From an uncultured virus (IMG/VR IMGVR_UViG_3300020576_002235) (taxonomy: Duplodnaviria > Heunggongvirae > Uroviricota > Caudoviricetes), in the IMG/VR virus record IMGVR_UViG_3300020576_002235: a stretch of DNA of 64,000 bases; one strand, given 5' to 3'. The position numbers and the translations under genes were made by a program. Shown in pieces: positions 1 to 64,000 of this stretch; within the stretch, counting starts at the first letter, position 1; each line of letters begins with the position of its first letter. Under the pieces are notes generated by a model. The model was not told where the DNA came from, made no database searches, and worked only from the letters and a program-made list of their open reading frames with translations.

Positions 1-153
1 GTGCTGGGGGCCGCCGCCGGTCTGTGCTGGGGGCCGCCGCCGGTCTGTGCTGGGGGCCGCCGCCGGTCTGTGCTGGGGGCCGCCGCCGGTCTGTGCTGGG
101 AGCCGCCGCCGGTCTGTGCTGGGAGCCGCCGCCGGTCTGTGCTGGGAGCCACC
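1..153. repeat. 23-bp tandem repeat array (GTGCTGGGRGCCGCCGCCGGTCT), 6 full copies plus a partial; may continue left of the window
   Basis: Read directly. Copies 1-4 have GGGGG, later copies GGGAG. Confidence 0.97.
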
Positions 154-338
154 TATCAGCTTAACCTTGCATTCTCAAAGATCAAATAAGTGTCGATAGG
201 GAATACCCCTGTAATAACTGGCAACTATGAAAACCGGCGATATAAAATCAAGCCAATTAGGCATAGCTACCCTTTATCCAATAAAGAATACTATATCAAC
301 ACTAGATTTTTAAGGATCAAAGCCAAATAATGTAATCA

Positions 339-379
339 TTATTTATTTAGTGGATTAAGTTAATCCACTAAATAAATAA
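339..379. repeat. Perfect AT-rich inverted repeat, 20-bp arms around a 1-nt centre
   Basis: TTATTTATTTAGTGGATTAA-G-TTAATCCACTAAATAAATAA. Confidence 0.95.
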
Positions 380-398
380 CCCGGTCGTTACCGGGTTA
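377..398 (-). terminator. Probable intrinsic terminator of the 410-1021 gene
   Basis: 9-bp stem TAACCCGGT/ACCGGGTTA, followed on the minus strand by TTTATTT, 12 nt past the stop codon. Confidence 0.6.
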
Positions 399-409
399 AC
401 TGAGCCTGA

Positions 410-1021
410 CTATTTTAGGGCGGGGGTTTCAAGCGACTTGAGATAAGGTAGGACGTTCGCGAACCGCCGTTCAAAGGTCTTCTGCACACCCTCATTGGCA
501 TGGATGGATGCAGTGACTTGATACCATGAAAGCAATTCTGCTTTGTGGGCGGACTTTGGGGCAGGGTTCATTTTGGCCCACTTATCACTCATGCCCGGTG
601 CGTTGTAAATGCTCTTGATCTGTGCGAACACTTCCACATTAGCACCTTTGACAATTGCCATACGGGCTAATCCATCCAATCCGACTTCACGCAGTGCTTT
701 ATCCCTCACATTGACCAACTCATTAGCCAATGTGCCCGCATTCGCGTGGTGTTCTAACCATGCTTGTTTTTTGGCTTGTGCTCTTGTAGGTGTCGGCGTA
801 AAGATACCGCCGGGGAGCTGCGATACTGGCAGGGGGTCAGTGTTTGCCAGTGCCAATAAGGTATCTTCGCTTGGTTCCGTGATAGTTGTGTCTGTTGCAA
901 CATTAGCGACTGACTCAGTAGCGACCGACTCAGTAGCGACCGACTCAGTAGCGACCGACTCAGTCGCTCCGATAAATTCACCTGCTTCGTTAGCGTAAAT
1001 AGTTGTTTGTTTGCGTGCCAT
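410..1021 (-). CDS. Hypothetical protein with four ATESV repeats (15-bp tandem DNA repeat)
   Basis: 203-aa ORF with GGAG RBS upstream and a terminator downstream; no family recognised. Confidence 0.75.
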   Translation of the reverse strand: MARKQTTIYANEAGEFIGATESVATESVATESVATESVANVATDTTITEPSEDTLLALANTDPLPVSQLPGGIFTPTPTRAQAKKQAWLEHHANAGTLANELVNVRDKALREVGLDGLARMAIVKGANVEVFAQIKSIYNAPGMSDKWAKMNPAPKSAHKAELLSWYQVTASIHANEGVQKTFERRFANVLPYLKSLETPALK

Positions 1022-1128
1022 GATAATTACTCCAATAAATACCCCACATATAAACCGTGTGGGCGACGGATGCTACATGACAAGCATGTACTGTGCCACA
1101 ATGTTCAATAATTTGATTCTACCTTATA

Positions 1129-1693
1129 AATCAATAGCTTACAGCATAGTTCTTAAAGCATAGCCGTTAAAACATAGGTCAGTTGTAAAATATATCGACA
1201 CAAACACTATCAACGTCATACGCAAACACCAATAGAATCATAGGCTTACAGTGTAGAAACTAAGAATAGGTGTGGTGTAAGGATAACCGACAGTGTAGAG
1301 GTTTATTGTCGTTTATGTTGAAATAGTGTTTAGAATCAATAGGTTAGCTCAGAGGGAGGGTGTAAAATATCTCGACAGTGTTCAATCACTACCAGCACCA
1401 CGTCCGCCGGTGCTGGTAGAGACTGATCAGCACCACGTCCGCCGGTGCTGGTAGAGACTGATCAGCACCACGTCCGCCGGTGCTGGTAGAGACTGATCAG
1501 CACCACGTCCGCCGGTGCTGGTAGAGACTGATCAGCACCACGTCCGCCGGTGCTGGTAGAGACTGATCAGCACCACGTCCGCCGGTGCTGGTAGAGACTG
1601 ATCAGCACCCCGTCCGCCAGTTTCTATACAACTTTACCGACACTGCCATTTTCCCCGGTTGATGACAATTTATTGAACAAAATCAACGACTTA
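1129..1693. promoter_or_regulatory. Cluster of IHF-consensus sites and repeated TGTAA..CGACA boxes upstream of the terminase genes (candidate packaging or origin region)
   Basis: WATCAANNNNTTR matches at 1129-1141, 1334-1346 and 1681-1693, near-match at 1236-1248; 17-bp boxes at 1184, 1276 and 1361. Confidence 0.5.
1393..1620. repeat. 35-bp tandem repeat array (CAGCACCACGTCCGCCGGTGCTGGTAGAGACTGAT), 6 identical copies plus a partial
   Basis: Read directly. Internal hairpin CAGCACC/GGTGCTG; no spacers. Confidence 0.97.
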
Positions 1694-1825
1694 TGACGTA
1701 TAGGGGTTGTAAGTTTCGCGTAAGTTTTTGCTGAGTCTCTCAACCTCAAAAATTTTCACATCGTTTCCAACTTTCATTGTAACACAATACACCACACAAT
1801 CCACAACCCCGGTACAATCCACAAC

Positions 1826-2068
1826 ATGAGCACCCGATCCGACAAGCAGGAAAAACATAACTTAATTAACGCTAGACGCGAGTACCGAAGTATCTTAGCC
1901 CAACAAGTTATACAGAACATACACACTACAAGCAAAGCAGCACGGATCGCCTGTTGTAGCACAAGAACCATGCGAAGAGCCGTAGCAAAGGCACGCACTG
2001 TAGAAGTAAAGCTACACAAAGAGCACAATACTGTAACACTGCCCAACGCAAACATCCAACACGTATGA
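1826..2068 (+). CDS. Small basic hypothetical protein
   Basis: 80-aa ORF whose stop overlaps the start of the putative TerS (ATGA). Confidence 0.55.
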   Translation: MSTRSDKQEKHNLINARREYRSILAQQVIQNIHTTSKAARIACCSTRTMRRAVAKARTVEVKLHKEHNTVTLPNANIQHV

Positions 2069-2406
2069 CTAATCCATTCACAAAACCACCTGTAACGCTA
2101 CCACAGCCTGTATTGCTGTCCAGCCTAGATGACTTGGACTTAAAGCAAGAACTGTTAGAGGCGTATAACAAAGCAAAAACCCTGCTCATAGCCGCAGAGT
2201 ACGACGAATCTATCCCTCTGAACCAGAAAGTTCAAGCTGTAAACAGTATTGCTTCCATTCTGCAAACAATAGCCAAGACTCAAGAGACCCTACACAATAC
2301 TCAAACGATCACAAAGATCGAAGCTGTATTGATAAATACGCTGAAAACCTATCCAGAATTGCGTGAGGCTTTCCTGGAAGACTACGAAAGGGCGCTAAAT
2401 GCTTGA
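2065..2406 (+). CDS. terS: Putative terminase small subunit
   Basis: 113-aa helical ORF overlapping the TerL start; positional call. Confidence 0.6.
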   Translation: MTNPFTKPPVTLPQPVLLSSLDDLDLKQELLEAYNKAKTLLIAAEYDESIPLNQKVQAVNSIASILQTIAKTQETLHNTQTITKIEAVLINTLKTYPELREAFLEDYERALNA

Positions 2407-4081
2407 ACATCTGAGAAGAGTGCAGGACGGGGCGAGAGATGTCTACAGCCTGTCCAATCTGTCAGCGTGGATTGAGAAATATCTACGGCTAGAAGGCAGA
2501 AAGTTTGATATGTCTGGGCGTTACAGTTTCCAGAAACGCATTGTCAATGATACATCACGAGTCGTAAACACTTCTAAGTGCGCTCAAATTGGACTAACTA
2601 CGGCTACAATCGCTTACTTTCTGGCGGCTATGGCAACGCAGAGGAAATTCAACACTATTTACGCTTTGCCTAGTCAAACCGACGCTAGCAAGATCATGAC
2701 CACGAAGATCAATCCGATCATCAACGAGTCTACGCGATTACGCCAACTGACAGACAAAAACGTAGACTCGATAGAGCTAAAACAGATAGGAAGTAATTTT
2801 CTGTTTTGCCGTGGAGCCAAAAGCGAAACAGCAGCACTGTCTATCAGCGCAGACTGCTTGGTTGCAGACGAAATAGACCGTTCAGACCCTGACGTTTTGA
2901 AGCAGTTCAGATCACGGTTACAGGCATCCGAACTAGCAATCATCAAACAATTCTCAACACCAACCATTGATGGTGTAGGCATCAGCAAGGAAGCGGAAGT
3001 ATCGCTTCGCTACAGATCATTCGCCACCTGCAACCACTGTAACCATACATGGCTACCCTCCTATCATACCGATATGAGGGTTCCCGGTTACACAGCAGAC
3101 ATAAGTGAAATAACGCGAACGAATATACAAACTCTCAACTGGAAAAGTGCGCACTGGATGTGCCCCTCGTGCGGAAAAGACCCACAGTTGCATCCGTCGC
3201 GGCTAGAGTGGATATGCGAAAATGAGACCGAAAGCTGGGAGGCAAGCACATATTTTGTTACACCAGTGACGTGCTGTGAGGTTCTAAAACCTTCATACTT
3301 GGTACGTACATCAACTGAGTTCAACACTAGAAGTGAGTGGATGAATCAGGTTCTTGGAGAAACTAGCACCGAAAACAATGATCAGATAACCGTAGAGGAT
3401 GTAAAGAATTCTTTTACTAGCTCTTTGGATTCAACAGAAATGCATTACCTCGGTGCAGATATGGGTCTGCTTTGTAGTGTTGTTATTGGGAGAAAGACTC
3501 AAGCGGGCGAACTGTTGGTTGTACATCGAGAAACAATCCCCGTATCGAATTTCGTAACTCGTAGAGCGGAGTTGCTGAAGCAGTATAGAGTAGCTGTGTC
3601 AGTGCATGATGTTCAGCCATACACACCAATGATTATGCAAATCTGCGACTACGATGTTAACGCGTATGGTTGCTCGTTCGCTGTAGGCAATAGCGTAGAA
3701 CTGTATACTATACAGGAAAAAAGCGCAGATGCAGATGAAGGAAAATTAAATTTGAGACTGGTAAAGGCTAATCGGACACGAATGCTAGACGAGATTTTGC
3801 TACTTTTCAAAGAAAAGCGGATACTTACAGCGAGAGTTAGCGACCAGGAAGACGATAAATATCTGTCACACCTGCTTTCGATGCGGCGGACGCAGGTTTT
3901 TGTGAAGGAGCAGCTTCAGTACACCTGGCAAAAGACTACAGGGGAAGATCATTCGTTATTCGCGCTTGCTTATATGAACATCGCTTGTATGCTCAGAGGG
4001 ACAGTTGAGCCGTGGGCCAGCGGGTCTTTAGGTCTGGTGAAATCGTTCAAACTGAAGCAGAAGAGTTTCATGCTAGAATAG
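2399..4081 (+). CDS. terL: Terminase large subunit (GpA-like)
   Basis: Walker A-like KCAQIGLT, Walker B LVADEIDR, FSTPT motif, CxxC pairs (CNHC, CPSC), nuclease motifs LGADMG and EDH. Confidence 0.92.
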   Translation: MLEHLRRVQDGARDVYSLSNLSAWIEKYLRLEGRKFDMSGRYSFQKRIVNDTSRVVNTSKCAQIGLTTATIAYFLAAMATQRKFNTIYALPSQTDASKIMTTKINPIINESTRLRQLTDKNVDSIELKQIGSNFLFCRGAKSETAALSISADCLVADEIDRSDPDVLKQFRSRLQASELAIIKQFSTPTIDGVGISKEAEVSLRYRSFATCNHCNHTWLPSYHTDMRVPGYTADISEITRTNIQTLNWKSAHWMCPSCGKDPQLHPSRLEWICENETESWEASTYFVTPVTCCEVLKPSYLVRTSTEFNTRSEWMNQVLGETSTENNDQITVEDVKNSFTSSLDSTEMHYLGADMGLLCSVVIGRKTQAGELLVVHRETIPVSNFVTRRAELLKQYRVAVSVHDVQPYTPMIMQICDYDVNAYGCSFAVGNSVELYTIQEKSADADEGKLNLRLVKANRTRMLDEILLLFKEKRILTARVSDQEDDKYLSHLLSMRRTQVFVKEQLQYTWQKTTGEDHSLFALAYMNIACMLRGTVEPWASGSLGLVKSFKLKQKSFMLE

Positions 4082-4188
4082 CCCGGCACTTCGACTTGAA
4101 GTGCAAACGGCACTTGAGTTGACGCTCAAGTGCCGTTCTAGTCATTCATTACTGGACAAATAACATGACATTCGATAATTGTATCACA
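4071..4188. promoter_or_regulatory. HNH leader cassette A: sense -10, two hairpins, antisense extended -10
   Basis: TGCTAGAAT 4071-4079; GCACTTC/GAAGTGC 4086-4104; AACGGCACTTGAG/CTCAAGTGCCGTT 4106-4137; TGTGATACAAT on the minus strand 4178-4188. Confidence 0.7.
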
Positions 4189-4830
4189 CCTGAAGGTGTG
4201 TCTCCGCTCGTCGAGCAAAAACCTTACACTCACCCTAACCGAAAATTGGTGCAGGGCGTCGGTACAAATGACTTCCCGGCACCTGTCGTGGTGGACGGTA
4301 AGATCATAAAGTCTTACAATGTTTGGACATGTATGCTAGCTAGGTGCTACTCAGAGCGCTGCCTAAAGAAACGTCCTACTTACGTAGGGTGTTCGGTGTC
4401 GAAAGAGTGGTTACTTTTCTCAGCCTTTGAAAAATGGTTTTCGGAGAACTACATAGAAGGATGCCAGTTAGACAAAGACCTGTTAATAGCAGGCAACTTG
4501 GTTTACAGCGCTGAAACTTGTGTATTTGTCACATCAGCCCTAAATACCTTGTTGTCGGATCATGGTGCAGCACGCGGTAATTGCCCTCTAGGCGTATCTT
4601 TCCGTAAAGACAGTAGGAAATACTCAGCACATGTCAACATAGGAACAGAACCACACTATCTCGGCCTGTTTACAACAGCTATTGACGCCCACCGTGCATA
4701 TCAACTTGCGAAAGCTAAAGTTATTGAGGATTTTCCAGTCAACAACCTGCGAGTCAGAGCCGCCCTTGACCTCAGAGTAGCTCAGCTTCGTGATGATCAT
4801 GCCAATGGTCGAATAACGCTCAAACTTTGA
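4165..4830 (+). CDS. Free-standing HNH-type endonuclease with AP2-like C-terminus (paralog A)
   Basis: W..ML.RCYS, PTY.GC.V..EW, LDKDLL..GN.VYS...CVFV..LN, PLGV, YLGLF.T...AH motifs; lies between terL and portal. Confidence 0.85.
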   Translation: MTFDNCITPEGVSPLVEQKPYTHPNRKLVQGVGTNDFPAPVVVDGKIIKSYNVWTCMLARCYSERCLKKRPTYVGCSVSKEWLLFSAFEKWFSENYIEGCQLDKDLLIAGNLVYSAETCVFVTSALNTLLSDHGAARGNCPLGVSFRKDSRKYSAHVNIGTEPHYLGLFTTAIDAHRAYQLAKAKVIEDFPVNNLRVRAALDLRVAQLRDDHANGRITLKL

Positions 4831-4887
4831 TTCTGCGCGGGCAGAATTGTCCGCGTGAACCAGAAACTTCAGCTAGAATGCTCGACT

Positions 4888-6366
4888 ATGAGCATCTTCG
4901 CAACGCTGTCCGACTTCTTTCGCTCTCCCACGCCCGAGGCAAGCACCCTTCAGCCTCCACCATTGCCCAAGGCCCCAAATGCTCCGGTCTCCAAACCTGG
5001 CTACCGTAAACAGATTGAGGCTTCTTCTGCGGCGCTGCGCGAAAGTGACCGAGGCATAACCACCTTGGATCGGCTGGTATCAGCACGAAACCTGTCTAAC
5101 ACTAAACAGATCGTCCGGCAACTGTACCACGTAAGTCCTGAGCTGTCCTCTGCTATCACTACGATGTTGAGAGTTGGCATTCCTGAGCGTTATACCGTAG
5201 TCGCAAGGAATCTCGATGGGCAGATAGACGCACCGGCGACTGGAGTAGCACATGAGTTGCTGCGCAGACTCACTTACCTCGGTTCTGTTGACGGTAGTTT
5301 CGGCCCACAGCAGACACTGCAGTCTCTTAGTGAGCAGCTTGGACTGGAGTTGCTTATTGAAGGGGCGGCTTGCTTAGAAGTTGCGTTGGATAAAGCAAGG
5401 ATTCCTGCGTCATTGAACCCCATAGCTTGCTCCCAACTGAAAATATATGAGGAAGACAATTCGTTTAGGCTCGTACAAGTTATAGGCGGACAGGAAATCG
5501 ACTTAGACCTTCCTACGGTTATCTATACCAGTTTAGATCAAGACTTGCTATCGGCATACAGCAGCTCGTACTTAGAGGCAGCTATTCCCACGGTTATGGC
5601 CGATTTTGATTTCAGTAATGATACCCGTAGAGCGCTGAAACGCGCTGTACTACCGAGGCTTACTGCCACTATTGATGGTGAGAAGGTTAAAAAGTTGACC
5701 CCGCCAGAGATACTTTCAGACGCTACAAAATTTAACGACTACAAAGCTGCTCTCATTTCAGAGGTAGAGACCGTACTTAACAACCTATCCCCTGAAGACG
5801 CGCTAGTCAGCTTTGACAGCATCACTTATTCATTCGTTGAAGGCGGCAAAGACCCCGCTGCCATTATTGAGAGAATTCAGGGCGTACTGAATGCTAAATT
5901 GGCGTCAGGCGCAAAAACTCTTCCAGTGGTATTGGGCCACGGTGGAACGTCTAATTCCTCAAGCACAGAAGCAGTACTGTATCTCAAACAAGCAAATATA
6001 ATCAGAGTCAAGCTAAACGAAATCTATTCGAGAGCCTTAACAATCGCTGTAAGAATTCTAGGAAACGACTGCTACTGCGAATTCACCTACGCTCCCATTG
6101 ACCTACGGCCAGAAGCTGAGTTAGAGGCGTTCCGCTCGATGGAACAGAGTCGCATCTTAGAGCTACTGTCACTCGGTATGGTGTCCGATGAGGAAGCGTG
6201 TGTGAAGCTCACTGGAAACTTGCCTCCGGCTGGTTATAAGTCCTTAATGGGGACTATGTTTAAAACAGCCACTGCAATAAACAAGAATCCTGCGTCCAAC
6301 ACCAGTGCTATAGACCAGTCACTAACCCCTTCTACCCCTAAAGAGCCGAAAGGTCCAGCTAAATGA
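4888..6366 (+). CDS. Portal protein
   Basis: ~492 aa, between terL and the head protease. Start taken at ATG 4888, 8 nt after TAGAAT with no clear SD (possibly leaderless). Confidence 0.8.
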   Translation: MSIFATLSDFFRSPTPEASTLQPPPLPKAPNAPVSKPGYRKQIEASSAALRESDRGITTLDRLVSARNLSNTKQIVRQLYHVSPELSSAITTMLRVGIPERYTVVARNLDGQIDAPATGVAHELLRRLTYLGSVDGSFGPQQTLQSLSEQLGLELLIEGAACLEVALDKARIPASLNPIACSQLKIYEEDNSFRLVQVIGGQEIDLDLPTVIYTSLDQDLLSAYSSSYLEAAIPTVMADFDFSNDTRRALKRAVLPRLTATIDGEKVKKLTPPEILSDATKFNDYKAALISEVETVLNNLSPEDALVSFDSITYSFVEGGKDPAAIIERIQGVLNAKLASGAKTLPVVLGHGGTSNSSSTEAVLYLKQANIIRVKLNEIYSRALTIAVRILGNDCYCEFTYAPIDLRPEAELEAFRSMEQSRILELLSLGMVSDEEACVKLTGNLPPAGYKSLMGTMFKTATAINKNPASNTSAIDQSLTPSTPKEPKGPAK

Positions 6367-7745
6367 AAACATATTGCAATCCCTGTCTCTGGCTAGGCTC
6401 ACAAGAGTCCTTTGAAGCCTATTCTTCCGCTGAGGCTCGCAAGATTGCAGACCCCAAGTTCTCAGCCTCCAGTGATTATGCCAACGAAGTTATGGAACAA
6501 ATCTATAACGTGGAGCAAGGTGTTGGAGTTATCAGCATCAAGGGTTCTCTGGTGGATGGTTCTGCTGGTTACGGTATTTTCTTCGGTGAGACTGGCTACG
6601 ACGATATTCGTTCCGCACTGGTCGCAGCCGTCAGCAACAACGAAGTCAAATCCATTCTGTTGGACATCAGTTCTGGTGGTGGGCAAGTCTCTGGTGTAGA
6701 TGACACAGCACAGTTGATTCGCCGTGTCAACGCTGTGAAGCCGGTTGTTACCTATACTGGCAGTATGATGGGCAGCGCAGCCTTGTGGCTTGGCTCGTCG
6801 GCTGGCTACTCTGTAGCAGGTCAAACTGCTATCGTTGGTAGTCTTGGTGTGGTTATGGTACACATGGACAAGAGCAAGGCACTGTATGAAGCAGGAATCA
6901 AACCCACTGTTATCCGCGCAGGCTCAGAGAAGGCTCTTGCATCGCCCTATGAACCTCTGTCTGAGAAAGCACAGGCAGGTCTACAATCACAAGCAGATAT
7001 TCTCTATGGTGTGTTTCTACAGCATGTGGCTAGTGCTCGTGGGGTGTCTGCTACCAATGGTGATAAGAAATTTGGACAAGGTCGTGAGTTCATCGGACAG
7101 CAAGCTGTGGATGTTGGACTTGTTGACAAGCTGGGCACTTACGAAGATGCTTTTCTGAAGGCCCAGGCGCTTTGCAAGCCGAAGAAAAAGGCATCAATGG
7201 GTGCCAATGCGCTTTTTTGTCCGCCTATCACCGCAGACTTGGGCGATAATGCCGAACATACTGAAGGAACCACCATGCCACAACCGTTGACAGATGAAGC
7301 ACTTGCCGCTATGGCTGCTGGTGTAGAGCTAGAAATTGAAACCCAAGAGCCGGATACGACTCAGGCCCTGGCCGCGTTGACCACTGAACGTGACGCTGCC
7401 ATTGCTGATCGGGATGCTGCGGCTACCGCCCATGCCACCCAACTGGCTACCGTTGTTGCTGATCACGCCACTGCTCTTGCAGCGGCCTCTGCTCAGATGG
7501 CAAAGTTTGTGGAAATCGCACGGAACTCTGTCAAGACGATGGGTATCCATTTTGGTGTCGATGCAACCTCTGTTGCAGCTTTCGATGCTGACCAAATTCT
7601 TGTAGAGCACGCTCGTCTGGCTGACCTCTTCAAGTCCAAGTTCAAGGTGGGAGGTGTTGCGGCCACCACCCCTGAAGTGACCACCAAAGCGAAAACTTTG
7701 GCATCACCAATGTTCGCCGCGCTTCTCAAGTCCACCGCCAAATAA
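6363..7745 (+). CDS. Head maturation protease, S49 (SppA-like) family, with C-terminal scaffold region
   Basis: LLDISSGGG, GSAALWLGS, VGSLGV and G.EK motifs; A/T-rich helical C-terminus. Confidence 0.9.
   Translation: MKTYCNPCLWLGSQESFEAYSSAEARKIADPKFSASSDYANEVMEQIYNVEQGVGVISIKGSLVDGSAGYGIFFGETGYDDIRSALVAAVSNNEVKSILLDISSGGGQVSGVDDTAQLIRRVNAVKPVVTYTGSMMGSAALWLGSSAGYSVAGQTAIVGSLGVVMVHMDKSKALYEAGIKPTVIRAGSEKALASPYEPLSEKAQAGLQSQADILYGVFLQHVASARGVSATNGDKKFGQGREFIGQQAVDVGLVDKLGTYEDAFLKAQALCKPKKKASMGANALFCPPITADLGDNAEHTEGTTMPQPLTDEALAAMAAGVELEIETQEPDTTQALAALTTERDAAIADRDAAATAHATQLATVVADHATALAAASAQMAKFVEIARNSVKTMGIHFGVDATSVAAFDADQILVEHARLADLFKSKFKVGGVAATTPEVTTKAKTLASPMFAALLKSTAK
7275..7745 (+). CDS. 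Putative nested in-frame scaffolding protein (lambda C/Nu3-type arrangement)
   Basis: Internal AAGGA RBS before ATG 7275 (MPQPLTDEAL), -10-like GATAAT upstream, helical product. Confidence 0.6.
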   Translation: MPQPLTDEALAAMAAGVELEIETQEPDTTQALAALTTERDAAIADRDAAATAHATQLATVVADHATALAAASAQMAKFVEIARNSVKTMGIHFGVDATSVAAFDADQILVEHARLADLFKSKFKVGGVAATTPEVTTKAKTLASPMFAALLKSTAK

Positions 7746-7757
7746 AGGAGTACCCTC

Positions 7758-8237
7758 ATGGCTGCTAATCATTTCATTGTTCCTACTGGTGTTACCGCAC
7801 CGGTAACTGTTGTCCGGTTGGGCGCAGGCAACGGCGCTAACGACCGCTACAGCGATGTCGATGCTGGCAAGATTGTCAAACTCGTGGGCGAATCTCGCTA
7901 CGGCTTGACTGCTGTTGGTGATCCCATCGAAGGCGTGATTGTTGCTGTCGAGAATGCCACTTCCGGCGGATACTCTGTCGGTGGTGTTATCAGTGAAGGC
8001 AAGATTTTTGCCACTGCTGATGGCCTGCAAGCCACTCCTGGCGTCGGCGCTATTGCTGTTGGTGACTATGTTGTTTCCGGCACCGCAACTGCCAAGGGTA
8101 CTGCACTGACCGCTTACCCGAAAGTTTGTAAAGCCACGGCACAAACGCTGGCTTTCTTCATGTGGCGCGTAGTGTCACTAGGTCAAGTCGGTACTGGCGC
8201 TGTCGGTACTACCATCGTAATCGAAGCCGCTTGCTAA
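7758..8237 (+). CDS. Putative head decoration/cement protein
   Basis: 159-aa G/V/A/T-rich beta-type ORF between protease and capsid; AAGGAG RBS. Confidence 0.7.
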   Translation: MAANHFIVPTGVTAPVTVVRLGAGNGANDRYSDVDAGKIVKLVGESRYGLTAVGDPIEGVIVAVENATSGGYSVGGVISEGKIFATADGLQATPGVGAIAVGDYVVSGTATAKGTALTAYPKVCKATAQTLAFFMWRVVSLGQVGTGAVGTTIVIEAAC

Positions 8238-8249
8238 GGAGCACACAAC

Positions 8250-9476
8250 ATGGCATTTTTTATCGACAACGCAGGTAATGCTCAACACGTTGACATCACT
8301 CCTGATATTCACAAAGCTGCCCTCGACGCCAATCTTCCCGTCCCCACCTACATCAATCGGCAATACGCTGAAGCTGATCAGTCGCAAGGTTCTGCTTTCA
8401 AGCAAATTTGCGCTTCTGTTGGCCTGTGTCTGCCTGGTGCTAACGACTTCGGTATCCGTCCTGCCACTATGGCTGACATCCTTGACGGCAAGGCTGGCTT
8501 TCAAGCTGGTGGTACTACCAATGTAAGCGACAAAGGCTCTCCGTTCGGTTCTGCTGCTCGCTCTCTGGCTCCGGTAGCCATCCTCGAGATGATTGAAGAC
8601 ATCGTAGCCAAGGATCGGACGACTGATGCAGTGACCTTCAACCAGTTGGTTGCTCAAGAAATCTCTATCGCCGGTGAAAATTTTATTCAGCCCGTGATTA
8701 GTTATCAAACGACCGGCGGGCCGGAGCAAGCCAAGGCACAGCGTGTTTCGGAGTTCTCTGAGCCTGGCACTCTGCTTCGTTTGAGTACTGCAGAACGTAT
8801 TCGATCCTTGCCAACTGTGACAATGGGTGTGGAGTTTAGCGATAAAGCGTTGCGATCTCTCAGCCTGGATGTAATTGCAATGTCTATTGCGCGTTACAAA
8901 GAGGTGGAACTTGACGGGCGCTGCTACTCGTATCTATCTGCCCTCTTCTCAGGTGATGACGATTTGAACACAGGAGCAGTCTCTGCTGTTACTACTGTCT
9001 CGCTTGATAGTGCTTGTACTGCTAAGCTTATTAGTCACAAAGCTTGGGTCAAATTTCTTGCGCGTAATCGTAAGAAACGCAACATTACTCATGTAATTTG
9101 CGATATTGACACATACCTTTTGATCGAAGGTCGCACCGGACGCCCCGGCAGCAATGCCTATGATCCACGCCTGACTGTCATCGACCCTCAAGCTACCCCT
9201 GCAAATGCCGCTCAAATCGGCTTTGGTAACGGTGTGCGCTACATGATTGTGGATGCTGCCGCCGATGGTGGCCCAGTACCAGCAAACACTGTGTGGGCTG
9301 TTGACGCGAGTAAGGCAATTATTCGGGCTACAAACAGTCAAGCGCAGTATGCTGCAACGGAAGCATTTGTGATGAGACGTTCTACTATGATGCGCTTCGA
9401 CTGGGCAGAAACAGTCTACCGCGCATATGGGAATACTGAATTGTCGTTATTCGACGTTCTTACGATCTCTCAATAA
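8250..9476 (+). CDS. Major capsid protein
   Basis: 408 aa, strong RBS and codon bias, canonical position, followed by a terminator. Confidence 0.85.
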   Translation: MAFFIDNAGNAQHVDITPDIHKAALDANLPVPTYINRQYAEADQSQGSAFKQICASVGLCLPGANDFGIRPATMADILDGKAGFQAGGTTNVSDKGSPFGSAARSLAPVAILEMIEDIVAKDRTTDAVTFNQLVAQEISIAGENFIQPVISYQTTGGPEQAKAQRVSEFSEPGTLLRLSTAERIRSLPTVTMGVEFSDKALRSLSLDVIAMSIARYKEVELDGRCYSYLSALFSGDDDLNTGAVSAVTTVSLDSACTAKLISHKAWVKFLARNRKKRNITHVICDIDTYLLIEGRTGRPGSNAYDPRLTVIDPQATPANAAQIGFGNGVRYMIVDAAADGGPVPANTVWAVDASKAIIRATNSQAQYAATEAFVMRRSTMMRFDWAETVYRAYGNTELSLFDVLTISQ

Positions 9477-9491
9477 GCCTAACGGCGGATA

Positions 9492-9519
9492 GAAAAAGGC
9501 TCCCTAGGGAGCCTTTTTC
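9492..9519. terminator. Bidirectional intrinsic terminator
   Basis: GAAAAAGGCTCCC-TA-GGGAGCCTTTTTC between convergent genes. Confidence 0.9.
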
Positions 9520-11344
9520 ATTTGTAAGTTTTAACCCATAAAGTCTTACCCGCATCGTAGATTCTCTTGAATCCGTTTAATTCAGCAAGTTCTCTTTCAG
9601 TTAAACTTGGGTCATACAACAGCTTTGTGTTGTTAGCAAAGGCAGATTTCTGCAGTGAAGCTTTGTTGATAATTATACCTGATTTGGTGTAACAATAACT
9701 AGGAGCTATTTTCCTTTCTGCAGTAAATCCACAGGCTTTGTAAACACTACCTGAGAAGAAACGGTCATCTGAAAATGTGCTAAGTCTTGTAAACCCTAAC
9801 ACTTTATGAGCGTGGGCTATTAGCTTACTGCCCGCTCCTGCCACAGATCTTGAGGCACAAAATCTAACCAACTCACCTTCTGTAAGGCTGGCTCTAGTTC
9901 CTCTGCCGGTAGTTTTCATGCTAAAGCCAGCTACTGCTATCAGTTCTGTCTTATTGTACAATCCGTACCAATTACCCGCACCAGCGAAACCTTGAATATG
10001 GTACTTGTCTAGTAGCGCTCTAACCTCTATTGCTGATGGTTCCTTTACAGTTAAAGACCTCGCACCTATTCCTTTGACATTGTCCAATCCTATCCTACGT
10101 AGTATGCTTCCTTTTATTACTTCTGGCTTAGTGTCCCACTCTACATCAGAGAACATTAAAAAGTCGTAACCAGCCTCGTTGGCTTGGCGTAATTTGTCTA
10201 TATGACAACTTACACCTACTTTGTCTTCTGTGTGCCAGTAATTACCGTTCAACTCCAGCACTAGATTACCTACAATGAAGTCCGCTTTCTTAGTTGTACC
10301 CTTGTAAGGCAAGTTAGATTCTTGTATATAAGTTATCTGCAGGGAGTCTAGCCATGCGGCAACTTTTTCACTGAACCTTGAGATTTGCACTCCTTTACAT
10401 TCAGGGCACCCTAATGACACTAAATGTACTCCTTTAAGGCGCACTTGTATACCGTGCTTGCTGCACTTGAACATCACATTTCGCTCATCAACTTCTAAGT
10501 ATTCTAGTCCTGCGTTCACTAGGTTCTCATTCTGTGCCACTCGCTCTAAAAACTCCTCCATTGTTAATGCTTTTTTAATAGATGCACTTTCTATTCCGCA
10601 TTGAACACATCCGTGTCCTTTGATATGATCTGCATATTTTTGAATAGTGTCTCCGTGTTTCTCACACGTGTACAGTAGGAATGATTGATTCAGTTCTTTA
10701 TAAAAGTAGCGTTCTCCGTGTACTTCTTTGCTTCTGGTCACTATCTCGTCAAAACTGAGTCTTGATTTTCTCTTATTGCACTTTTCACATCCTGCACCTT
10801 GCAAGTGACTACTTTTTTCCTGCTTGATTTCTCCGTGTATAGGGCAGGAATAATTTATGTATTTGCCCTCTATATAATGATATATGAATTTATCTCCGTG
10901 CTTAAGCCTAGCTTTTACTTCGTAAGTTTGCAGTGTATCTCTACGCCCGTCGTTCTTTACTGCGTGCCCACAAGGAGGACAACCGTGCCCATGTAAGTGG
11001 TCATTTCTCAAATGTTTCTGCTCTCCGTGAATAGGACACTCAAAGACAACTTCGGCGTCCTCCAACCTAGAATATTTATAGTTTTCTCCGTGAATTGCTC
11101 TAGCTTTCTCTACAAACTCTTCCAAGGTGTCGCGTGCTCTCCCTTTTCGCTCATATCCACATTGAGGGCAGCCAGTGCCAGCGACAACACGTGCTTTGTC
11201 ACAAAGCACTTCTCCGTGTACCGTGCAGTTCATCCGTATCTTTCTGCTACCAGGTAATTTGGCAAGTGACTTCAAGGTGAATTTATCACCGTACAGTTCT
11301 GCACACTTCGCACGGAACTCTTCCTCGGTATAAGCTCTAGCCAT
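9518..11344 (-). CDS. Multi-domain endonuclease-like protein: ~5 Cys/His repeats (DUF723-like), Vsr/PD-(D/E)XK-like nuclease, C-terminal Mom-like GNAT-type domain
   Basis: Repeats HG..Y.Y...C..HG...H..G.GC..C; ADF....LVLELNGNYWH; ELVRFC....VAGAGSKLI....TFSD.RFFSGSVY..CGF. Confidence 0.75.
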   Translation of the reverse strand: MARAYTEEEFRAKCAELYGDKFTLKSLAKLPGSRKIRMNCTVHGEVLCDKARVVAGTGCPQCGYERKGRARDTLEEFVEKARAIHGENYKYSRLEDAEVVFECPIHGEQKHLRNDHLHGHGCPPCGHAVKNDGRRDTLQTYEVKARLKHGDKFIYHYIEGKYINYSCPIHGEIKQEKSSHLQGAGCEKCNKRKSRLSFDEIVTRSKEVHGERYFYKELNQSFLLYTCEKHGDTIQKYADHIKGHGCVQCGIESASIKKALTMEEFLERVAQNENLVNAGLEYLEVDERNVMFKCSKHGIQVRLKGVHLVSLGCPECKGVQISRFSEKVAAWLDSLQITYIQESNLPYKGTTKKADFIVGNLVLELNGNYWHTEDKVGVSCHIDKLRQANEAGYDFLMFSDVEWDTKPEVIKGSILRRIGLDNVKGIGARSLTVKEPSAIEVRALLDKYHIQGFAGAGNWYGLYNKTELIAVAGFSMKTTGRGTRASLTEGELVRFCASRSVAGAGSKLIAHAHKVLGFTRLSTFSDDRFFSGSVYKACGFTAERKIAPSYCYTKSGIIINKASLQKSAFANNTKLLYDPSLTERELAELNGFKRIYDAGKTLWVKTYK

Positions 11345-11492
11345 TTTTCTTCTCCTGCGTCTCTAACCACTCCCGCAAGGCTCGTCTGACAATGTCAGAC
11401 AATTTTAGATGTTCACGGTCTGCTTGTTCTTGCAATAACTTCAAGTGCTCCTGCGGAAGCCTCATGTGCGAGGGGATCAAGATTTCTTTCAT
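11337..11492 (-). CDS. Ribbon-helix-helix (CopG/Arc-like) regulator, 51 aa, absent from the ORF track
   Basis: Hand translation MKEILIPSHMRLPQEHLKLLQEQADREHLKLSDIVRRALREWLETQEKKNG; GGAG RBS; stop overlaps the nuclease start. Confidence 0.8.
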   Translation of the reverse strand: MKEILIPSHMRLPQEHLKLLQEQADREHLKLSDIVRRALREWLETQEKKNG

Positions 11493-11580
11493 GGAATTCT
11501 CCGGTGGTAAAGCCACATTGTAGCACGAGAAACGCGTTCGAGCGCGTCAACCCAGACAATCTCACTCCTGCCCCTCCAAC

Positions 11581-11766
11581 TCACTCTCCCCTCAACTCCA
11601 ACCCCAGCCCCACCAATCTTCGCACCATCGCACTGAGCGTCCTGTCTTCCCGTGCCGCAAGCGCCTTCAGTTTGTCGTAGGTGCCCTGGGGGAATCTGAC
11701 ATGGATAGGCGGGGAGTCGCCCGGCTTGCTGCCGGGCAGGAGGTTGGCTTTGTTCAAATTTCGCAT
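11581..11766 (-). CDS. Second ribbon-helix-helix regulator, 61 aa
   Basis: IHVRFPQGTYDKLKALAAREDRTLSAMVRRLV fits the RHH pattern; start revised to MRNL. Confidence 0.75.
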   Translation of the reverse strand: MRNLNKANLLPGSKPGDSPPIHVRFPQGTYDKLKALAAREDRTLSAMVRRLVGLGLELRGE

Positions 11767-11842
11767 AGAGCACCCGTAAAGGCCACAGTGTAACACAGTA
11801 GCAGGATGAATTCCAGCTACAATCCGAAGAAAGGACACTACC

Positions 11843-12052
11843 ATGAAAATCATTGACCCCACAGGCGTTTGGCTACGCAACAATGCACAATTCCCGCTTT
11901 GTGACCCAGAGCTAGGCTACACGTTCGAGCCTCAAGTCTTGGTCAAAATCAAGCACTCTGCTTGGGCGAAAGGCCAGAAGGTTATCGCTCTTATGCCTGA
12001 TCCGCTCGCACCTGTAGTAGCACCGTCCCTCAAGAAAGTGTCGCCGGTCTAA
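11843..12052 (+). CDS. Small hypothetical virion-associated protein
   Basis: AAGGA RBS and TACAAT upstream; first gene after the inverted cassette. Confidence 0.65.
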   Translation: MKIIDPTGVWLRNNAQFPLCDPELGYTFEPQVLVKIKHSAWAKGQKVIALMPDPLAPVVAPSLKKVSPV

Positions 12053-12055
12053 ACC

Positions 12056-12544
12056 ATGCTGTACTCTGTAACACCGACCGACGTAAGGGCTGTGCTTGGT
12101 GTCTCTGTGACAGAGATACCTGACGCAACGGCATCACTGACTCTGTTTGACAACTTGGTGTCTCTCGATCTGGAGGACATAGCGCTAACTTTGTCAGCAG
12201 ATTGGGCTACAGTAACCGCAATTACTTCCAAGACAGCAGCCGACTTGCGCTTCCTCAAACTGGTCACACTGTACACGACTTATCTGTATGCCAACGCTTG
12301 CTTGCATCAACTGCCACTGTTCTCGGTTCAGACGCTAACTGATGGTAGGGCCTCGTTTACAAGACAAGCTGATCCGTATGAATCTGTGAAGGACGGTATT
12401 GCAGGAATGTTGTCTACACTGAAAGCTAGGCTGTTGGCAGCTTACGCAGTGACATTCCCTGATACATCACTTCCGGTTGTAGTATCTACTTTCCCGTCAA
12501 TCCGAGCAGCTACGCTCGCTACAGACCCTGTCACTAATGCCTAG
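12056..12544 (+). CDS. Putative head-tail adaptor
   Basis: Size and position; N-terminal TPTDVRAVLGV. Confidence 0.6.
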   Translation: MLYSVTPTDVRAVLGVSVTEIPDATASLTLFDNLVSLDLEDIALTLSADWATVTAITSKTAADLRFLKLVTLYTTYLYANACLHQLPLFSVQTLTDGRASFTRQADPYESVKDGIAGMLSTLKARLLAAYAVTFPDTSLPVVVSTFPSIRAATLATDPVTNA

Positions 12545-13367
12545 CATATTTGATGTTGCCAGCCATTTTGACGATGTAATCTGTACCGATGCGTACAGCG
12601 GTGCAACACTGTTTGCCGGGCAATTCTCTTCTTTTATCGAGTCTTCTCCTGACGGCTCTACCACGCAAAAGAGAACCCTGTCTCTAGCACCTAATATCAG
12701 TCTACCCGCGCGTAGAACAATTAGTTACCAAGGTGAAACTTGGATTGTAGGAGATGGCAATACAGACCTGATTTACAACACTCCAACGAGAAAAGCTTAT
12801 TGGATGAAGAAGTCGTTCGGGTTGTTCACAAGACTTACACCCCTAGAAGCCTTAAACCTAGCTGTAGGCACATCTTTTCACGCTAGTCTGAAGTACCTTA
12901 AAGATACTGTTAACGGAGTGTCAGACAATGCTTATGACCCACAGTGGTCGGTAGCCCTCGCACAAGGCGAGACGGCTAACAAAGGCGACTTCATAAAGCA
13001 AGGTTCTACTTATTACAGAGTGCGAGTTAGCTATGTTGATGGTAGTGGCTTTTTACTGGCTGTGTGCGATCAATTGGACGCTGGTAGTTTTGTATCTGTC
13101 AGCTTGACTAGCACAGGCGGCTATGATCCTATTACAGATACTTATACAGCCACATCAACAACTGTAAATGCGTTGATGATGGAGCCTTACAAGCTGTACA
13201 CTTATTTCACAGAGGCTGATCCACGGTTCACTGCAGGCGACAAATCACTGTTAACTGCAGCAGCACTTGCTGTAGGCTCTACCTTGACAATCGCGTCAGA
13301 GCCTTGGAAAGTACAATCCAGTTATCCAGAACTAGATGCTTGGGCTAGCCATATTCGGAGAGTGTAG
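12537..13367 (+). CDS. Putative head closure/neck protein
   Basis: Position; GGYDPITDTY motif typical of head-completion proteins. Confidence 0.55.
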   Translation: MPSIFDVASHFDDVICTDAYSGATLFAGQFSSFIESSPDGSTTQKRTLSLAPNISLPARRTISYQGETWIVGDGNTDLIYNTPTRKAYWMKKSFGLFTRLTPLEALNLAVGTSFHASLKYLKDTVNGVSDNAYDPQWSVALAQGETANKGDFIKQGSTYYRVRVSYVDGSGFLLAVCDQLDAGSFVSVSLTSTGGYDPITDTYTATSTTVNALMMEPYKLYTYFTEADPRFTAGDKSLLTAAALAVGSTLTIASEPWKVQSSYPELDAWASHIRRV

Positions 13368-13831
13368 TGGGCATTCTGGAAGCTAGAATGGCTGGGATTA
13401 AGGCTTTAGTAGAAAAGAAAAAAGCCGCAGCCGAAGACATAGCCTCTAAACACATCCAGAAGATTTGTTATAGGTTGTTAGACGATGCAGCAACGGCTTC
13501 TCCACAGTGGTCTGGTGATTATGCTAGCAATTGGAACATAGTGTCAGGTAGGAAACCTCGCTACGATTCGTATTTAAAGGTAATTCCTTGGCAAAATTTG
13601 ATCGGTGAAGAGCGTGCGAGAGGTGATGAACTTGCTGTGGAACTTGCCATTGACCGCAGTTACGAACCTATAAGCAAAATTCGTTGGAATATGAAGATTC
13701 GTTTGGTGAACACAGCGCCAATAGCCGATGAGCTAGAAGCTATGGAAATAAATCTTCGACCTGTCAATCGTTTAACGCCTGATGTCTCTGTGATAAGTTT
13801 TCTTAAAATGAAGTATAGGTGCATTCCATGA
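13367..13831 (+). CDS. Putative tail completion protein (HK97 gp10-like)
   Basis: SPQWSGDYASNW resembles the TP.DTG.....W motif; position. Confidence 0.6.
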   Translation: MGILEARMAGIKALVEKKKAAAEDIASKHIQKICYRLLDDAATASPQWSGDYASNWNIVSGRKPRYDSYLKVIPWQNLIGEERARGDELAVELAIDRSYEPISKIRWNMKIRLVNTAPIADELEAMEINLRPVNRLTPDVSVISFLKMKYRCIP

Positions 13832-14244
13832 GTCAAGAGATAATCCGTGTTGATTTAACCACTGCAATTGAATCTATCCGAACCACGTTTGCTGGGGGCT
13901 ATACTCTTGTAATTGAGTATGATAATGTGCTGTTGGTGGACACCAAGCTGCAAACAAATCCGTTTTTGGCTGTTGAGATAAAGTTTATTCAAGGTGTGCA
14001 AGCGAATATTTCCAGCACACCTTTTCAGCGCGTATATGGACAAGTGCTTTTAAGCGCTGCTGTTCCACAAGGCAGCGGCTCTAGCAAAGCCCTCAAGTTG
14101 CTTGACCACTTTTCAAAGGGCCTGCAGCTAAAGGCTTTTGGCACCGTGAGAACTCATATTTCTTCACCTTCGCAGTCGAAGCCTCACCTAGGCTGGGTGT
14201 ATTTCACCGTCTCGGTGCCTTTTTGGTCGGATCAAAGTACTTGA
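13828..14244 (+). CDS. Putative tail terminator
   Basis: IEYDN, P.GSGS and C-terminal VSVPF motifs; directly before the tail tube gene. Confidence 0.6.
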   Translation: MSQEIIRVDLTTAIESIRTTFAGGYTLVIEYDNVLLVDTKLQTNPFLAVEIKFIQGVQANISSTPFQRVYGQVLLSAAVPQGSGSSKALKLLDHFSKGLQLKAFGTVRTHISSPSQSKPHLGWVYFTVSVPFWSDQST

Positions 14245-14251
14245 GGCGGAC

Positions 14252-14279
14252 AAAAAAGAGCGCTGAGGCGCTCTTCTTC
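14252..14279. terminator. Hairpin terminator
   Basis: AAAAAAGAGCGC-TGAG-GCGCTCTTCTTC. Confidence 0.6.
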
Positions 14280-14331
14280 ATTTCAGCAGGTACACTTCAA
14301 GAGTTGAAATTTTCACCCACCGGAGTAATTT

Positions 14332-15540
14332 ATGGCCCTCGCATCTTCCTCACTCGTTAATCTACGCGCTATCAAAGAAGCCACTTTTGGCGTAACCCCT
14401 GCGTCAGGTAATCCTACCGTTCTGCGGTTCACCAGCGAGAGTTTGTCTTACGATATTACCAAGAAGTCGTCTGATCAGATCACTTCAAAGCGCACGGTGT
14501 CCAGCGCTATTCCGGTTGACGCAAAGACCACCGGCTCTATTGGGCAAGAAGTGCATTACGCAGGTATTGAGCCGTTCATGGAATCTGCTTTGATGAGTAC
14601 CTTCACAGAATTTGGTACTAACGGTGTTGGTACTGCCTCTACGTCTACAGCTATCACAGCTACTACAATAACTCAAGTTGGTGGTACGTCTTTTGCGACC
14701 TTGAAGAAAGGTCAGTGGTTCCGCATCACCAGCTCTGGCACTAACAACGGTAAGATTTTCCGCGTTAGCACTATCGCTGCTGATCCCACGGCAACTGTTA
14801 TTAATTTGGACACCAATACCCCCGGCATTATCAATGCTACGGAAGGCGCTATTGTTGTTCAAGCTGCTCGGTTGACTCATGGAACTACTCAGTCTAGTTG
14901 GACGATTGAGCGTGAGAACAACGACATCGCTGTGTTCATGGCTTTCAAGGGTATGACCGCCAGCAAGATGTCCATGAAGGTTGCTTCTGGTTCTCTCAGC
15001 ACCGTCAACTTTGATTTCATGGGTCAATCGGCGCTTGAGTCGGATACTACTCTGCTGCCTGGCTCGCCGGTTGCTGCACCGACTTATGATATCCATTCTG
15101 GTGTTGCTGGTGCTACCAACGCAATCTGGATGGATGGTGTGCCGGTTGCTGGCACTTACGTCAAGTCTGTTTCTCTGGACTTTGACAATGCTCTGCGTGA
15201 ACAAGGTGCTATTGGTACGTTGGGTGCAGTGGGCATCGGGGCTGGTAGCATCAACTGCACAGCGTCTGTTGAAGTCTACTTCGCAAACAAGGACTTGTTC
15301 ACGAAGTATCGTCAGAATACCAATTCCAGCTTGATCTTCTCCAGTACCGATGTTAGCGGCAACGGCTACATCTTCACCGTCCCAGTGGCTAACATCGCTT
15401 CTTGGAAGAGCAACGCAGGTGGTAACGGTTCGGATCAAATGATCAGTATGACGCTGACTGCTCTCTCCGATGATAGCAACGCTGATGCTGCTCTGCAGAA
15501 ATTGTTGTTTGTGGATCGTATCGGCGCAGCAGTGGTATAG
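14332..15540 (+). CDS. Major tail tube protein
   Basis: E.TFGVTP...LRFTSESL, SWTIE, FDFMG and EVYF motifs of siphovirus tube proteins. Confidence 0.85.
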   Translation: MALASSSLVNLRAIKEATFGVTPASGNPTVLRFTSESLSYDITKKSSDQITSKRTVSSAIPVDAKTTGSIGQEVHYAGIEPFMESALMSTFTEFGTNGVGTASTSTAITATTITQVGGTSFATLKKGQWFRITSSGTNNGKIFRVSTIAADPTATVINLDTNTPGIINATEGAIVVQAARLTHGTTQSSWTIERENNDIAVFMAFKGMTASKMSMKVASGSLSTVNFDFMGQSALESDTTLLPGSPVAAPTYDIHSGVAGATNAIWMDGVPVAGTYVKSVSLDFDNALREQGAIGTLGAVGIGAGSINCTASVEVYFANKDLFTKYRQNTNSSLIFSSTDVSGNGYIFTVPVANIASWKSNAGGNGSDQMISMTLTALSDDSNADAALQKLLFVDRIGAAVV

Positions 15541-15567
15541 TTTCTCTGGGGTGTTGGAAGTGACTGA

Positions 15568-15597
15568 CCCTCTGCGAAAGCAGAGGGCCTTTTTATT
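15568..15597 (+). terminator. Intrinsic terminator
   Basis: CCCTCTGC-GAAA-GCAGAGGG followed by CCTTTTTATT. Confidence 0.85.
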
Positions 15598-15647
15598 GCC
15601 TCGAAAACCTGCTACAATCCCTTTTCCAACAACCTAGGAACCACAAA

Positions 15648-16055
15648 ATGATCGACCTTTTTTCTGCCTTCGCCACCGACAACACCGTAGAGCAAGAGGG
15701 CACTAAAACCCAACTCCCCAACGCAGGCGACACACTGTTTGTCGTAGCGCGTATGCCCAACAAGAATTACTCCAAGCTGATTCAGAGGCAGGTCAAGATG
15801 AATCGTGCCGTGCTTGACAGCAAGGGTGATGCAGCCGCGAAGATGTCTGACAGCATTCTCATCAACGTCATGGCAAAGACTGTTCTGCTTGGCTGGGAAG
15901 GCGAGATTACCTACAACGGTAAGAAGTATGCTTACAGCGAAGATGCTGCCAAGATGCTGTTGGCGCACAACGATTTTCGTGAGACCGTGTCCAAGGTGGC
16001 TTCCGACATGGACACCTTCAAGCTGGTGAAAGACGAAGACGACGAAAAAAACTAA
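15648..16055 (+). CDS. Tail assembly chaperone (gpG-like)
   Basis: Between tube and TMP; LLGWEG motif; ends at the slippery site A AAA AAC. Confidence 0.85.
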   Translation: MIDLFSAFATDNTVEQEGTKTQLPNAGDTLFVVARMPNKNYSKLIQRQVKMNRAVLDSKGDAAAKMSDSILINVMAKTVLLGWEGEITYNGKKYAYSEDAAKMLLAHNDFRETVSKVASDMDTFKLVKDEDDEKN

Positions 16056-16399
16056 GGGCTGTTCTCCAGTGGGGTTTTCAATGGGGATCGTCCCTGAAAA
16101 TGCTGCTGGAAATGATGGACGAAACCGGGGTCGTCCCTCCAGCCTTAGCTAACCGCCCGGAGCTTGACGAAAGCTGGCACTTTCCTCAGCAAATTTGGAG
16201 GGAACTCAACGGAAGCCGCCGCTACCATGCGGCAGGTGCAGCAGGCATACCGTTCTCAGAGTTCTACCTGTGGGCACGGGCCTACCAATTCTCTACCCTT
16301 GAATTGGTTGACAATTGGGAATCTGTCCACCGGTACGATGAAATTTGGCTTGACGAGCAAGCCATTTGGCAGAAAAGCCAATCTGACCAGAAAAAGTAA
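16052..16399 (+). CDS. Tail assembly chaperone frameshift extension (gpT-like)
   Basis: The -1 frame is open from 16052 into the 16100-16399 ORF; PPAL..RPEL and IPFSE motifs. Confidence 0.75.
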   Translation, partial: LRAVLQWGFQWGSSLKMLLEMMDETGVVPPALANRPELDESWHFPQQIWRELNGSRRYHAAGAAGIPFSEFYLWARAYQFSTLELVDNWESVHRYDEIWLDEQAIWQKSQSDQKK

Positions 16400-16463
16400 C
16401 CCGACATCAGGTAAAATGTCGGGATGCTGAACCACGCCTGCTCCAATCTTTTGAGGTCAAATC

Positions 16464-19400
16464 ATGAGTGATGGCGTCGTTGATATTGCACTCAATTTTT
16501 CTAAAGAGACAGAGAGCGTAAACAAGCTTGCTCTGGCATTCGAGAAACTTGCTATAGCTGCAAAAGACACTAACAAGGCTTCTCTTAATGAGCTTCGCTT
16601 TGCTATTAAGAGTTTGTGGACAGATAGCACAGAAACCTTGAAGAGGGTTGTCAGCGATACTTCTTCTTCAATGACAAAGATTAACGAGGTAGTTAAAACT
16701 CATCAAGTTAATAAATTATTTGACGTAGGTGCGATTGAAGCCAATCTAAAACAAATCACTGCGGCGGTGTCTACCGCTATGACTGCAAATACGGCAGTCG
16801 TTTCTGAGCAGGTGACGCAGCAAATGGCGCTTAACGCTAAAGGGTTTGAAGAAGCTAAACGTATAGCCTTAGAGCAAGTGGCAGAAGAGAAGAGTAAAGG
16901 GGCTAAGTTAATAGCTGAGGCAGTAAAGCTGCGAGCAGAAAAGAAAGCTATTGGCGACCAAGAGCTTAATGAGATAAAGGCCCACTACGAAAAAGTGAAG
17001 GCTATGGACGTTAATGACGCTAATGCCAGATTCCAGGCGATGTCGTTGGAAGCTCAAAAGCTGCGCGTACTTCGTGTAGAGTCATTGTTAGCCTCTAATG
17101 TAGCACCTTCTGCTGTGGTTAAGCGTTATGGAAGTGATGCGATTATTGCTGCGCTGCAGAGTGAGTCTTTTACAAAGGTTGCTGTAATTAAGGATGGCAC
17201 TGCTGCAGAAGTCGCAGCTAGGTTAGAACGGATTCGTGCCGTAGGTGCCGCTTCTCAAGCGTTGCTTGAGCAGCAAAAGCTGAATAACGCAGCTACTTTG
17301 GCGAGCGTAAAGGATCAAGAAGCGACTGATAAGATGCAGATTGCTGCAATCAAAGCTGCTACTGCTGCAGAAGTTGCTGCTATACAAGCTCGTGTTGCTG
17401 CCGCCACAAACTTAGCTACCGGCTCTTATCAAAAATACAATCCGAACACAGGAGCGGCTGGCAGTTTGGTAAATCCCATCCACCCAAAAGCCGTCCAAGA
17501 TACCAACGCCCTGATCGACGCCACCAAATCTCTTACAGGGCACCACAACGCCCTTAACGATGCCACTAGAGGTGTTGTGCAAGGTATGGGGATGTACAGT
17601 GCGACTCTTACATCAATCATCCCGCTGTTGGCTGGCATGGCCGTAGGAGGGGCTTTTAAGCAGATGTTTGACCAAGGCCGCGACCTTGAGTATCAGATGA
17701 CTTTCGTGGCTAAGTTGACTGAGGGTGCTAAGATCGCCACAGAAGACTTTGCTAAGGCTATGCAGGGTTCTCAGTTGAGCACCAAAGAGGGTGCCCAGGG
17801 CTTGCGAGCACTTGCGCAAGCAGGTCTGTCAGCAGAAGACGCACTAACAGCACTGCCCTCTGTCATGAATTTGGCAGTGGTCGGCGAAATGCAACTCGGT
17901 GCAGCCGCGCTGGTGGCTACTGGTGTAATGCACGCCTTTAACTTGCAGATGACCGACATGCCTCACATCGTGGATGTGATGACAAAGGCCGCAGCCGTAT
18001 CCAACACCTCTGTTGAAGGTATGGCTACTGCTATTAAGACAGCGTCTGTCGTGTCTGACCAGTTTGGTGTAAGCCTGGAGGAAATCTCTGCAGGTCTGGT
18101 GGTTATGGCTAAGCGTAACATCGAAGGTACTTCTGCTGGTACTGCGTTGAAGAACTTCATTACCAACCTGGCCTCAACAACGCCTATAGCATCTGCTCGC
18201 ATGAAGCAGTTGCGTATTGACGTTTATGACGCTGAGGGTAATCTGAAGAAGATGTCTCAGATTATTCCTGAGTTGGCTACAGCTTTTGTTGGTTTGAACG
18301 AGAAGACAAAAAACGAAGCTCTGAAGGATTTGTTCAACGAACGTGGTCGTCGCGCAGCGGCTGCGATGATTAAGGATGTTGAGCTTTACGGTAATGAGCT
18401 TGATAGGCTGACTAATAAGTCGGCGGGATTTGCCGCCTCTGTTGTTAGAGACCTCGACCACACTGTTACAGGACAGATTAAAGCAACCGCTAATGCACTA
18501 TCGTTAAACTTTGATAAGGCTTTTGAGCGTACTGCAGATTCTTGGTCTAATCTTATGTCAAGGTTTAATGAAGCTGCTGGTAGCTCGGCTCTTCAGACGT
18601 TTGTAGTTGGTTTGTCTAATAACCTGCTTTTGCTTGTAGACAATTTCGGCAAACTGTCTGTCGCGGTAGGTGTAGGAGTTTTGGCTTGGAAAACATACGC
18701 AGAAGCTGTAGCCGTGGCAGAGACCGTGTCAGTTACTGCTACGGCTGCTACTGGTATTGCCGCTGCAACAACGCTTACTCTATCCGGTGCCCTTAGTGCT
18801 CTCGGCACAGTTCTGTCTCGTATTTTGTGGCCTGTAGCGGCAGTTACTGCCTTGTACGCTGCTTTTAAGATTTTGTCTGGTGAGATTGATGAGGTTACTG
18901 AAGCTTCGAAACGTAGAAATCGTGAGTCATTAGACACCATAGCAAAACTTTATAAAGAAATAGACGCTATACAGGATGAGACTCGTGCGCTACATTTGCA
19001 AACTCAGCAGAATATAAGCTTGGCAGACGCTGTTAGACAGGTAGCTGCGGCAAAGAAGAATCTTCATGGTGTGTCTTTGGAGGCAGATATTTCTTCGGCA
19101 AAAGCTGATGTTAAAACTGCGGGAGAAGCCTACGGTAAATCCGGCATCTTGGATTTCGTGGCTAATGCTAAGGCTTTGGGTGATGCTCAAGCTAAATTGA
19201 GGTCGCTGGAGGCTCAGCAAGCTGATTTTGTTAAGAATTCTGCTGCTCAGGTTTTTCCTAAGCTTATGGCTGACATGGCCTATGCTGCAAAGGAACAAAC
19301 AAAATCCGTAGGTGAGATAGTTTCTGACCTGAGACTTAAAGATAAGCAACTATTGCATGCTGCGGAAAATGTTATTAGCTCTGATCCAGCGAAATACACT

Positions 19401-22400
19401 AAGTTGATGGAGGCTCGCAAGGGGTTAATCAGTGTTTTGAATGAGGCTGTTGATTTAGATAACCGTCTAGCGAGCGGGACTGCTGCATTTTCGGAAGGTT
19501 CTGCAAAAACTATAAACAACTTAACAGGTTTACAAGGGCGTGCGGTAGGTGCTGCAAAAGCAGTAGACACACTGTACACTTCGTTAGATAAAGTCAACCC
19601 CTTTGGTGACAAGGCTGGTAGCGGTGCTTCCAAAGCTAAGACCGAATATGAGAAGCTTGGCGAAGAAATCTCAAAGGCTGTCGCGCTGTCAGAGGCTGAA
19701 ATAGCAAACAGTGGCAAGTTGTCTGCTGCAGATAAGTTTCGTGCGGCTACACTTAACAGAGTTATCGAGGCTTATCAGAGAGGCGACCTCACTGTTGCGC
19801 AGTACATCAAGAGAGTTAACGATGTTACTGATGCTGAAGCTTTGATGCGTCAAGCAGACGCAGTTAAAGAGTTGGAAGCAGCTACCAAGAAAGAGGCTGT
19901 TGAGGCAGCGAAGCGTTGGGGTGAAGGCTACACCAAACAGATTGAAGAGGAAGAAAAAGCTTACCTTAAATTGGCAGAGGCTATTGATTCGGTTGATAAG
20001 TCCATCAACGCTTTGTTGCGGGAAAATGACGCACTGCAAGAGAGCAACAATCTTGAATTGTCTTTGATGGGTAAATCTGCAGAAGAGCGTGCTAAGGCTA
20101 TTGCGCAACAACAAATACTTAATAAGTATAAGCTAGAAGAAGATAAAGCCAATACAACGCTTTCTGGTGACGTATTAAAGTCCAAACTCGACTCACTCAA
20201 CACCGAGAGAGTACGTGCGCTTGATCTTGCAGCGCAGAAGCAGAGTATTGCTGACTGGAACACCACGTTCGACAGTATCAGCAACGGACTGACCGATGCC
20301 ATCATGAGCGCTGGCAAAGATGGTGGTAAGGGCCTGCGCGACTACTTGGAAGCTGAACTGCTGACAAAGCCGTTTAAGATGGTCATACAGGCTATGGTGC
20401 AGCCTTATGCACAGAGTCTAACTAATTTTGTGATGGGGTCTGGAGGCGGCGGTAGCGCAGGACTTGGTGATCTAGGCTACTTTATGGGTGACGGTGCTGG
20501 TAACAGCATGGGTAAACTTGACATCGCTGGCTTCAGTATGAAGGAGATTTCAGCCGGTATGAGCTACGCATCGGCTCTTTTTTCCGCGTCAGAGGGCAAG
20601 TGGGGCCGAGCGGTGGGACAAGCTCTTGGTCAATACGTCGGTGGCCCACTTGGAGCAATGATTGGCGGTGCAATTGGGAGTGCAGTTGATAAGTTGGCAG
20701 GCGGAGAAACGCGCAGTGGTGGTGGGTATTTTTCAGACATCACGCATGGTGCTGTATTTACTGTCGGCCCGAGCGGAGGCGACTTCGCAGCATCGCAGGT
20801 TAAGCTTGCTATTGACGAGACCACCAAAGCTATCAATGCCACACTAAAGTCTGTAGGAAGCGCAGTCTCATTGGTTAGCTTTACGGCAGGCTATGAAACA
20901 TCTGACAACGACCGTGGTGGAGCTACCGCAGGAGCTTTACTCAGCACTGGTATAAAAATTGGTCAAGACTTGAGTGGGGACAACTATGCAGGCACCAAGT
21001 ACGATCCAACTAAAGGGTTCAACCATGACGCCCAAAGCGCTGTAGCTGCTCTTGACCTCGAACTAAAACAGTCTATCATTGAAACCCTGCAAGCCGCAGG
21101 CGACATCCCACAAGCTGTCACAGATGTTATCGATAATGCTTTGGCTAATGCAAATGTTGACAGTGTTGCGAAGCTCGGCGCAGATGCCACCAACGCCGCT
21201 GTATCCGCGCTCAATGCTATTATTGGTTCGGTTGAAGTATTCAACAAGATTGTTACCACATTGCCGTTTAAGGAGTTGGCAGACCTGAGTTTTGATACCG
21301 CAGCAAGTTTGATTGAATTCTCAGGTGGCATTGACAACCTCGCGTCAAACCTCAGTGGTTTTTACACAAATTTCTATTCTGAGCAAGATCAACTAGCGCT
21401 CAAGATCGAGTTTGCTAGTAAAGCCTTCGCAGACCTTGGTGTTGCCCTGCCAGCCATCGACGGCTCAACACGCGACTGGTACAAATCTCTGATTGATGCA
21501 CAACTGAAGCTCAATCAAGGCGACGAAGCAACAGCAAAAACAACCGCTAGTCTGCTTGCTTTGCAAGGGGCAGTCAGCGAACTCGCACCCACTGTAGAAG
21601 TAATCAAGTCATCCATTGCCGGAACAACCGAAGCCCTCAAGAATCAGGAATCTTGGCAAACCAAGCTCGACATCGCAACAGGCAAAACCACTGCGCTTGA
21701 AGTCGAAAAGCTCGCAGCGCTGGAAGCCGCAGACCCTGCGACCAAAGCCATTGTCAACGCATACTACGACATGGCCGATCCTGCCATTGCCAAAGCCATT
21801 GTCGATGCTCAGAACGAGATCGCCATTGCAACAGGCCAGACCACACAATTAGAACTCGACCGCGCCGCCGCGCTGCTGACTGCCAACGATGCAACGCGCC
21901 CGCTTGTCAATACGCTCTATGATCTGAAAGAAGCCGCAGCAGCCGCGGCAACACTCAATGGCGTGATCGAAAAGTATTCTCCAACGACCACTAGTCAGGC
22001 CAGCGCATCGCTACCCGCAGGCATCGGTGACAAACTGCTAGGAATGGACAGCGCAGACATCAAAGCCGCCATTGCGCAATACGCGCAAGACCTGCTAGAC
22101 CTCGGTGAAGCTGGCTACGCTGGTGCCGCGCAACTCGCCACAATGACCGACGCCATTGATGTGCTTATAGCCAGCAAGGCCCGCATTGAAGGCTTTAAGG
22201 ACGAAGCTGCAAAGCTGTCAATCGAGCTACTTACCGCGCAAGGCAACACAGCAGGCGCGGCCAACGCTCTGCGCGAGCTTGAGACACAAGGATTTTCAGA
22301 CGCAGAGATAGCTGCATACGATTACAACCAGTCACTACGCAACCAGATCACGGCTATCAATTCTGCAAAGGCCGCACTGGAGTCATTCAACACCGCCGCT

Positions 22401-25400
22401 GCATCCATCCGGGGTAGTCAAGACATCATTGCAGGGACTTCGGCGATTGATGCAGCCCAGCGCGAACTCACGCTGTCGCTGAACACGCTCAACGCTATGA
22501 TGAAAAAGCGCCCGGATATTGTGACAACTACTGCCGCAACATCGGGTTCAGCAGCAGTCGGGTTTTTTGAAATGTACCCCGATGCGCTCTCTTACTTGGA
22601 AAACTTTGCAACAACGCAAGCAGCAGACTTTAATGCGTATGTCGGCGCAAATGCAAAACTCATCGGGCAATCGCTTGATTCACCCGCTTGGGCGAACGAG
22701 CTTTACGACCTGATATCAACCAATGGCGATGCAACCCTGCGCGCCATGGGTGAAGGCTGGATTAACCCGGACATCAACGGCATTGTCAAGGCCGCAGTGG
22801 CCGCAACCGCAGCAAGCACCACCATTACCCCAGGTGGCATCAACTCATCATTTGTGCCGTTTACTGACGATCAGGCCCGCACTATCGGTGCTGCTATTGC
22901 CGCCGGTACAGTAGCTGAAACTGACTACACGCCAGCACAGATTGCCGCATTCACCACCTTCATGGGTAACGCCGCAACCCTGACAACCGCGCAAAATACA
23001 GCAGCAGCAGCGGCAGCAGCAGCGGCAGCAGCGGCAGCAGCCGAGGCAACAAAAACCGCAGACGCCATCCAGGCCATCACCGACGGGCTGACAAAAGAAG
23101 GCAAGAGTTTGAACATTGCGCTGCTGGAGGCGCAAGGCAACATGACCGGCGCTGCGGATGCTGCAAAAGCACTGGCAACCGAAGGAATGAACCCGCTTCA
23201 AATCGGTCTCTGGGTGGCAAACGAGCTTGTCAAAAAACAAACCGCCACACTAATACAACACAACACCCTGCAAGATGAGCTCAACAGCCTGACCGATACC
23301 AGCACCGAAGCACTGACACGCCAGCGTAACGCGCTTGACGAAAGCAACCGGGCACTGTTTGACCAGGTGCAAGGCATGAAGGGCATCAAAGCACTGCGCG
23401 AAACATATGCCATACCGCAGACAGCCGCGCAGACCGGTGCAGCGGTTACAGCCGCAGGCTATGACGTAACAGGCTTGGACAGCGCAGGCATCAAAGCCTA
23501 CATCAACGGCATTCTGAACGACCCGAAGATGTTTGAAGCGGACGGTAAAACACTGACTGCATTCGGCCTTGCAACCGAAAAATCACTGACTGGCCTGACC
23601 GGTGCCATCAACATACTTGGCACAGCAGGTGATGCTGTAACCGCGAGCATCAAGGGGCTGACAGACGAAGGCACCAATCTTGCGATTGAATTGCAACGCG
23701 CCCAGGGCGATATCGCAGGCGCTACCGCAGCGCAGCGGGCTATTGATATTGGCAAATTCACCGGCACAGCAGACCAAATAGCCACACAGATAACACAGTA
23801 CGATGACAACGCGCTGACCCGCACGGCCATTGCAAATCAAACCAAAACAAACGAGCTAACCGACCAGCTTAACGGCTTGCGCGACACCGAGGCCCAAGCA
23901 CTGATGCGCCAGCGTGATGCGCTGTCGTCTGTCAACCAACTGATATTTGATCAGATCCAAATCTGGACAAAGTACAACGATCTCCAAGCCACTTTCAAAG
24001 TACCGCAATCGCTGGCCGATGCGTCAACCGCAGTAGCCGCCGCAATGCTTGATGTAACCGGGCTTGACAGCACAGGCATTGCAAACCTTGTCAATACAGC
24101 GCTGTCAAATCTCAAGCTCGACCCGACACTGTTTGACCAGCTAACGCAAGATTGGACAACAGCAGGCGACCTTGCTGTATCAAAACTGTATGGCGTGAAA
24201 GACGCGCTGCTGATTGTCGGCACTGCTGCTGATTCGGTTATCGCAACGCTTGCGACAATCTCCGATCAGACCACGGCAAACACCGCAACACGCGGCATGA
24301 CGGCGTTGCAAAAATCACTTTATGATGTTGACCAGCAAGTGTCAACATGGATCAAGTCGCTTGTCAAAGACGGCATGACGCTGGAAGAAGCCACGACGGC
24401 CACGGCCAATTACAGCAGCACCACAAAAGCGGGCATCAACGAAGATGCAGCCAACTCCGCAGCCGACATCCTCAAGGGCATCAACACAGAATTCACCAAC
24501 ATCGGCAAAACCGGTCTTGAGATAACCCTCGCTGGCATCGACCAGCGCGGCGTTGAGCTTAAAAAATCCCTAGCAGACTTGGGCGATACATCCGCCACCA
24601 GTATTGCCGCAGTCGATCAGCTAACCGGAGCCTTGCGGCTTGACGCCATCAACCCGGCTGCTGACAAAGCCGCGCTACTCAATAGCCAGCTCGATCTGTT
24701 GGGCCAAATTGCCCAGGTATCAGGCGACTATGCAGGCGCAGCGGCCATCAAGACCCAGCAGCACGCCATAGCACTTGCGGCGCTAGACCCGGCGCTACGC
24801 GAGGCTACACAAGCCCTGTGGGATGCGCAAGATGCAGCAGAGCAACTTGGGAAAAACAACGGGCTACAGAGTCGCTTGCTAGGCGCTACAGGCAATGATG
24901 CAAGCCTGCTTGCCTTTAACAGAAACCTTGAACTACAAGGCGACTGGACTGAGGCGCAAAAAGGCATGCTGCAAGCCATTTACGACGCCGAGGATGCTGC
25001 AAAATCAAGAGAGACAGCACTACAACAGCTTGACAAAAACAACAGCCTGAAAGGCCGTTTGATCGGTGCAGGCGGCAACGAAGCAGCCATCAACGAATGG
25101 AATCGCAGCCTTGAACTCGCTGGCGACTGGACTGATGCGCAGCGCGACCTGCTGAAAATGATCTACGTCGCCGAGGATGCGGCCAAGCTCAACGCCGAGG
25201 CGCAGAGAAAGGCCGAAGAGGCAGCCGCCAAAGCCGCAGCAGACAAAGAATCGTCAATCAAAAGCTACTCTGATTTTGAGCGTGAAACATTCTCCCTCAA
25301 GCGCCAACTGCAAACCGGCAAAGCTGACACAGGCAAAGCCGACTTCATGGCAACGCTGACCGGCTCTGCTGACGTTTACGGCTTGGGCGAAGCATTGTGG

Positions 25401-28334
25401 GATTTGAATAGCGCACTCAGAACCACCATCGAGTCAATGGCAACTATCGCCGGGATGCAGGACGCCAACGCACTCAGCCAGATTGACCTGCTGATAGCGC
25501 AAGGCAAAACCGCCGAGGCCACCGCACTGCGCACATCCATCGAAATAGCCAAACTGCCAAAAACCGTATCTGAAGCGGCATTTGCTGATATCGATCGCCT
25601 GTCAAAAGAGCGCACCGCCGCCCGCACCAAAGCATACTCACTTACTGATAGCGTAAATGCAACGCAATACGAGATAAACCGCCAAAACTCGGGGCAGACT
25701 ACCCTTCAAGACCAGATCACAAGTCTAACCGCTGAGATGACCGACCCGAAATGGGACGCAGCCACAAGAGCATCGGTGCAGGATCAGATTGACGTGTACA
25801 AAAAAGCAATCGCTGATAGTCAAGCCCTTGAAGATCAATTGGTTATCAGCCTTGCTGATTTCAAAGAGCAATCGGAAATAGCCAGCACCGGTATCGGTAC
25901 GCTGACAACAGAAATTGAAAAACTTGCCGAAGGCACAACCGACGCAGCCCTTGAGATATACAACGCAGGGCTTGAACTCAAAGCGCAGATAGCTAGTATC
26001 GGCACGCAAAAATCCATCTGGGAAAAATTCGCAAGCGAAGATCAGAAAAAGGCTAAAGCCACCACAGACCTTGCCACCGGATTTGATGCCCTTGATCTTG
26101 CCATTCCGGCCACCGCCGCCGAATTCCTCGCACTGTCAGAAGCCGCTGACCCGGCCACCGAAGCCGGGCGGCTGGTGATTGACACCCTTGGCGCACTGAC
26201 CGATGCTTTTGCTCTGTTGCACCCGACAGCCCAGGCCGCAGTTGACATCACCAAAGACTATGAGCGCGCACTATTGCAGGCACAAGGGAATGCGGCTGGA
26301 ATTGCCGCACTTGACAAAGCAGAACTGAACAAGTCGCGCAAAGACGCAGGCTGGACAGACGCGCAAATCAGCACAGTCGATGCCGCCACCCTTGCCACCA
26401 CAGATCGAGGCTGGCAAGAGCAACTCGATGTACTGACGGGCGCGTCAACACAAAAACAGATCGACCGCGCGAGGGAGTTAGCCGCTGTCACTGATACCAC
26501 TACGCTGGCCCTGATGAACCATGTATTTGCCCAGCAAGACCTGAATGAAATAGCAGACGAGCGCAAGGGGCTGGAGTCAGAGCTACTCACCGAGCGAGGC
26601 GACACAACTGCACTGCGGGCGCTTGAACTTGCCACACTCGACCCAAGCAACCAAGCGCTAAAAGAGCGCATTTGGGCATTGCAGGATGAAAAAGACGCAC
26701 TGGCAAAACTGCAAACAGCAGTCGATCAGTACCAGTCTACCCAGGCCACAATGGCTAGCCAGTACAAGGCATTTCAGGACGCCGTCACCAGCACCAGCGC
26801 CGCCGTCACATCCGCCACTGAAGCCATCACCGCAGGCTACATCGCCGCAGCAAAAGCCAAAGAAGATGCAGACTCGGCAGTTTACGAAGCCCAACGCAGC
26901 ATCAACGACAGCTACAACAGTTCAGTTGATGCGGTTGATGCAGCGCAAAAGGCTGTTGACTCCCTCATTGCAAAAACTGGTGACAGCCTGCGCAAGTTTG
27001 CCAAGTCGATCAAAGATTTTGTGTCCGGGCTTGACCGTGATTCGGCAGTGCAACTCGACCCATTTGCCAAACTCTACGCAGCTCAGCGCGACTTTGCCGA
27101 GAATGCAGCCAAAGCTCTTGGTGGCGACACCGACGCGCAAGGCAAACTCACCGGCATTGCCAACGACCTGATAACCGCGTCAAAAGACACCGCAAGCAGC
27201 CGCGTTGACTACCTGCGCACCGTCGCCCTGCTGAAAAACAAGCTCCTCGGCATAGCGGGCTCAGCAGAGACAAAGGCCGGGCCAGCAGAGCAGACTGTTG
27301 ATGAACTCAAACTCGCAAATGAAGCCCTTGAAAAGGCCAAAGAAGCGCAAGCCAAATGGTACGACGCCTGGGTGGCATCGGGTGCCAGCACAAAGACGTT
27401 TGAAACCGATTTTCTCAAGGCGTACAAAGACGCTATCAAAGCGCAAGAGAAGGCCGGTATTGATCTGACGGCATGGGAAGCTGCACTTGCCGAATCAGGC
27501 GCACCGACAACAGAGGCTGTAAAGGATTTTGCAAAAGATTGGCGCGAAGCGCAAGCAGACTACACCAAAGCAATAGCTGACTTGGCCGCCGCTGATCAAG
27601 CGCTGATAGACGCTTTTGGTACTGGCGACCTATCTGGCCTGCTGGTGTTAAAGACCCCGCTGGAAGAATTCGCCCTCGCCGTTGACGCATTCAAGACTGC
27701 AAAGATCGAGATTGACGGGCTGGGCGGAATTGAGAAAGCTATAGCCGATCTGGCCGCCGCGCTGACGAAAACTACCACAGATACAACAGGTGGCGGTTTG
27801 ACAGACGCAGTTAACGCCGCCAACGCAGCAGACTTTTATGCCGAATTGGATAAGTCCAAATCGACCGGCGTGTATCGACGTGCCCAGCTAAATGGCGGGC
27901 CGATTGCTGTGTCTTTTGGTGCCGACTTCGGGGCCGCCTATGAATCAGCAGTCACAGCGGATTTTATAAATACATGGATAGCAACCAACGGTAATCGTGA
28001 TTACACCAAAGACGAAATCACGGCCATGAAAGATTGGGCGCATGACAAGGGCTTACCGGGCTTTGCCGTTGGCACCAACTATGTGCCGCACGACATGGTA
28101 GCCAACATCCACCAAGGCGAAGCCATCATCCCCGCAGCATTCAACCCTGAGCGCTACAACCGGGCCAGTGGCAACGATGCGCTGGTGGCAGAAATCAAAG
28201 CACTGCGCGAGGAAGTCAAAGCCCTGCGTACTGCAAACAGCGCAGAGAACAACGCTATTGCCGACAACACCCGCAAAACAAAAGTGGTGCTTGAGAAATT
28301 CGACATTGACGGCCTGCCAGCCACACGGGATTAA
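16464..28334 (+). CDS. Tape measure protein, 3956 aa
   Basis: Follows the chaperones; TP901-type core (LAQAG, SNTSVEGM, G.GT.AGTAL); Ala-rich helical repeats; C-terminal GFAVGTNYVP..M.A.IH.GE.IIP. Confidence 0.93.
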   Translation: MSDGVVDIALNFSKETESVNKLALAFEKLAIAAKDTNKASLNELRFAIKSLWTDSTETLKRVVSDTSSSMTKINEVVKTHQVNKLFDVGAIEANLKQITAAVSTAMTANTAVVSEQVTQQMALNAKGFEEAKRIALEQVAEEKSKGAKLIAEAVKLRAEKKAIGDQELNEIKAHYEKVKAMDVNDANARFQAMSLEAQKLRVLRVESLLASNVAPSAVVKRYGSDAIIAALQSESFTKVAVIKDGTAAEVAARLERIRAVGAASQALLEQQKLNNAATLASVKDQEATDKMQIAAIKAATAAEVAAIQARVAAATNLATGSYQKYNPNTGAAGSLVNPIHPKAVQDTNALIDATKSLTGHHNALNDATRGVVQGMGMYSATLTSIIPLLAGMAVGGAFKQMFDQGRDLEYQMTFVAKLTEGAKIATEDFAKAMQGSQLSTKEGAQGLRALAQAGLSAEDALTALPSVMNLAVVGEMQLGAAALVATGVMHAFNLQMTDMPHIVDVMTKAAAVSNTSVEGMATAIKTASVVSDQFGVSLEEISAGLVVMAKRNIEGTSAGTALKNFITNLASTTPIASARMKQLRIDVYDAEGNLKKMSQIIPELATAFVGLNEKTKNEALKDLFNERGRRAAAAMIKDVELYGNELDRLTNKSAGFAASVVRDLDHTVTGQIKATANALSLNFDKAFERTADSWSNLMSRFNEAAGSSALQTFVVGLSNNLLLLVDNFGKLSVAVGVGVLAWKTYAEAVAVAETVSVTATAATGIAAATTLTLSGALSALGTVLSRILWPVAAVTALYAAFKILSGEIDEVTEASKRRNRESLDTIAKLYKEIDAIQDETRALHLQTQQNISLADAVRQVAAAKKNLHGVSLEADISSAKADVKTAGEAYGKSGILDFVANAKALGDAQAKLRSLEAQQADFVKNSAAQVFPKLMADMAYAAKEQTKSVGEIVSDLRLKDKQLLHAAENVISSDPAKYTKLMEARKGLISVLNEAVDLDNRLASGTAAFSEGSAKTINNLTGLQGRAVGAAKAVDTLYTSLDKVNPFGDKAGSGASKAKTEYEKLGEEISKAVALSEAEIANSGKLSAADKFRAATLNRVIEAYQRGDLTVAQYIKRVNDVTDAEALMRQADAVKELEAATKKEAVEAAKRWGEGYTKQIEEEEKAYLKLAEAIDSVDKSINALLRENDALQESNNLELSLMGKSAEERAKAIAQQQILNKYKLEEDKANTTLSGDVLKSKLDSLNTERVRALDLAAQKQSIADWNTTFDSISNGLTDAIMSAGKDGGKGLRDYLEAELLTKPFKMVIQAMVQPYAQSLTNFVMGSGGGGSAGLGDLGYFMGDGAGNSMGKLDIAGFSMKEISAGMSYASALFSASEGKWGRAVGQALGQYVGGPLGAMIGGAIGSAVDKLAGGETRSGGGYFSDITHGAVFTVGPSGGDFAASQVKLAIDETTKAINATLKSVGSAVSLVSFTAGYETSDNDRGGATAGALLSTGIKIGQDLSGDNYAGTKYDPTKGFNHDAQSAVAALDLELKQSIIETLQAAGDIPQAVTDVIDNALANANVDSVAKLGADATNAAVSALNAIIGSVEVFNKIVTTLPFKELADLSFDTAASLIEFSGGIDNLASNLSGFYTNFYSEQDQLALKIEFASKAFADLGVALPAIDGSTRDWYKSLIDAQLKLNQGDEATAKTTASLLALQGAVSELAPTVEVIKSSIAGTTEALKNQESWQTKLDIATGKTTALEVEKLAALEAADPATKAIVNAYYDMADPAIAKAIVDAQNEIAIATGQTTQLELDRAAALLTANDATRPLVNTLYDLKEAAAAAATLNGVIEKYSPTTTSQASASLPAGIGDKLLGMDSADIKAAIAQYAQDLLDLGEAGYAGAAQLATMTDAIDVLIASKARIEGFKDEAAKLSIELLTAQGNTAGAANALRELETQGFSDAEIAAYDYNQSLRNQITAINSAKAALESFNTAAASIRGSQDIIAGTSAIDAAQRELTLSLNTLNAMMKKRPDIVTTTAATSGSAAVGFFEMYPDALSYLENFATTQAADFNAYVGANAKLIGQSLDSPAWANELYDLISTNGDATLRAMGEGWINPDINGIVKAAVAATAASTTITPGGINSSFVPFTDDQARTIGAAIAAGTVAETDYTPAQIAAFTTFMGNAATLTTAQNTAAAAAAAAAAAAAAEATKTADAIQAITDGLTKEGKSLNIALLEAQGNMTGAADAAKALATEGMNPLQIGLWVANELVKKQTATLIQHNTLQDELNSLTDTSTEALTRQRNALDESNRALFDQVQGMKGIKALRETYAIPQTAAQTGAAVTAAGYDVTGLDSAGIKAYINGILNDPKMFEADGKTLTAFGLATEKSLTGLTGAINILGTAGDAVTASIKGLTDEGTNLAIELQRAQGDIAGATAAQRAIDIGKFTGTADQIATQITQYDDNALTRTAIANQTKTNELTDQLNGLRDTEAQALMRQRDALSSVNQLIFDQIQIWTKYNDLQATFKVPQSLADASTAVAAAMLDVTGLDSTGIANLVNTALSNLKLDPTLFDQLTQDWTTAGDLAVSKLYGVKDALLIVGTAADSVIATLATISDQTTANTATRGMTALQKSLYDVDQQVSTWIKSLVKDGMTLEEATTATANYSSTTKAGINEDAANSAADILKGINTEFTNIGKTGLEITLAGIDQRGVELKKSLADLGDTSATSIAAVDQLTGALRLDAINPAADKAALLNSQLDLLGQIAQVSGDYAGAAAIKTQQHAIALAALDPALREATQALWDAQDAAEQLGKNNGLQSRLLGATGNDASLLAFNRNLELQGDWTEAQKGMLQAIYDAEDAAKSRETALQQLDKNNSLKGRLIGAGGNEAAINEWNRSLELAGDWTDAQRDLLKMIYVAEDAAKLNAEAQRKAEEAAAKAAADKESSIKSYSDFERETFSLKRQLQTGKADTGKADFMATLTGSADVYGLGEALWDLNSALRTTIESMATIAGMQDANALSQIDLLIAQGKTAEATALRTSIEIAKLPKTVSEAAFADIDRLSKERTAARTKAYSLTDSVNATQYEINRQNSGQTTLQDQITSLTAEMTDPKWDAATRASVQDQIDVYKKAIADSQALEDQLVISLADFKEQSEIASTGIGTLTTEIEKLAEGTTDAALEIYNAGLELKAQIASIGTQKSIWEKFASEDQKKAKATTDLATGFDALDLAIPATAAEFLALSEAADPATEAGRLVIDTLGALTDAFALLHPTAQAAVDITKDYERALLQAQGNAAGIAALDKAELNKSRKDAGWTDAQISTVDAATLATTDRGWQEQLDVLTGASTQKQIDRARELAAVTDTTTLALMNHVFAQQDLNEIADERKGLESELLTERGDTTALRALELATLDPSNQALKERIWALQDEKDALAKLQTAVDQYQSTQATMASQYKAFQDAVTSTSAAVTSATEAITAGYIAAAKAKEDADSAVYEAQRSINDSYNSSVDAVDAAQKAVDSLIAKTGDSLRKFAKSIKDFVSGLDRDSAVQLDPFAKLYAAQRDFAENAAKALGGDTDAQGKLTGIANDLITASKDTASSRVDYLRTVALLKNKLLGIAGSAETKAGPAEQTVDELKLANEALEKAKEAQAKWYDAWVASGASTKTFETDFLKAYKDAIKAQEKAGIDLTAWEAALAESGAPTTEAVKDFAKDWREAQADYTKAIADLAAADQALIDAFGTGDLSGLLVLKTPLEEFALAVDAFKTAKIEIDGLGGIEKAIADLAAALTKTTTDTTGGGLTDAVNAANAADFYAELDKSKSTGVYRRAQLNGGPIAVSFGADFGAAYESAVTADFINTWIATNGNRDYTKDEITAMKDWAHDKGLPGFAVGTNYVPHDMVANIHQGEAIIPAAFNPERYNRASGNDALVAEIKALREEVKALRTANSAENNAIADNTRKTKVVLEKFDIDGLPATRD

Positions 28335-28337
28335 GCC

Positions 28338-29246
28338 ATGCTCAAAGTCATTAAACCCACTGTCATCACCCCGGCCATGCTGATCAGCAGTGATGCGCCG
28401 GAGGCTGATAACCCTGCCTACAGCGCCGCCACTACCTACGCGCTGGCAGACAAGGTGATGTATGAGCATCGCAACTACGAGTCATTGCAGGCCAGCAACA
28501 CCGCGCACACGCCAACAGACCCGGCATCTGCCTGGTGGCTTGATCTTGGCCCCACTAATCGCTGGGCCATGTTCGATACTTACATCAACACCGGCACCAG
28601 TTACGACACCACACCCGGCGCATTCAAGGCTACCGTGCAGCCGGGCGTCACCACTGCCGTTGCACTGCTTGACATCAGCAACGCCAGCAGCGTTAGCGTA
28701 AAAATGGTTAATGGCAGCACCACGGTTTACGACCAGACTATCAATCTCGATGACAGCATCATTACAGATTGGTACAGCTACTGGTTTGATCCATTCGACA
28801 TCAAAAGCGACGTGCTTTTCACCGGCCTGCCGGTTTACTACAGCGGGAAAATAACCATTACTGTCACGCCAGGTGTGCCAGCCGCAACGGTCAGTCTTGG
28901 TGCCGCAATGTTTGGCACGATAGCAGAAATAGGGCAGGTGCAGTACGGCGCGACATCGGGCATCACTGACTACAGCAAAAAATCAACCGACGATTTTGGT
29001 GTTACCACCCTGATTCAGCGCAGTTACGCCAAACGCACCACTTACAGCCTGACCATTGATAACACCGAGTTGCGTCGGGTCTATTCAATCCTTGCTGCAC
29101 TGCGTGCCACACCCGCTGTATGGGTGGCATCCGATCTGGTTGATCTGTCAATCCTGACCGTCTTTGGATATTACAAAGATTTTTCAATCAATGTTGCTTA
29201 CCCGACTTACAGCACCTACTCCCTGGAAATTGAAGGAATGATTTGA
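28338..29246 (+). CDS. Tail tip/distal tail protein
   Basis: First gene after the TMP; W.DLGPTNRWAMFD and I.DYS.K..DDFG motifs. Confidence 0.65.
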   Translation: MLKVIKPTVITPAMLISSDAPEADNPAYSAATTYALADKVMYEHRNYESLQASNTAHTPTDPASAWWLDLGPTNRWAMFDTYINTGTSYDTTPGAFKATVQPGVTTAVALLDISNASSVSVKMVNGSTTVYDQTINLDDSIITDWYSYWFDPFDIKSDVLFTGLPVYYSGKITITVTPGVPAATVSLGAAMFGTIAEIGQVQYGATSGITDYSKKSTDDFGVTTLIQRSYAKRTTYSLTIDNTELRRVYSILAALRATPAVWVASDLVDLSILTVFGYYKDFSINVAYPTYSTYSLEIEGMI

Positions 29247-29440
29247 TGACTACTTTTACAGCGCCTCCCACGGCCCCTAGCCGCAGTGACCCGTCAACCT
29301 TTACCGTCCGCTCTGATGCATGGCTGGAGTGGATGGAAACCACCCATGTGCCGGAAATAGCCAACTTCACAGCCGCGCAGGAAGTGCGCGAGCAAACCAT
29401 CATGGCAGACGTAGCGCTTTGGGCGCTGATTTTCAACTAA
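29243..29440 (+). CDS. Small tail-fibre anchor-like protein
   Basis: PPTAPSRSDPSTF N-terminus; translationally coupled to the upstream gene. Confidence 0.5.
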   Translation: MMTTFTAPPTAPSRSDPSTFTVRSDAWLEWMETTHVPEIANFTAAQEVREQTIMADVALWALIFN

Positions 29441-29449
29441 AGGCAAGAT

Positions 29450-30652
29450 ATGACAACCACTCTCAAATCATCAAGCAACGGCCCCGGCATCGGCTGGAAT
29501 ACCGTTTACGAATGCCCGGCACTCACCAATGCCGCAGTCATCAGCGCAATATGCGCCAACACCGGAACAGTTTCACAAAACGTCTATCTTGGCAAAAAGG
29601 CGGCCGATGGTGCTGTGTCTGCATTGACAGGGGCCATTGCGGTAGCCGCCACCACATCTGTTGATTTGCTGGCTGGCAAAGTCACATTGTCGGCAGGAGA
29701 ATCCATTGTTGCAAAAGGCAGCGGCTACTGCATCGAAAAAGGCGAATCAACCGCCAGCATGGGCACCGTCAACGCCATTTATGGAAACGACACCAGCACC
29801 CTAATTGCAGCCACCAGCACGGGCATTTGGCGCAGCGCAGACAAGGGTGTTACATGGACACAGGTTTACAGCACCGCAGCGGTGACGGCCTTGCCGGGTG
29901 GCTACATCGGAACATCCTGGTTCATTTATTCATCCGCTACAGCATCACTCAAATCAACAGATGACGGGCTAACCTGGGCCGCGCAGGCCGTTACCAATGC
30001 GCCGACGATTGTGTCAACGCATACCGGCGGTATCGTTGAAGTCCCCGGTGGCTATGCTGGGCTGTTCAGCGGTACGGTTATGTCAATAACAGCAGACGGC
30101 ATCACATGGGCAACAAAAACCGCTGTTGCGGCAGCATGTACCGCTCTTTGCTGGACGGGTACAAACTGTTGCATGGCAGGCGCTACCGCCCTGTACTACA
30201 GCCCAAACGGTACAGCATGGACAACGGTTGCGGCAGTATCAATCACCGGAGCGACAGGAGGGGTAGCCGCCAAGGGGCTGCTAAGTGATGGTGCTGGTGT
30301 AGTGCTCGCTATTGGCGCAACGGCGTCAACAGGTTCACGCAGTGCTAACAACGGCGTAGCATGGGCGGCAATATCTGGACCGGGAAATTTATCTGTTGCA
30401 GGCCCGCACATTTACACAGGCAGTAAATTTTCAGTGCTTGCTAACGGCGCGTCAAGTTACTACACGTCCACCGACGGCTCCACGCTCACATGGGGCCTCG
30501 CGCTTAACGCCTCCGTCACCCCAACGATGGTTGCAAAGATGACCAGCAACCTGGCATTTATCTATGGCACCAACATCTACACCAGCCTGGACAACAGCAT
30601 GACCGGCTTTGGTGGTGCAGTCGTTACAGCAAGCGTGATGGAGGTCGCATGA
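29450..30652 (+). CDS. Putative receptor-binding/tail protein with BNR (Asp-box) repeats
   Basis: Repeated S.D.G.TW motifs (SADKGVTW, STDDGLTW, TADGITW, SPNGTAW, SANNGVAW). Confidence 0.7.
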   Translation: MTTTLKSSSNGPGIGWNTVYECPALTNAAVISAICANTGTVSQNVYLGKKAADGAVSALTGAIAVAATTSVDLLAGKVTLSAGESIVAKGSGYCIEKGESTASMGTVNAIYGNDTSTLIAATSTGIWRSADKGVTWTQVYSTAAVTALPGGYIGTSWFIYSSATASLKSTDDGLTWAAQAVTNAPTIVSTHTGGIVEVPGGYAGLFSGTVMSITADGITWATKTAVAAACTALCWTGTNCCMAGATALYYSPNGTAWTTVAAVSITGATGGVAAKGLLSDGAGVVLAIGATASTGSRSANNGVAWAAISGPGNLSVAGPHIYTGSKFSVLANGASSYYTSTDGSTLTWGLALNASVTPTMVAKMTSNLAFIYGTNIYTSLDNSMTGFGGAVVTASVMEVA

Positions 30653-30948
30653 GCCTCAAATACGTTGGCACCCAGCCAAGCCCATACCCGGCCAGCGCCA
30701 TGACCCGTGGCGGGTTTCGCAACCGGTTCACATTCGCTGAAAAAGTAGCCATCAAGGCCGCAGAGGCCACCGACCCCATGCTTCAGGTATTGGCCGATGA
30801 CCAATCACAGGCCACCTTTATTGATCTGGCCGACCCCAGCGTGACAGCGGGGCTTGACCTGCTGATCTACAAAGGGCTGATCACCGCAGAGCGCAAAGAC
30901 GAGATTCTTAGCGCACCGGTCACAGATCAAGATCGTCCATTGTTTTAA
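30649..30948 (+). CDS. Putative tail fibre assembly chaperone
   Basis: FRNRFT.AE..AI, IDL.DP...GL..L...GLIT.ER..EIL; follows the fibre gene. Confidence 0.6.
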   Translation: MSLKYVGTQPSPYPASAMTRGGFRNRFTFAEKVAIKAAEATDPMLQVLADDQSQATFIDLADPSVTAGLDLLIYKGLITAERKDEILSAPVTDQDRPLF

Positions 30949-30957
30949 GGAGCCTCC

Positions 30958-32148
30958 ATGAAAACCCTTGTCCTGCTTTTTGCCTTGCTGCTGTCAGCCT
31001 GTTCGACCACAGAATATGCGCAGTATTCAGCCGCGCAGGAGACTATCGCAATCGAGCGAGCACGGTCTGAAACCGCCCGTTATGACGCACTGGCCCGCAT
31101 TGCAGAGTCAGGCGACAGCAGCGCACGGGTAGCGGCGGTAATGGCTATTGCTCTCGGACAAGGTGGCGGACAACAACAGCCGCAACAGGTAGCCGCACCA
31201 GTACCAGCTGGAGAAACCGCTTTACGCTGGGCTGGCCTTATCGTGCCCGGCCTGGTGCAGGCTTACGGCATTCGGGCTAATTCGCAGGTGGCTATCAACT
31301 CATCAAACAACGCCGCCGCTGTCGCGCAAAGCACGAATGCGACATTTGCAGGCATGGGCCAGTCAATCGCCAGCACTGCGCAGAGTGGCGCAACAGGCAT
31401 GCAGGGCATTGCCAACTCAGGCGCAACAGCATTACAAGGGCTGGCAGGGGCTGGCTACAGCGCACTCAACAGCGTAGCGTCAAACAGCAGCAGCACACTG
31501 GCTACCGTTGCCACCTCTGGCAACACCGCGCTGCAAAATGTGGCGACAAGCGGCAATACCGCACTCACCACGGTGGTAAATTCTGGCAACGCTGGTATGG
31601 TGGCAATAGCTGGGGCTGGTACTGCTGGGCTTGTCGATGTTGCCAAGTCGGGTAACACCAGCCTTGTCACCGTGGCCGGCGCCGGGATGACAACTGCGCA
31701 AGCACTCGCCACCAGTGCAAACACCGCGCTTGTCGATGTTGCCAAGGCTGGTAGCGCAACGACCACCGCTGTTGCGCAGTCAGGAGCTACCGCAGTCGCG
31801 GCAGGATTCTCTGCAATGGCCGCCAGCAACGCAGGCATGACTGGTGTAGCCACGGCAGCGGTAAACGCAGCAGCCGCCACTGTAACCCCGACCGTCACCA
31901 ACAACACGACAACCACCACGACAACGACAACGCTGTCGGGCACGGGTACGTTGGGCAGTGGAGCCTACAGCACAACCGACAGTCACGCCGTCAGCACAAC
32001 CACGGCCACCGATGATCATTCGGTGATAAACCCTGCGCCAGTGGTGATAACCCCGGTCGTGCAGATTGTGCCGACTGTCACCACCCCGACTGTCGTTGTC
32101 ATCCCAGACACAGTTGTCATCACACCCATCGTCACAGGTGCCCAATGA
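30958..32148 (+). CDS. Lipoprotein with 11-aa repeats and Thr/Val/Pro-rich tail
   Basis: MKTLVLLFALLLSAC lipobox; AAGGAG RBS. Confidence 0.75.
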   Translation: MKTLVLLFALLLSACSTTEYAQYSAAQETIAIERARSETARYDALARIAESGDSSARVAAVMAIALGQGGGQQQPQQVAAPVPAGETALRWAGLIVPGLVQAYGIRANSQVAINSSNNAAAVAQSTNATFAGMGQSIASTAQSGATGMQGIANSGATALQGLAGAGYSALNSVASNSSSTLATVATSGNTALQNVATSGNTALTTVVNSGNAGMVAIAGAGTAGLVDVAKSGNTSLVTVAGAGMTTAQALATSANTALVDVAKAGSATTTAVAQSGATAVAAGFSAMAASNAGMTGVATAAVNAAAATVTPTVTNNTTTTTTTTTLSGTGTLGSGAYSTTDSHAVSTTTATDDHSVINPAPVVITPVVQIVPTVTTPTVVVIPDTVVITPIVTGAQ

Positions 32149-32390
32149 AGCTGGGCCGAATCCTTACGATTCTCTACATCCTTGACAACCTGATGTTGGC
32201 GTTGCTGACACTTGGAAATTGCAGAGTGGGGGAAACCCTGTCAAGCGTTGCTTGGGAGCTTGAGCTTGACGGAAAGCTGCTGGGGCGCATATTCCGCCCA
32301 CTGATTGACTTGATATTTTTCCCAATCGAACGCGAACATTGTCTCAAGGCATGGCGCACATTTTTGAAAATCACGAAAGCCACCCAATGA
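32145..32390 (+). CDS. Small hydrophobic hypothetical protein
   Basis: ETLSS.AW...ID.IF....EHC pattern; coupled to neighbouring genes. Confidence 0.65.
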   Translation: MKLGRILTILYILDNLMLALLTLGNCRVGETLSSVAWELELDGKLLGRIFRPLIDLIFFPIEREHCLKAWRTFLKITKATQ

Positions 32391-32821
32391 CTGAGGAAAC
32401 CGAACTGAACCGACGTGCAAGTGACAAGCTGCAAACGGATATCGACTTGTCCATTGCAGCCGAAAACGACCCGCGACAGCGTGCGCTGCTGATCATTTTG
32501 CAGTCTATCAACCGCAGCCTGATCGCCAACACACGGGCAACCCAAGACACGCAGATTGAGGTTGAGAAGCACCGGCAAGACTTTATGGTTCATCTGCGCA
32601 ATTTCGAGTCTCACGCAATGAATGAAGAGGCATTGCTTAATAAGGGACGTGGGGCATGGTTCATAGTCGCCATCGTTTTATCTATAGCCCAATCCCTCCT
32701 GTTGTACGGATGGAATGCCTCGCGCAATGAGATTGAGGCAATGAAGGCGCAAGCAGTGGCGGCGCAGATCACCCACGAAAAACTGATGGGACGACTGAGC
32801 CATTTGGAGAAATCGAAATGA
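32387..32821 (+). CDS. Putative holin/antiholin-like membrane protein
   Basis: Coiled coil plus one TM segment, immediately before the endolysin. Confidence 0.5.
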   Translation: MTEETELNRRASDKLQTDIDLSIAAENDPRQRALLIILQSINRSLIANTRATQDTQIEVEKHRQDFMVHLRNFESHAMNEEALLNKGRGAWFIVAIVLSIAQSLLLYGWNASRNEIEAMKAQAVAAQITHEKLMGRLSHLEKSK

Positions 32822-33297
32822 GCTTTGAGACATCTATCGAGAGAATCTTGGGTCATGAGGGTGGTCTTGTTGACGACCCTAACGATAAAGGTGGATTAAC
32901 TCAGTGGGGAATTTCCCAGCGAACATACCCCAAGCTGGACATTAAGGCACTGACCCGTGAACAAGCCATTGCACTCTATCGCAGAGACTTTTACGAGCCG
33001 ATTGGTGGAGATAACCTACCCAAAGGGGTTGCTTACCAACTGCTCGATACCGCTATCAACTCAGGCATCAGCACAGCTTTGCGCATGTTGCAACGTGCAA
33101 TCGGTGTTGCTGATGACGGTCACATCGGGCCAGTCACCTTGGCTGCAATTAAGGCCACAGAACCTCACGATTTAGTGATGCGCTTCATCGCAGAGAGACT
33201 TGAATTCATGACTCGCTGTTCTGGCTGGCCCACATTCAGTCGCGGCTGGACTCGCCGCATCGCTACAAATTTACGCTACGGAGCAGATGATGTTTGA
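32818..33297 (+). CDS. Endolysin, glycoside hydrolase family 108
   Basis: HEGG.VDDPNDKGG.T.WGI catalytic motif; DG.IGP.T and F.RGW..R motifs. Confidence 0.92.
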   Translation: MSFETSIERILGHEGGLVDDPNDKGGLTQWGISQRTYPKLDIKALTREQAIALYRRDFYEPIGGDNLPKGVAYQLLDTAINSGISTALRMLQRAIGVADDGHIGPVTLAAIKATEPHDLVMRFIAERLEFMTRCSGWPTFSRGWTRRIATNLRYGADDV

Positions 33298-33697
33298 TAA
33301 GCTAAAGGCAGGGCTTGCTGTTCTGCGTCACGGAAACGAGGTGTCGAATGTGGAGGCTTGGAAAACTGGACAGATCACCGGCACAGTCTTGGGTGCGCTA
33401 TTCATTGCGTTGGCAAACTTGGCACAAGCGTTCGACTATCCGTTCCCGCTTGATGCGGATAGTGCAAATGCTGTTGGTGCTGGTTTGGTTGCTTTGGTCA
33501 ACATTATCCTTACCTCAGCCACTAGCAAGAGAGCGGGCATACTGCCAGCCGCTAAGCCAGATGGAGAGAGCGATAGTCAGATCAACTTGGGAATGTCGCA
33601 TCCAGGAATATCTCAAGCAACTAGAGATGCCGCAATGCGGTCTGTCAGTCAAGCCAATGATCCGCTGGCAGGACTTGACACCACTTACACTCCTTGA
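33287..33697 (+). CDS. Putative holin (two TM segments)
   Basis: Two hydrophobic helices; overlaps the endolysin end; MM dual start. Confidence 0.55.
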   Translation: MMFDKLKAGLAVLRHGNEVSNVEAWKTGQITGTVLGALFIALANLAQAFDYPFPLDADSANAVGAGLVALVNIILTSATSKRAGILPAAKPDGESDSQINLGMSHPGISQATRDAAMRSVSQANDPLAGLDTTYTP

Positions 33698-33749
33698 CGC
33701 TGTAGAAGGCGTTGAGGTTTCTTTTCACTGCACTTTTTGAAAGACTCAC

Positions 33750-34010
33750 ATGGTACAATTTCTCGAAATCCTCTCCCTGATAGTAAAGCTGTTACCTCTC
33801 ATCAAAGAAACTGTCATCGCTCTTGAGGGTATGTTTCCTGACAGCGGCACTGGTGCAGCTAAGAAAGCCCTGCTCAACAATGTGCTCGATCAGGCTATCG
33901 ACGCATCGAGCACTCTGGCTGCCACTTATGCAGCCGCTAAACCTGCCCTGCAAGTCATCATCGACACGGTTGTTGCTGTTACAAAAGGCAAGCCAGTCGG
34001 AGGTGTATAA
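33750..34010 (+). CDS. Hypothetical lysis-region protein
   Basis: Amphipathic 86-aa ORF with G.GA.KK motif. Confidence 0.6.
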   Translation: MVQFLEILSLIVKLLPLIKETVIALEGMFPDSGTGAAKKALLNNVLDQAIDASSTLAATYAAAKPALQVIIDTVVAVTKGKPVGGV

Positions 34011-34189
34011 TGAGCGACACACGCGAAACGCCGGTAGAGACCGACAACAAGGCCGAACTGTTGGCCGCGCACAAGGAAAAAGGGCTAACCCAGACAGTAG
34101 CCGCATTGCGCAAAGAGTTTGTCGAAGAAGAGCCTGACCCTATCCCTCCAAGAGAGCACGGTGTCTTTTGGAGGGGTACTCACGAATGA
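34010..34189 (+). CDS. Hypothetical protein, 59 aa, absent from the ORF track
   Basis: GGAGG RBS; overlaps both neighbours (TAATG and ATGA). Confidence 0.55.
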   Translation: MSDTRETPVETDNKAELLAAHKEKGLTQTVAALRKEFVEEEPDPIPPREHGVFWRGTHE

Positions 34190-34464
34190 GTAGCAAAGTG
34201 ACCCTTGCTGCCCGTGAAAGATGCTCAGCCTCTACCTTACAGGAACAGTTGCTTGCCATGCGTGTCGTTGAACTTGCTCTATTGGAGAAGCGAGCTAAAC
34301 TGCTAAAAGCAGAGATAGCTCGTATGGAGGCTGAGGCAGATCAAGCTGATATTGCTACAGCATTTGCGGCTGATAAAGTGCAGCCTGAGCCCTTACCGAA
34401 ATACACTGCGCACTCTTGCGGTATAGAAGGTTGCGCAGTGTGTGACCCTACTTACGGATTATGA
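34186..34464 (+). CDS. Hypothetical protein with C-terminal Cys/His cluster
   Basis: HSCGIEGCAVCDP; GGAGG RBS. Confidence 0.55.
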   Translation: MSSKVTLAARERCSASTLQEQLLAMRVVELALLEKRAKLLKAEIARMEAEADQADIATAFAADKVQPEPLPKYTAHSCGIEGCAVCDPTYGL

Positions 34465-34889
34465 AATACGTTGCAACACTGGCTATCCTATTTTTCGGTG
34501 CTTGCATGGCTTGGCTGTGGCGGCTTGCGGGTTGAGGCAATCCTGAATTCGCTGCCCGGCCCGCGAATCACCACCGTCTGCATTCAGGCCACCGCACCCA
34601 GGTCGAGCAGCCCTTCGCGCCGGGCGCAGGTCAGGCAGTCAAGGTGCAACCACCCTGTGGCGTTGCGATAACCGGCACACTGTTCAAGCGGGTAGGTCAT
34701 TTTTTGGTGTTCCACAATGTGTAATTGACAGCTCATCTATCGCGACCTTATCGCCACAAGTTTTGCAGGCCCTGCCTTCAGCAAAGCTCCGCTTGCCATA
34801 TTCGATCATCTGTTCTTCGGTGTAGCCAAATATATACTCATCGAAGTATCCGACCCCGATGCATGTTTTCTGTGGTAGTGGTGTTGTTA

Positions 34890-35306
34890 TCATGGCTGCG
34901 CTCCTGGGACTGTGTAGAGGGGTTCAAGCCACCCTCTGAGATATTGCGGACTGTTTCGGTAACGCTCATCCCACTCTGCTTTGCGGTTTTCATTTCCCGC
35001 AAAGTCGTAGTATATATAGCCGCCTTCTCCGTCAAACTCTCGCCAAGCGGCAGGATTTTGCTGCTTGATAGCGTCCAATTCTGCACGCATCAATGCGATA
35101 TTCGCCGCAATCGCCAATGACGCATTACCGTGAATGGGCCACGTAGCTGGATCAGTTCCGATTATCTCAGCTACGGCTTTGCGCAACTCAGTCATACGCG
35201 CTTTTGCTGTAGCAAGCTCTGCACGAAGCTCGTCCCGTTCCTTTGTAACCAGCGTTAGGCTATTGGCTGCTGCGTACAATTCGTTTATTTCTCTTCTGGT
35301 GGGCAT
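34890..35306 (-). CDS. Hypothetical coiled-coil protein
   Basis: AAGGA RBS; P.AW...EPLY pattern. Confidence 0.6.
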   Translation of the reverse strand: MPTRREINELYAAANSLTLVTKERDELRAELATAKARMTELRKAVAEIIGTDPATWPIHGNASLAIAANIALMRAELDAIKQQNPAAWREFDGEGGYIYYDFAGNENRKAEWDERYRNSPQYLRGWLEPLYTVPGAQP

Positions 35307-35507
35307 GGTGGTTCCTTTCTAAATCTAGGCATAGGGTAGTAGTGATCCCAGCCGTGGCCGGGCCAATACTCGCGCAGGTAGCCAATGCCTTGTGCTTTCT
35401 CTATCACAAGACACTTAGCACCTGTAGGCGTGTTTTCGTCAATTGGTATCCAGAAAACCTCTGTGGATACAAGGGCAGTGCCCTCTGCGTTAAGTTTGTG
35501 GGTCATG

Positions 35508-35930
35508 TTAGTCCCGCAAGAATGTGTACCATTTTGAAAGCTCTTCGGCCCTTCGCCGTGTCTCTCTGTGCGGCGCACCGTATCCCGAGCACGCTTGCTC
35601 AAGCTTATCTATCTCAGCCTGAGCACGTTCCACAGTCAGCGTATAAAAACGCTCTATCCAAGTATGGTCAAAAATCATTCGACCTTGCGAAGTGCCTTTT
35701 AGCAGAACCTCTTGAGGTTCGTCAGGCCCAACCACAATACACTCGACAGTTACACCATGTTCAAGACAAAGCCTTCTGACTCTATCTGCCTCTCTTGAGT
35801 CTGCAAAGACAATTCTGTCACCCTCTTTAACACTCTCCACCAACGAAGTGGTTCGTCCAGACCCGCGAGAAGTTTGCATAACCACGCTAACCGCTGCTTG
35901 CACTGCAGTGCCAATCCCAAAATGACCCAT
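35508..35930 (-). CDS. Hypothetical protein with degenerate P-loop-like motif
   Basis: RGSGRTT; IFDHTW. Confidence 0.55.
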   Translation of the reverse strand: MGHFGIGTAVQAAVSVVMQTSRGSGRTTSLVESVKEGDRIVFADSREADRVRRLCLEHGVTVECIVVGPDEPQEVLLKGTSQGRMIFDHTWIERFYTLTVERAQAEIDKLEQACSGYGAPHRETRRRAEELSKWYTFLRD

Positions 35931-35940
35931 AATTACTCTC

Positions 35941-37992
35941 TTAAATTACTAAAATGTTAGCGGCCAACGTATCGGCCAATTCGCTGTGAGTCACCAACAG
36001 CACCTGTGCATAGCCAGCACGAGTTATGGCAGTCAGCAAGGCCAATTCTCGCTCTGCATCACAGCCTGCGGCAGGTTCGTCTAGTAAACAAAAGTCCACA
36101 TTCCCGAGAAAAGTCTTTTGCAGAGCCACTCGAACAGCAAGTCCGAGTATATCCTTAGTAGACCCACTGTAACTGGAAGCTGGTTTACTGTCAATAGTGA
36201 ATTTATTGCTATCTCTACCCACCACACTGTTAACCCCTCGCATTTGGCTAAACACAGTTGACACGCTGTGCAGAACTAAAGACCACAACTCCTTAGCCAA
36301 CGAGGGACGCACTGTACGCAGCTTGGCGATTAGAGCGTTATTGGCTCTGTACTCATCTAGTGTACTCTGCAGTGCAGCCTTGTTACTAACTGCATTTGCA
36401 TAATCTTGCATCTTGAGCTTATACACGGCTTCTGCATTCGTCTTGGCAATTCCAGCTTCGTTAAGCTTAGCCTTCTTTTCTTGCAAAGTTCTATCTGCAG
36501 CGGCTCTGGCTACCTGTGCTCCCTGGTAACGCATCAAGATTTCCAAGTATGGCTCAATTTTTCTCGGTGCGGGGAGCTTAGCCAACTCACTGTGGATGAG
36601 GTCTTGTTGATCCCTGACAGCCTGTACCGTTTGCAACTCACGCTCATAGATACTCTTGCGTGAATGCCAAGCCTTGACCAACAAAGAGTAGTCCGTCAAA
36701 TCCGGCTGATCGCTGATCGCAGGGCCAGTCCAGATCACACAAGGCGGGCAGTAGTCTCCATCTACTTTAACGTAGCCGCCTAAGCGGTTCACAGTCTGTA
36801 GTGCGTCCTCAGTTAATTGTAACCGCTCACGAAGGTTGACTGCTAACCTTGCGGCGCTGGCGTAGCATGTCTCTGTGTCTCGTATGTCAACATCCAAAGC
36901 ATCTAAGGCAGCAGCTACTCGCTGATTGATAGTCACAACTTCAGGCACCTCTGTTAACAGCTTGCCGCAAAGTTGACAACTCTCATCATAGATACCCTTA
37001 GCCTCCAACTGCGCTCTCTTAATGCGCAAATCAGTCAGCTTAACTGTCAGAGTCGTGCAATCAGCCTCAGCCTTGTGCGTCTCGCCCTTTAGTGTCTCAA
37101 ACTTAATCCCTGCCCCTCTTGCAGGTAAGGTTTGAAATAACTTCCAGAATCCTCTCGTCTGTTCATCCTGTAATGCAGCATCACGCCTCCGCTCCAATTC
37201 ATCCAGTGTGAAGACTTCAACCGGAGGCTGAGGCATCGGAGGGGGAGTTACCACACGCTTCTCCAAAGCTTCGCGGGTGGCCGTTTCGACTTTAATCGCA
37301 GAAATCTCTGTGGCAGCATCTGTGGATAGAGCCAAACAAGAGAACTCTGTTTCCACGGCTTTGTTGTGCGCTTGCTCTGCAATGTCTAATTGATGCGCAG
37401 CCTCTTTAATCGCAGCAACGTACTCCGTAAAGTCTGCCTCTGGTTGAGTTAACTCTCTGTAGCTTTCCAATTGCGCTTCCAGCAGTTTGGTGCTGCCGCA
37501 GGCTAGGTTAGTCTGCATGCCAGCTATTAGCCGGTCAATGAGCGCCATGTCGCTCAAGTTTTCGATTAGCGCAATGGAGCTACTGTCAAGAGAACCTTGC
37601 AAAGCTCCTTGATTGGACAGCAGTGTGGCGAGTCCTGTAGTCATGCTAGCACCAAGCAAAAGCTCTACCTGCTTAGTAACCTCTGATTGTCCAGAAGCTG
37701 TAGCACCTCCAGTCAACTCTGCACCAGACTTGCTACGCACAACGGTATAGCTAACACCATTGACCATGAAGCTCAGCTTAACCTTCAAAGACGAAGGAGG
37801 CTTGCCCCAAGTGACAACTTCTTCCAAGGTGTTGGTCAGGCCGCGAGCGCCCCACAGAGCGTATGCCACGGCTTGAAACCGGGTGGACTTGCCAGCCTCG
37901 TTCGCCCCACGGATGACATTAAGCCCTTCAGTCAAGGACATGACGGCATACTCTACCGACATGAAGTTTGTTAGTTCAAGCTGTAGTAACAT
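35941..37992 (-). CDS. Rad50/SbcC-like ATPase
   Basis: Walker A GANEAGKS, zinc hook CQLC, signature YSGS, Walker B LLDEP, VTHS. Confidence 0.92.
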   Translation of the reverse strand: MLLQLELTNFMSVEYAVMSLTEGLNVIRGANEAGKSTRFQAVAYALWGARGLTNTLEEVVTWGKPPSSLKVKLSFMVNGVSYTVVRSKSGAELTGGATASGQSEVTKQVELLLGASMTTGLATLLSNQGALQGSLDSSSIALIENLSDMALIDRLIAGMQTNLACGSTKLLEAQLESYRELTQPEADFTEYVAAIKEAAHQLDIAEQAHNKAVETEFSCLALSTDAATEISAIKVETATREALEKRVVTPPPMPQPPVEVFTLDELERRRDAALQDEQTRGFWKLFQTLPARGAGIKFETLKGETHKAEADCTTLTVKLTDLRIKRAQLEAKGIYDESCQLCGKLLTEVPEVVTINQRVAAALDALDVDIRDTETCYASAARLAVNLRERLQLTEDALQTVNRLGGYVKVDGDYCPPCVIWTGPAISDQPDLTDYSLLVKAWHSRKSIYERELQTVQAVRDQQDLIHSELAKLPAPRKIEPYLEILMRYQGAQVARAAADRTLQEKKAKLNEAGIAKTNAEAVYKLKMQDYANAVSNKAALQSTLDEYRANNALIAKLRTVRPSLAKELWSLVLHSVSTVFSQMRGVNSVVGRDSNKFTIDSKPASSYSGSTKDILGLAVRVALQKTFLGNVDFCLLDEPAAGCDAERELALLTAITRAGYAQVLLVTHSELADTLAANILVI

Positions 37993-38974
37993 AAGGCTCC
38001 AATTTCAGCATTTCAGCAGCTGTCAAATACTTCCTAAGCGCATCCACCACTGAGAATGCGTGCACAGATTCGATGCTACCAGAAAAAACATCTTCTGAAG
38101 CCACCTTCACTGCGTTGGATACAATAAATGCATCTGTAGATCTGCGTAGAGAGTTGATGAGTGACAGCACATCTGATACTTCCTCTGGCGCAGCGTCACC
38201 AATTACCCGAATAAACTTGGAAGAACTGTGCGCTAAATTTCTCCAGTTCACTTCTTCAAACTCTGCACAACGATCAGCACAGGTTATCAGCGCTGTGGTT
38301 TTTGCGGTTACAGAAGCGAATTGCTTCCTCTCACAGTTGAGCCAGTCGCTGACAGAGCTTGCTATCTGATTGCCAATCACAATAGCCTTGCCAATTGTCC
38401 GTGATTGGTGCTCATGGGCTACAAGCACTTCATCCACCGGCAGTGAATCCAATACAAACCTGCTGAGGTTTAGTGATTGATCCGACTGTGCTGCGTAATG
38501 ATTGTTCACATTGCAGTGGAGGAACAACCTTGTGCTTTTCGGTACAGCTGCTAGTGCTGCATCGAACAGTTCTTGATTTGCAAGATGAGGGATCACATAA
38601 CCGTAAGACGTGTCCATCGGTTCTTCTATGTGGACGTACCTGTCACCGAACTGCCTGGACAACAGCTTGCCTAACAGTTGGAACGATGACAGGCTTGTAG
38701 ACGCTTTCGGAAGATCGTGGTTTCCTGCCACATTAAACAGCAGTGCTTCGGGATTCGCTGCCAGCCAATCAGCAAGAATCTCAAATGCCGCCAGCATGTC
38801 TGTAAGAGGCACGTTCACTGTGTCAAACAGATCGCCAAGTAGCATCAGGTCTTCACCCACAGGCAATAGCTCATTGAAGCTTGAAAGAATATGCTTTCTC
38901 AATGCTGCTTGAGAGGCTGGCGTAGTTCCCGCTGAACGGGTAGCGCCGATGTGTATGTCGTTGAGTATCCTCAC
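37976..38974 (-). CDS. Mre11/SbcD-like metallophosphoesterase nuclease
   Basis: DIH, GDLFD, GNHD and HEH motifs; adjacent to the SbcC-like gene. Confidence 0.9.
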   Translation of the reverse strand: MRILNDIHIGATRSAGTTPASQAALRKHILSSFNELLPVGEDLMLLGDLFDTVNVPLTDMLAAFEILADWLAANPEALLFNVAGNHDLPKASTSLSSFQLLGKLLSRQFGDRYVHIEEPMDTSYGYVIPHLANQELFDAALAAVPKSTRLFLHCNVNNHYAAQSDQSLNLSRFVLDSLPVDEVLVAHEHQSRTIGKAIVIGNQIASSVSDWLNCERKQFASVTAKTTALITCADRCAEFEEVNWRNLAHSSSKFIRVIGDAAPEEVSDVLSLINSLRRSTDAFIVSNAVKVASEDVFSGSIESVHAFSVVDALRKYLTAAEMLKLEPYVTTA

Positions 38975-39378
38975 AATAGGGACTCCAAGTTAACGGTGGG
39001 AGTATCACGGAAGTCCCATGATCCACCAGTACGGGTTAAGAAATAGTCAAGAGGAAAGCCACGCCATGCGTCTAGTGGGGTGTGGTACACTAGGATAATC
39101 GCTGAAGCCCCTGCCAGTTGCCAGACGCGCATACGAGCTACCTGTGACTCGTTGAATGAGCTATGAGGTAAGCGGTACGCATGGTTAACTTGCTTGCACT
39201 CTATTAGATAAAGCTGTCCTTTATTCAACAGTAAGAAGTCTGCGAGGGCTGGGGCAAACGATCCGGCATGAGCGTCACTTAGACGATGCCAAGCAGTATC
39301 TGTCTTTAGAGATAATTTTGCTAGATGTTTAGCTAATTTAACCTCAGCTATTTTACCTCGATTAGAGTGTGAGATCAT
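38971..39378 (-). CDS. RecU-like Holliday junction resolvase (PD-(D/E)XK)
   Basis: NRGK.AE, ADF, IECK and Q motifs; start revised to MISHS. Confidence 0.75.
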   Translation of the reverse strand: MISHSNRGKIAEVKLAKHLAKLSLKTDTAWHRLSDAHAGSFAPALADFLLLNKGQLYLIECKQVNHAYRLPHSSFNESQVARMRVWQLAGASAIILVYHTPLDAWRGFPLDYFLTRTGGSWDFRDTPTVNLESLL

Positions 39379-40078
39379 TATATTCCTTAGTCTGCCTAAT
39401 GAGTGAAAACTCTTGTAACTGTTCAACAGTAAAGCCAGTCTTCATCCTGTAATACACGTCACTTTCTTTTAATCCCAAGCGTCTTGCTATCTGTGCTCGG
39501 GACAAAAGAAGACCATCAAGCATGAATTTTTTAGTGTCACGTCTGTTATTCATTTGCGTCTCTGCTGTCGCCCACCTGCAGTTGTCAGGTTCATAACCTC
39601 TGTAGTTGTCCACCCTGTCTAAAGTATGCTTCTCACTAGGGGCTTTTCCCATATCTTCTAAAAAGTTTTCAAAAAGACTCCAACGCTCGCAAACGGTAAT
39701 GCCTCTTCCTCCATACTTATGATAGTCTTTTGACGTAACAGAATTGCACCTGTACAGCATGTTGTTCCATATGTGGAATTCTCTGGTATGGGTCAATCCG
39801 TGGGTTGTCTGACTCTTCACTAGAGCTTTGCCTACTTGACAACCGCAGGCTTTGACTTCTTTGCTAAAGACTCTGGACAACCTCATTGTTTTTGTGTTTC
39901 CACAGTCACAAAGGAATACTCCCATTCTATGCACCCTTCCAGACGGTAGTGTCTCATCTTGGGAGAATTCTTTTAAGGTTAGCGAGTTAACTTTAACCCC
40001 TATTTTGTAAGATTTTCTAGTGTATACCCTACCAGTTGAGGGGCTAGGGATACTAGTCTTAACTAACTCCGTAGTCAT
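39362..40078 (-). CDS. Free-standing HNH endonuclease (family distinct from paralogs A-C)
   Basis: CDCG, W..M..RC, YGGRGITVCERW, TLDRVDN..GYEP.NCRWAT...Q.NN. Confidence 0.88.
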   Translation of the reverse strand: MTTELVKTSIPSPSTGRVYTRKSYKIGVKVNSLTLKEFSQDETLPSGRVHRMGVFLCDCGNTKTMRLSRVFSKEVKACGCQVGKALVKSQTTHGLTHTREFHIWNNMLYRCNSVTSKDYHKYGGRGITVCERWSLFENFLEDMGKAPSEKHTLDRVDNYRGYEPDNCRWATAETQMNNRRDTKKFMLDGLLLSRAQIARRLGLKESDVYYRMKTGFTVEQLQEFSLIRQTKEYNDLTL

Positions 40079-40083
40079 ATAAA

Positions 40084-40237
40084 TCTCCTTTTAGGTCGAA
40101 GCTCCCAAGGGTGAAAATTGCCCGAGGTCTCCGACCGCTGACGCGATGAAAAAGGCTCCGAGGGAGCTTCGACCTAAAAGGAGAAGTACCAAGGAGACCT
40201 GCTAATTGGCTTTTCACGGCCAGCCAATAGTATAGCA
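40084..40237 (-). promoter_or_regulatory. Structured leader of the HNH gene with SD-sequestering 23-bp stem, internal terminator and alternative pairings
   Basis: Perfect inverted repeat 40084-40106/40162-40184; TGCTATACT at 40229-40237. Confidence 0.7.
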
Positions 40238-40240
40238 CGC

Positions 40241-40828
40241 TCAGCTTGGAGCGTCGAATGAAAAAAGGTTCGGTGCGATTGTTGAGAGTAGTCGTTGCAT
40301 TTCTATGGCTACCGCCCTGATTTCCCACTGAGCATGTTTAGTGGTTCTATTGGCTAGCAAATCTTTCCAGCCTTGAAAATTCAGACATAGGTTGATTGCC
40401 GTTGAACAGCCTTGCGGTAGTATGTATCTGGCATCTTCTTTCTTCATGCCCTTGAGTAAAACATCTTGATACAGCGTTGACGCCTCGCTCTGTAACTTCC
40501 ACCACCTAGACTTTAGCTCGTAAGGCAAATCTGCAACTGCCGGAGGGTCTATGTACGTTATGTTCGATTGCTTAACATAACGCTGGCTCTCTTGCAGAAT
40601 ACCCGCTATGGCAATCCTGACCATCTGATGACTGCACACACGGCTAATCTCCGTGATAGTCATCGTAGCATAGGCGAACCGCATAGTTGCCAAATGGCCG
40701 CTGTCTCTACAGTGGATTGCTCTTTTGATGCAAGACGCTTCATCCGTCTTGCTGTCGTAACAAATAGCGGCAGCATGACCAATCCTGTACTCTGGAACAG
40801 ATGTATGGTCGATGAGCGTAACCTTCAT
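40241..40828 (-). CDS. thyX: FAD-dependent thymidylate synthase
   Basis: AA.CY, GH....F, ISRVCSHQ.VR, QESQRYV, EDARYILP and AQWEIR motifs. Confidence 0.9.
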   Translation of the reverse strand: MKVTLIDHTSVPEYRIGHAAAICYDSKTDEASCIKRAIHCRDSGHLATMRFAYATMTITEISRVCSHQMVRIAIAGILQESQRYVKQSNITYIDPPAVADLPYELKSRWWKLQSEASTLYQDVLLKGMKKEDARYILPQGCSTAINLCLNFQGWKDLLANRTTKHAQWEIRAVAIEMQRLLSTIAPNLFSFDAPS

Positions 40829-41061
40829 TTAAACACCTTTGAAAGATCGAACTTCAATAGCTCAAAAGCCTGCTCATAGCTGAAGCCTGCGTTGATAAAA
40901 GCATCATGACGAGCCTTGTAACTCTTAGCTGCGAAAGAGAACAGTCTCTTGAGTTCTTCAAGATCGTGCTCTTGTTTCTCCAGCCAGTTGTCCACAGAGA
41001 ACTGCGGTTCTGGTGGCTTTAGCGCGGCGTTAACGATGTCCATTACGTTGGGTTGTTGCAT
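40825..41061 (-). CDS. Hypothetical protein
   Basis: AGFS.EQAFEL pattern; start revised to MQQP. Confidence 0.6.
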   Translation of the reverse strand: MQQPNVMDIVNAALKPPEPQFSVDNWLEKQEHDLEELKRLFSFAAKSYKARHDAFINAGFSYEQAFELLKFDLSKVFK

Positions 41062-41071
41062 ATAAGGCTTT

Positions 41072-44000
41072 CTAGTGTGTTTCACAAGGTAATCCAAGAG
41101 CTTTGTAAATATTCTTTTCGGAGAAGTTATTGTCAAGCTCCACCTGTTGCCCAAAGTTCCAACCTATGCTTACGCTGGAACGAATGGGCAACCGCATGTT
41201 AGCATAATTTGCTACCATCAGCGAGTGCGCCTCTGGAATAAAGTTTACTAAATCCTCAAGCATGGCAGACCAAACCACCTCATCGTGAATTGGGGCTATG
41301 TAAGAGCAATCGTACTTATCCAGTAGCACTAACATCCGACCCTCAGCCAGCTTAGTCATTTCAGCCGCAGAACCCTGAATGCGATAAGATAGAGCCTGTC
41401 TTGGGGCCTTACTAGCCACAAATTTATCAGGGCTGTTAATCAATTCACGCAGATGCCGTTTAGCGCCTAACAGAGTGGTAACGATGCCTGTGCGTTGGGC
41501 CGCATCCATTTCTTCCTGACTCCACTCTTCTGCCCGAGGAAAGGCCGCAGCTTTAGCGTCTATCATGGCTTGAGCTTCACTCTCTGTGACAAATAGCATT
41601 GAGCTTAGCTTCTTCGCCTGAATCCGGTACTGCCCACCAAAGTTAACGGCCTTCGCCAGCGCTCTGGATTTCTTGGCGGATTTCTCTGCTGACTTGTATA
41701 GGTCTAGAAATTCTTCATAGCTCAACTCAGTGCTGTGTATTCTATTGTAAATTCCAACACCTGTAGCAGAGTGCATATCGGTCAAAGTCTCGCCAACAAA
41801 GCAAGACTCCATACGCTCGTCATGACTCCACTCAGCCATCAGCAAAAGCTCTTGTGAGCTAAAATCCAGCGAAACGATAACGGCACCAGGCCTGTGCGGA
41901 ATGTACAACTCACGCACCCTTGGAGAAAAGCCCTCGACTTTCTCGTTCTTACTCAACTGCTGTAGGTTAGGTCTAGCTGATGAGGCCCTTCGGGTATTAG
42001 TGCTACACTGTCGGTGAGAGCTATGCACTTTGCCGGTCTTCCAGTGTATGAAATGCGGCAAGGGGTCATAGTAAAGGCCAAAGCGAGTATTCACCATCTT
42101 CAACTCACGTACAGCCTGTAGCGCGTTGGCTTCAGCAGGTTCTGCAACCAATAATCCATAAGCAATAGCCAGATTATCAGTCTTGGGCGTTCCCTCCCTG
42201 AGTCCTTTCGCTCTCATCAAGTCTGTCGGTGGATTAAAAACCTGCACAGGCAGTCCCATTGTCTCATAGAACAACTTCTGCATCTGCTTAGGGGAGCCTA
42301 CATTAAGCGTAGGTTTACAGACGAAGTGTTGACGAACCATAGAATTCAGAGGGGCTAAATCACCGCCCAATGCGCGCTCTAAGGCTTTCACCAAATCTCC
42401 ATCGTCCATCATAGCCAACAGCTTGGCAGGTGTACGAACTGCTGTTTCCAAGGACTTGCCTGTCACAATCTGGTGAATCAGCTTAATGTCCGACGCAGAA
42501 GGGGTAACGTCCCACTGAGGGCATACTGTGCCATCCCACTGCTTCTCTATGAGATAGTTATTAAGCGCGGTTTCTGCTGCAGTTCGCACTACAGAGTCTT
42601 CGTGCTTCAGTTCACGCAGCTTAACCATGTCTACATAGCAACCTGCGACGAATGCAGCGACGTGCAAATACGCTGCGGCAAGTTCTACTTGCTCGTAAAC
42701 AGACCAAGTGTGCTCCAACATCATAAAGGTCACAAAGAAGCCATGCAATGCTGCTGTACACACTGTGTCGTCACAGGCGTAAGCTAGTACATGTCCACCG
42801 CTCAACCGATTCATCTTGTGCTTAACACCGTCAATCGTAGTGGTTGTCGCATAGTCAACCTGCTCGTAGCCCAACCAGCGCTTAGACAGATATTTGAGGC
42901 CAAGTTTGTTGTTCTCATCCACGTAGCTGGCTTCCAACATGGAGTCTAGCCAGTTAGGCAGCATCCCTCTGTAACCGTTATTCTTCCACCCCTCTCCCCA
43001 CAAGTTGTAGAGTATTGCCCCCTCAAACGCTGTATGATGTATAACCGGCCTTACACCAAGAGCAAAAACGGACAACAAGAAGCGACCAAGAGCGTCAGTG
43101 CTGACACAAGCTGTATCAACGTGGTCAACAGGAATGTAAACAGTGTGTTGGTGGTTGTTGCCAAACGTCAAGCTCATACCGCTAAGTGTGCTACCAATCA
43201 CGTCCACCCCCTCTGGATCGCCCTGAATAGCGAGCCATTCGTCGGACTCATCTGCGCTAGATGTCTCTATGTCAAGCGCAAACCAGCCACAAGAGACTTC
43301 CATCTGTCGCAAAGCCCAGGGCACAAACTCACCCCACTTGACTGCTGTAATAAGCTTTCTAGTGGCGGCCCACTTCTTTAGCCGCTCATCCTTAGTATCC
43401 ACCACCATCCCCGGTTCAAACACAAGGGGATTAGCCATAGTGTCCACCCATTCGGGGTAGATGCGGGCTAGCTTGTAAGACCTAATGAAGTCTGCACCAC
43501 CTTCGTAAATCTTCGCAACAAACTTATCCTTCGCGGCATCCTCTTTCAAGGACTCAACTGACCCATCCAGCGCACACTGCACTAGAACATCCATACCTTC
43601 AACACCGAAACGACTCACCAACTGTTCCCAAGCTTTAGGGCCAAAACCTCTGATACCGGAAATATTGTCAGATGAATCTCCAACCATCGCCTTGTACAGT
43701 GTGGTGAAACGGAACGGCCAATCGCCGTACTTGTTGCGCCCCATGACCCCATTCAAGCGCACCGTGACCAGATCGCTATTCAAAACGGTCAGGTCTCCGT
43801 CATTGGTCATGATGACCATTTCCTTCTCGGTGTGCTTCGCCAGCCACCCCAAAACGTCATCCCCTTCCGCATTATTTTGCCTCACAACCAGTGCCCCAAC
43901 CCCGCGCAGCGCGGCCAGGACGCGCCGTTTCGCCTCGTTGAAGTGCTCGTACTCAAGCGAGGATTTTTTGCCTCTGGTGGCCTTGTAGCTGGGGTCGATG

Positions 44001-44224
44001 TTGAGTCGGGGCGACTTGGAATTGAACCCCTCCTCGACCAATATCAAGTCGGACGGCACTGCCTGCAGGTCGCGCAGCGCGACGATGATCGAATTTATGG
44101 CATTCTCGTAGCCATACGCTGCCGAATTACAATGCACCCCGTTCTCATCCACTGTACCCTCGACATCTTTACCTACTTTAAGCGCTGTCCAAAGAATACT
44201 TGAAACGTCAACTGCTATGTACAT
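41072..44224 (-). CDS. polA: DNA polymerase family A with fused 5'-3' and 3'-5' exonuclease domains
   Basis: YKATR, EGDDV and GDSSDNI.GI.G.GPK (5'-3' exo); DIET and YACDD (3'-5' exo); motif A DFSSQEL, motif B KAVNFGGQY, motif C HDE. Confidence 0.95.
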   Translation of the reverse strand: MYIAVDVSSILWTALKVGKDVEGTVDENGVHCNSAAYGYENAINSIIVALRDLQAVPSDLILVEEGFNSKSPRLNIDPSYKATRGKKSSLEYEHFNEAKRRVLAALRGVGALVVRQNNAEGDDVLGWLAKHTEKEMVIMTNDGDLTVLNSDLVTVRLNGVMGRNKYGDWPFRFTTLYKAMVGDSSDNISGIRGFGPKAWEQLVSRFGVEGMDVLVQCALDGSVESLKEDAAKDKFVAKIYEGGADFIRSYKLARIYPEWVDTMANPLVFEPGMVVDTKDERLKKWAATRKLITAVKWGEFVPWALRQMEVSCGWFALDIETSSADESDEWLAIQGDPEGVDVIGSTLSGMSLTFGNNHQHTVYIPVDHVDTACVSTDALGRFLLSVFALGVRPVIHHTAFEGAILYNLWGEGWKNNGYRGMLPNWLDSMLEASYVDENNKLGLKYLSKRWLGYEQVDYATTTTIDGVKHKMNRLSGGHVLAYACDDTVCTAALHGFFVTFMMLEHTWSVYEQVELAAAYLHVAAFVAGCYVDMVKLRELKHEDSVVRTAAETALNNYLIEKQWDGTVCPQWDVTPSASDIKLIHQIVTGKSLETAVRTPAKLLAMMDDGDLVKALERALGGDLAPLNSMVRQHFVCKPTLNVGSPKQMQKLFYETMGLPVQVFNPPTDLMRAKGLREGTPKTDNLAIAYGLLVAEPAEANALQAVRELKMVNTRFGLYYDPLPHFIHWKTGKVHSSHRQCSTNTRRASSARPNLQQLSKNEKVEGFSPRVRELYIPHRPGAVIVSLDFSSQELLLMAEWSHDERMESCFVGETLTDMHSATGVGIYNRIHSTELSYEEFLDLYKSAEKSAKKSRALAKAVNFGGQYRIQAKKLSSMLFVTESEAQAMIDAKAAAFPRAEEWSQEEMDAAQRTGIVTTLLGAKRHLRELINSPDKFVASKAPRQALSYRIQGSAAEMTKLAEGRMLVLLDKYDCSYIAPIHDEVVWSAMLEDLVNFIPEAHSLMVANYANMRLPIRSSVSIGWNFGQQVELDNNFSEKNIYKALGLPCETH

Positions 44225-44634
44225 ATTTGATCCTTGTTTGCTTCTTTCCACTCTTGAAGAAGATTCAATAATTTCTTACCATCTGCGGTAAGCCAGCCGG
44301 GCATACCACTACCATGCTCTGTAAGCCCTTCTTTATCACACCAGTAAAAGAAGAAATATTCAGCACCAACTGTTCCGAAAAAAGATGTCAACGCCTCTCT
44401 GTGGGCCTTTCGCCAAATCTCCCACGCAACAGGGTCTTCTGGTGATACCGCTGTTATTAACTCAAGCCCTTGCATAATATACAGCAGGCTTGTTTCTGGA
44501 TTCCCACACCCGCAAAAACCCAGCACACCCATCTGCAACACATCAGTACAATACTCAGAAAACTCTTGAGATTCGTCAGGGCACTCATCGGTCTTCCTGT
44601 ACTCTAACAATGTCTCTTCTATTAACTTAATCAT
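44215..44634 (-). CDS. Hypothetical phage protein
   Basis: LGFCGCGNPE and EHG....GWLT..G motifs. Confidence 0.65.
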   Translation of the reverse strand: MIKLIEETLLEYRKTDECPDESQEFSEYCTDVLQMGVLGFCGCGNPETSLLYIMQGLELITAVSPEDPVAWEIWRKAHREALTSFFGTVGAEYFFFYWCDKEGLTEHGSGMPGWLTADGKKLLNLLQEWKEANKDQICT

Positions 44635-44646
44635 ATTTTTCCAATT

Positions 44647-44668
44647 AAAAAGGCCTCGAAGGGCCTTT
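44647..44668 (-). terminator. Intrinsic terminator
   Basis: Plus-strand AAAAAGGCCT-CGAA-GGGCCTTT; on the minus strand a stem followed by a T-run. Confidence 0.8.
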
Positions 44669-44673
44669 GTTGT

Positions 44674-45123
44674 TTATCGGGCTGGTATGCTCTTCCGCAA
44701 CTCTAGTTCGAGCAATGCGAGAGCGTTCCATGCAGCGTGTGCCAAGTGAAGCAACTTGGTATCGGGGTCAACTTTCTCCCCTTTACAGTGCTTTATGATG
44801 TGCCGCAACATCGCATCTGTATAGCGTTCTTGGCCGTTCTCTACAGATAGCCACCCGTGAGGGGTGTATTTGGCGGCGCCTCCTGTGCCGATCCAGCCTA
44901 CCTGTTCAAGAGCATTAGCGAAGTCGCCAAGAACAAGCCCAAGGCGATTCTTGCCGGAGTCAAGCTTGGCACCTACTACGTGAGGGGCAAGGCCGTTGGG
45001 GTCGGTTTCAATCCTCAAAGACGGACAAGAGACAGGTTCTTCCACCTTCGTACCCTTAATCACAGAGTAGCCGTTGTACGTTTCTGCCTGTCCAGGCTTC
45101 AATACAGGGTCGTTCAAACGCAT
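44674..45123 (-). CDS. dATP/dGTP diphosphohydrolase-like protein (DUF5664-type)
   Basis: GAK.D.GK.R..L, GA.KY....W, Y.DA..RH, D.DT.L.HLAHAAWNAL. Confidence 0.8.
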   Translation of the reverse strand: MRLNDPVLKPGQAETYNGYSVIKGTKVEEPVSCPSLRIETDPNGLAPHVVGAKLDSGKNRLGLVLGDFANALEQVGWIGTGGAAKYTPHGWLSVENGQERYTDAMLRHIIKHCKGEKVDPDTKLLHLAHAAWNALALLELELRKSIPAR

Positions 45124-45551
45124 TCTCCCAAGTAAGGGGGTTCGTAGTCTGGCCCTTTAGCAATTTTGCCGTTCTCTTTGAAGATCGGATTGCCGTTACG
45201 GTCGAACTTGCTCCAGTTGGATGCGATAACCTTAGACAATCCAAGCTCCATGTTCATGCCAGCATAGACAGCAACGCCAGTGGCGGTGACAATCTGATCA
45301 CACAAGGCATCGAGACAAGCGATACGGTCAACAATGCGAACTGTCGAAGTGTGCTCTTTCAACGCATCAGCCAACGCTGACAGATGGTTACTGCAGGTTG
45401 AAATAGCCATCTGCGTTGATGTGTTGTCACCACGCAGAGTGTCAAGCATTTCTACAATTTCCTCCAAATGTACGCCAATCTGCACGTTAAGGTTCTGTGC
45501 GCTAGGGTTGGGGCTAGCCTTGTTAAACCAGTTCTCAATATGGTTGATCAT
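45114..45551 (-). CDS. MazG-like (PRA-PH type) nucleotide pyrophosphohydrolase
   Basis: EE..E, LDALCD..V, SNWSK, GKI.KGP.Y.PP. Confidence 0.85.
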   Translation of the reverse strand: MINHIENWFNKASPNPSAQNLNVQIGVHLEEIVEMLDTLRGDNTSTQMAISTCSNHLSALADALKEHTSTVRIVDRIACLDALCDQIVTATGVAVYAGMNMELGLSKVIASNWSKFDRNGNPIFKENGKIAKGPDYEPPYLGECV

Positions 45552-45741
45552 TTCTTCACCTTCTTGGAGTTTTCCTCCTTCTGCAGGAGGGCTTCCCGTT
45601 CATACATAATTTCTTGTTGATGACCTTCAACAATGCCTGCAACTTCTCGTAACAAATTAGCCTCACGCTGTTTCAGCATCAGCAACTTGCATTCAAGCGC
45701 CTTCAGCGAGACTGCCAAAAATTCCAATTTTTCTTTCCGTT

Positions 45742-46383
45742 TCATAGTGACTCCAATTTTTCCAAAGTGTATTTAAGATCGCATTCGATGTCTTGTTGCA
45801 ACATCCACTTGCGATAATCTGCTGGAACATCCAGCATTGCAAGGCCCTTGTGTTTCCCAAAGGGCATTCTACTCAGCATCTTAGGCTGTAGGTGCCGCTG
45901 AAATTGTGTCTCAACAGCTATACCTGTCAACGCTACAATGTATTTCAGTAAAGCCAGTGTTGTGTAAACATCACCAAGCGCAGTATGGTCTGTCTGCACT
46001 GGCAACTTCAATTCAGTCCGCAGGGTGGACAACTTGTGGTTGCTTGTCCCCTTGATATGCGCCCTGGACAGAGCTAGCGTGCAGAGTGACCGACCTACTG
46101 CAATGCTGGGTTTGATCATTCTGGCATCAAACGGGGCATTGTGTGCAATAAGGTCTATCTGTTCAGGTAGATTTAGAGCAAGTTCAGCAAGAGTAGGGGC
46201 ATCTGCTACATCCTTTTGGGATATATTGTGAATAGCGAATGCTGCTGCCTCTATCTTACGCTGCGGGTTGCAGCGTGAGACGAACTCCTCAACTACGTTA
46301 AGCTGAGAGTCCACCCTCAAGAAGGCCAGTTCAACTACGCCCGACGAAAGCGAGGCCGTTTCCGTATCGAGCACGTAGTACAT
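45742..46383 (-). CDS. DnaQ/ExoX-like 3'-5' exonuclease
   Basis: LDTET, AHNAPFD, HTALGD; C-terminal MPFGKHKG. Confidence 0.9.
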   Translation of the reverse strand: MYYVLDTETASLSSGVVELAFLRVDSQLNVVEEFVSRCNPQRKIEAAAFAIHNISQKDVADAPTLAELALNLPEQIDLIAHNAPFDARMIKPSIAVGRSLCTLALSRAHIKGTSNHKLSTLRTELKLPVQTDHTALGDVYTTLALLKYIVALTGIAVETQFQRHLQPKMLSRMPFGKHKGLAMLDVPADYRKWMLQQDIECDLKYTLEKLESL

Positions 46384-46384
46384 T

Positions 46385-47059
46385 TTAGATAGCCGCCGCG
46401 AAAGTAGCCAACGTGTAAGTGTTGGTGCCAGCGGTGGCAATCTCGGCTTGTACGACAATATGCCTCAAGCCTTCCTTCGTTGCAAGACCCTTTTGAAACT
46501 TGTAGGTGGCATTTGCATGGTAACGCAACCACTGTGCCCGGCTGGCCGGGGAGAGGTCGATCTGAACGAGAGTGCCGATAAGATCAGGGTTCTTCGCACA
46601 TTTCTCAACAGCACCGACAATGATCACCCGAGCCTTGAGGCTAGCTTTAGCGTATCCATTTGTCTGCAACCAGTGCAGATGCTCACGCACCGAAGTTACA
46701 CCGTCAGTGCAGATCGAACCGTCGTTACTGAAACGAACGACCGACACAGGTGCTTTCTCGTCATTTGGCGCCACTACCCAACTATCTTGGTAAGACAAGA
46801 GTTCCAGTTGAATAGAATCTCCCACAGACTTCTTCCCCTCTCTGGTAAGCAGGTTCCCATTCGAGAGTATGAGAGCGTCGAGGGTGTTGTAGTCTACAGT
46901 AAGAGACTTTTTCAGTTCAATCAGAGGGTCGTCTGTAGACGATTTGACTGCGAGGGAAGTGGGTGCCTGAACGGCGATGGGCGCTGAAGTGGCTTGGGGA
47001 GCGTCTTCTTCAAACGCAGGGGTAGAAGAAGGATTTTGTTGTGTAGCCAGTAAAGACAT
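46385..47059 (-). CDS. Putative ssDNA-binding/recombination protein
   Basis: Position in the replication module and beta-rich sequence; function inferred only. Confidence 0.4.
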   Translation of the reverse strand: MSLLATQQNPSSTPAFEEDAPQATSAPIAVQAPTSLAVKSSTDDPLIELKKSLTVDYNTLDALILSNGNLLTREGKKSVGDSIQLELLSYQDSWVVAPNDEKAPVSVVRFSNDGSICTDGVTSVREHLHWLQTNGYAKASLKARVIIVGAVEKCAKNPDLIGTLVQIDLSPASRAQWLRYHANATYKFQKGLATKEGLRHIVVQAEIATAGTNTYTLATFAAAI

Positions 47060-47139
47060 ATAAACTTTCTAAGTTAAATTGATTTGCCGGTTTGTAAAGC
47101 TGTATCCGGCCAGCTTGGGTGCTATTGTAGCACACGGAA

Positions 47140-47838
47140 TCAAGAAATCGCGGAATTCAACGAAATAGTTTCACGATTGTTTGCAAGATCGTCTCTGAGA
47201 CGATCAGCGCGGAGGGTCAGGGCGGCTTTGACTCTGGAATCAGAAGTTCTTCCAGCTACAGACATTAGAACAAGCAATCGAGCCGCTTGCCAAGCTGCAT
47301 GAGCAAGTTGTGGCGTAGCATGATTACCCAGATACCTTGAAACACCTTTGCCTCGGTGACAGAGTGCCGTGTATTTTCCGTGCTTAGTCACCGTAACGCC
47401 TAAAGGTAAGATTCCACGAGCAGCAGCATGTTCATTGAGCAGTGAATTAAGCTCTCTAGGTACAAAAACACAGTAGTCAGGCGAATATACACGGTTTCCT
47501 GGAACTAAAATATCCTTATCCAACTCCATTCCAACGTAATCTTGCTGGAGCATCCAGCGCTCAAAAGCAGAAAAAGATAACCACTCAGAGCACACAATAC
47601 AACCATTGTATGTGGGCTTACGAGCCAAGTATTTGGCTGAATAGCATCTAACTAGCATACTCATCCACGTAGAATACGTTTTTATATGACGATCACCGAC
47701 CTTAACTGAGTGTGCTGCATCATTGACACCCACACCAAGCACTAAAGTATGTCTAACGTAAGGCCCTCGTGGCCCGCGAACTTGCTTAGGCTTAGAGGGT
47801 AGCGCTAGATCAGAGTGTGCTAAAATTACATCAGCCAT
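47140..47838 (-). CDS. HNH-type endonuclease with AP2-like C-terminus (paralog C)
   Basis: Same motif series as 4165-4830. Confidence 0.85.
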   Translation of the reverse strand: MADVILAHSDLALPSKPKQVRGPRGPYVRHTLVLGVGVNDAAHSVKVGDRHIKTYSTWMSMLVRCYSAKYLARKPTYNGCIVCSEWLSFSAFERWMLQQDYVGMELDKDILVPGNRVYSPDYCVFVPRELNSLLNEHAAARGILPLGVTVTKHGKYTALCHRGKGVSRYLGNHATPQLAHAAWQAARLLVLMSVAGRTSDSRVKAALTLRADRLRDDLANNRETISLNSAIS

Positions 47839-47936
47839 GTTTGACAGTCCTTTTGTTGAGTATGGTCAGTCACCAAGCCGGAGTCGAGACCGACTTGGTG
47901 ACGCCCGCAAGGGTTGCGGACACCCACATTCTAGCA
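47816..47936. promoter_or_regulatory. HNH leader cassette C
   Basis: TGCTAGAAT (-) 47928-47936; CCGCAA/TTGCGG 47905-47919; 13-bp stem 47869-47902; antisense TGTGCTAAAAT (+) 47816-47826. Confidence 0.7.
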
Positions 47937-47937
47937 C

Positions 47938-48408
47938 TCACTCCTGCTTCTTAATCACCACCCCAACGCCCTTGTGTTGGCCTCGGATGCTGACGACTGC
48001 CAGGAAGCCGCCACCTTGCCAAGCAAGTGTGTACTTGCCGCAACTCTCATTGGACATGCACTCCCAAAAATTTTCGGGGTCGTCCAGCTTCATTTCTACC
48101 AGCAGCGGCGGGCCGAAGCGGGCCGTGAAGCCCTCAGCCGCCTTTCCGGCTAGCTGAAGTGCCTTGTCTCCTTTCGGATCGGCTCCTTCGATTCTGGCAG
48201 CACCATGCACGCTTTGCAGCCGGTTCTCTTCGTACTCCAAAAGGAAAATTGCATTGTGCCAAGGGCGCGGTGAGACCTGGGTGTGTACCGAATGAGTGTG
48301 CGCCTTGACAGGTGGGTTGGCCTTGTCGTTCAAATTCCAGCCGAAAGCGAGCGGCTGGGCGGCGGCTGATAAGGCGCATAGCGACAGTATGATTGGTGAT
48401 AGTTTCAT
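47938..48408 (-). CDS. Putative exported protein
   Basis: MKLSPIILSLCALSAAA signal-peptide-like N-terminus; GGAG RBS. Confidence 0.6.
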   Translation of the reverse strand: MKLSPIILSLCALSAAAQPLAFGWNLNDKANPPVKAHTHSVHTQVSPRPWHNAIFLLEYEENRLQSVHGAARIEGADPKGDKALQLAGKAAEGFTARFGPPLLVEMKLDDPENFWECMSNESCGKYTLAWQGGGFLAVVSIRGQHKGVGVVIKKQE

Positions 48409-48860
48409 TTGCTCTCCGCTCTTTTGTCCAACCAATCCGCCACCTCGATACACCCTGCTGCAATCTTGCGCAATTCGTCAGCACTCAAGTATGCCCTTTC
48501 TTCACATAAGGTGAACGACCGTCCCTTCACCTCTCTCCAACCCACAATATCTGCAGGCCCGAAGTTTCCCAGAAACTTCATAGTTTCTTTCGCACTATCG
48601 CTGATGTCTGTATTCCAATCCATAGCTTTCTCCTTCATTTAGCCTCTCCTGTCATATCCTCAAATGTCAATGGCATCGGAACATTAACACGAACAGTTTT
48701 GATGCTCCACAGAGTCTTGCTTGAGCGTTTTTCAGCCATCCATTCAGCATGTCTCTGCCGCTGCTGCACCCGATTACTGTCGGCAATACAGCAATCCGCG
48801 ATTCCTGTCTCGCTGACTGCGACAGAAACAACCACTTCGCACAGTGTTGTGGTTGTCATA

Positions 48861-49157
48861 CTACTCCTTCAAATAATCTGGAATCTCGGGCCACCTGTGA
48901 TGTTCCCACCACTCGCTGCCGTCATACTCCCCGCGAGTAGCCCACGTACCGGCCTTGAACCACAGCGTTCCGTATACGAGTTGCCCACCAAAGCCGTTGT
49001 CGTACTCAAAGTCTAGTGACCGCAGAAATCCTGCGTACTGTTCTTCTGTGTACCCGTCGCACAGCTTGAGGTGTTTGCCCATGTATTTAATGGCTGCGCA
49101 CCGCAGGTTAACCTTATAGACAATCAACAAGTTTAGCAACTCTTCTTTAGCGTTCAT
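48861..49157 (-). CDS. Hypothetical phage protein
   Basis: YDNGFGGQ and RGEYDGSEWW motifs. Confidence 0.65.
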   Translation of the reverse strand: MNAKEELLNLLIVYKVNLRCAAIKYMGKHLKLCDGYTEEQYAGFLRSLDFEYDNGFGGQLVYGTLWFKAGTWATRGEYDGSEWWEHHRWPEIPDYLKE

Positions 49158-49181
49158 ATAAGTCCTTTCAATCTAGTTTAC

Positions 49182-50579
49182 TCAACCACCCAACAGCATT
49201 TTTCGTATCCCTTTCTTGCTGTCATCCACAAGCTCCACCAAATCCTCATTCTTCATCAGCCCAGCAAAGATGTGCTCTTGAATGGTGCCTTTAGCTATAG
49301 CGATTTTCATGATAGGCTTCCTTGTCTGGCCCGGCCTATCGACGCGACCTACGGCCTGTCTCATAAGCATAGAGGTCGTTTCGCCCTCCAGGAATACAGC
49401 ATAGCTGCAAACAAACTGCGCATTAAGACCTGCCCCGCAACTCTGATACTGCCCGATAAGCACTCTAGTTTGGGGGTCGTTCATAAATGCGTTGACTGAT
49501 TTCTCAGAGTCGGCTCCTCCATAAGCGGCTACGGCTTTTACACCTTTGCCGTTGATGTAGTCAAGCAGCTTTGCTGCAGTGCGTCGGTACTTAATCCAAA
49601 GTATAATTTTGGTTTTAGTCACATCAGCACACTCGCTTTCCTCTAAACACTCGTCAACTACGTCTAAGGCCGCGCTTCTCTTGGTAGGGTCGTTGGAAAA
49701 ATAGTCAAAGTTAACTACGACTTGCTGGGTTGCATGTAGCAGCTTTTGGACGCTGGTAGCGTCTATCTTTTCACCGTCATCAAATAGCAGCAATTGCTCA
49801 TCAACAAGCTTCTCGTACAAACGCATATGCTCTGCTGACAGTTCGTACATGGAGTCAGGAAAGATAGGTGTCAGGTTATAGCCGTGTAACTCCTCCTTTG
49901 TTCTTGAGATATTGTGCAAGGCAAAATTAGACTTTAACAGTTCCAAATTTGTGAAAGCTACAGGTCTCTTGAAGTAGTCCCGTTCCAATACGTGAACCGT
50001 CTCAAACTGCCCGTAGCTTCTATAAACATCTGGAGTGCATATCTTGATGTAAGAATAAGCGTCCAAGGGTTTGCTGATAGGTGTACCAGTTAACAGTTGT
50101 ACATTAGCGTGCTGACTAATAGCTTGCACTTCCCTAAACAGTCGGGATGCGGGATTCTTCAATGCTGCAGCTTCGTCAACTATAAGCTCTACATCTCTTA
50201 GGCTGCTTACCCAGTCAAAATCGAGCCGCATGATTGTGTGAGACATCAACAGCCACTGGAACTCTGTGCCCCTAAGCGCCTTACGTTCTGTAGGTGTTCC
50301 CCGATAAACACACACACCCTCAGACACTTTGTTTAACCAATTCCTCCAAGGAGTTAGTAATATCGGTGGCATAGTGACGATCTTTAGAGGTCGTCCACGC
50401 ATCATCGCTACGGCTGTACTCACGACGGATTTCCCGCCCCCGACTTCGTAGGAGTTTAACGACGCTTGCCACCCTAGGAATTTCTCCACGTCCTGTATCT
50501 GCACAGGAGTCAACTGGAAGCTCGCTTTCTCGGCGAAGCCGTAATCAGCATCAAACACTGCGTAAGACGTGTAACTCAT
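49182..50579 (-). CDS. SNF2-like superfamily 2 helicase
   Basis: EVGGGKS, IVDEA, LTGTP, GAGLN and QAVGRVDRPGQ motifs. Confidence 0.88.
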   Translation of the reverse strand: MSYTSYAVFDADYGFAEKASFQLTPVQIQDVEKFLGWQASLNSYEVGGGKSVVSTAVAMMRGRPLKIVTMPPILLTPWRNWLNKVSEGVCVYRGTPTERKALRGTEFQWLLMSHTIMRLDFDWVSSLRDVELIVDEAAALKNPASRLFREVQAISQHANVQLLTGTPISKPLDAYSYIKICTPDVYRSYGQFETVHVLERDYFKRPVAFTNLELLKSNFALHNISRTKEELHGYNLTPIFPDSMYELSAEHMRLYEKLVDEQLLLFDDGEKIDATSVQKLLHATQQVVVNFDYFSNDPTKRSAALDVVDECLEESECADVTKTKIILWIKYRRTAAKLLDYINGKGVKAVAAYGGADSEKSVNAFMNDPQTRVLIGQYQSCGAGLNAQFVCSYAVFLEGETTSMLMRQAVGRVDRPGQTRKPIMKIAIAKGTIQEHIFAGLMKNEDLVELVDDSKKGIRKMLLGG

Positions 50580-52119
50580 CGCACAATCGTCTCTTTAGCA
50601 GTTTGCCAATCCCAATCACCACTATCGATCCACTGTAAACAGCCGTGACGCTCTCCGTACCCACTCTCCGAATGACCGCTGCAGGCCATCTCATCTACAC
50701 TGCCGCCAGCACCGTCCTCACAATCGTAAAATTGAATCGCTACGTTATGCTTTCGTGACAGCGCTGCCAGTTCAATCAAAAATGCTTTCTCTTTTGGCGT
50801 GTAATAAGTCATGCAACCTCCGGCAGAAGCCTGTTCAAAGTATCTCGCCACTTTATAGCTTGATCTCTGCCAAACAGATAGATTATATCAAGTCCTAGAG
50901 ATTTAGCTACAGCCTCAGCAGATTCGTTATCTCCGTGATTACCAAGCCTCCGTATGTGCCCGGCCTCACAAATACAAAAATAGTCATCAGTATCCATAAT
51001 CAATCCCTCACACCGTTAATAACTTCACACCAAGCAGCCCAAGCAAGCTCTACGAGGTAGTCACAGCTCTTGTACGTCCCACCCCGCCACATATTAGCAA
51101 CAACCTGTAGGCTCAAGTCGTTCCTATCGGCAAACCATGCCTCAAATCGTTCACTACGCATAATTATTCCTCGTACAGCCATTGGTTGTAAGGACTATCC
51201 CGTTCCAACTCTTCCTCTGTATATCCTGCCGGAACGAGCGGTTCAAAGATACATTCAGTCTCATAGCAGAACGGCCCTTCATCAAAAGGGTTGCCACTAT
51301 TGCAGGAGTGCTTCTTGCACTTGGTGTTATAGCATTCGATAGTCATATCACACCTTATCCAGCGTAACACGCAGATTGACGTGAACCTCACTCCGATTCA
51401 CCTTGTACCACTCACGAAAACCTTCACGAGTCTTAGATGTGATAGCAAAGTCCAACGGCATGAGACCCACCTTACAGTCTAACTGTTGGTTCAACTGACT
51501 CCAACTCATCACACCGTTGCGATGATCTTCGTAAGTGACCAACGGATGCGTTGCCCACACAACATTGAATGCTGCGTAGTTGTTATGCGCAATCAGTCCG
51601 ACACCGGCAGGCTGACCGTTAAGCCCTGTCGTGACATACATAGACGGATGTAGTGGACTCCAATAGAATTTAGCTAGGTTAATAACCATACTTTTAATTT
51701 CAAACATAATTTTCCTTTATACCTTTGTCCCAAGGCTTAACATCAGGACACCCGTGAACCTCTCGGTTCCCACACAGCCAGCCAACTTTAGTTGACCGTT
51801 GCCTATACCCTTGCCCCTGCGTAAATACGCCGGGGTCAGGGCGCGGCCAATAGCAGCTAGCTGTTGGACACTGCTCACAGCATACATCAACCTTCTGCTT
51901 GACACTCTTGTCGTAAATCTTCATCAATATCTCCTGTACCAAACCTGTTAATACATTCAGGGCAGCGTGCCAACTCAGCAACACTGTTTTTGCAGAGTTC
52001 AACCTTGAACACCAGACACACATCAACAGTGCCAAATGCACGATTGCCTTTCCACATACAGATGCTGCCTGCTTCTGTCCTGCACGTCTTCTCACCGTGT
52101 TCAAATCGAATCATACTAA

Positions 52120-52389
52120 TCATACATTCACCTTAAACCCCGCAACTTTACGACCATTCTTCGCAACTGTGTCTACAGGGTACAGCACGCCTTTTTTTGC
52201 TAATTTCCACACCCTACGCCTGACAGACCTTGAATCCTCGCCCAAATCCTTGGACATCTTTGAAATGTGTCCACCGGGATGTTTCTTCAGGTAGTCAAGA
52301 ATAGGTTGTGTCAGCAGCCTGCGTGTCACAACCCTGGGGCCAGGGTTAATCTCATACGGCCACGGCCCCCGAATTTCAGTCTTTGGCAT
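52120..52389 (-). CDS. Winged-helix DNA-binding protein
   Basis: ILDYLKKHPG..ISKMSKDLG.....VRRRVWKL.KKG; start revised to MPKTE. Confidence 0.65.
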   Translation of the reverse strand: MPKTEIRGPWPYEINPGPRVVTRRLLTQPILDYLKKHPGGHISKMSKDLGEDSRSVRRRVWKLAKKGVLYPVDTVAKNGRKVAGFKVNV

Positions 52390-52843
52390 TTGAATCCTCC
52401 ATAAAAAAGCCCATCTTTTCCATCCTGGGAGTGCGGGCCTCGGCCTCCAGAATCGCCACAGAAACGTCCCGCACGCCAAGGGTGCCCACTAGGTCGTCCT
52501 GCCCACCAACGGCGTCCCTGAGCGCCTGGATTCCCTCACCGTCCAAGCCCCAATGACCGCCAGCTTTGGCCCTCGCGTCAGCCCGAAGCATGGCGTCCCG
52601 CGCCGCGATGACAACAGCTTGGCCCGCTTCGTCGCAGTGGTCACGGGTCAACATCATCATGGTGTTGACCACAGAAGCCAAGGCATCCCGATGCTCAACC
52701 GTGGCGGTGCCGCGCAGAGCTTCGTCAAGGCTGACGTGAGCGGCAAGGCTCATATCACACCGGATTGCGGCTGGCACCGGGCGGCGGCGCAGGGCCTGCG
52801 CCACGGGGTTGCGATTGAGTAGCTGCGCTTTCGTAAGCCTCAT
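52376..52843 (-). CDS. Hypothetical protein (GC-rich gene)
   Basis: 155-aa ORF, visibly GC-richer than its neighbours. Confidence 0.65.
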   Translation of the reverse strand: MRLTKAQLLNRNPVAQALRRRPVPAAIRCDMSLAAHVSLDEALRGTATVEHRDALASVVNTMMMLTRDHCDEAGQAVVIAARDAMLRADARAKAGGHWGLDGEGIQALRDAVGGQDDLVGTLGVRDVSVAILEAEARTPRMEKMGFFMEDSNAKD

Positions 52844-53111
52844 ATGTCACCCCACTCCAACACATAACCCTGCACAAAAGAGTCTGCAGCCCACTGCAGC
52901 AAATCCCTAATATGCTCTCTGCCAAAAGGAAAGTTATGATCCAGAACCCATTGGACATACTCTGCAAACGGACTATGTGCGGCAAGAAGTTTATCTGTCA
53001 CTTCCGTAGGAGTCTGCAACAACTCAAACTCAAACTCAATCGTCTGAGTCTCCTGCCTGCCGGTAGCATTCACAGTAATAGCGCTTTTTGCCCACACACA
53101 AAGGTTTCTGC

Positions 53112-53525
53112 TCATTCTAGCTCCTTCGGTATAGCCACTTCACTACCCAGCACACTTTCAACGAAAGTGCGCAGCCCTGCAACAAGCGGCGTCTGCCCAC
53201 ACTGGATATAACGCATACCGTCCTCATAAATCCAAGCAACCCAAAACTCACCTTCTGTAGCCGTACAGATTTTCTCATCTGTGAGAATGTTGCCGCCACC
53301 AGCTTCCCACACCTCACAGTAATAGGGTAGTGGGTGAAGAACGCCCGTAGCGTCAATAATAAATGGAACATTGCTGTCTAACTCAATGTGTTGATATTGA
53401 ATACCTGCATAGTTGTTACGCTTTGCGTGCTCTCGTAAGTAGTCGAAACGCATAACAGGGTTGTTCCCTTCGCAAAGAGCAACTGCCCAATTCAAAGACT
53501 GACCGGTCAGTTCTGATGTCTTCAT
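53112..53525 (-). CDS. NinX-like (DUF2591) phage protein
   Basis: MKTSELTG..LNWAVA; G.TPL.A..R..V...LG.EV.IP.EL. Confidence 0.7.
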   Translation of the reverse strand: MKTSELTGQSLNWAVALCEGNNPVMRFDYLREHAKRNNYAGIQYQHIELDSNVPFIIDATGVLHPLPYYCEVWEAGGGNILTDEKICTATEGEFWVAWIYEDGMRYIQCGQTPLVAGLRTFVESVLGSEVAIPKELE

Positions 53526-53752
53526 TTGTCTTTCTCCAAAAAAGGCTTTAACATACCGTACAACTCGTTGGCACCTAGCAAGTCATCAGGGCCACGTTTC
53601 TTGGTGTGCTGCCGCAAGTAACCACCAAACTCTGAGATCAGGGAGTCATGCAGCAAGGTCTGCTGCTCCAAACGCTCGATGCGTTTATGAAGATTAATTA
53701 CAACTTCTTGAAGCTGCTCAACTGAAAGCTCTAGTACGTCCATAGGGTCTCC

Positions 53753-54628
53753 TTACATATCAATGGGGTCACGCCAACCAATGAATCTCGGAAAGCGAAA
53801 CAAGTCTTTAACGCCTATCGGACAGTGCCTGAATTTGAGCCAGCGTCCGACGTATGCCTCTCTGTTAGCCCACACAAGAATTCTCTCACGATGGGTCAAC
53901 TTTCCGGGAGCTACGTCAAACTCAACTCCATCCAAGACCACACGAAAGCCACCGGCCATGCCGTTACCAGACTTATTTGACGCATGACTGCTACGGTGAG
54001 TGCGACCCAACTCGTCTGTAGTTGCCTCATTGTTATTGGTCTGCGCTTCATAGACATGCAGTATTTGGCAATCGTCGTCCCTAAACGGTTTGCACTTCAC
54101 ACTGTCCTGCGATGTAGCTGTACACCTGCCAAACTTGTACAGTGAGTTTGGGTTTCTTCCGATAAGCCCCTCAAACCCTTGATCCAAGACTGCTGCGTAG
54201 GTAGCGTCTAGCGTCTCTTGGTTGTACACAGGGAACTGCTGCAGCACTTGGATGTACGGAGGCAAGCAACGACTCCTCAACCACTCTAACCGAGTATGAA
54301 AAGGCAACCGCAGGTCTGTCAAGTCGTCAAACACGTAGTAAACAAACTCAGGCTCGCCCTGGATACTCATGACAGCAGAATTAGTCACCCTGTAGACATC
54401 AGCAGCATTAGGCTCTCCCACGATAATCTCACCATCCAGATCAGGCCAGAAGGCTAGCTTAGACCTGATGTGATTGTTAGGGATAGGTTTCAGGCTCCTA
54501 CTCAACGCCTGTCCTCCGATAGTTACGCACCGGATGCCGTCCAGTTTTGTGCTGAACAATTTGGGAAACGTCAACGGAGACTTGCACTTATTGACATCCT
54601 CGCTTAATTGCGGTTTGAATTGGCTCAC
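53753..54628 (-). CDS. ATP-dependent DNA ligase
   Basis: KLDGIR, LDGEI, VFD, FEGLI.R, Y..GR, K.KPF and RFP.F...RD motifs. Confidence 0.93.
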   Translation of the reverse strand: MSQFKPQLSEDVNKCKSPLTFPKLFSTKLDGIRCVTIGGQALSRSLKPIPNNHIRSKLAFWPDLDGEIIVGEPNAADVYRVTNSAVMSIQGEPEFVYYVFDDLTDLRLPFHTRLEWLRSRCLPPYIQVLQQFPVYNQETLDATYAAVLDQGFEGLIGRNPNSLYKFGRCTATSQDSVKCKPFRDDDCQILHVYEAQTNNNEATTDELGRTHRSSHASNKSGNGMAGGFRVVLDGVEFDVAPGKLTHRERILVWANREAYVGRWLKFRHCPIGVKDLFRFPRFIGWRDPIDM

Positions 54629-55289
54629 ACTTCCACCCGCATTTCTACTGAGTGAGTTCTAGCAATACCCTCTCCCACCACTTGTTTGTGGTATAAGGTT
54701 ATTTGGGAGATGCTCACCCCCCACTTGCCCTCGAATTTGCGCAACAAGTCCAGCAACGTATCTTGCAATTCCGCCTTAGCAACTTTCAACTCATTCATCT
54801 TCCAACTCCTTTAACAGTAAATAACTAGCCTCCGCGGCTTCTGCGTCTGTCATCTTGTCGGCAAGCCAAGGGGCGGGCCGACCTCTCCGATCCAGAACAG
54901 CAAACGACACGTCTGGAAACTCTTCTTCGTAGCAAGAGTCAGGGTCTGCGTTAACCTTTGCAGGCACGTAGTCACCAACGACTTCCACAAGAGCGATGAT
55001 GCAGGGGATGCCTGCAATCTTGAACTTCATAGTTAACCTCCTAACAGGTCTGTTGGTTGGCGCTTGTGCGGTTTAATGGAGTGATAACAAGTCTCCCACC
55101 CCGCTCTGTATCCAGCCATAAAGGCTTTATTCAAAGCGCCGATAAGCTCCAGCGCTTCGATCTCATTGTCAAAATGGATAGTGCAAGAGCCACCGTCAAT
55201 AGGCACCCTCACACCAAATGTGTTTTGACTCGTGTTCAACGTAGCATAATCCATAACTTCCTCTCTAAAAGGCGGCGAACCGCCATCGA

Positions 55290-56138
55290 TCAGCCCATCA
55301 AACTATAAGAGCTTCCGTAAATCTCCTGCGGCTCAGCATCCACATAGTAAGCCTTATGATCTTTCACAACCACTGACGGCTCAGTGAGAGCATCACAGAA
55401 CTCGTTGAATTGTAGAAGTTCTACAGTAGCATTCGCTTCAGTCATGAGTTTCCTCACTTCTGGAGTGTTGTGATCTGTCTGCTCCAGGTTCTTCAACTGT
55501 TGTTCCAATTTATTGTCGAACACAAACTGATGCACAGGCAACTCGAACAGGTTTGAGTCGTCCTCGGCCCTACCATCTTCATCCCACTGCTTATCCTTGC
55601 AACCGTAGCTATTACAGGTGCAGTCGCCTAGATAGTGATCGCCGCGTAGGTTGTAGGCTTTCGGTGAACCGATACTCGATCTAACGTCAGCGCCCCCATG
55701 AATCTGCACCAAAGCGCACTCTTCACCACCACACTCAAACGTAATAAACTGAATATCCTGCGACAAACAGTTCTCAAAGTTGTATGTATAAGCTACCGGC
55801 GACATATTGCCCTTTGTTGCAGCGAATTGCTCCATCAGACGTATATTGTACTCGTCTTTGCCTTCGCAAAACGCTTCGTACTCTGCCTGTAACTCAGCAT
55901 TGTACGTCAAATTGTTCTCCATATATGACGCCAAGCTTACAATGAGACACAATTCCAGTTCTGGTTGCGCTCCGGGGTTGTAAACATAAGCCTCCAACCT
56001 TTCCCCAAAGGCCAGATCGTCCCAAGTCTTGCCTTGGTTGCGCTCCCAATGCCTGCCATAAGCCCCACCGCTGTCGCACAAGGCACGCCCTGTGTTCTCT
56101 TGCAGTTGAGCAAGAATCATTTTCTTAGTAATGTCCAT
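55290..56138 (-). CDS. Acidic hypothetical early protein
   Basis: ENTG..LCDSGGAYGRHWERNQ and QIHGGADVR motifs. Confidence 0.7.
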   Translation of the reverse strand: MDITKKMILAQLQENTGRALCDSGGAYGRHWERNQGKTWDDLAFGERLEAYVYNPGAQPELELCLIVSLASYMENNLTYNAELQAEYEAFCEGKDEYNIRLMEQFAATKGNMSPVAYTYNFENCLSQDIQFITFECGGEECALVQIHGGADVRSSIGSPKAYNLRGDHYLGDCTCNSYGCKDKQWDEDGRAEDDSNLFELPVHQFVFDNKLEQQLKNLEQTDHNTPEVRKLMTEANATVELLQFNEFCDALTEPSVVVKDHKAYYVDAEPQEIYGSSYSLMG

Positions 56139-56150
56139 TTAACACCTTAT

Positions 56151-56171
56151 AAAAAAGGCCCCGAAGGGCCT
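56151..56171 (-). terminator. Intrinsic terminator
   Basis: Plus-strand AAAAAAGGCCC-CGAA-GGGCCT; near-copy of the 44647 terminator. Confidence 0.8.
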
Positions 56172-56756
56172 GGTTGAACTAAACCCCACACGCCTTTAGG
56201 AACAGTGCTTTGTTGAAAGACGAGTTCTCAGCGGCAAGTGCAGTGGCAAAAGCCTCAGCAGCTTGTACTTTGTTGGGAAGTGCAGCAATAACCTTTGCAA
56301 TCAGGATATAGTTTTTACGTGACACCTTTAACTCCTTTGGTAAACTGAAACGGTTTCTTCAACTTCAACAGTGCAGTCTGCAACTTCGCCATATCTGCAG
56401 ATTGCTCCATCTTCTGCACAGGTCGGTAGTGCAAGCCAATCAGAACCTTGCCGGTATTGTAAACAGTCTGCTTGGTCATAGCGCCCCCGTGTTATAAGTA
56501 ACTTGTTTGCCGCCCAACTCGCACAACAGCACTACTACGTCCGATGACTTCCGGGCATTCAGCAGGATAGCTGCCTTCATCTGCGCACCATAAGTCGTGT
56601 TAGCCGTGACATCAACAGTTTTGCCATTGTAAAAACACTTATAGCTGTTCATTTTCAACCTTTATAAAAGTAAACTCAGCAACATCACCCATAGTGTTGG
56701 CATCATTGCGCCAACTGAATCTTGAGGGTTGTGCTTTGTAACGTAAGCACGCTCAT

Positions 56757-57389
56757 TCACACTCTCTCCTTTCTGTCTTCCAAGTAATCAAAAATCTTGC
56801 ACAGTCGGTCTGCGTCTGAGCAGTTTGTGTACAGGGTGTTCTCCAACACACCATTACACATGGCGTACTCCATCAACACATACTCGCACATACCGTTAAA
56901 CTCACCGCTCTCACCCTCTGCCAGCGCCTGCATCAGTGTGCCTATCTGATTGCAGTCCCATTCTATAACTTCTCCCCACGCAGTATAATCTGGGCCATAG
57001 AAGCTACTGAAACCGTCTCGACTTGTGTGTCGCAATTCAGCCACATCTTTCAGCACAGCCTTATCTACTCTCTCATAAGCCTTAAGCAGACTGGCTTCGC
57101 TTATCTTACAGATGATCACGTCTGTCGTGAAGTTGTACTCTCTTGGTGACTCAAGCGCCTCAAACTTCAACTCCAGCTCAACAAACGATGCAAAAGCTTC
57201 TGCGTACTCCCTGGCATATTCAGTATGCACAGCTTTCCAGTCCATTGCGTCGTTAGCGTAATCAACAAAGGCGTCTACAGGGTTGCCGGTATCGCGCTCA
57301 CCAAACATACTGTTCAAAGCCTCGTCAAGTGCCATGCTGTGCAGACTCTCGTAAAACCCGCTGAACGGGATTGTCGTCTCATATTCCAT
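56757..57389 (-). CDS. Acidic hypothetical early protein
   Basis: PFSGFYES, SPREYNF.TD and TSRDGF.SFY motifs; AAGGAG RBS. Confidence 0.7.
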   Translation of the reverse strand: MEYETTIPFSGFYESLHSMALDEALNSMFGERDTGNPVDAFVDYANDAMDWKAVHTEYAREYAEAFASFVELELKFEALESPREYNFTTDVIICKISEASLLKAYERVDKAVLKDVAELRHTSRDGFSSFYGPDYTAWGEVIEWDCNQIGTLMQALAEGESGEFNGMCEYVLMEYAMCNGVLENTLYTNCSDADRLCKIFDYLEDRKERV

Positions 57390-57440
57390 AACTCTCTCCT
57401 TTGGATAAAGCCCGCAAAAGCAGGCAAATTGATCACAACG

Positions 57441-58382
57441 CTAACTGTCTTCCCCTTGAGCACATACAGCTTCATCAGACTCTTTAGCCAGACGCTCACA
57501 AGCTGAATCGAAGTGATCGCTCTTCAGAACCTCTTCTGCGTACTTACTGCCGACGAATCCCCAGCAAGAGTCTGTATCAACCTCTGTGCCGTCTTCCTCG
57601 TAAGTCTGCACAACACATCCAAACACCTGACCACTGTTGATATCGTTAAAGAGGCCTAAGAATTGCTGTGCATATTCACGCGCTTTTTTCCTCCGCTCGT
57701 CAGCAGGCAATTTCTGCAATTCTTCGGTCTGATCCTCGCTAGGTATCCATACACCTGCACGGTTATTCGTGTCCCACCGGCATTGCATACCACCGCCTGA
57801 CAGCGACCAGTGTTCACCGCTGTGAGAGTAGACTGACAGTAGTTGAGCGTCGGGATTGCCTGGGAAATAGGCATCTTCGTGCCACATCAACTCCAAAACA
57901 GACTTAAACGTGTCGTCATAGATAGTGTTGTCCCAGTTTGTGTGGGCCGAATCTGTGCGCAGCGCTCTTTTAACAAAGTCTGTGTCGGACTCACCAGGAA
58001 GTTGATCGAAGTCGTAATAACCTCTGAAGTTCTCCAACAAGTCTTCAAGTCCGTACTTAGCGAAAACGGCAGTGATGTATAGATCAGTGGCGAGCACCTC
58101 ATGCCTGCAGTAAATTGCCTCCAAATCAGGCTCTCCGTCTGAGTTATTACCAAGTGCCTCCAATCCTTCTGCATGATTGTCTCTGTTGCTACGATGAAAG
58201 CTGATCAGTGTTCCACAACCCTCTCCCATCAAATCCTCATGATCACAATCTTCATCGTATGTGAGATAGGCGATAACTATCTTGTCGCCTACTTTAGCCT
58301 TCAGAATTTTACCAACTGGCTCATAGTTGACCTTGTAATCCACACCTTCAAAATCTTCTGTGTACACCGTATGTTTACGCAT
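57441..58382 (-). CDS. Acidic hypothetical early protein
   Basis: YSHSG, WD....G.W and DSCWGF.G motifs; start revised to MRKH. Confidence 0.7.
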   Translation of the reverse strand: MRKHTVYTEDFEGVDYKVNYEPVGKILKAKVGDKIVIAYLTYDEDCDHEDLMGEGCGTLISFHRSNRDNHAEGLEALGNNSDGEPDLEAIYCRHEVLATDLYITAVFAKYGLEDLLENFRGYYDFDQLPGESDTDFVKRALRTDSAHTNWDNTIYDDTFKSVLELMWHEDAYFPGNPDAQLLSVYSHSGEHWSLSGGGMQCRWDTNNRAGVWIPSEDQTEELQKLPADERRKKAREYAQQFLGLFNDINSGQVFGCVVQTYEEDGTEVDTDSCWGFVGSKYAEEVLKSDHFDSACERLAKESDEAVCAQGEDS

Positions 58383-58605
58383 TCTCTCTCTCCAGGACTT
58401 GAAAGGTAAAGGTGGATACAAGACCACCGAGGTCGTTAGCGTCGTTCGTCCAACTAAACTCGTACTCGTCAGATACATCAACGCAAGGGCCTAAGCCCTC
58501 GCAGAAATCGTCAATCTCTGCTATATCCGAGTCCTCAAGCCCGGAGGCATCACCGTTGATCAAATAACAAGACCAATACGCTGGAAGTATGTAAGTATCA
58601 GCCAT
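58375..58605 (-). CDS. Small acidic hypothetical protein
   Basis: LP.YW..YLINGDASGLED; AAGGAG RBS. Confidence 0.65.
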   Translation of the reverse strand: MADTYILPAYWSCYLINGDASGLEDSDIAEIDDFCEGLGPCVDVSDEYEFSWTNDANDLGGLVSTFTFQVLERENA

Positions 58606-59287
58606 TTTCGCTCTCCTTTCCTTCTGGTGCCATCGAATGAATGTGCTCGATAGCCTTGTACGTTTCAGCAGCAATTTCTTCGATCACACCATCCAGGTAA
58701 ATTGCCTGCCCCGACGTGCAGCGTCCCCAAATGTCAAGTCCAGCCACGTTTCCAACTGTTTCACCCTTAGCCGCCAAACGATCCTTGAGCCAACTGGAAA
58801 CGATCCAGTGCTCCATCACCTCTGTATATTCGGTGTCCAGACGGTGATCGAGACAGACCTCTTCGTAATTGAACGTCATAGCCCACACTGCTTCGCGCAG
58901 CTTAGGCATGACAGACTCAATCGCCGCCTCGTTAGCGTCGTCTTCGTCGTCGTAGCCTCCTGGAGTACACCCCTCAAAGACGTAATACTCATCTTCGGTC
59001 TGTGTAACTTCAGGCACGATACCGTCTTTCACATCGTCCCAACAGCCGTTGGAGTCGGCTATGCTCTCCAGATCGACAGCATCAGCATCGCTCATGATGA
59101 ACTCCTGCACCGGGGTCTCGAAATCCACCCGCTGACAGAGTTCCAGCAATTCGTCCTGTGAGGTACAAAGTGTATCTTCAAACACTCGTGACTCCGTATA
59201 ACTGGAAATCTCCATAAGCCCGCTAATGAGGGAGGAAGCGCAAGCGTAAACATGATCGTTAACAATTTTACCAGCATAATTTTCCAT
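58598..59287 (-). CDS. Acidic hypothetical early protein
   Basis: E..EHWIVS.WL...L...GE and WGR.TSGQAI..D motifs. Confidence 0.7.
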   Translation of the reverse strand: MENYAGKIVNDHVYACASSLISGLMEISSYTESRVFEDTLCTSQDELLELCQRVDFETPVQEFIMSDADAVDLESIADSNGCWDDVKDGIVPEVTQTEDEYYVFEGCTPGGYDDEDDANEAAIESVMPKLREAVWAMTFNYEEVCLDHRLDTEYTEVMEHWIVSSWLKDRLAAKGETVGNVAGLDIWGRCTSGQAIYLDGVIEEIAAETYKAIEHIHSMAPEGKESENG

Positions 59288-59566
59288 AAAATTTCCTTTA
59301 AGAGTGAATTGATGTGCAAAGCACACCGTACAGCAGCCTGAGCTGGCTGCTGTGGGTTGTGTTTTACTGATTATGAATGGGTATAGCCATCCTTTTCAAT
59401 TCCGAGCCACATAGTGTGAAATTCCACCATTACACAACCGTCCATACAAAATGTCGGTTGGACTCTGCGTCGGAAGACTTTGTAAGGTGGTGGAAATTCT
59501 AAGCGTAGATAGATGCGCTTGAGCGCCAAGCGCTGTGCTTTGGTAATAAACATAACGGTTCCTTTC

Positions 59567-59592
59567 AAAAATAAAGCCTGCTCGCGCAGGCT
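59567..59592 (-). terminator. Terminator downstream of HNH paralog B
   Basis: Minus-strand AGCCTGC-GCGA-GCAGGCT followed by TTATTTTT. Confidence 0.75.
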
Positions 59593-59599
59593 GTTTGTG

Positions 59600-60262
59600 T
59601 TATAGTGACGTTGTGATTCTTCCGTTTGCTGCATCCTCTCTTAGTTTAGCTGCGCGCTTATCCAGCGCCACTCTGACACGAAGGTCGTCGGTAGGGAAGT
59701 AGTCTAAGAGGTCTGCTTTAGCTAACTGCCACTGCTTGTGAGCTTCTAGAGGAGTGTCATAAGTGCCCAGGCAAACTTCATATCCGTACCTTTTCACTCT
59801 AGCCTTAAATTTAGACTTATCCCTTGGGTGACTCACCCCTAGCGGGAGATCTCCTCGCCCAGCCTTACGGATATTGAGCAAATTGTTAAGCTCCTGCGGT
59901 ACAAACACACAGTTAGTAGCACTGTACACCTGATTGCCGGGAAACAACAAATCCTTGTCCAAAGCTTTTTCTTCGTGGTCTTGAGTTAACATCCACTCCT
60001 CAAAAACAGAGAACCGCAACCACTCAACAGCAACAGTGCAGCCTATGTAAGTAGGGTGTGAGGCTTGATATCTAGCTGAATAACATCGACGCAGCATGTG
60101 GCCCCAAGTGTTGTAGACCCTAGTAGGCTTTCCGTTGGCCCATACCGTGTGATTTGCATCACTGAGTCCAATGCCCCATACCAGCGGGTGATTAATACTT
60201 ACTTCTTCAGTCGAAAGTTGCGCAGCACCGCACGAAGGTGTGCTACAATCGTCGTAGGTCAT
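59600..60262 (-). CDS. HNH-type endonuclease with AP2-like C-terminus (paralog B)
   Basis: Same motif series as 4165-4830; N-terminus MTYDDCSTP versus MTFDNCITP. Confidence 0.85.
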   Translation of the reverse strand: MTYDDCSTPSCGAAQLSTEEVSINHPLVWGIGLSDANHTVWANGKPTRVYNTWGHMLRRCYSARYQASHPTYIGCTVAVEWLRFSVFEEWMLTQDHEEKALDKDLLFPGNQVYSATNCVFVPQELNNLLNIRKAGRGDLPLGVSHPRDKSKFKARVKRYGYEVCLGTYDTPLEAHKQWQLAKADLLDYFPTDDLRVRVALDKRAAKLREDAANGRITTSL

Positions 60263-60358
60263 GATTACTCCAGGAATTACTGACTCAGTGAACGCCGTTC
60301 AAATTCGACCTTGAGCGGCGTTTGCGCTTCAGAATTGAAGCGCTGGACCAATTATACC
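60239..60358. promoter_or_regulatory. HNH leader cassette B
   Basis: TATAAT (-) 60351-60356; GCGCTTC/GAAGCGC 60324-60343; ~12-13-bp stem 60291-60322; antisense TGTGCTACAAT (+) 60239-60249. Confidence 0.7.
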
Positions 60359-60375
60359 GCAAGTAACCGCCCAAT

Positions 60376-60400
60376 AAAAAAGCCGCCCTAGGGCGGCTTT
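60376..60400 (-). terminator. Intrinsic terminator
   Basis: Plus-strand AAAAAAGCCGCCC-TA-GGGCGGCTTT. Confidence 0.85.
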
Positions 60401-60417
60401 CTCAGGAGCGCCGAAGA

Positions 60418-60744
60418 TTATTCGGCAGCGGGGGCATCGGCAGCGGTAGCCGCATCAGCCTCCACCTTGGCAGGGACACGCCAGACACCCACACCGTCGG
60501 TGCCATCTTCATTTTTGAAACTCCGCACGGCAAAGACTGTTTGTTTGTCGTTGGTACGTGCTCTGTACGCGCCTATCGCGCTCTGAAGCTTGCTCTTCGA
60601 CTTTTTGATATCGACAACGTCTTGAATCAAAAAGGCTTCGCCCTCTTGCAATTCGCCCAGGTTGTAGATGGAGTCCTTGGTGGCACCGGTCGAAGAGCGA
60701 GTGAGCTTCGGAAGAGCCATTTGAACTTTGATTAGCACGGTCAT
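60418..60744 (-). CDS. Putative small DNA-binding protein
   Basis: Y.L.EL..GE.F, F.VRS and GV.VWRV motifs; strong RBS and own terminator. Confidence 0.6.
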   Translation of the reverse strand: MTVLIKVQMALPKLTRSSTGATKDSIYNLGELQEGEAFLIQDVVDIKKSKSKLQSAIGAYRARTNDKQTVFAVRSFKNEDGTDGVGVWRVPAKVEADAATAADAPAAE

Positions 60745-61508
60745 GATAAATTTCCTTCAGGGTTGGTTTGGTTAAGGCTGTATTCTACACTAAATTTAAC
60801 TGCCTGCAGCCTTGTCAAGCGATTAAACACATAAATTTTACACTTTCTCTGAAATAATTTGGCTCTCAGAGTAGATCAGCAGCACTTGTTCGAGCCTTTT
60901 CTGCCCAAATAAGCTAGGCACGTTGCGCCAGCCGACAGCATTCTTGCCTGTATGGCTGCGCTCCGTGATCCTGTACCCATCGACAACGGTGCCGAGCGGG
61001 ATGTCTTTGAGCGGGGTGGCGGTATAGTGAAACTTCATAACCCAAGCGTCAACCGCAAGGTTGGCTCTCCTTTTTTGGTGTGCTTGTCGATCAACGCTTG
61101 CTTGATCTTGGCCTCCTTCGCAATGGCAGGCCAGTCAATCATGGTGCGACCGGCCACAGAGGACACCGTGGCGGCCAGCGCCGTGCCCTCATACCTTCCG
61201 ATGCCGCGCTCCTTGATATGCTCGCCCAACTCCGCTTGGAGCGGTTCAAGCTTCTTAAGTTGCCGCGTGATGTCGGCATACTGGTCAACCAGTTCGATGC
61301 AATCACTCATTTTAGTTCTCCTTAGATGAAACTCGCAACTCAATAAAGCCTACAAGCTTGTACACATTAAGCCAACTCGCACCACACGTCAGGCAAGTGA
61401 CAAGGGCTGTGGTTTCCCCCTCATAAGTGCAAGGCACTTCTGTATTGATGTCTGAACTCCCACAATTGGGGCATTCAGTGCCGCCAGCAGCGGCATACTC
61501 TTTTGCAT

Positions 61509-61934
61509 TCATTTCTCTACTACTCCTTCTGTTGTAAAAAGTCCATTCGTGGCTTTCTCCAAGGTCTTGCCGTACCGCATCACCGCCCTAACCCTGTTGT
61601 ACTCCCTAGTAGAGAGCATCCTGAACAGTGTGCCGTGTTCTCCCGTCTCGGTATTGCGCACTACCATCGCACTCTCTTTAGGCGTATTCAGTCTAATCGG
61701 CCCGGTATTAAGCGTAAGCTTAATGTACTGAGTCTCCACTCCACGCTCAAGAACAACAATAGTCTTACACGCTGGGCGCTCTTGCATGCCCTTGGAACGA
61801 GTATGGGTGTTGAGGTTCTTGTAGCTGTCGTAGTCGCTCTTGTTGAGGTACAGAGGGCCTGCCCTCAAATCCTCCAACATTTTTTCACAGTCAACTGTGA
61901 TTGTTGTCTTGGTCGGTACTTTATATGCTTTCAT
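61509..61934 (-). CDS. Basic hypothetical protein
   Basis: AGGAG RBS; coupled to neighbouring genes. Confidence 0.55.
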   Translation of the reverse strand: MKAYKVPTKTTITVDCEKMLEDLRAGPLYLNKSDYDSYKNLNTHTRSKGMQERPACKTIVVLERGVETQYIKLTLNTGPIRLNTPKESAMVVRNTETGEHGTLFRMLSTREYNRVRAVMRYGKTLEKATNGLFTTEGVVEK

Positions 61935-62118
61935 TTAACACTCCTATCGTTGGTGATTCTAACGCATCCGATGATACAACTCTTGTAAGATAACCGCCAT
62001 TTGCGGTGGCGAGTCTCATCCACTAGATTCTGATTGCTGGCCGCAGCCATAATCGTTCTCAAGGTGATTCCAAGGTGCGGTATCATTACGATACCATCCA
62101 CAATTTCTAAGTCTTTAC

Positions 62119-63177
62119 TCAATTCGCGCTCCAGTAAATGTCTTCAAGGACAGCAGTTGCCGTGGCACCACTATCCAACTCAGACAGAAAATACTCTGTG
62201 TCTCTCAACTTAGAGACAGTGATTGAGGAGTGGTATCTACGTTGCAGTAGCTTGTTCAACGGTTCAAACTCTTTATAGGCTGCAGCATCCAGGGCTTCGT
62301 ACAGTGCGTCCAGGTTGTCGTCAGAGGTATCGTCCGGGGCCGTATCAAACGGCCTGTTCCAACTCTTGCTAGGGCTGTCCCAATGCTTGCTAGGGCTGTC
62401 CCAATCAGCGCTGTAGCTCGTCTTGGGCGGCAACTCCCTCGGCCTTGCTACCGTAGGCAAAGCCTCCCAATCAATCAACACAATCTGTGCAGCAAGCCGT
62501 TGCAGATGTGTAATGTTGAGGCGCTCTTTGTAGGAATGCTCATTTTCATACCCGCAGGAAACGTTGGTGCACTCTGTAATGTAGTCCATAAAATTAGCCG
62601 TATCAGTGAAGACACCGCTGCTATCTGGACAGTAAATCATTTCTTCGGTGCACAGTGCTGTAGACAGCGCTGTTGCGAACTCATCACTGCAACACTTGCC
62701 GTACATTTGATCGGTAATGACATCACTGAACCCCTTGCGATCAAAAGCAATAGCCCTGTCAAACTGCTTTAACAGTTCGCTATGCTCATTGGCAAGATAG
62801 CTACTCCCCAAACCGCCACACTCTTCGCCACGGCAGAAAATATAGTAACCCGGCACACCACTGTCAATTAAGTGCAGCAACAGTGCGATGCCTGCTCCGT
62901 CATCCGACCCGAGAGTGGAATTGGGCGCTGAATTCCACCATTCTCCGTTCTTCACTACCGGGTTATACCCCTCGCCCTTTGAAATCGTATCAGTGTGAGC
63001 GACAAACAATGTGGTTGTGTTGCCTGCACGCTTATCCAGATGCAGATTACCTGCACCGTCAATAAGCGTAGGCTTAATTCTGGCAGCAAGCGCTGCAACA
63101 TAAGTCGCTTCACTGACAGAGCCGTGTTTGCGCTTGACCGAAAGCGCTTTTGTAAGGTCTTTCATTAACTTTCGCAT
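62119..63177 (-). CDS. Zn-dependent peptidase, M28/M42-like
   Basis: AHTDT, LGSDDGAG, GEECGGLGS, AFDR and N.S.GY..EH metal-ligand motifs. Confidence 0.85.
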   Translation of the reverse strand: MRKLMKDLTKALSVKRKHGSVSEATYVAALAARIKPTLIDGAGNLHLDKRAGNTTTLFVAHTDTISKGEGYNPVVKNGEWWNSAPNSTLGSDDGAGIALLLHLIDSGVPGYYIFCRGEECGGLGSSYLANEHSELLKQFDRAIAFDRKGFSDVITDQMYGKCCSDEFATALSTALCTEEMIYCPDSSGVFTDTANFMDYITECTNVSCGYENEHSYKERLNITHLQRLAAQIVLIDWEALPTVARPRELPPKTSYSADWDSPSKHWDSPSKSWNRPFDTAPDDTSDDNLDALYEALDAAAYKEFEPLNKLLQRRYHSSITVSKLRDTEYFLSELDSGATATAVLEDIYWSAN

Positions 63178-64000
63178 GATGCCTCCGGTGTTGCAGCTTC
63201 CAACTCAAGCTGCCTTTGATGGACGTTAGCCAACTCTTCAACAGTTGTGGATTCCAAGTCCAACTTAAACTGGTGTTCCTTAGCCAACTCTTCAGCCTGC
63301 TCTTCGGTGTAAAACTCTCCGTCAAGCTCTACCATTGTAACCTCTTTGGAGTGCCACCCACCTTCTGCGTCTTTCCAGCAGTCGTCATAAAGGTGATACT
63401 CTTCCTCTTCGGTAAAGACAACCCTTTCATCCCCTGACAGGTAGAAACATCCTGCGATGTCCACTGTGTCGTCTTCGTGGGCATAATCCCCATCTTCCAA
63501 CTCCACTATATAGTATGGCAAGTTCTCACGGTCATACATAGACCAACCAACTCGAACGACATCGTCGTTAGGCACATACCACATAGAGTTGTCGTCTCCG
63601 TACTTGACAAATGTGTACGCAGGGATGCAATACTCACATATCATGCCATCGTCGTCTCTTTCGAGGTAATAATCATCGTACTCAAAAATATCACTGCCGC
63701 AACGGTCACACGAGCCTATAGACTCATCAGGTGGATTAAATTCCTCGCCTGTACCGTCAGTATTGTCGCACTTATATTGCGCATCACCCTGTTCACATAT
63801 TTCCACATGGTTTGCCAGCACCCTAACGTACTGCTCGTCGCCATCAATATAAGGCAGGAGTGGCCCGCTGTCGTGCATTATCTTCTTAAAGCGGGTTCCA
63901 GGTTCCCAGCCGCACCGCTTACTGATGCCCTGCTGCTTTAACCACTCTTCTAACGCAGTATCCGCATAGGATGTGCCGGTCGGCTCCGGCGCTTGGTAGA
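63165..64000 (-). CDS. Very acidic Zn-ribbon-containing protein, 5' end outside the window
   Basis: The frame stays open from 63878 to the window edge; PYIDG, CDRC and CEYC motifs. Confidence 0.7.
   Translation of the reverse strand, partial: YQAPEPTGTSYADTALEEWLKQQGISKRCGWEPGTRFKKIMHDSGPLLPYIDGDEQYVRVLANHVEICEQGDAQYKCDNTDGTGEEFNPPDESIGSCDRCGSDIFEYDDYYLERDDDGMICEYCIPAYTFVKYGDDNSMWYVPNDDVVRVGWSMYDRENLPYYIVELEDGDYAHEDDTVDIAGCFYLSGDERVVFTEEEEYHLYDDCWKDAEGGWHSKEVTMVELDGEFYTEEQAEELAKEHQFKLDLESTTVEELANVHQRQLELEAATPEASCES

Follow-up and report, generated by a model that had tools for sequence, protein, structure and literature searches.

The window analysed here, a stretch of 64,000 nucleotides, comes from an uncultured virus of the Caudoviricetes (IMG/VR record IMGVR_UViG_3300020576_002235), a long-tailed phage. 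It contains three selfish endonuclease-like genes, paralogs A, B, and C, whose proteins are 45-48% identical to one another and match the PHROG profile phrog_953 with E values of 2.8e-74, 1.6e-77, and 2.4e-70. The "HNH" label on these proteins comes from PHROG only: a Pfam search of the paralogs returned no family at E <= 0.01, and a 25-sequence alignment contains an invariant block, LDKD...GN..Y....C.F....N, with no invariant histidine within it. Judging by structural models, AP2 is the sole domain confirmed by fold (1gcc_A: Foldseek probability 1.00, E 0.13, TM 0.65 on target; 2gcc_A: Z 6.0, rmsd 2.5, 58 aligned, residues 139-214). The N-terminal domain was barely tested by the fold search, because residues 123-221 filled the match list; residues 1-17 of paralog A are predicted to be disordered (pLDDT below 50).

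Genes and cassette elements

The original prediction held that one geometry recurs upstream of A, C, and B: a sense -10, two adjacent hairpins, a short gap to the ATG, and an opposite-strand extended -10 just inside the ORF. Direct reading located all five elements in all three copies, so the observation itself is confirmed; the interpretation attached to it is partly supported. The genes and elements are as follows.

4165..4830, +, paralog A, 221 aa, phrog_953 "HNH endonuclease", AP2 domain C-terminal
4071-4079, +, copy A sense extended -10, TGCTAGAAT, overlapping the terL stop (4079-4081) and the codons just before it
4086-4104, +, copy A hairpin 1, 7 bp, loop GACTT, its foot at the predicted start of the sense transcript, 7 nt past the -10
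4106-4137, +, copy A hairpin 2, 13 bp perfect, loop TTGACG
4138..4171, unstranded, copy A initiation region, SD-like GGA 4154-4156, ATG 4165
4178-4188, -, copy A antisense extended -10, TGTGATACAAT, predicted TSS A4171(-)
47140..47838, -, paralog C, 232 aa, phrog_953
47936-47928, -, copy C sense extended -10, TGCTAGAAT, 1 nt past the upstream gene's stop
47921-47903, -, copy C hairpin 1, 6-bp core CCGCAA/TTGCGG, 8 bp with G-C and U.G, loop CCC
47902-47869, -, copy C hairpin 2, 13 pairs, one U.G on the sense strand
47833..47868, unstranded, copy C initiation region, GGA 47850-47848, ATG 47838-47836
47816-47826, +, copy C antisense extended -10, TGTGCTAAAAT, predicted TSS A47833(+)
59600..60262, -, paralog B, 220 aa, phrog_953, canonical terminator downstream at 59567-59592(-)
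60356-60351, -, copy B sense -10, TATAAT, closely 3' of a canonical terminator at 60377-60402
60343-60324, -, copy B hairpin 1, 8 bp, loop ATTC
60322-60291, -, copy B hairpin 2, 12 pairs plus one sense C.A (antisense G.U)
60256..60290, unstranded, copy B initiation region, GGAG 60271-60268, ATG 60262-60260
60239-60249, +, copy B antisense extended -10, TGTGCTACAAT, predicted TSS A60256(+)

Six phage contigs with portal proteins 85-88% identical (L113-L118) served as close relatives, and all six carry an ortholog of paralog A between terL and portal. The original prediction also called the cassette a self-contained mobile unit, a view that the constant location does not bear out: the gene occupies one site in every relative and, therefore, no empty insertion site is seen among the six. 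In a more distant relative (L119), different ORFs lie at the paralog A site. The A-type cassettes comprise five distinct sequences (the window, L113, L114 = L118, L115, and L116 = L117), with 57-59% amino acid identity between the HNH proteins and nucleotide identity of 0.53-0.64 between leaders. In all five, 6-7 nt separate the sense -10 from hairpin 1, a single A divides the two hairpins, and the ATG follows downstream. The sense -10 of the orthologs is TGGTAYAAT or AGGTATAAT, 3-6 nt past the terL stop. Hairpin 2 ends 27 nt (A), 30 nt (C), or 28 nt (B) before the ATG, or 27-31 nt when orthologs are included, 31 nt being the spacing in the A-type orthologs. The antisense TATAAT lies at a constant offset, and an antisense -10 is kept in all seven distinct sequences (A-type, B, and C).

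The cassette nevertheless appears, from the sequences searched, not to be general to the phrog_953 family. The expectation that homologous HNH genes would keep it holds for the A-orthologs of L113-L118 but not for other phrog_953-like loci, where an antisense TGnTAnnnT near the start occurs in 4 of 75 distinct loci, about the chance level. Likewise, the covariance model that had been proposed as a check matches A, B, and L113-L118 and nothing else. It corresponds to no Rfam family: Rfam gave no match at the gathering score in the window and none at E <= 1 in 13 related loci.

Covariation in the two leader hairpins

The leaders of C, A, and B (positions -90 to -11) are the three most stable of 78 gene starts by predicted minimum free energy (-39.0, -34.5, and -29.6; median -18.65). 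The regions of predicted sense/antisense overlap have z-scores from -4.1 to -8.0 on the two strands, with none of 200 shuffles as stable, and of 13 long hairpins detected across the window, 3 are hairpin 2 of A, B, and C. Covariation was assessed in six sequences over the 20 pairs of both hairpins, with 500 shuffles. Nine of the 20 pairs are altered on both sides (shuffled mean 3.6), 92.5% of cells are paired versus 21.6-39.2% with the partners slid, and the covariation score is 0.390 versus 0.168; none of the three values was reached in the shuffles, a kind of test that kinship inflates. Both hairpins contribute: double-sided changes occur at pairs 3, 4, and 5 of hairpin 1 (orthologs and B) and at 6 of the 13 pairs of hairpin 2. 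The compensatory stem changes noted originally are borne out by this covariation test. The T(T/C)GA loop of hairpin 2 fared less well: present in A, B, and C, it is missing in the A-orthologs, where the loop reads CGGAAA, CGCTAA, or TTAGCG. Loop length varies as well (3-6 nt in hairpin 1, 6-8 nt in hairpin 2), and L114 and L115 have a one-nucleotide bulge.

Such symmetric changes could also reflect co-evolution of a protein with its DNA site, the inverted repeats being an operator bound by a dimeric protein, for example an autorepressor acting through its AP2 domain. We take AP2 domains in the matched structures to bind as monomers, which speaks against this reading, as do pairing along all 13 positions rather than at a few contact positions and loop lengths that a hairpin tolerates but dimer spacing does not. 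On the other side, the proteins carry a DNA-binding AP2 domain by fold match, hairpin 1 occupies +1 to +19 of the sense promoter, and the mixture of G.T and C.A exceptions suits a DNA palindrome and an RNA equally. I-TevI offers a precedent, since it binds an operator and thereby shuts down the promoter of its own gene (PMC2988022). Overall, we consider an operator quite improbable.

Do the hairpins act on the mRNA or on an RNA from the opposite strand? The wobbles indicate no strand preference at the sequence level. Sense G.U pairs in hairpin 1 of L116 and hairpin 2 of C exist on the sense strand only, whereas the sense C.A mismatches of L113 (two) and B (one) are G.U pairs on the antisense strand. 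In all seven sequences, hairpin 1 begins 6-8 nt past the sense -10 and therefore sits at the predicted TSS, and a stem-loop flush with the 5' end of an mRNA guards against 5'-end-dependent decay. The hairpins may thus be 5' stabilizers or insulators of the endonuclease mRNA, with the antisense -10 at most a source of interference or a sink for RNA polymerase and no functional antisense RNA involved. We regard this as unlikely, though far from negligible. It is in keeping with hairpins that lack U-tracts and leave the SD untouched; moreover, the seg43(25) leader of Aeromonas phage 25, a stable hairpin closely upstream of an unsequestered ribosome-binding site, is a precedent (PMC2988022).

The same reading draws on the missing terminator. 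Direct reading of copies A, B, and C revealed no U-run after either hairpin on either strand; in the antisense direction, the hairpins are followed by GUUUGC alone in A-type copies and B and by nothing in C. A terminator scan returned no terminator-like sites, although it also missed the canonical terminator at 60377-60402. Since no U-tract terminator delimits an antisense transcript, a discrete small RNA is not predicted, and the 65-70 nt antisense RNA ending at hairpin 2, as originally proposed, is not upheld.

A promoter-like element within the coding sequence

The pattern TGTGNTANAAT has five matches in the window versus 0.52 expected, a count reached in none of 100 shuffles, and three of the five lie antisense at ORF nucleotides 13-19 of paralogs A, B, and C. 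According to the ORF map, only at the three paralogs are any of the 13 TGNTANAAT sites in the window antisense to the local gene. An antisense TAnAAT occurs between -10 and +60 at 6 of 78 gene starts, and a preceding TG is found only in the three paralogs, at index 38/39/38. No -35 accompanies any cassette promoter, and a two-hexamer scan calls none. By its motif, the antisense -10 is of the phage's own promoter type, an extended -10 without a -35. TGNTANAAT stands in sense orientation before the genes at 11517, 15610, and 47124; the TGTGCTACAAT 11-mer has an identical sense copy at 47124-47134 and likewise lies upstream of the RHH gene in relatives; and the TAGAAT before the portal gene is kept in all five distinct sequences. 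In the A-orthologs, the TG is off the canonical extended -10 position (cTGTATAAT, cgaTATAAT).

The antisense -10 lies within the ORF as originally predicted and is conserved as nucleotides: the hexamer is invariant, while the overlying residues vary between N/H/D, C/Y, and I/T/S (codons 5-7, xAT TRT Axx). Third codon positions are invariant in 8.6% of codons gene-wide, and codons 5 and 6 are both invariant there. No other 6-nt window within the first 90 nt reaches five invariant columns; gene-wide, 11 of 661 windows do. In copy C, it lies one nucleotide earlier (complement at ORF nucleotides 13-18), in a codon phase unlike that of A and B, which argues for selection on DNA. This pattern supports the view that a promoter-like element is maintained by selection on DNA and not on protein. 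A role of the hairpins in the sense leader leaves unexplained both that no hexamer in the first 90 nt is better conserved and that this one is kept despite amino acid changes and a second codon phase; an operator at the inverted repeats does not explain the element either.

The hexamer might instead be the 3' arm of a helix. Two facing -10 elements are inherently an inverted repeat, and in L114 and L116 they include a perfect 7-nt complement (GUAUAAU/AUUAUAC); in a read-through mRNA, the sense -10 copy could pair with ORF nucleotides 13-21 and enclose the SD and AUG, leaving transcripts from the gene's own promoter as the only ones translated. This control logic is documented for I-TevI, I-TevII, I-TevIII, segB, and Aeh1 mobE (PMC2988022), and paralog D of the same window has a 22-bp stem sequestering its SD (z -7.0). 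However, complementarity in the cassettes stops at the promoter consensus, the flanks being unrelated, and the helix would have at most 9 AU-rich pairs over about 110 nt. The free positions of the two elements do not covary and are mismatched in four of seven sequences (sense/antisense TAGAAT/TACAAT in A, TATAAT/TACAAT in B, TAGAAT/TAAAAT in C, and TACAAT/TATAAT in L113). We judge such a mask very improbable. A hairpin sequestering the ribosome-binding site around a nested promoter was rejected for A, B, and C: their hairpins stop 27-31 nt before the ATG, and the sense z-scores of the initiation region are -1.06 to +1.27.

Could the shared layout simply be a relic of one ancestral cassette, or chance, with no present function? 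A, B, and the orthologs align at the sequence level and therefore share ancestry, and relatedness inflates shuffle tests. Yet the proteins are at 45-59% identity and 91% of third codon positions vary, while the stems still pair through double changes and the -10 elements keep fixed distances. This makes a functionless relic extremely improbable.

A candidate antisense brake and its relation to known systems

Between hairpin 2 and the antisense start, the antisense strand is predicted to form the more stable fold in all seven sequences, which a sense-leader role does not explain. Minimum free energies range from -5.6 to -12.0 on the antisense strand (z -1.54, +0.15, -3.56, -1.14, -3.29, -1.39, and -1.15) and from -2.4 to -3.7 on the sense strand (z -0.61, +1.27, +0.33, +0.76, -1.06, +0.56, and -0.11). 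Antisense and sense values are -5.8 (z -1.54) and -3.0 (z -0.61) for copy A, -12.0 (z -3.56) and -2.5 (z +0.33) for copy C, and -5.6 (z +0.15) and -2.8 (z +1.27) for copy B. The sense initiation region of copy A is unstructured, and its antisense strand is predicted to begin with a hairpin whose loop holds the anti-SD; the hairpin of copy C has 14 pairs, 6 of them G.U, and the loop UCCUU (anti-SD). Throughout, the anti-SD lies in or at the predicted loop. Taken singly, only two of the seven sequences have a significant antisense 5' hairpin, and the seven are not independent because they represent three lineages plus orthologs.

Our preferred reading is an antisense RNA. The predicted antisense start (an A, 7 nt past the -10) falls at ORF nucleotide +7/+7/+6 in A/B/C, so that the RNA would span the start codon and SD, and the predicted transcripts overlap by 86/88/89 nt. 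Each endonuclease-like gene would then carry a compact control module with two facing host-type promoters. From the forward promoter, the mRNA would start exactly at the foot of hairpin 1 and thus have two stable hairpins at its 5' end, ahead of a ribosome-binding region of 27-31 nt that lacks structure. The -10 hexamer of the backward promoter would be written into codons 5-6, and its RNA, starting at ORF nucleotide +6/+7, would match the start codon, the Shine-Dalgarno sequence, and both hairpins with full complementarity and would open with its own 5'-terminal hairpin displaying the anti-Shine-Dalgarno sequence in the loop. RNA-RNA pairing together with promoter collision and occlusion would keep endonuclease translation low. 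The sequences establish the motifs, their spacing, the covariation of the two hairpins, and the conservation of the antisense -10 as nucleotides; activity of the antisense promoter, stability of its transcript, and a repressive outcome are inferred. That facing promoters 86-89 nt apart yield a cis-antisense RNA restraining the gene in this way is, in our estimate, evenly poised between right and wrong. A broader claim is more tentative and somewhat doubtful: that free-standing homing-endonuclease-type genes bear their own three-hairpin cis-antisense brake, an unnamed class of RNA that covaries with each copy so that paralogs in one genome avoid cross-talk, and that this is an instance of a wider rule by which antisense RNAs guard the endonuclease cassettes of unrelated phage lineages.

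In hok/sok type I loci, a cis-antisense RNA acts on toxins that are small membrane peptides. The proposed phage RNA would similarly start close to the 5' end of a gene with a potentially harmful product and block its translation, but the paralogs are AP2-domain proteins of 220-232 aa, and the sequences support neither the originally suggested type I toxin-antitoxin status nor a post-segregational logic. IS10 RNA-OUT is a stable antisense stem-loop over the ribosome-binding site and start codon, overlapping RNA-IN by about 36 nt. Here, too, a selfish element would curb its own enzyme by facing promoters at the 5' end; the phage overlap is 86-89 nt, though, with three hairpins instead of one and a homing-endonuclease-type gene in place of a transposase. 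Compared with RNAs of the SymR or RNA-OUT type, all seven sequences have, at the motif level, an opposite-strand promoter in the 5' ORF, an extended or perfect -10 at nucleotides 13-19; given the predicted starts, both the SD and the start codon fall within the overlap, and an intrinsic terminator at the 3' end is lacking.

That a promoter embedded in an ORF can work in this way is known from SymR, a 77-nt RNA that has been detected and shown to act, whose promoter lies in the symE ORF (PMC1891008); by analogy, the phage cassette would likewise place a small RNA promoter among the first codons of its target gene. The symE protein is harmful if over-made, as the phage target would be. The phage cassette differs in being a prediction from sequence, in its target (an AP2-domain endonuclease-like protein of about 220 aa), and in having two covarying hairpins between the promoters and no predicted 3' end.

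Free-standing homing endonuclease genes of T-even phages resemble the cassettes in combining their own promoter with a structured leader under multi-layer restraint; the available portion of the review (PMC2988022) covers promoter choice, autorepression, internal terminators, RNase E processing, and masks on the ribosome-binding site, describes no antisense RNA control, and treats antisense transcripts just as a side effect of insertion. Paralog D has the classical SD-sequestering design of that group, in contrast to A, B, and C, whose hairpins stop 27-31 nt short of the ATG with the SD left accessible. Finally, the PeSL cassettes of T4-type phages are also small and portable and, in association with accessory genes, combine a sigma-70-type promoter with a stem-loop, which terminates upstream transcription; their sequence is conserved enough for recombination (PMC2839356, PMC4122927). 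Compared with PeSL, the phage cassette has two hairpins after the promoter, keeps pairing while leaving sequence free, and adds a second, facing promoter.

The phage and its endonuclease-like genes

With a G+C content of 49.7%, the window covers the greater part of an uncultured siphovirus-type phage genome. Its modules, assigned with PHROG profiles, and the three paralogous genes considered here (A, B, and C) are as follows:

2399-4081, + strand, large terminase (terL)
+ strand, portal, head protease, major head protein, and tail proteins
16464-28334, + strand, tape measure protein (3956 aa)
Minus strand, replication module: DNA polymerase, helicase, ligase, and SbcC-like nuclease
4165-4830, + strand, paralog A, phrog_953
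47140-47838, - strand, paralog C, phrog_953
59600-60262, - strand, paralog B, phrog_953

A megablast search of an annotated phage collection with 6 kb of the window returned no match, and identity of the terminase to those of named phages does not exceed 28%. The tape measure protein is of unusual length, which implies a very long tail. An N4-like reading, with this 3956-aa ORF as the virion RNA polymerase and the hairpins described below as its DNA-hairpin promoters, was rejected because PHROGs identify the ORF as the tape measure protein and the phage as a siphovirus. Near the left end are three tandem arrays (23 bp x 6.5 with 99% matches at 1-150, reaching the window start; 15 bp x 4.1 at 904-964, within ORF 410-1021; and 35 bp x 6.5 at 1393-1618) and an AT-rich 19-bp perfect hairpin (339-379); these could mark an origin or a packaging region, or could be repeats within coding sequence.

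The A, B, and C proteins are 45-48% identical to one another and match the phrog_953 profile ("HNH endonuclease") with E values of 1e-70 to 1e-77, and a Pfam search found no family at E <= 0.01. An AlphaFold model of paralog A, built from 25 family members (mean pLDDT 87.8), predicts residues 1-17 to be disordered (pLDDT < 50). Although Foldseek returned nothing at E <= 0.001, the modeled C-terminal domain matched 1gcc_A with a probability of 1.00 (E 0.13), and fold comparison aligned it with 2gcc_A (Z 6.0, rmsd 2.5, 58 residues); judging from the model, it is an AP2 domain. The fold-comparison matches listed all lie within residues 123-221, outside the N-terminal domain. The invariant block of the family is LDKD...GN..Y....C.F....N, and no histidine is invariant; LDKD stands at the position of the first His of canonical HNH enzymes. 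We therefore treat "HNH nuclease" as an annotation label only. In the wider family, 27 of 49 distinct loci begin 12 or fewer residues before the GVG motif; about half of the family is without the N-terminal part that carries the antisense -10 element in A, B, and C.

A shared leader cassette and its conservation in related phages

The original prediction described a cassette of five elements at the start of each paralog: a sense -10, hairpin 1, hairpin 2, the ATG, and an antisense extended -10 inside the first codons. Direct reading of the sequence found all five in place in A, B, and C. The antisense hexamer spans ORF nt 14-19 in both A and B; in C, where its codon phase is different, it spans nt 13-18. 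The motif TGTGNTANAAT has five matches in the window versus 0.52 expected, a number attained in none of 100 shuffles; three are antisense and fall within the opening codons of the three paralogs, and the remaining two (1776-1786 and 47124-47134) are in sense orientation ahead of genes. Similarly, TGNTANAAT has 13 sites, and only the three in the paralogs run against the local gene direction. An antisense TAnAAT lies within -10 to +60 of six of the 78 gene starts, and only A, B, and C have TG ahead of it, at index 38 or 39. Hairpin 2 of these genes accounts for three of the 13 long hairpins in the window, and their leaders are the three most stable among the 78.

The surroundings of the copies vary. 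Copy B alone is flanked by canonical U-tract terminators, 59567-59592 (-) and 60377-60402 (-), and therefore forms a closed transcription unit. Six nucleotides past the stop of copy C is a sense TGTGCTACAAT (47124-47134), which would restart transcription for the next gene.

Searches of IMG/VR, JGI metagenomes, and GTDB genomes found no close relative of the A, B, and C proteins other than in a contig belonging to this phage itself. With the protein alignment as query, IMG/VR gave 80 loci, and identity exceeded 47% only in this 38-kb contig; scans with B alone and C alone gave five and one distant loci, respectively, and the JGI and GTDB scans gave five and two. Two leader DNA patterns matched IMG/VR only by chance or in the phage's own contig, and neither the helicase nor gene 58598-59326, used as queries, led to orthologs of B or C. 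The sole route to orthologs was a portal-protein scan, which identified six related-phage contigs (portal 85-88% identical); in all six, the gene between terL and portal is 57-59% identical to A. They represent four distinct sequences (L113, L114=L118, L115, and L116=L117), with nucleotide identities to the window of 0.53-0.64 for the leader, 0.62-0.88 for terL, and 0.60-0.83 for portal. The orthologs have a sense -10, TGGTAYAAT (AGGTATAAT in L115), 3-6 nt past the terL stop, followed after 6-7 nt by a 7-bp hairpin 1, one A, a 13- to 14-bp hairpin 2 flanked by AACG...CGTT, 31 nt to the ATG, and the complement of TATAAT at ORF nt 14-19. The T(T/C)GA loop motif, proposed originally as a shared feature, is lost in them.

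The paired stems covary. In an alignment of the five A-type leaders and B, scored with the two helices read from copy A, 92.5% of cells could pair, versus 21.6-39.2% with partners slid by 1-3 columns; both-sided changes occurred in nine of 20 pairs (shuffled mean 3.6), and the covariation score was 0.390 versus 0.168. None of 500 shuffles attained any of these values, which are to be read with the caveat that the helices were derived from the same, related sequences. The 3' arm of L113 is one column off register, so the count is conservative. Because the arms pair over their full length, loop lengths vary, and a bulge is present, we disfavor the explanation that these inverted repeats are operators bound as DNA by a protein. 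The covariance model R1, searched against 85 sources, recovered only A, B, and the six orthologs. It missed copy C, which is too diverged to align: its architecture is kept, and its stems are unrelated. Rfam has no match for the window or the related loci.

Facing promoters as a candidate brake

In the six alignable genes, the antisense motif is encoded by xAT TRT Axx (N/H/D, C/Y, I/T/S). Gene-wide, just 8.6% of third codon positions are invariant, and those of codons 5 and 6 are both among them. Windows of 6 nt with five or more invariant columns number 11 of 661 across the whole gene, the antisense hexamer being one; within the first 90 nt, no other window qualifies. It falls in the part of the protein that AlphaFold predicts to be disordered. 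This pattern indicates that the antisense -10 is maintained by selection on DNA.

The antisense motif matches the promoter type evidently in use in this phage group, which is -35-less, with TGn or TGTGn ahead of TAnAAT. Comparable sense elements are as follows:

11517-11525, TGCTACAAT, ahead of a ribbon-helix-helix (RHH) gene; TGTGCTACAAT in relatives
Ahead of 15648 and ahead of 47059, sense promoters of the same type
6-8 nt ahead of the portal ATG, TAGAAT, in 5 of 5 distinct sequences

A promoter scan of the three regions matched no -35 element at any cassette promoter; in the orthologs, TG directly abuts the antisense hexamer instead of standing one base ahead. Actinobacteria typically have such -35-less extended -10 promoters as well as leaderless starts. 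The start of portal (4831-4890 in the window) also looks leaderless: in the five distinct sequences, TAGAAT lies 6-8 nt ahead of the ATG (4888 in the window), and there is no Shine-Dalgarno sequence. Upstream of this TAGAAT, downstream of the HNH stop, the window and L113-L116 share a conserved hairpin with the loop GGCAnAAnTGTCC. A distant relative (L119) has TGTGCCACAAT 6 nt ahead of the portal ATG.

An A lies 7 nt downstream of the antisense -10 in all three paralogs, and the distance is 6-7 nt in the orthologs; the antisense start in the paralogs is therefore predicted at ORF +7, +7, and +6. The predicted sense start is the first base of hairpin 1, placing the two starts 86, 88, and 89 nt apart. 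Facing promoters of this kind would yield a cis-antisense RNA acting as a brake on each endonuclease-like gene, and we regard such a brake as the best explanation of the cassette, at about an even chance of being correct. The main rival is a pure mRNA-stabilizer leader, in which the hairpins stabilize the sense message: it accounts for hairpin 1 at the message 5' end, but it leaves the conserved antisense -10 unaccounted for. A T4-style mask, in which the RNA copy of the sense -10 would pair with the ORF motif in read-through transcripts, seems very improbable: the free positions of the two -10 elements fail to covary in four of seven sequences, and their flanks are unrelated. An antisense peptide is excluded because the antisense ORFs, of 9, 17, and 106 aa, are unrelated; AUG stands at +1 of the predicted antisense RNA only in A and L113.

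Between the two starts, both strands fold well beyond shuffles (z -4.1 to -8.0), and wobble pairs give hairpins 1 and 2 no strand preference: sense-only G.U pairs occur in hairpin 2 of C and hairpin 1 of L116, and sense C.A pairs (antisense G.U) once in B and twice in L113. The initiation region, with the Shine-Dalgarno sequence and ATG, fills the 34-38 nt from hairpin 2 to the predicted antisense start and is unstructured on the sense strand (MFE -2.4 to -3.7, z -1.06 to +1.27). Its antisense strand is predicted to fold into a 5'-terminal hairpin that is rich in G.U pairs (in C, 6 of 14 pairs) and places the anti-Shine-Dalgarno in its loop or next to it; its MFE is -5.6 to -12.0, with z of -3.56 in C, -3.29 in L114, and -1.54 to +0.15 in the others. 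The antisense strand folds better than the sense strand in all seven sequences, which are not independent, and individually significantly in two.

A look-up of RNA runs listed none, and Logan contigs of four runs, compared with 47000-61000, left the B and C loci uncovered. Judged by sequence evidence, the earlier interpretation stands in part: the facing-promoter antisense brake is retained as a candidate, and the discrete RNA end and loop motif are not. An RNA of 65-70 nt ending at hairpin 2 is not predicted because neither hairpin is followed by a U-run on either strand. A terminator scan of the three regions found none, although the same scan overlooked one terminator obvious by eye. The antisense RNA would therefore depend for its 3' ends on Rho, on collision, or on trimming as far as the hairpins.

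Other control designs and known systems

Across 75 distinct loci of the wider family, antisense TGnTAnnnT and antisense TAnAAT each lie near the start in four, about as expected by chance. In one locus (L073), antisense TGCTATACT sits at the ORF offset seen in the cassette; by estimate, a single such match among 75 loci is not significant. Leaders with z < -2 occur in eight of the 75, and their designs differ from the cassette. Among distant phrog_953 genes, two groups (L002, L057, L074; L016, L021, L024, L073) have structured leaders after TATAAT; in one leader group, the loop CUGAUAA is followed by UUAUCAG, and another starts with GCRGAUAGG. Neither matched Rfam at E <= 1.

The window has further endonuclease-like loci:

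39362-40232, - strand, paralog D, more distant, 238 aa, phrog_374 (E 1.5e-58)
Within 9518-11766, - strand, homing-endonuclease-like gene, 608 aa, phrog_559 (E 9e-88)
11337-11492, RHH ORF ahead of the 608-aa gene, RHH_1 (E 1.3e-5)
11581-11766, RHH ORF ahead of the 608-aa gene, weak RHH_5

Paralog D has its own -10, TGCTATACT, directly past the thymidylate synthase stop, then a 5' hairpin and a 22- to 23-bp long-range stem with the AAGGAG Shine-Dalgarno within its 3' arm (MFE -71.5, z -7.0, 0 of 200 shuffles); an antisense -10 is absent. The 608-aa gene lies antisense within the structural module, and TGCTACAAT (11517-11525) is the promoter driving this locus. In the relatives L126 and L127, this place is taken by TGTGCTACAAT, an RHH gene, and another HNH-AP2 gene, of canonical type.

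Few selfish elements are as common in phages as homing endonuclease genes, and to our knowledge their tolerance by phages is understood only in a few T-even cases. T-even modes of restraint include promoter choice, autorepression, and RBS-masking hairpins. A conserved module of facing promoters and hairpins would add antisense-RNA control to these modes; it would be a compact, natural self-limiting gene cassette, its specificity set by covarying stems. The window pairs three solutions: an antisense promoter, an RBS mask, and RHH proteins ahead of a third endonuclease. With three control designs in 64 kb, it is therefore a good comparative model.

We found no antisense-RNA control of a homing endonuclease gene among the titles and abstracts listed, subscription journals being outside this scope. 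For T4-family mobile elements, a review from 2010 names promoter choice, autorepression, internal terminators, RNase E processing, and RBS-sequestering hairpins, a list that does not include antisense-RNA control (PMC2988022). PeSL cassettes combine a promoter with a terminator stem-loop and differ from the A/B/C cassette in order and logic. IS10 RNA-OUT is a model of antisense control similar to SymR/symE. The closest working model is SymR/symE itself, in which the promoter of the RNA lies inside the target ORF (PMC1891008), as the predicted antisense promoters of A, B, and C do.
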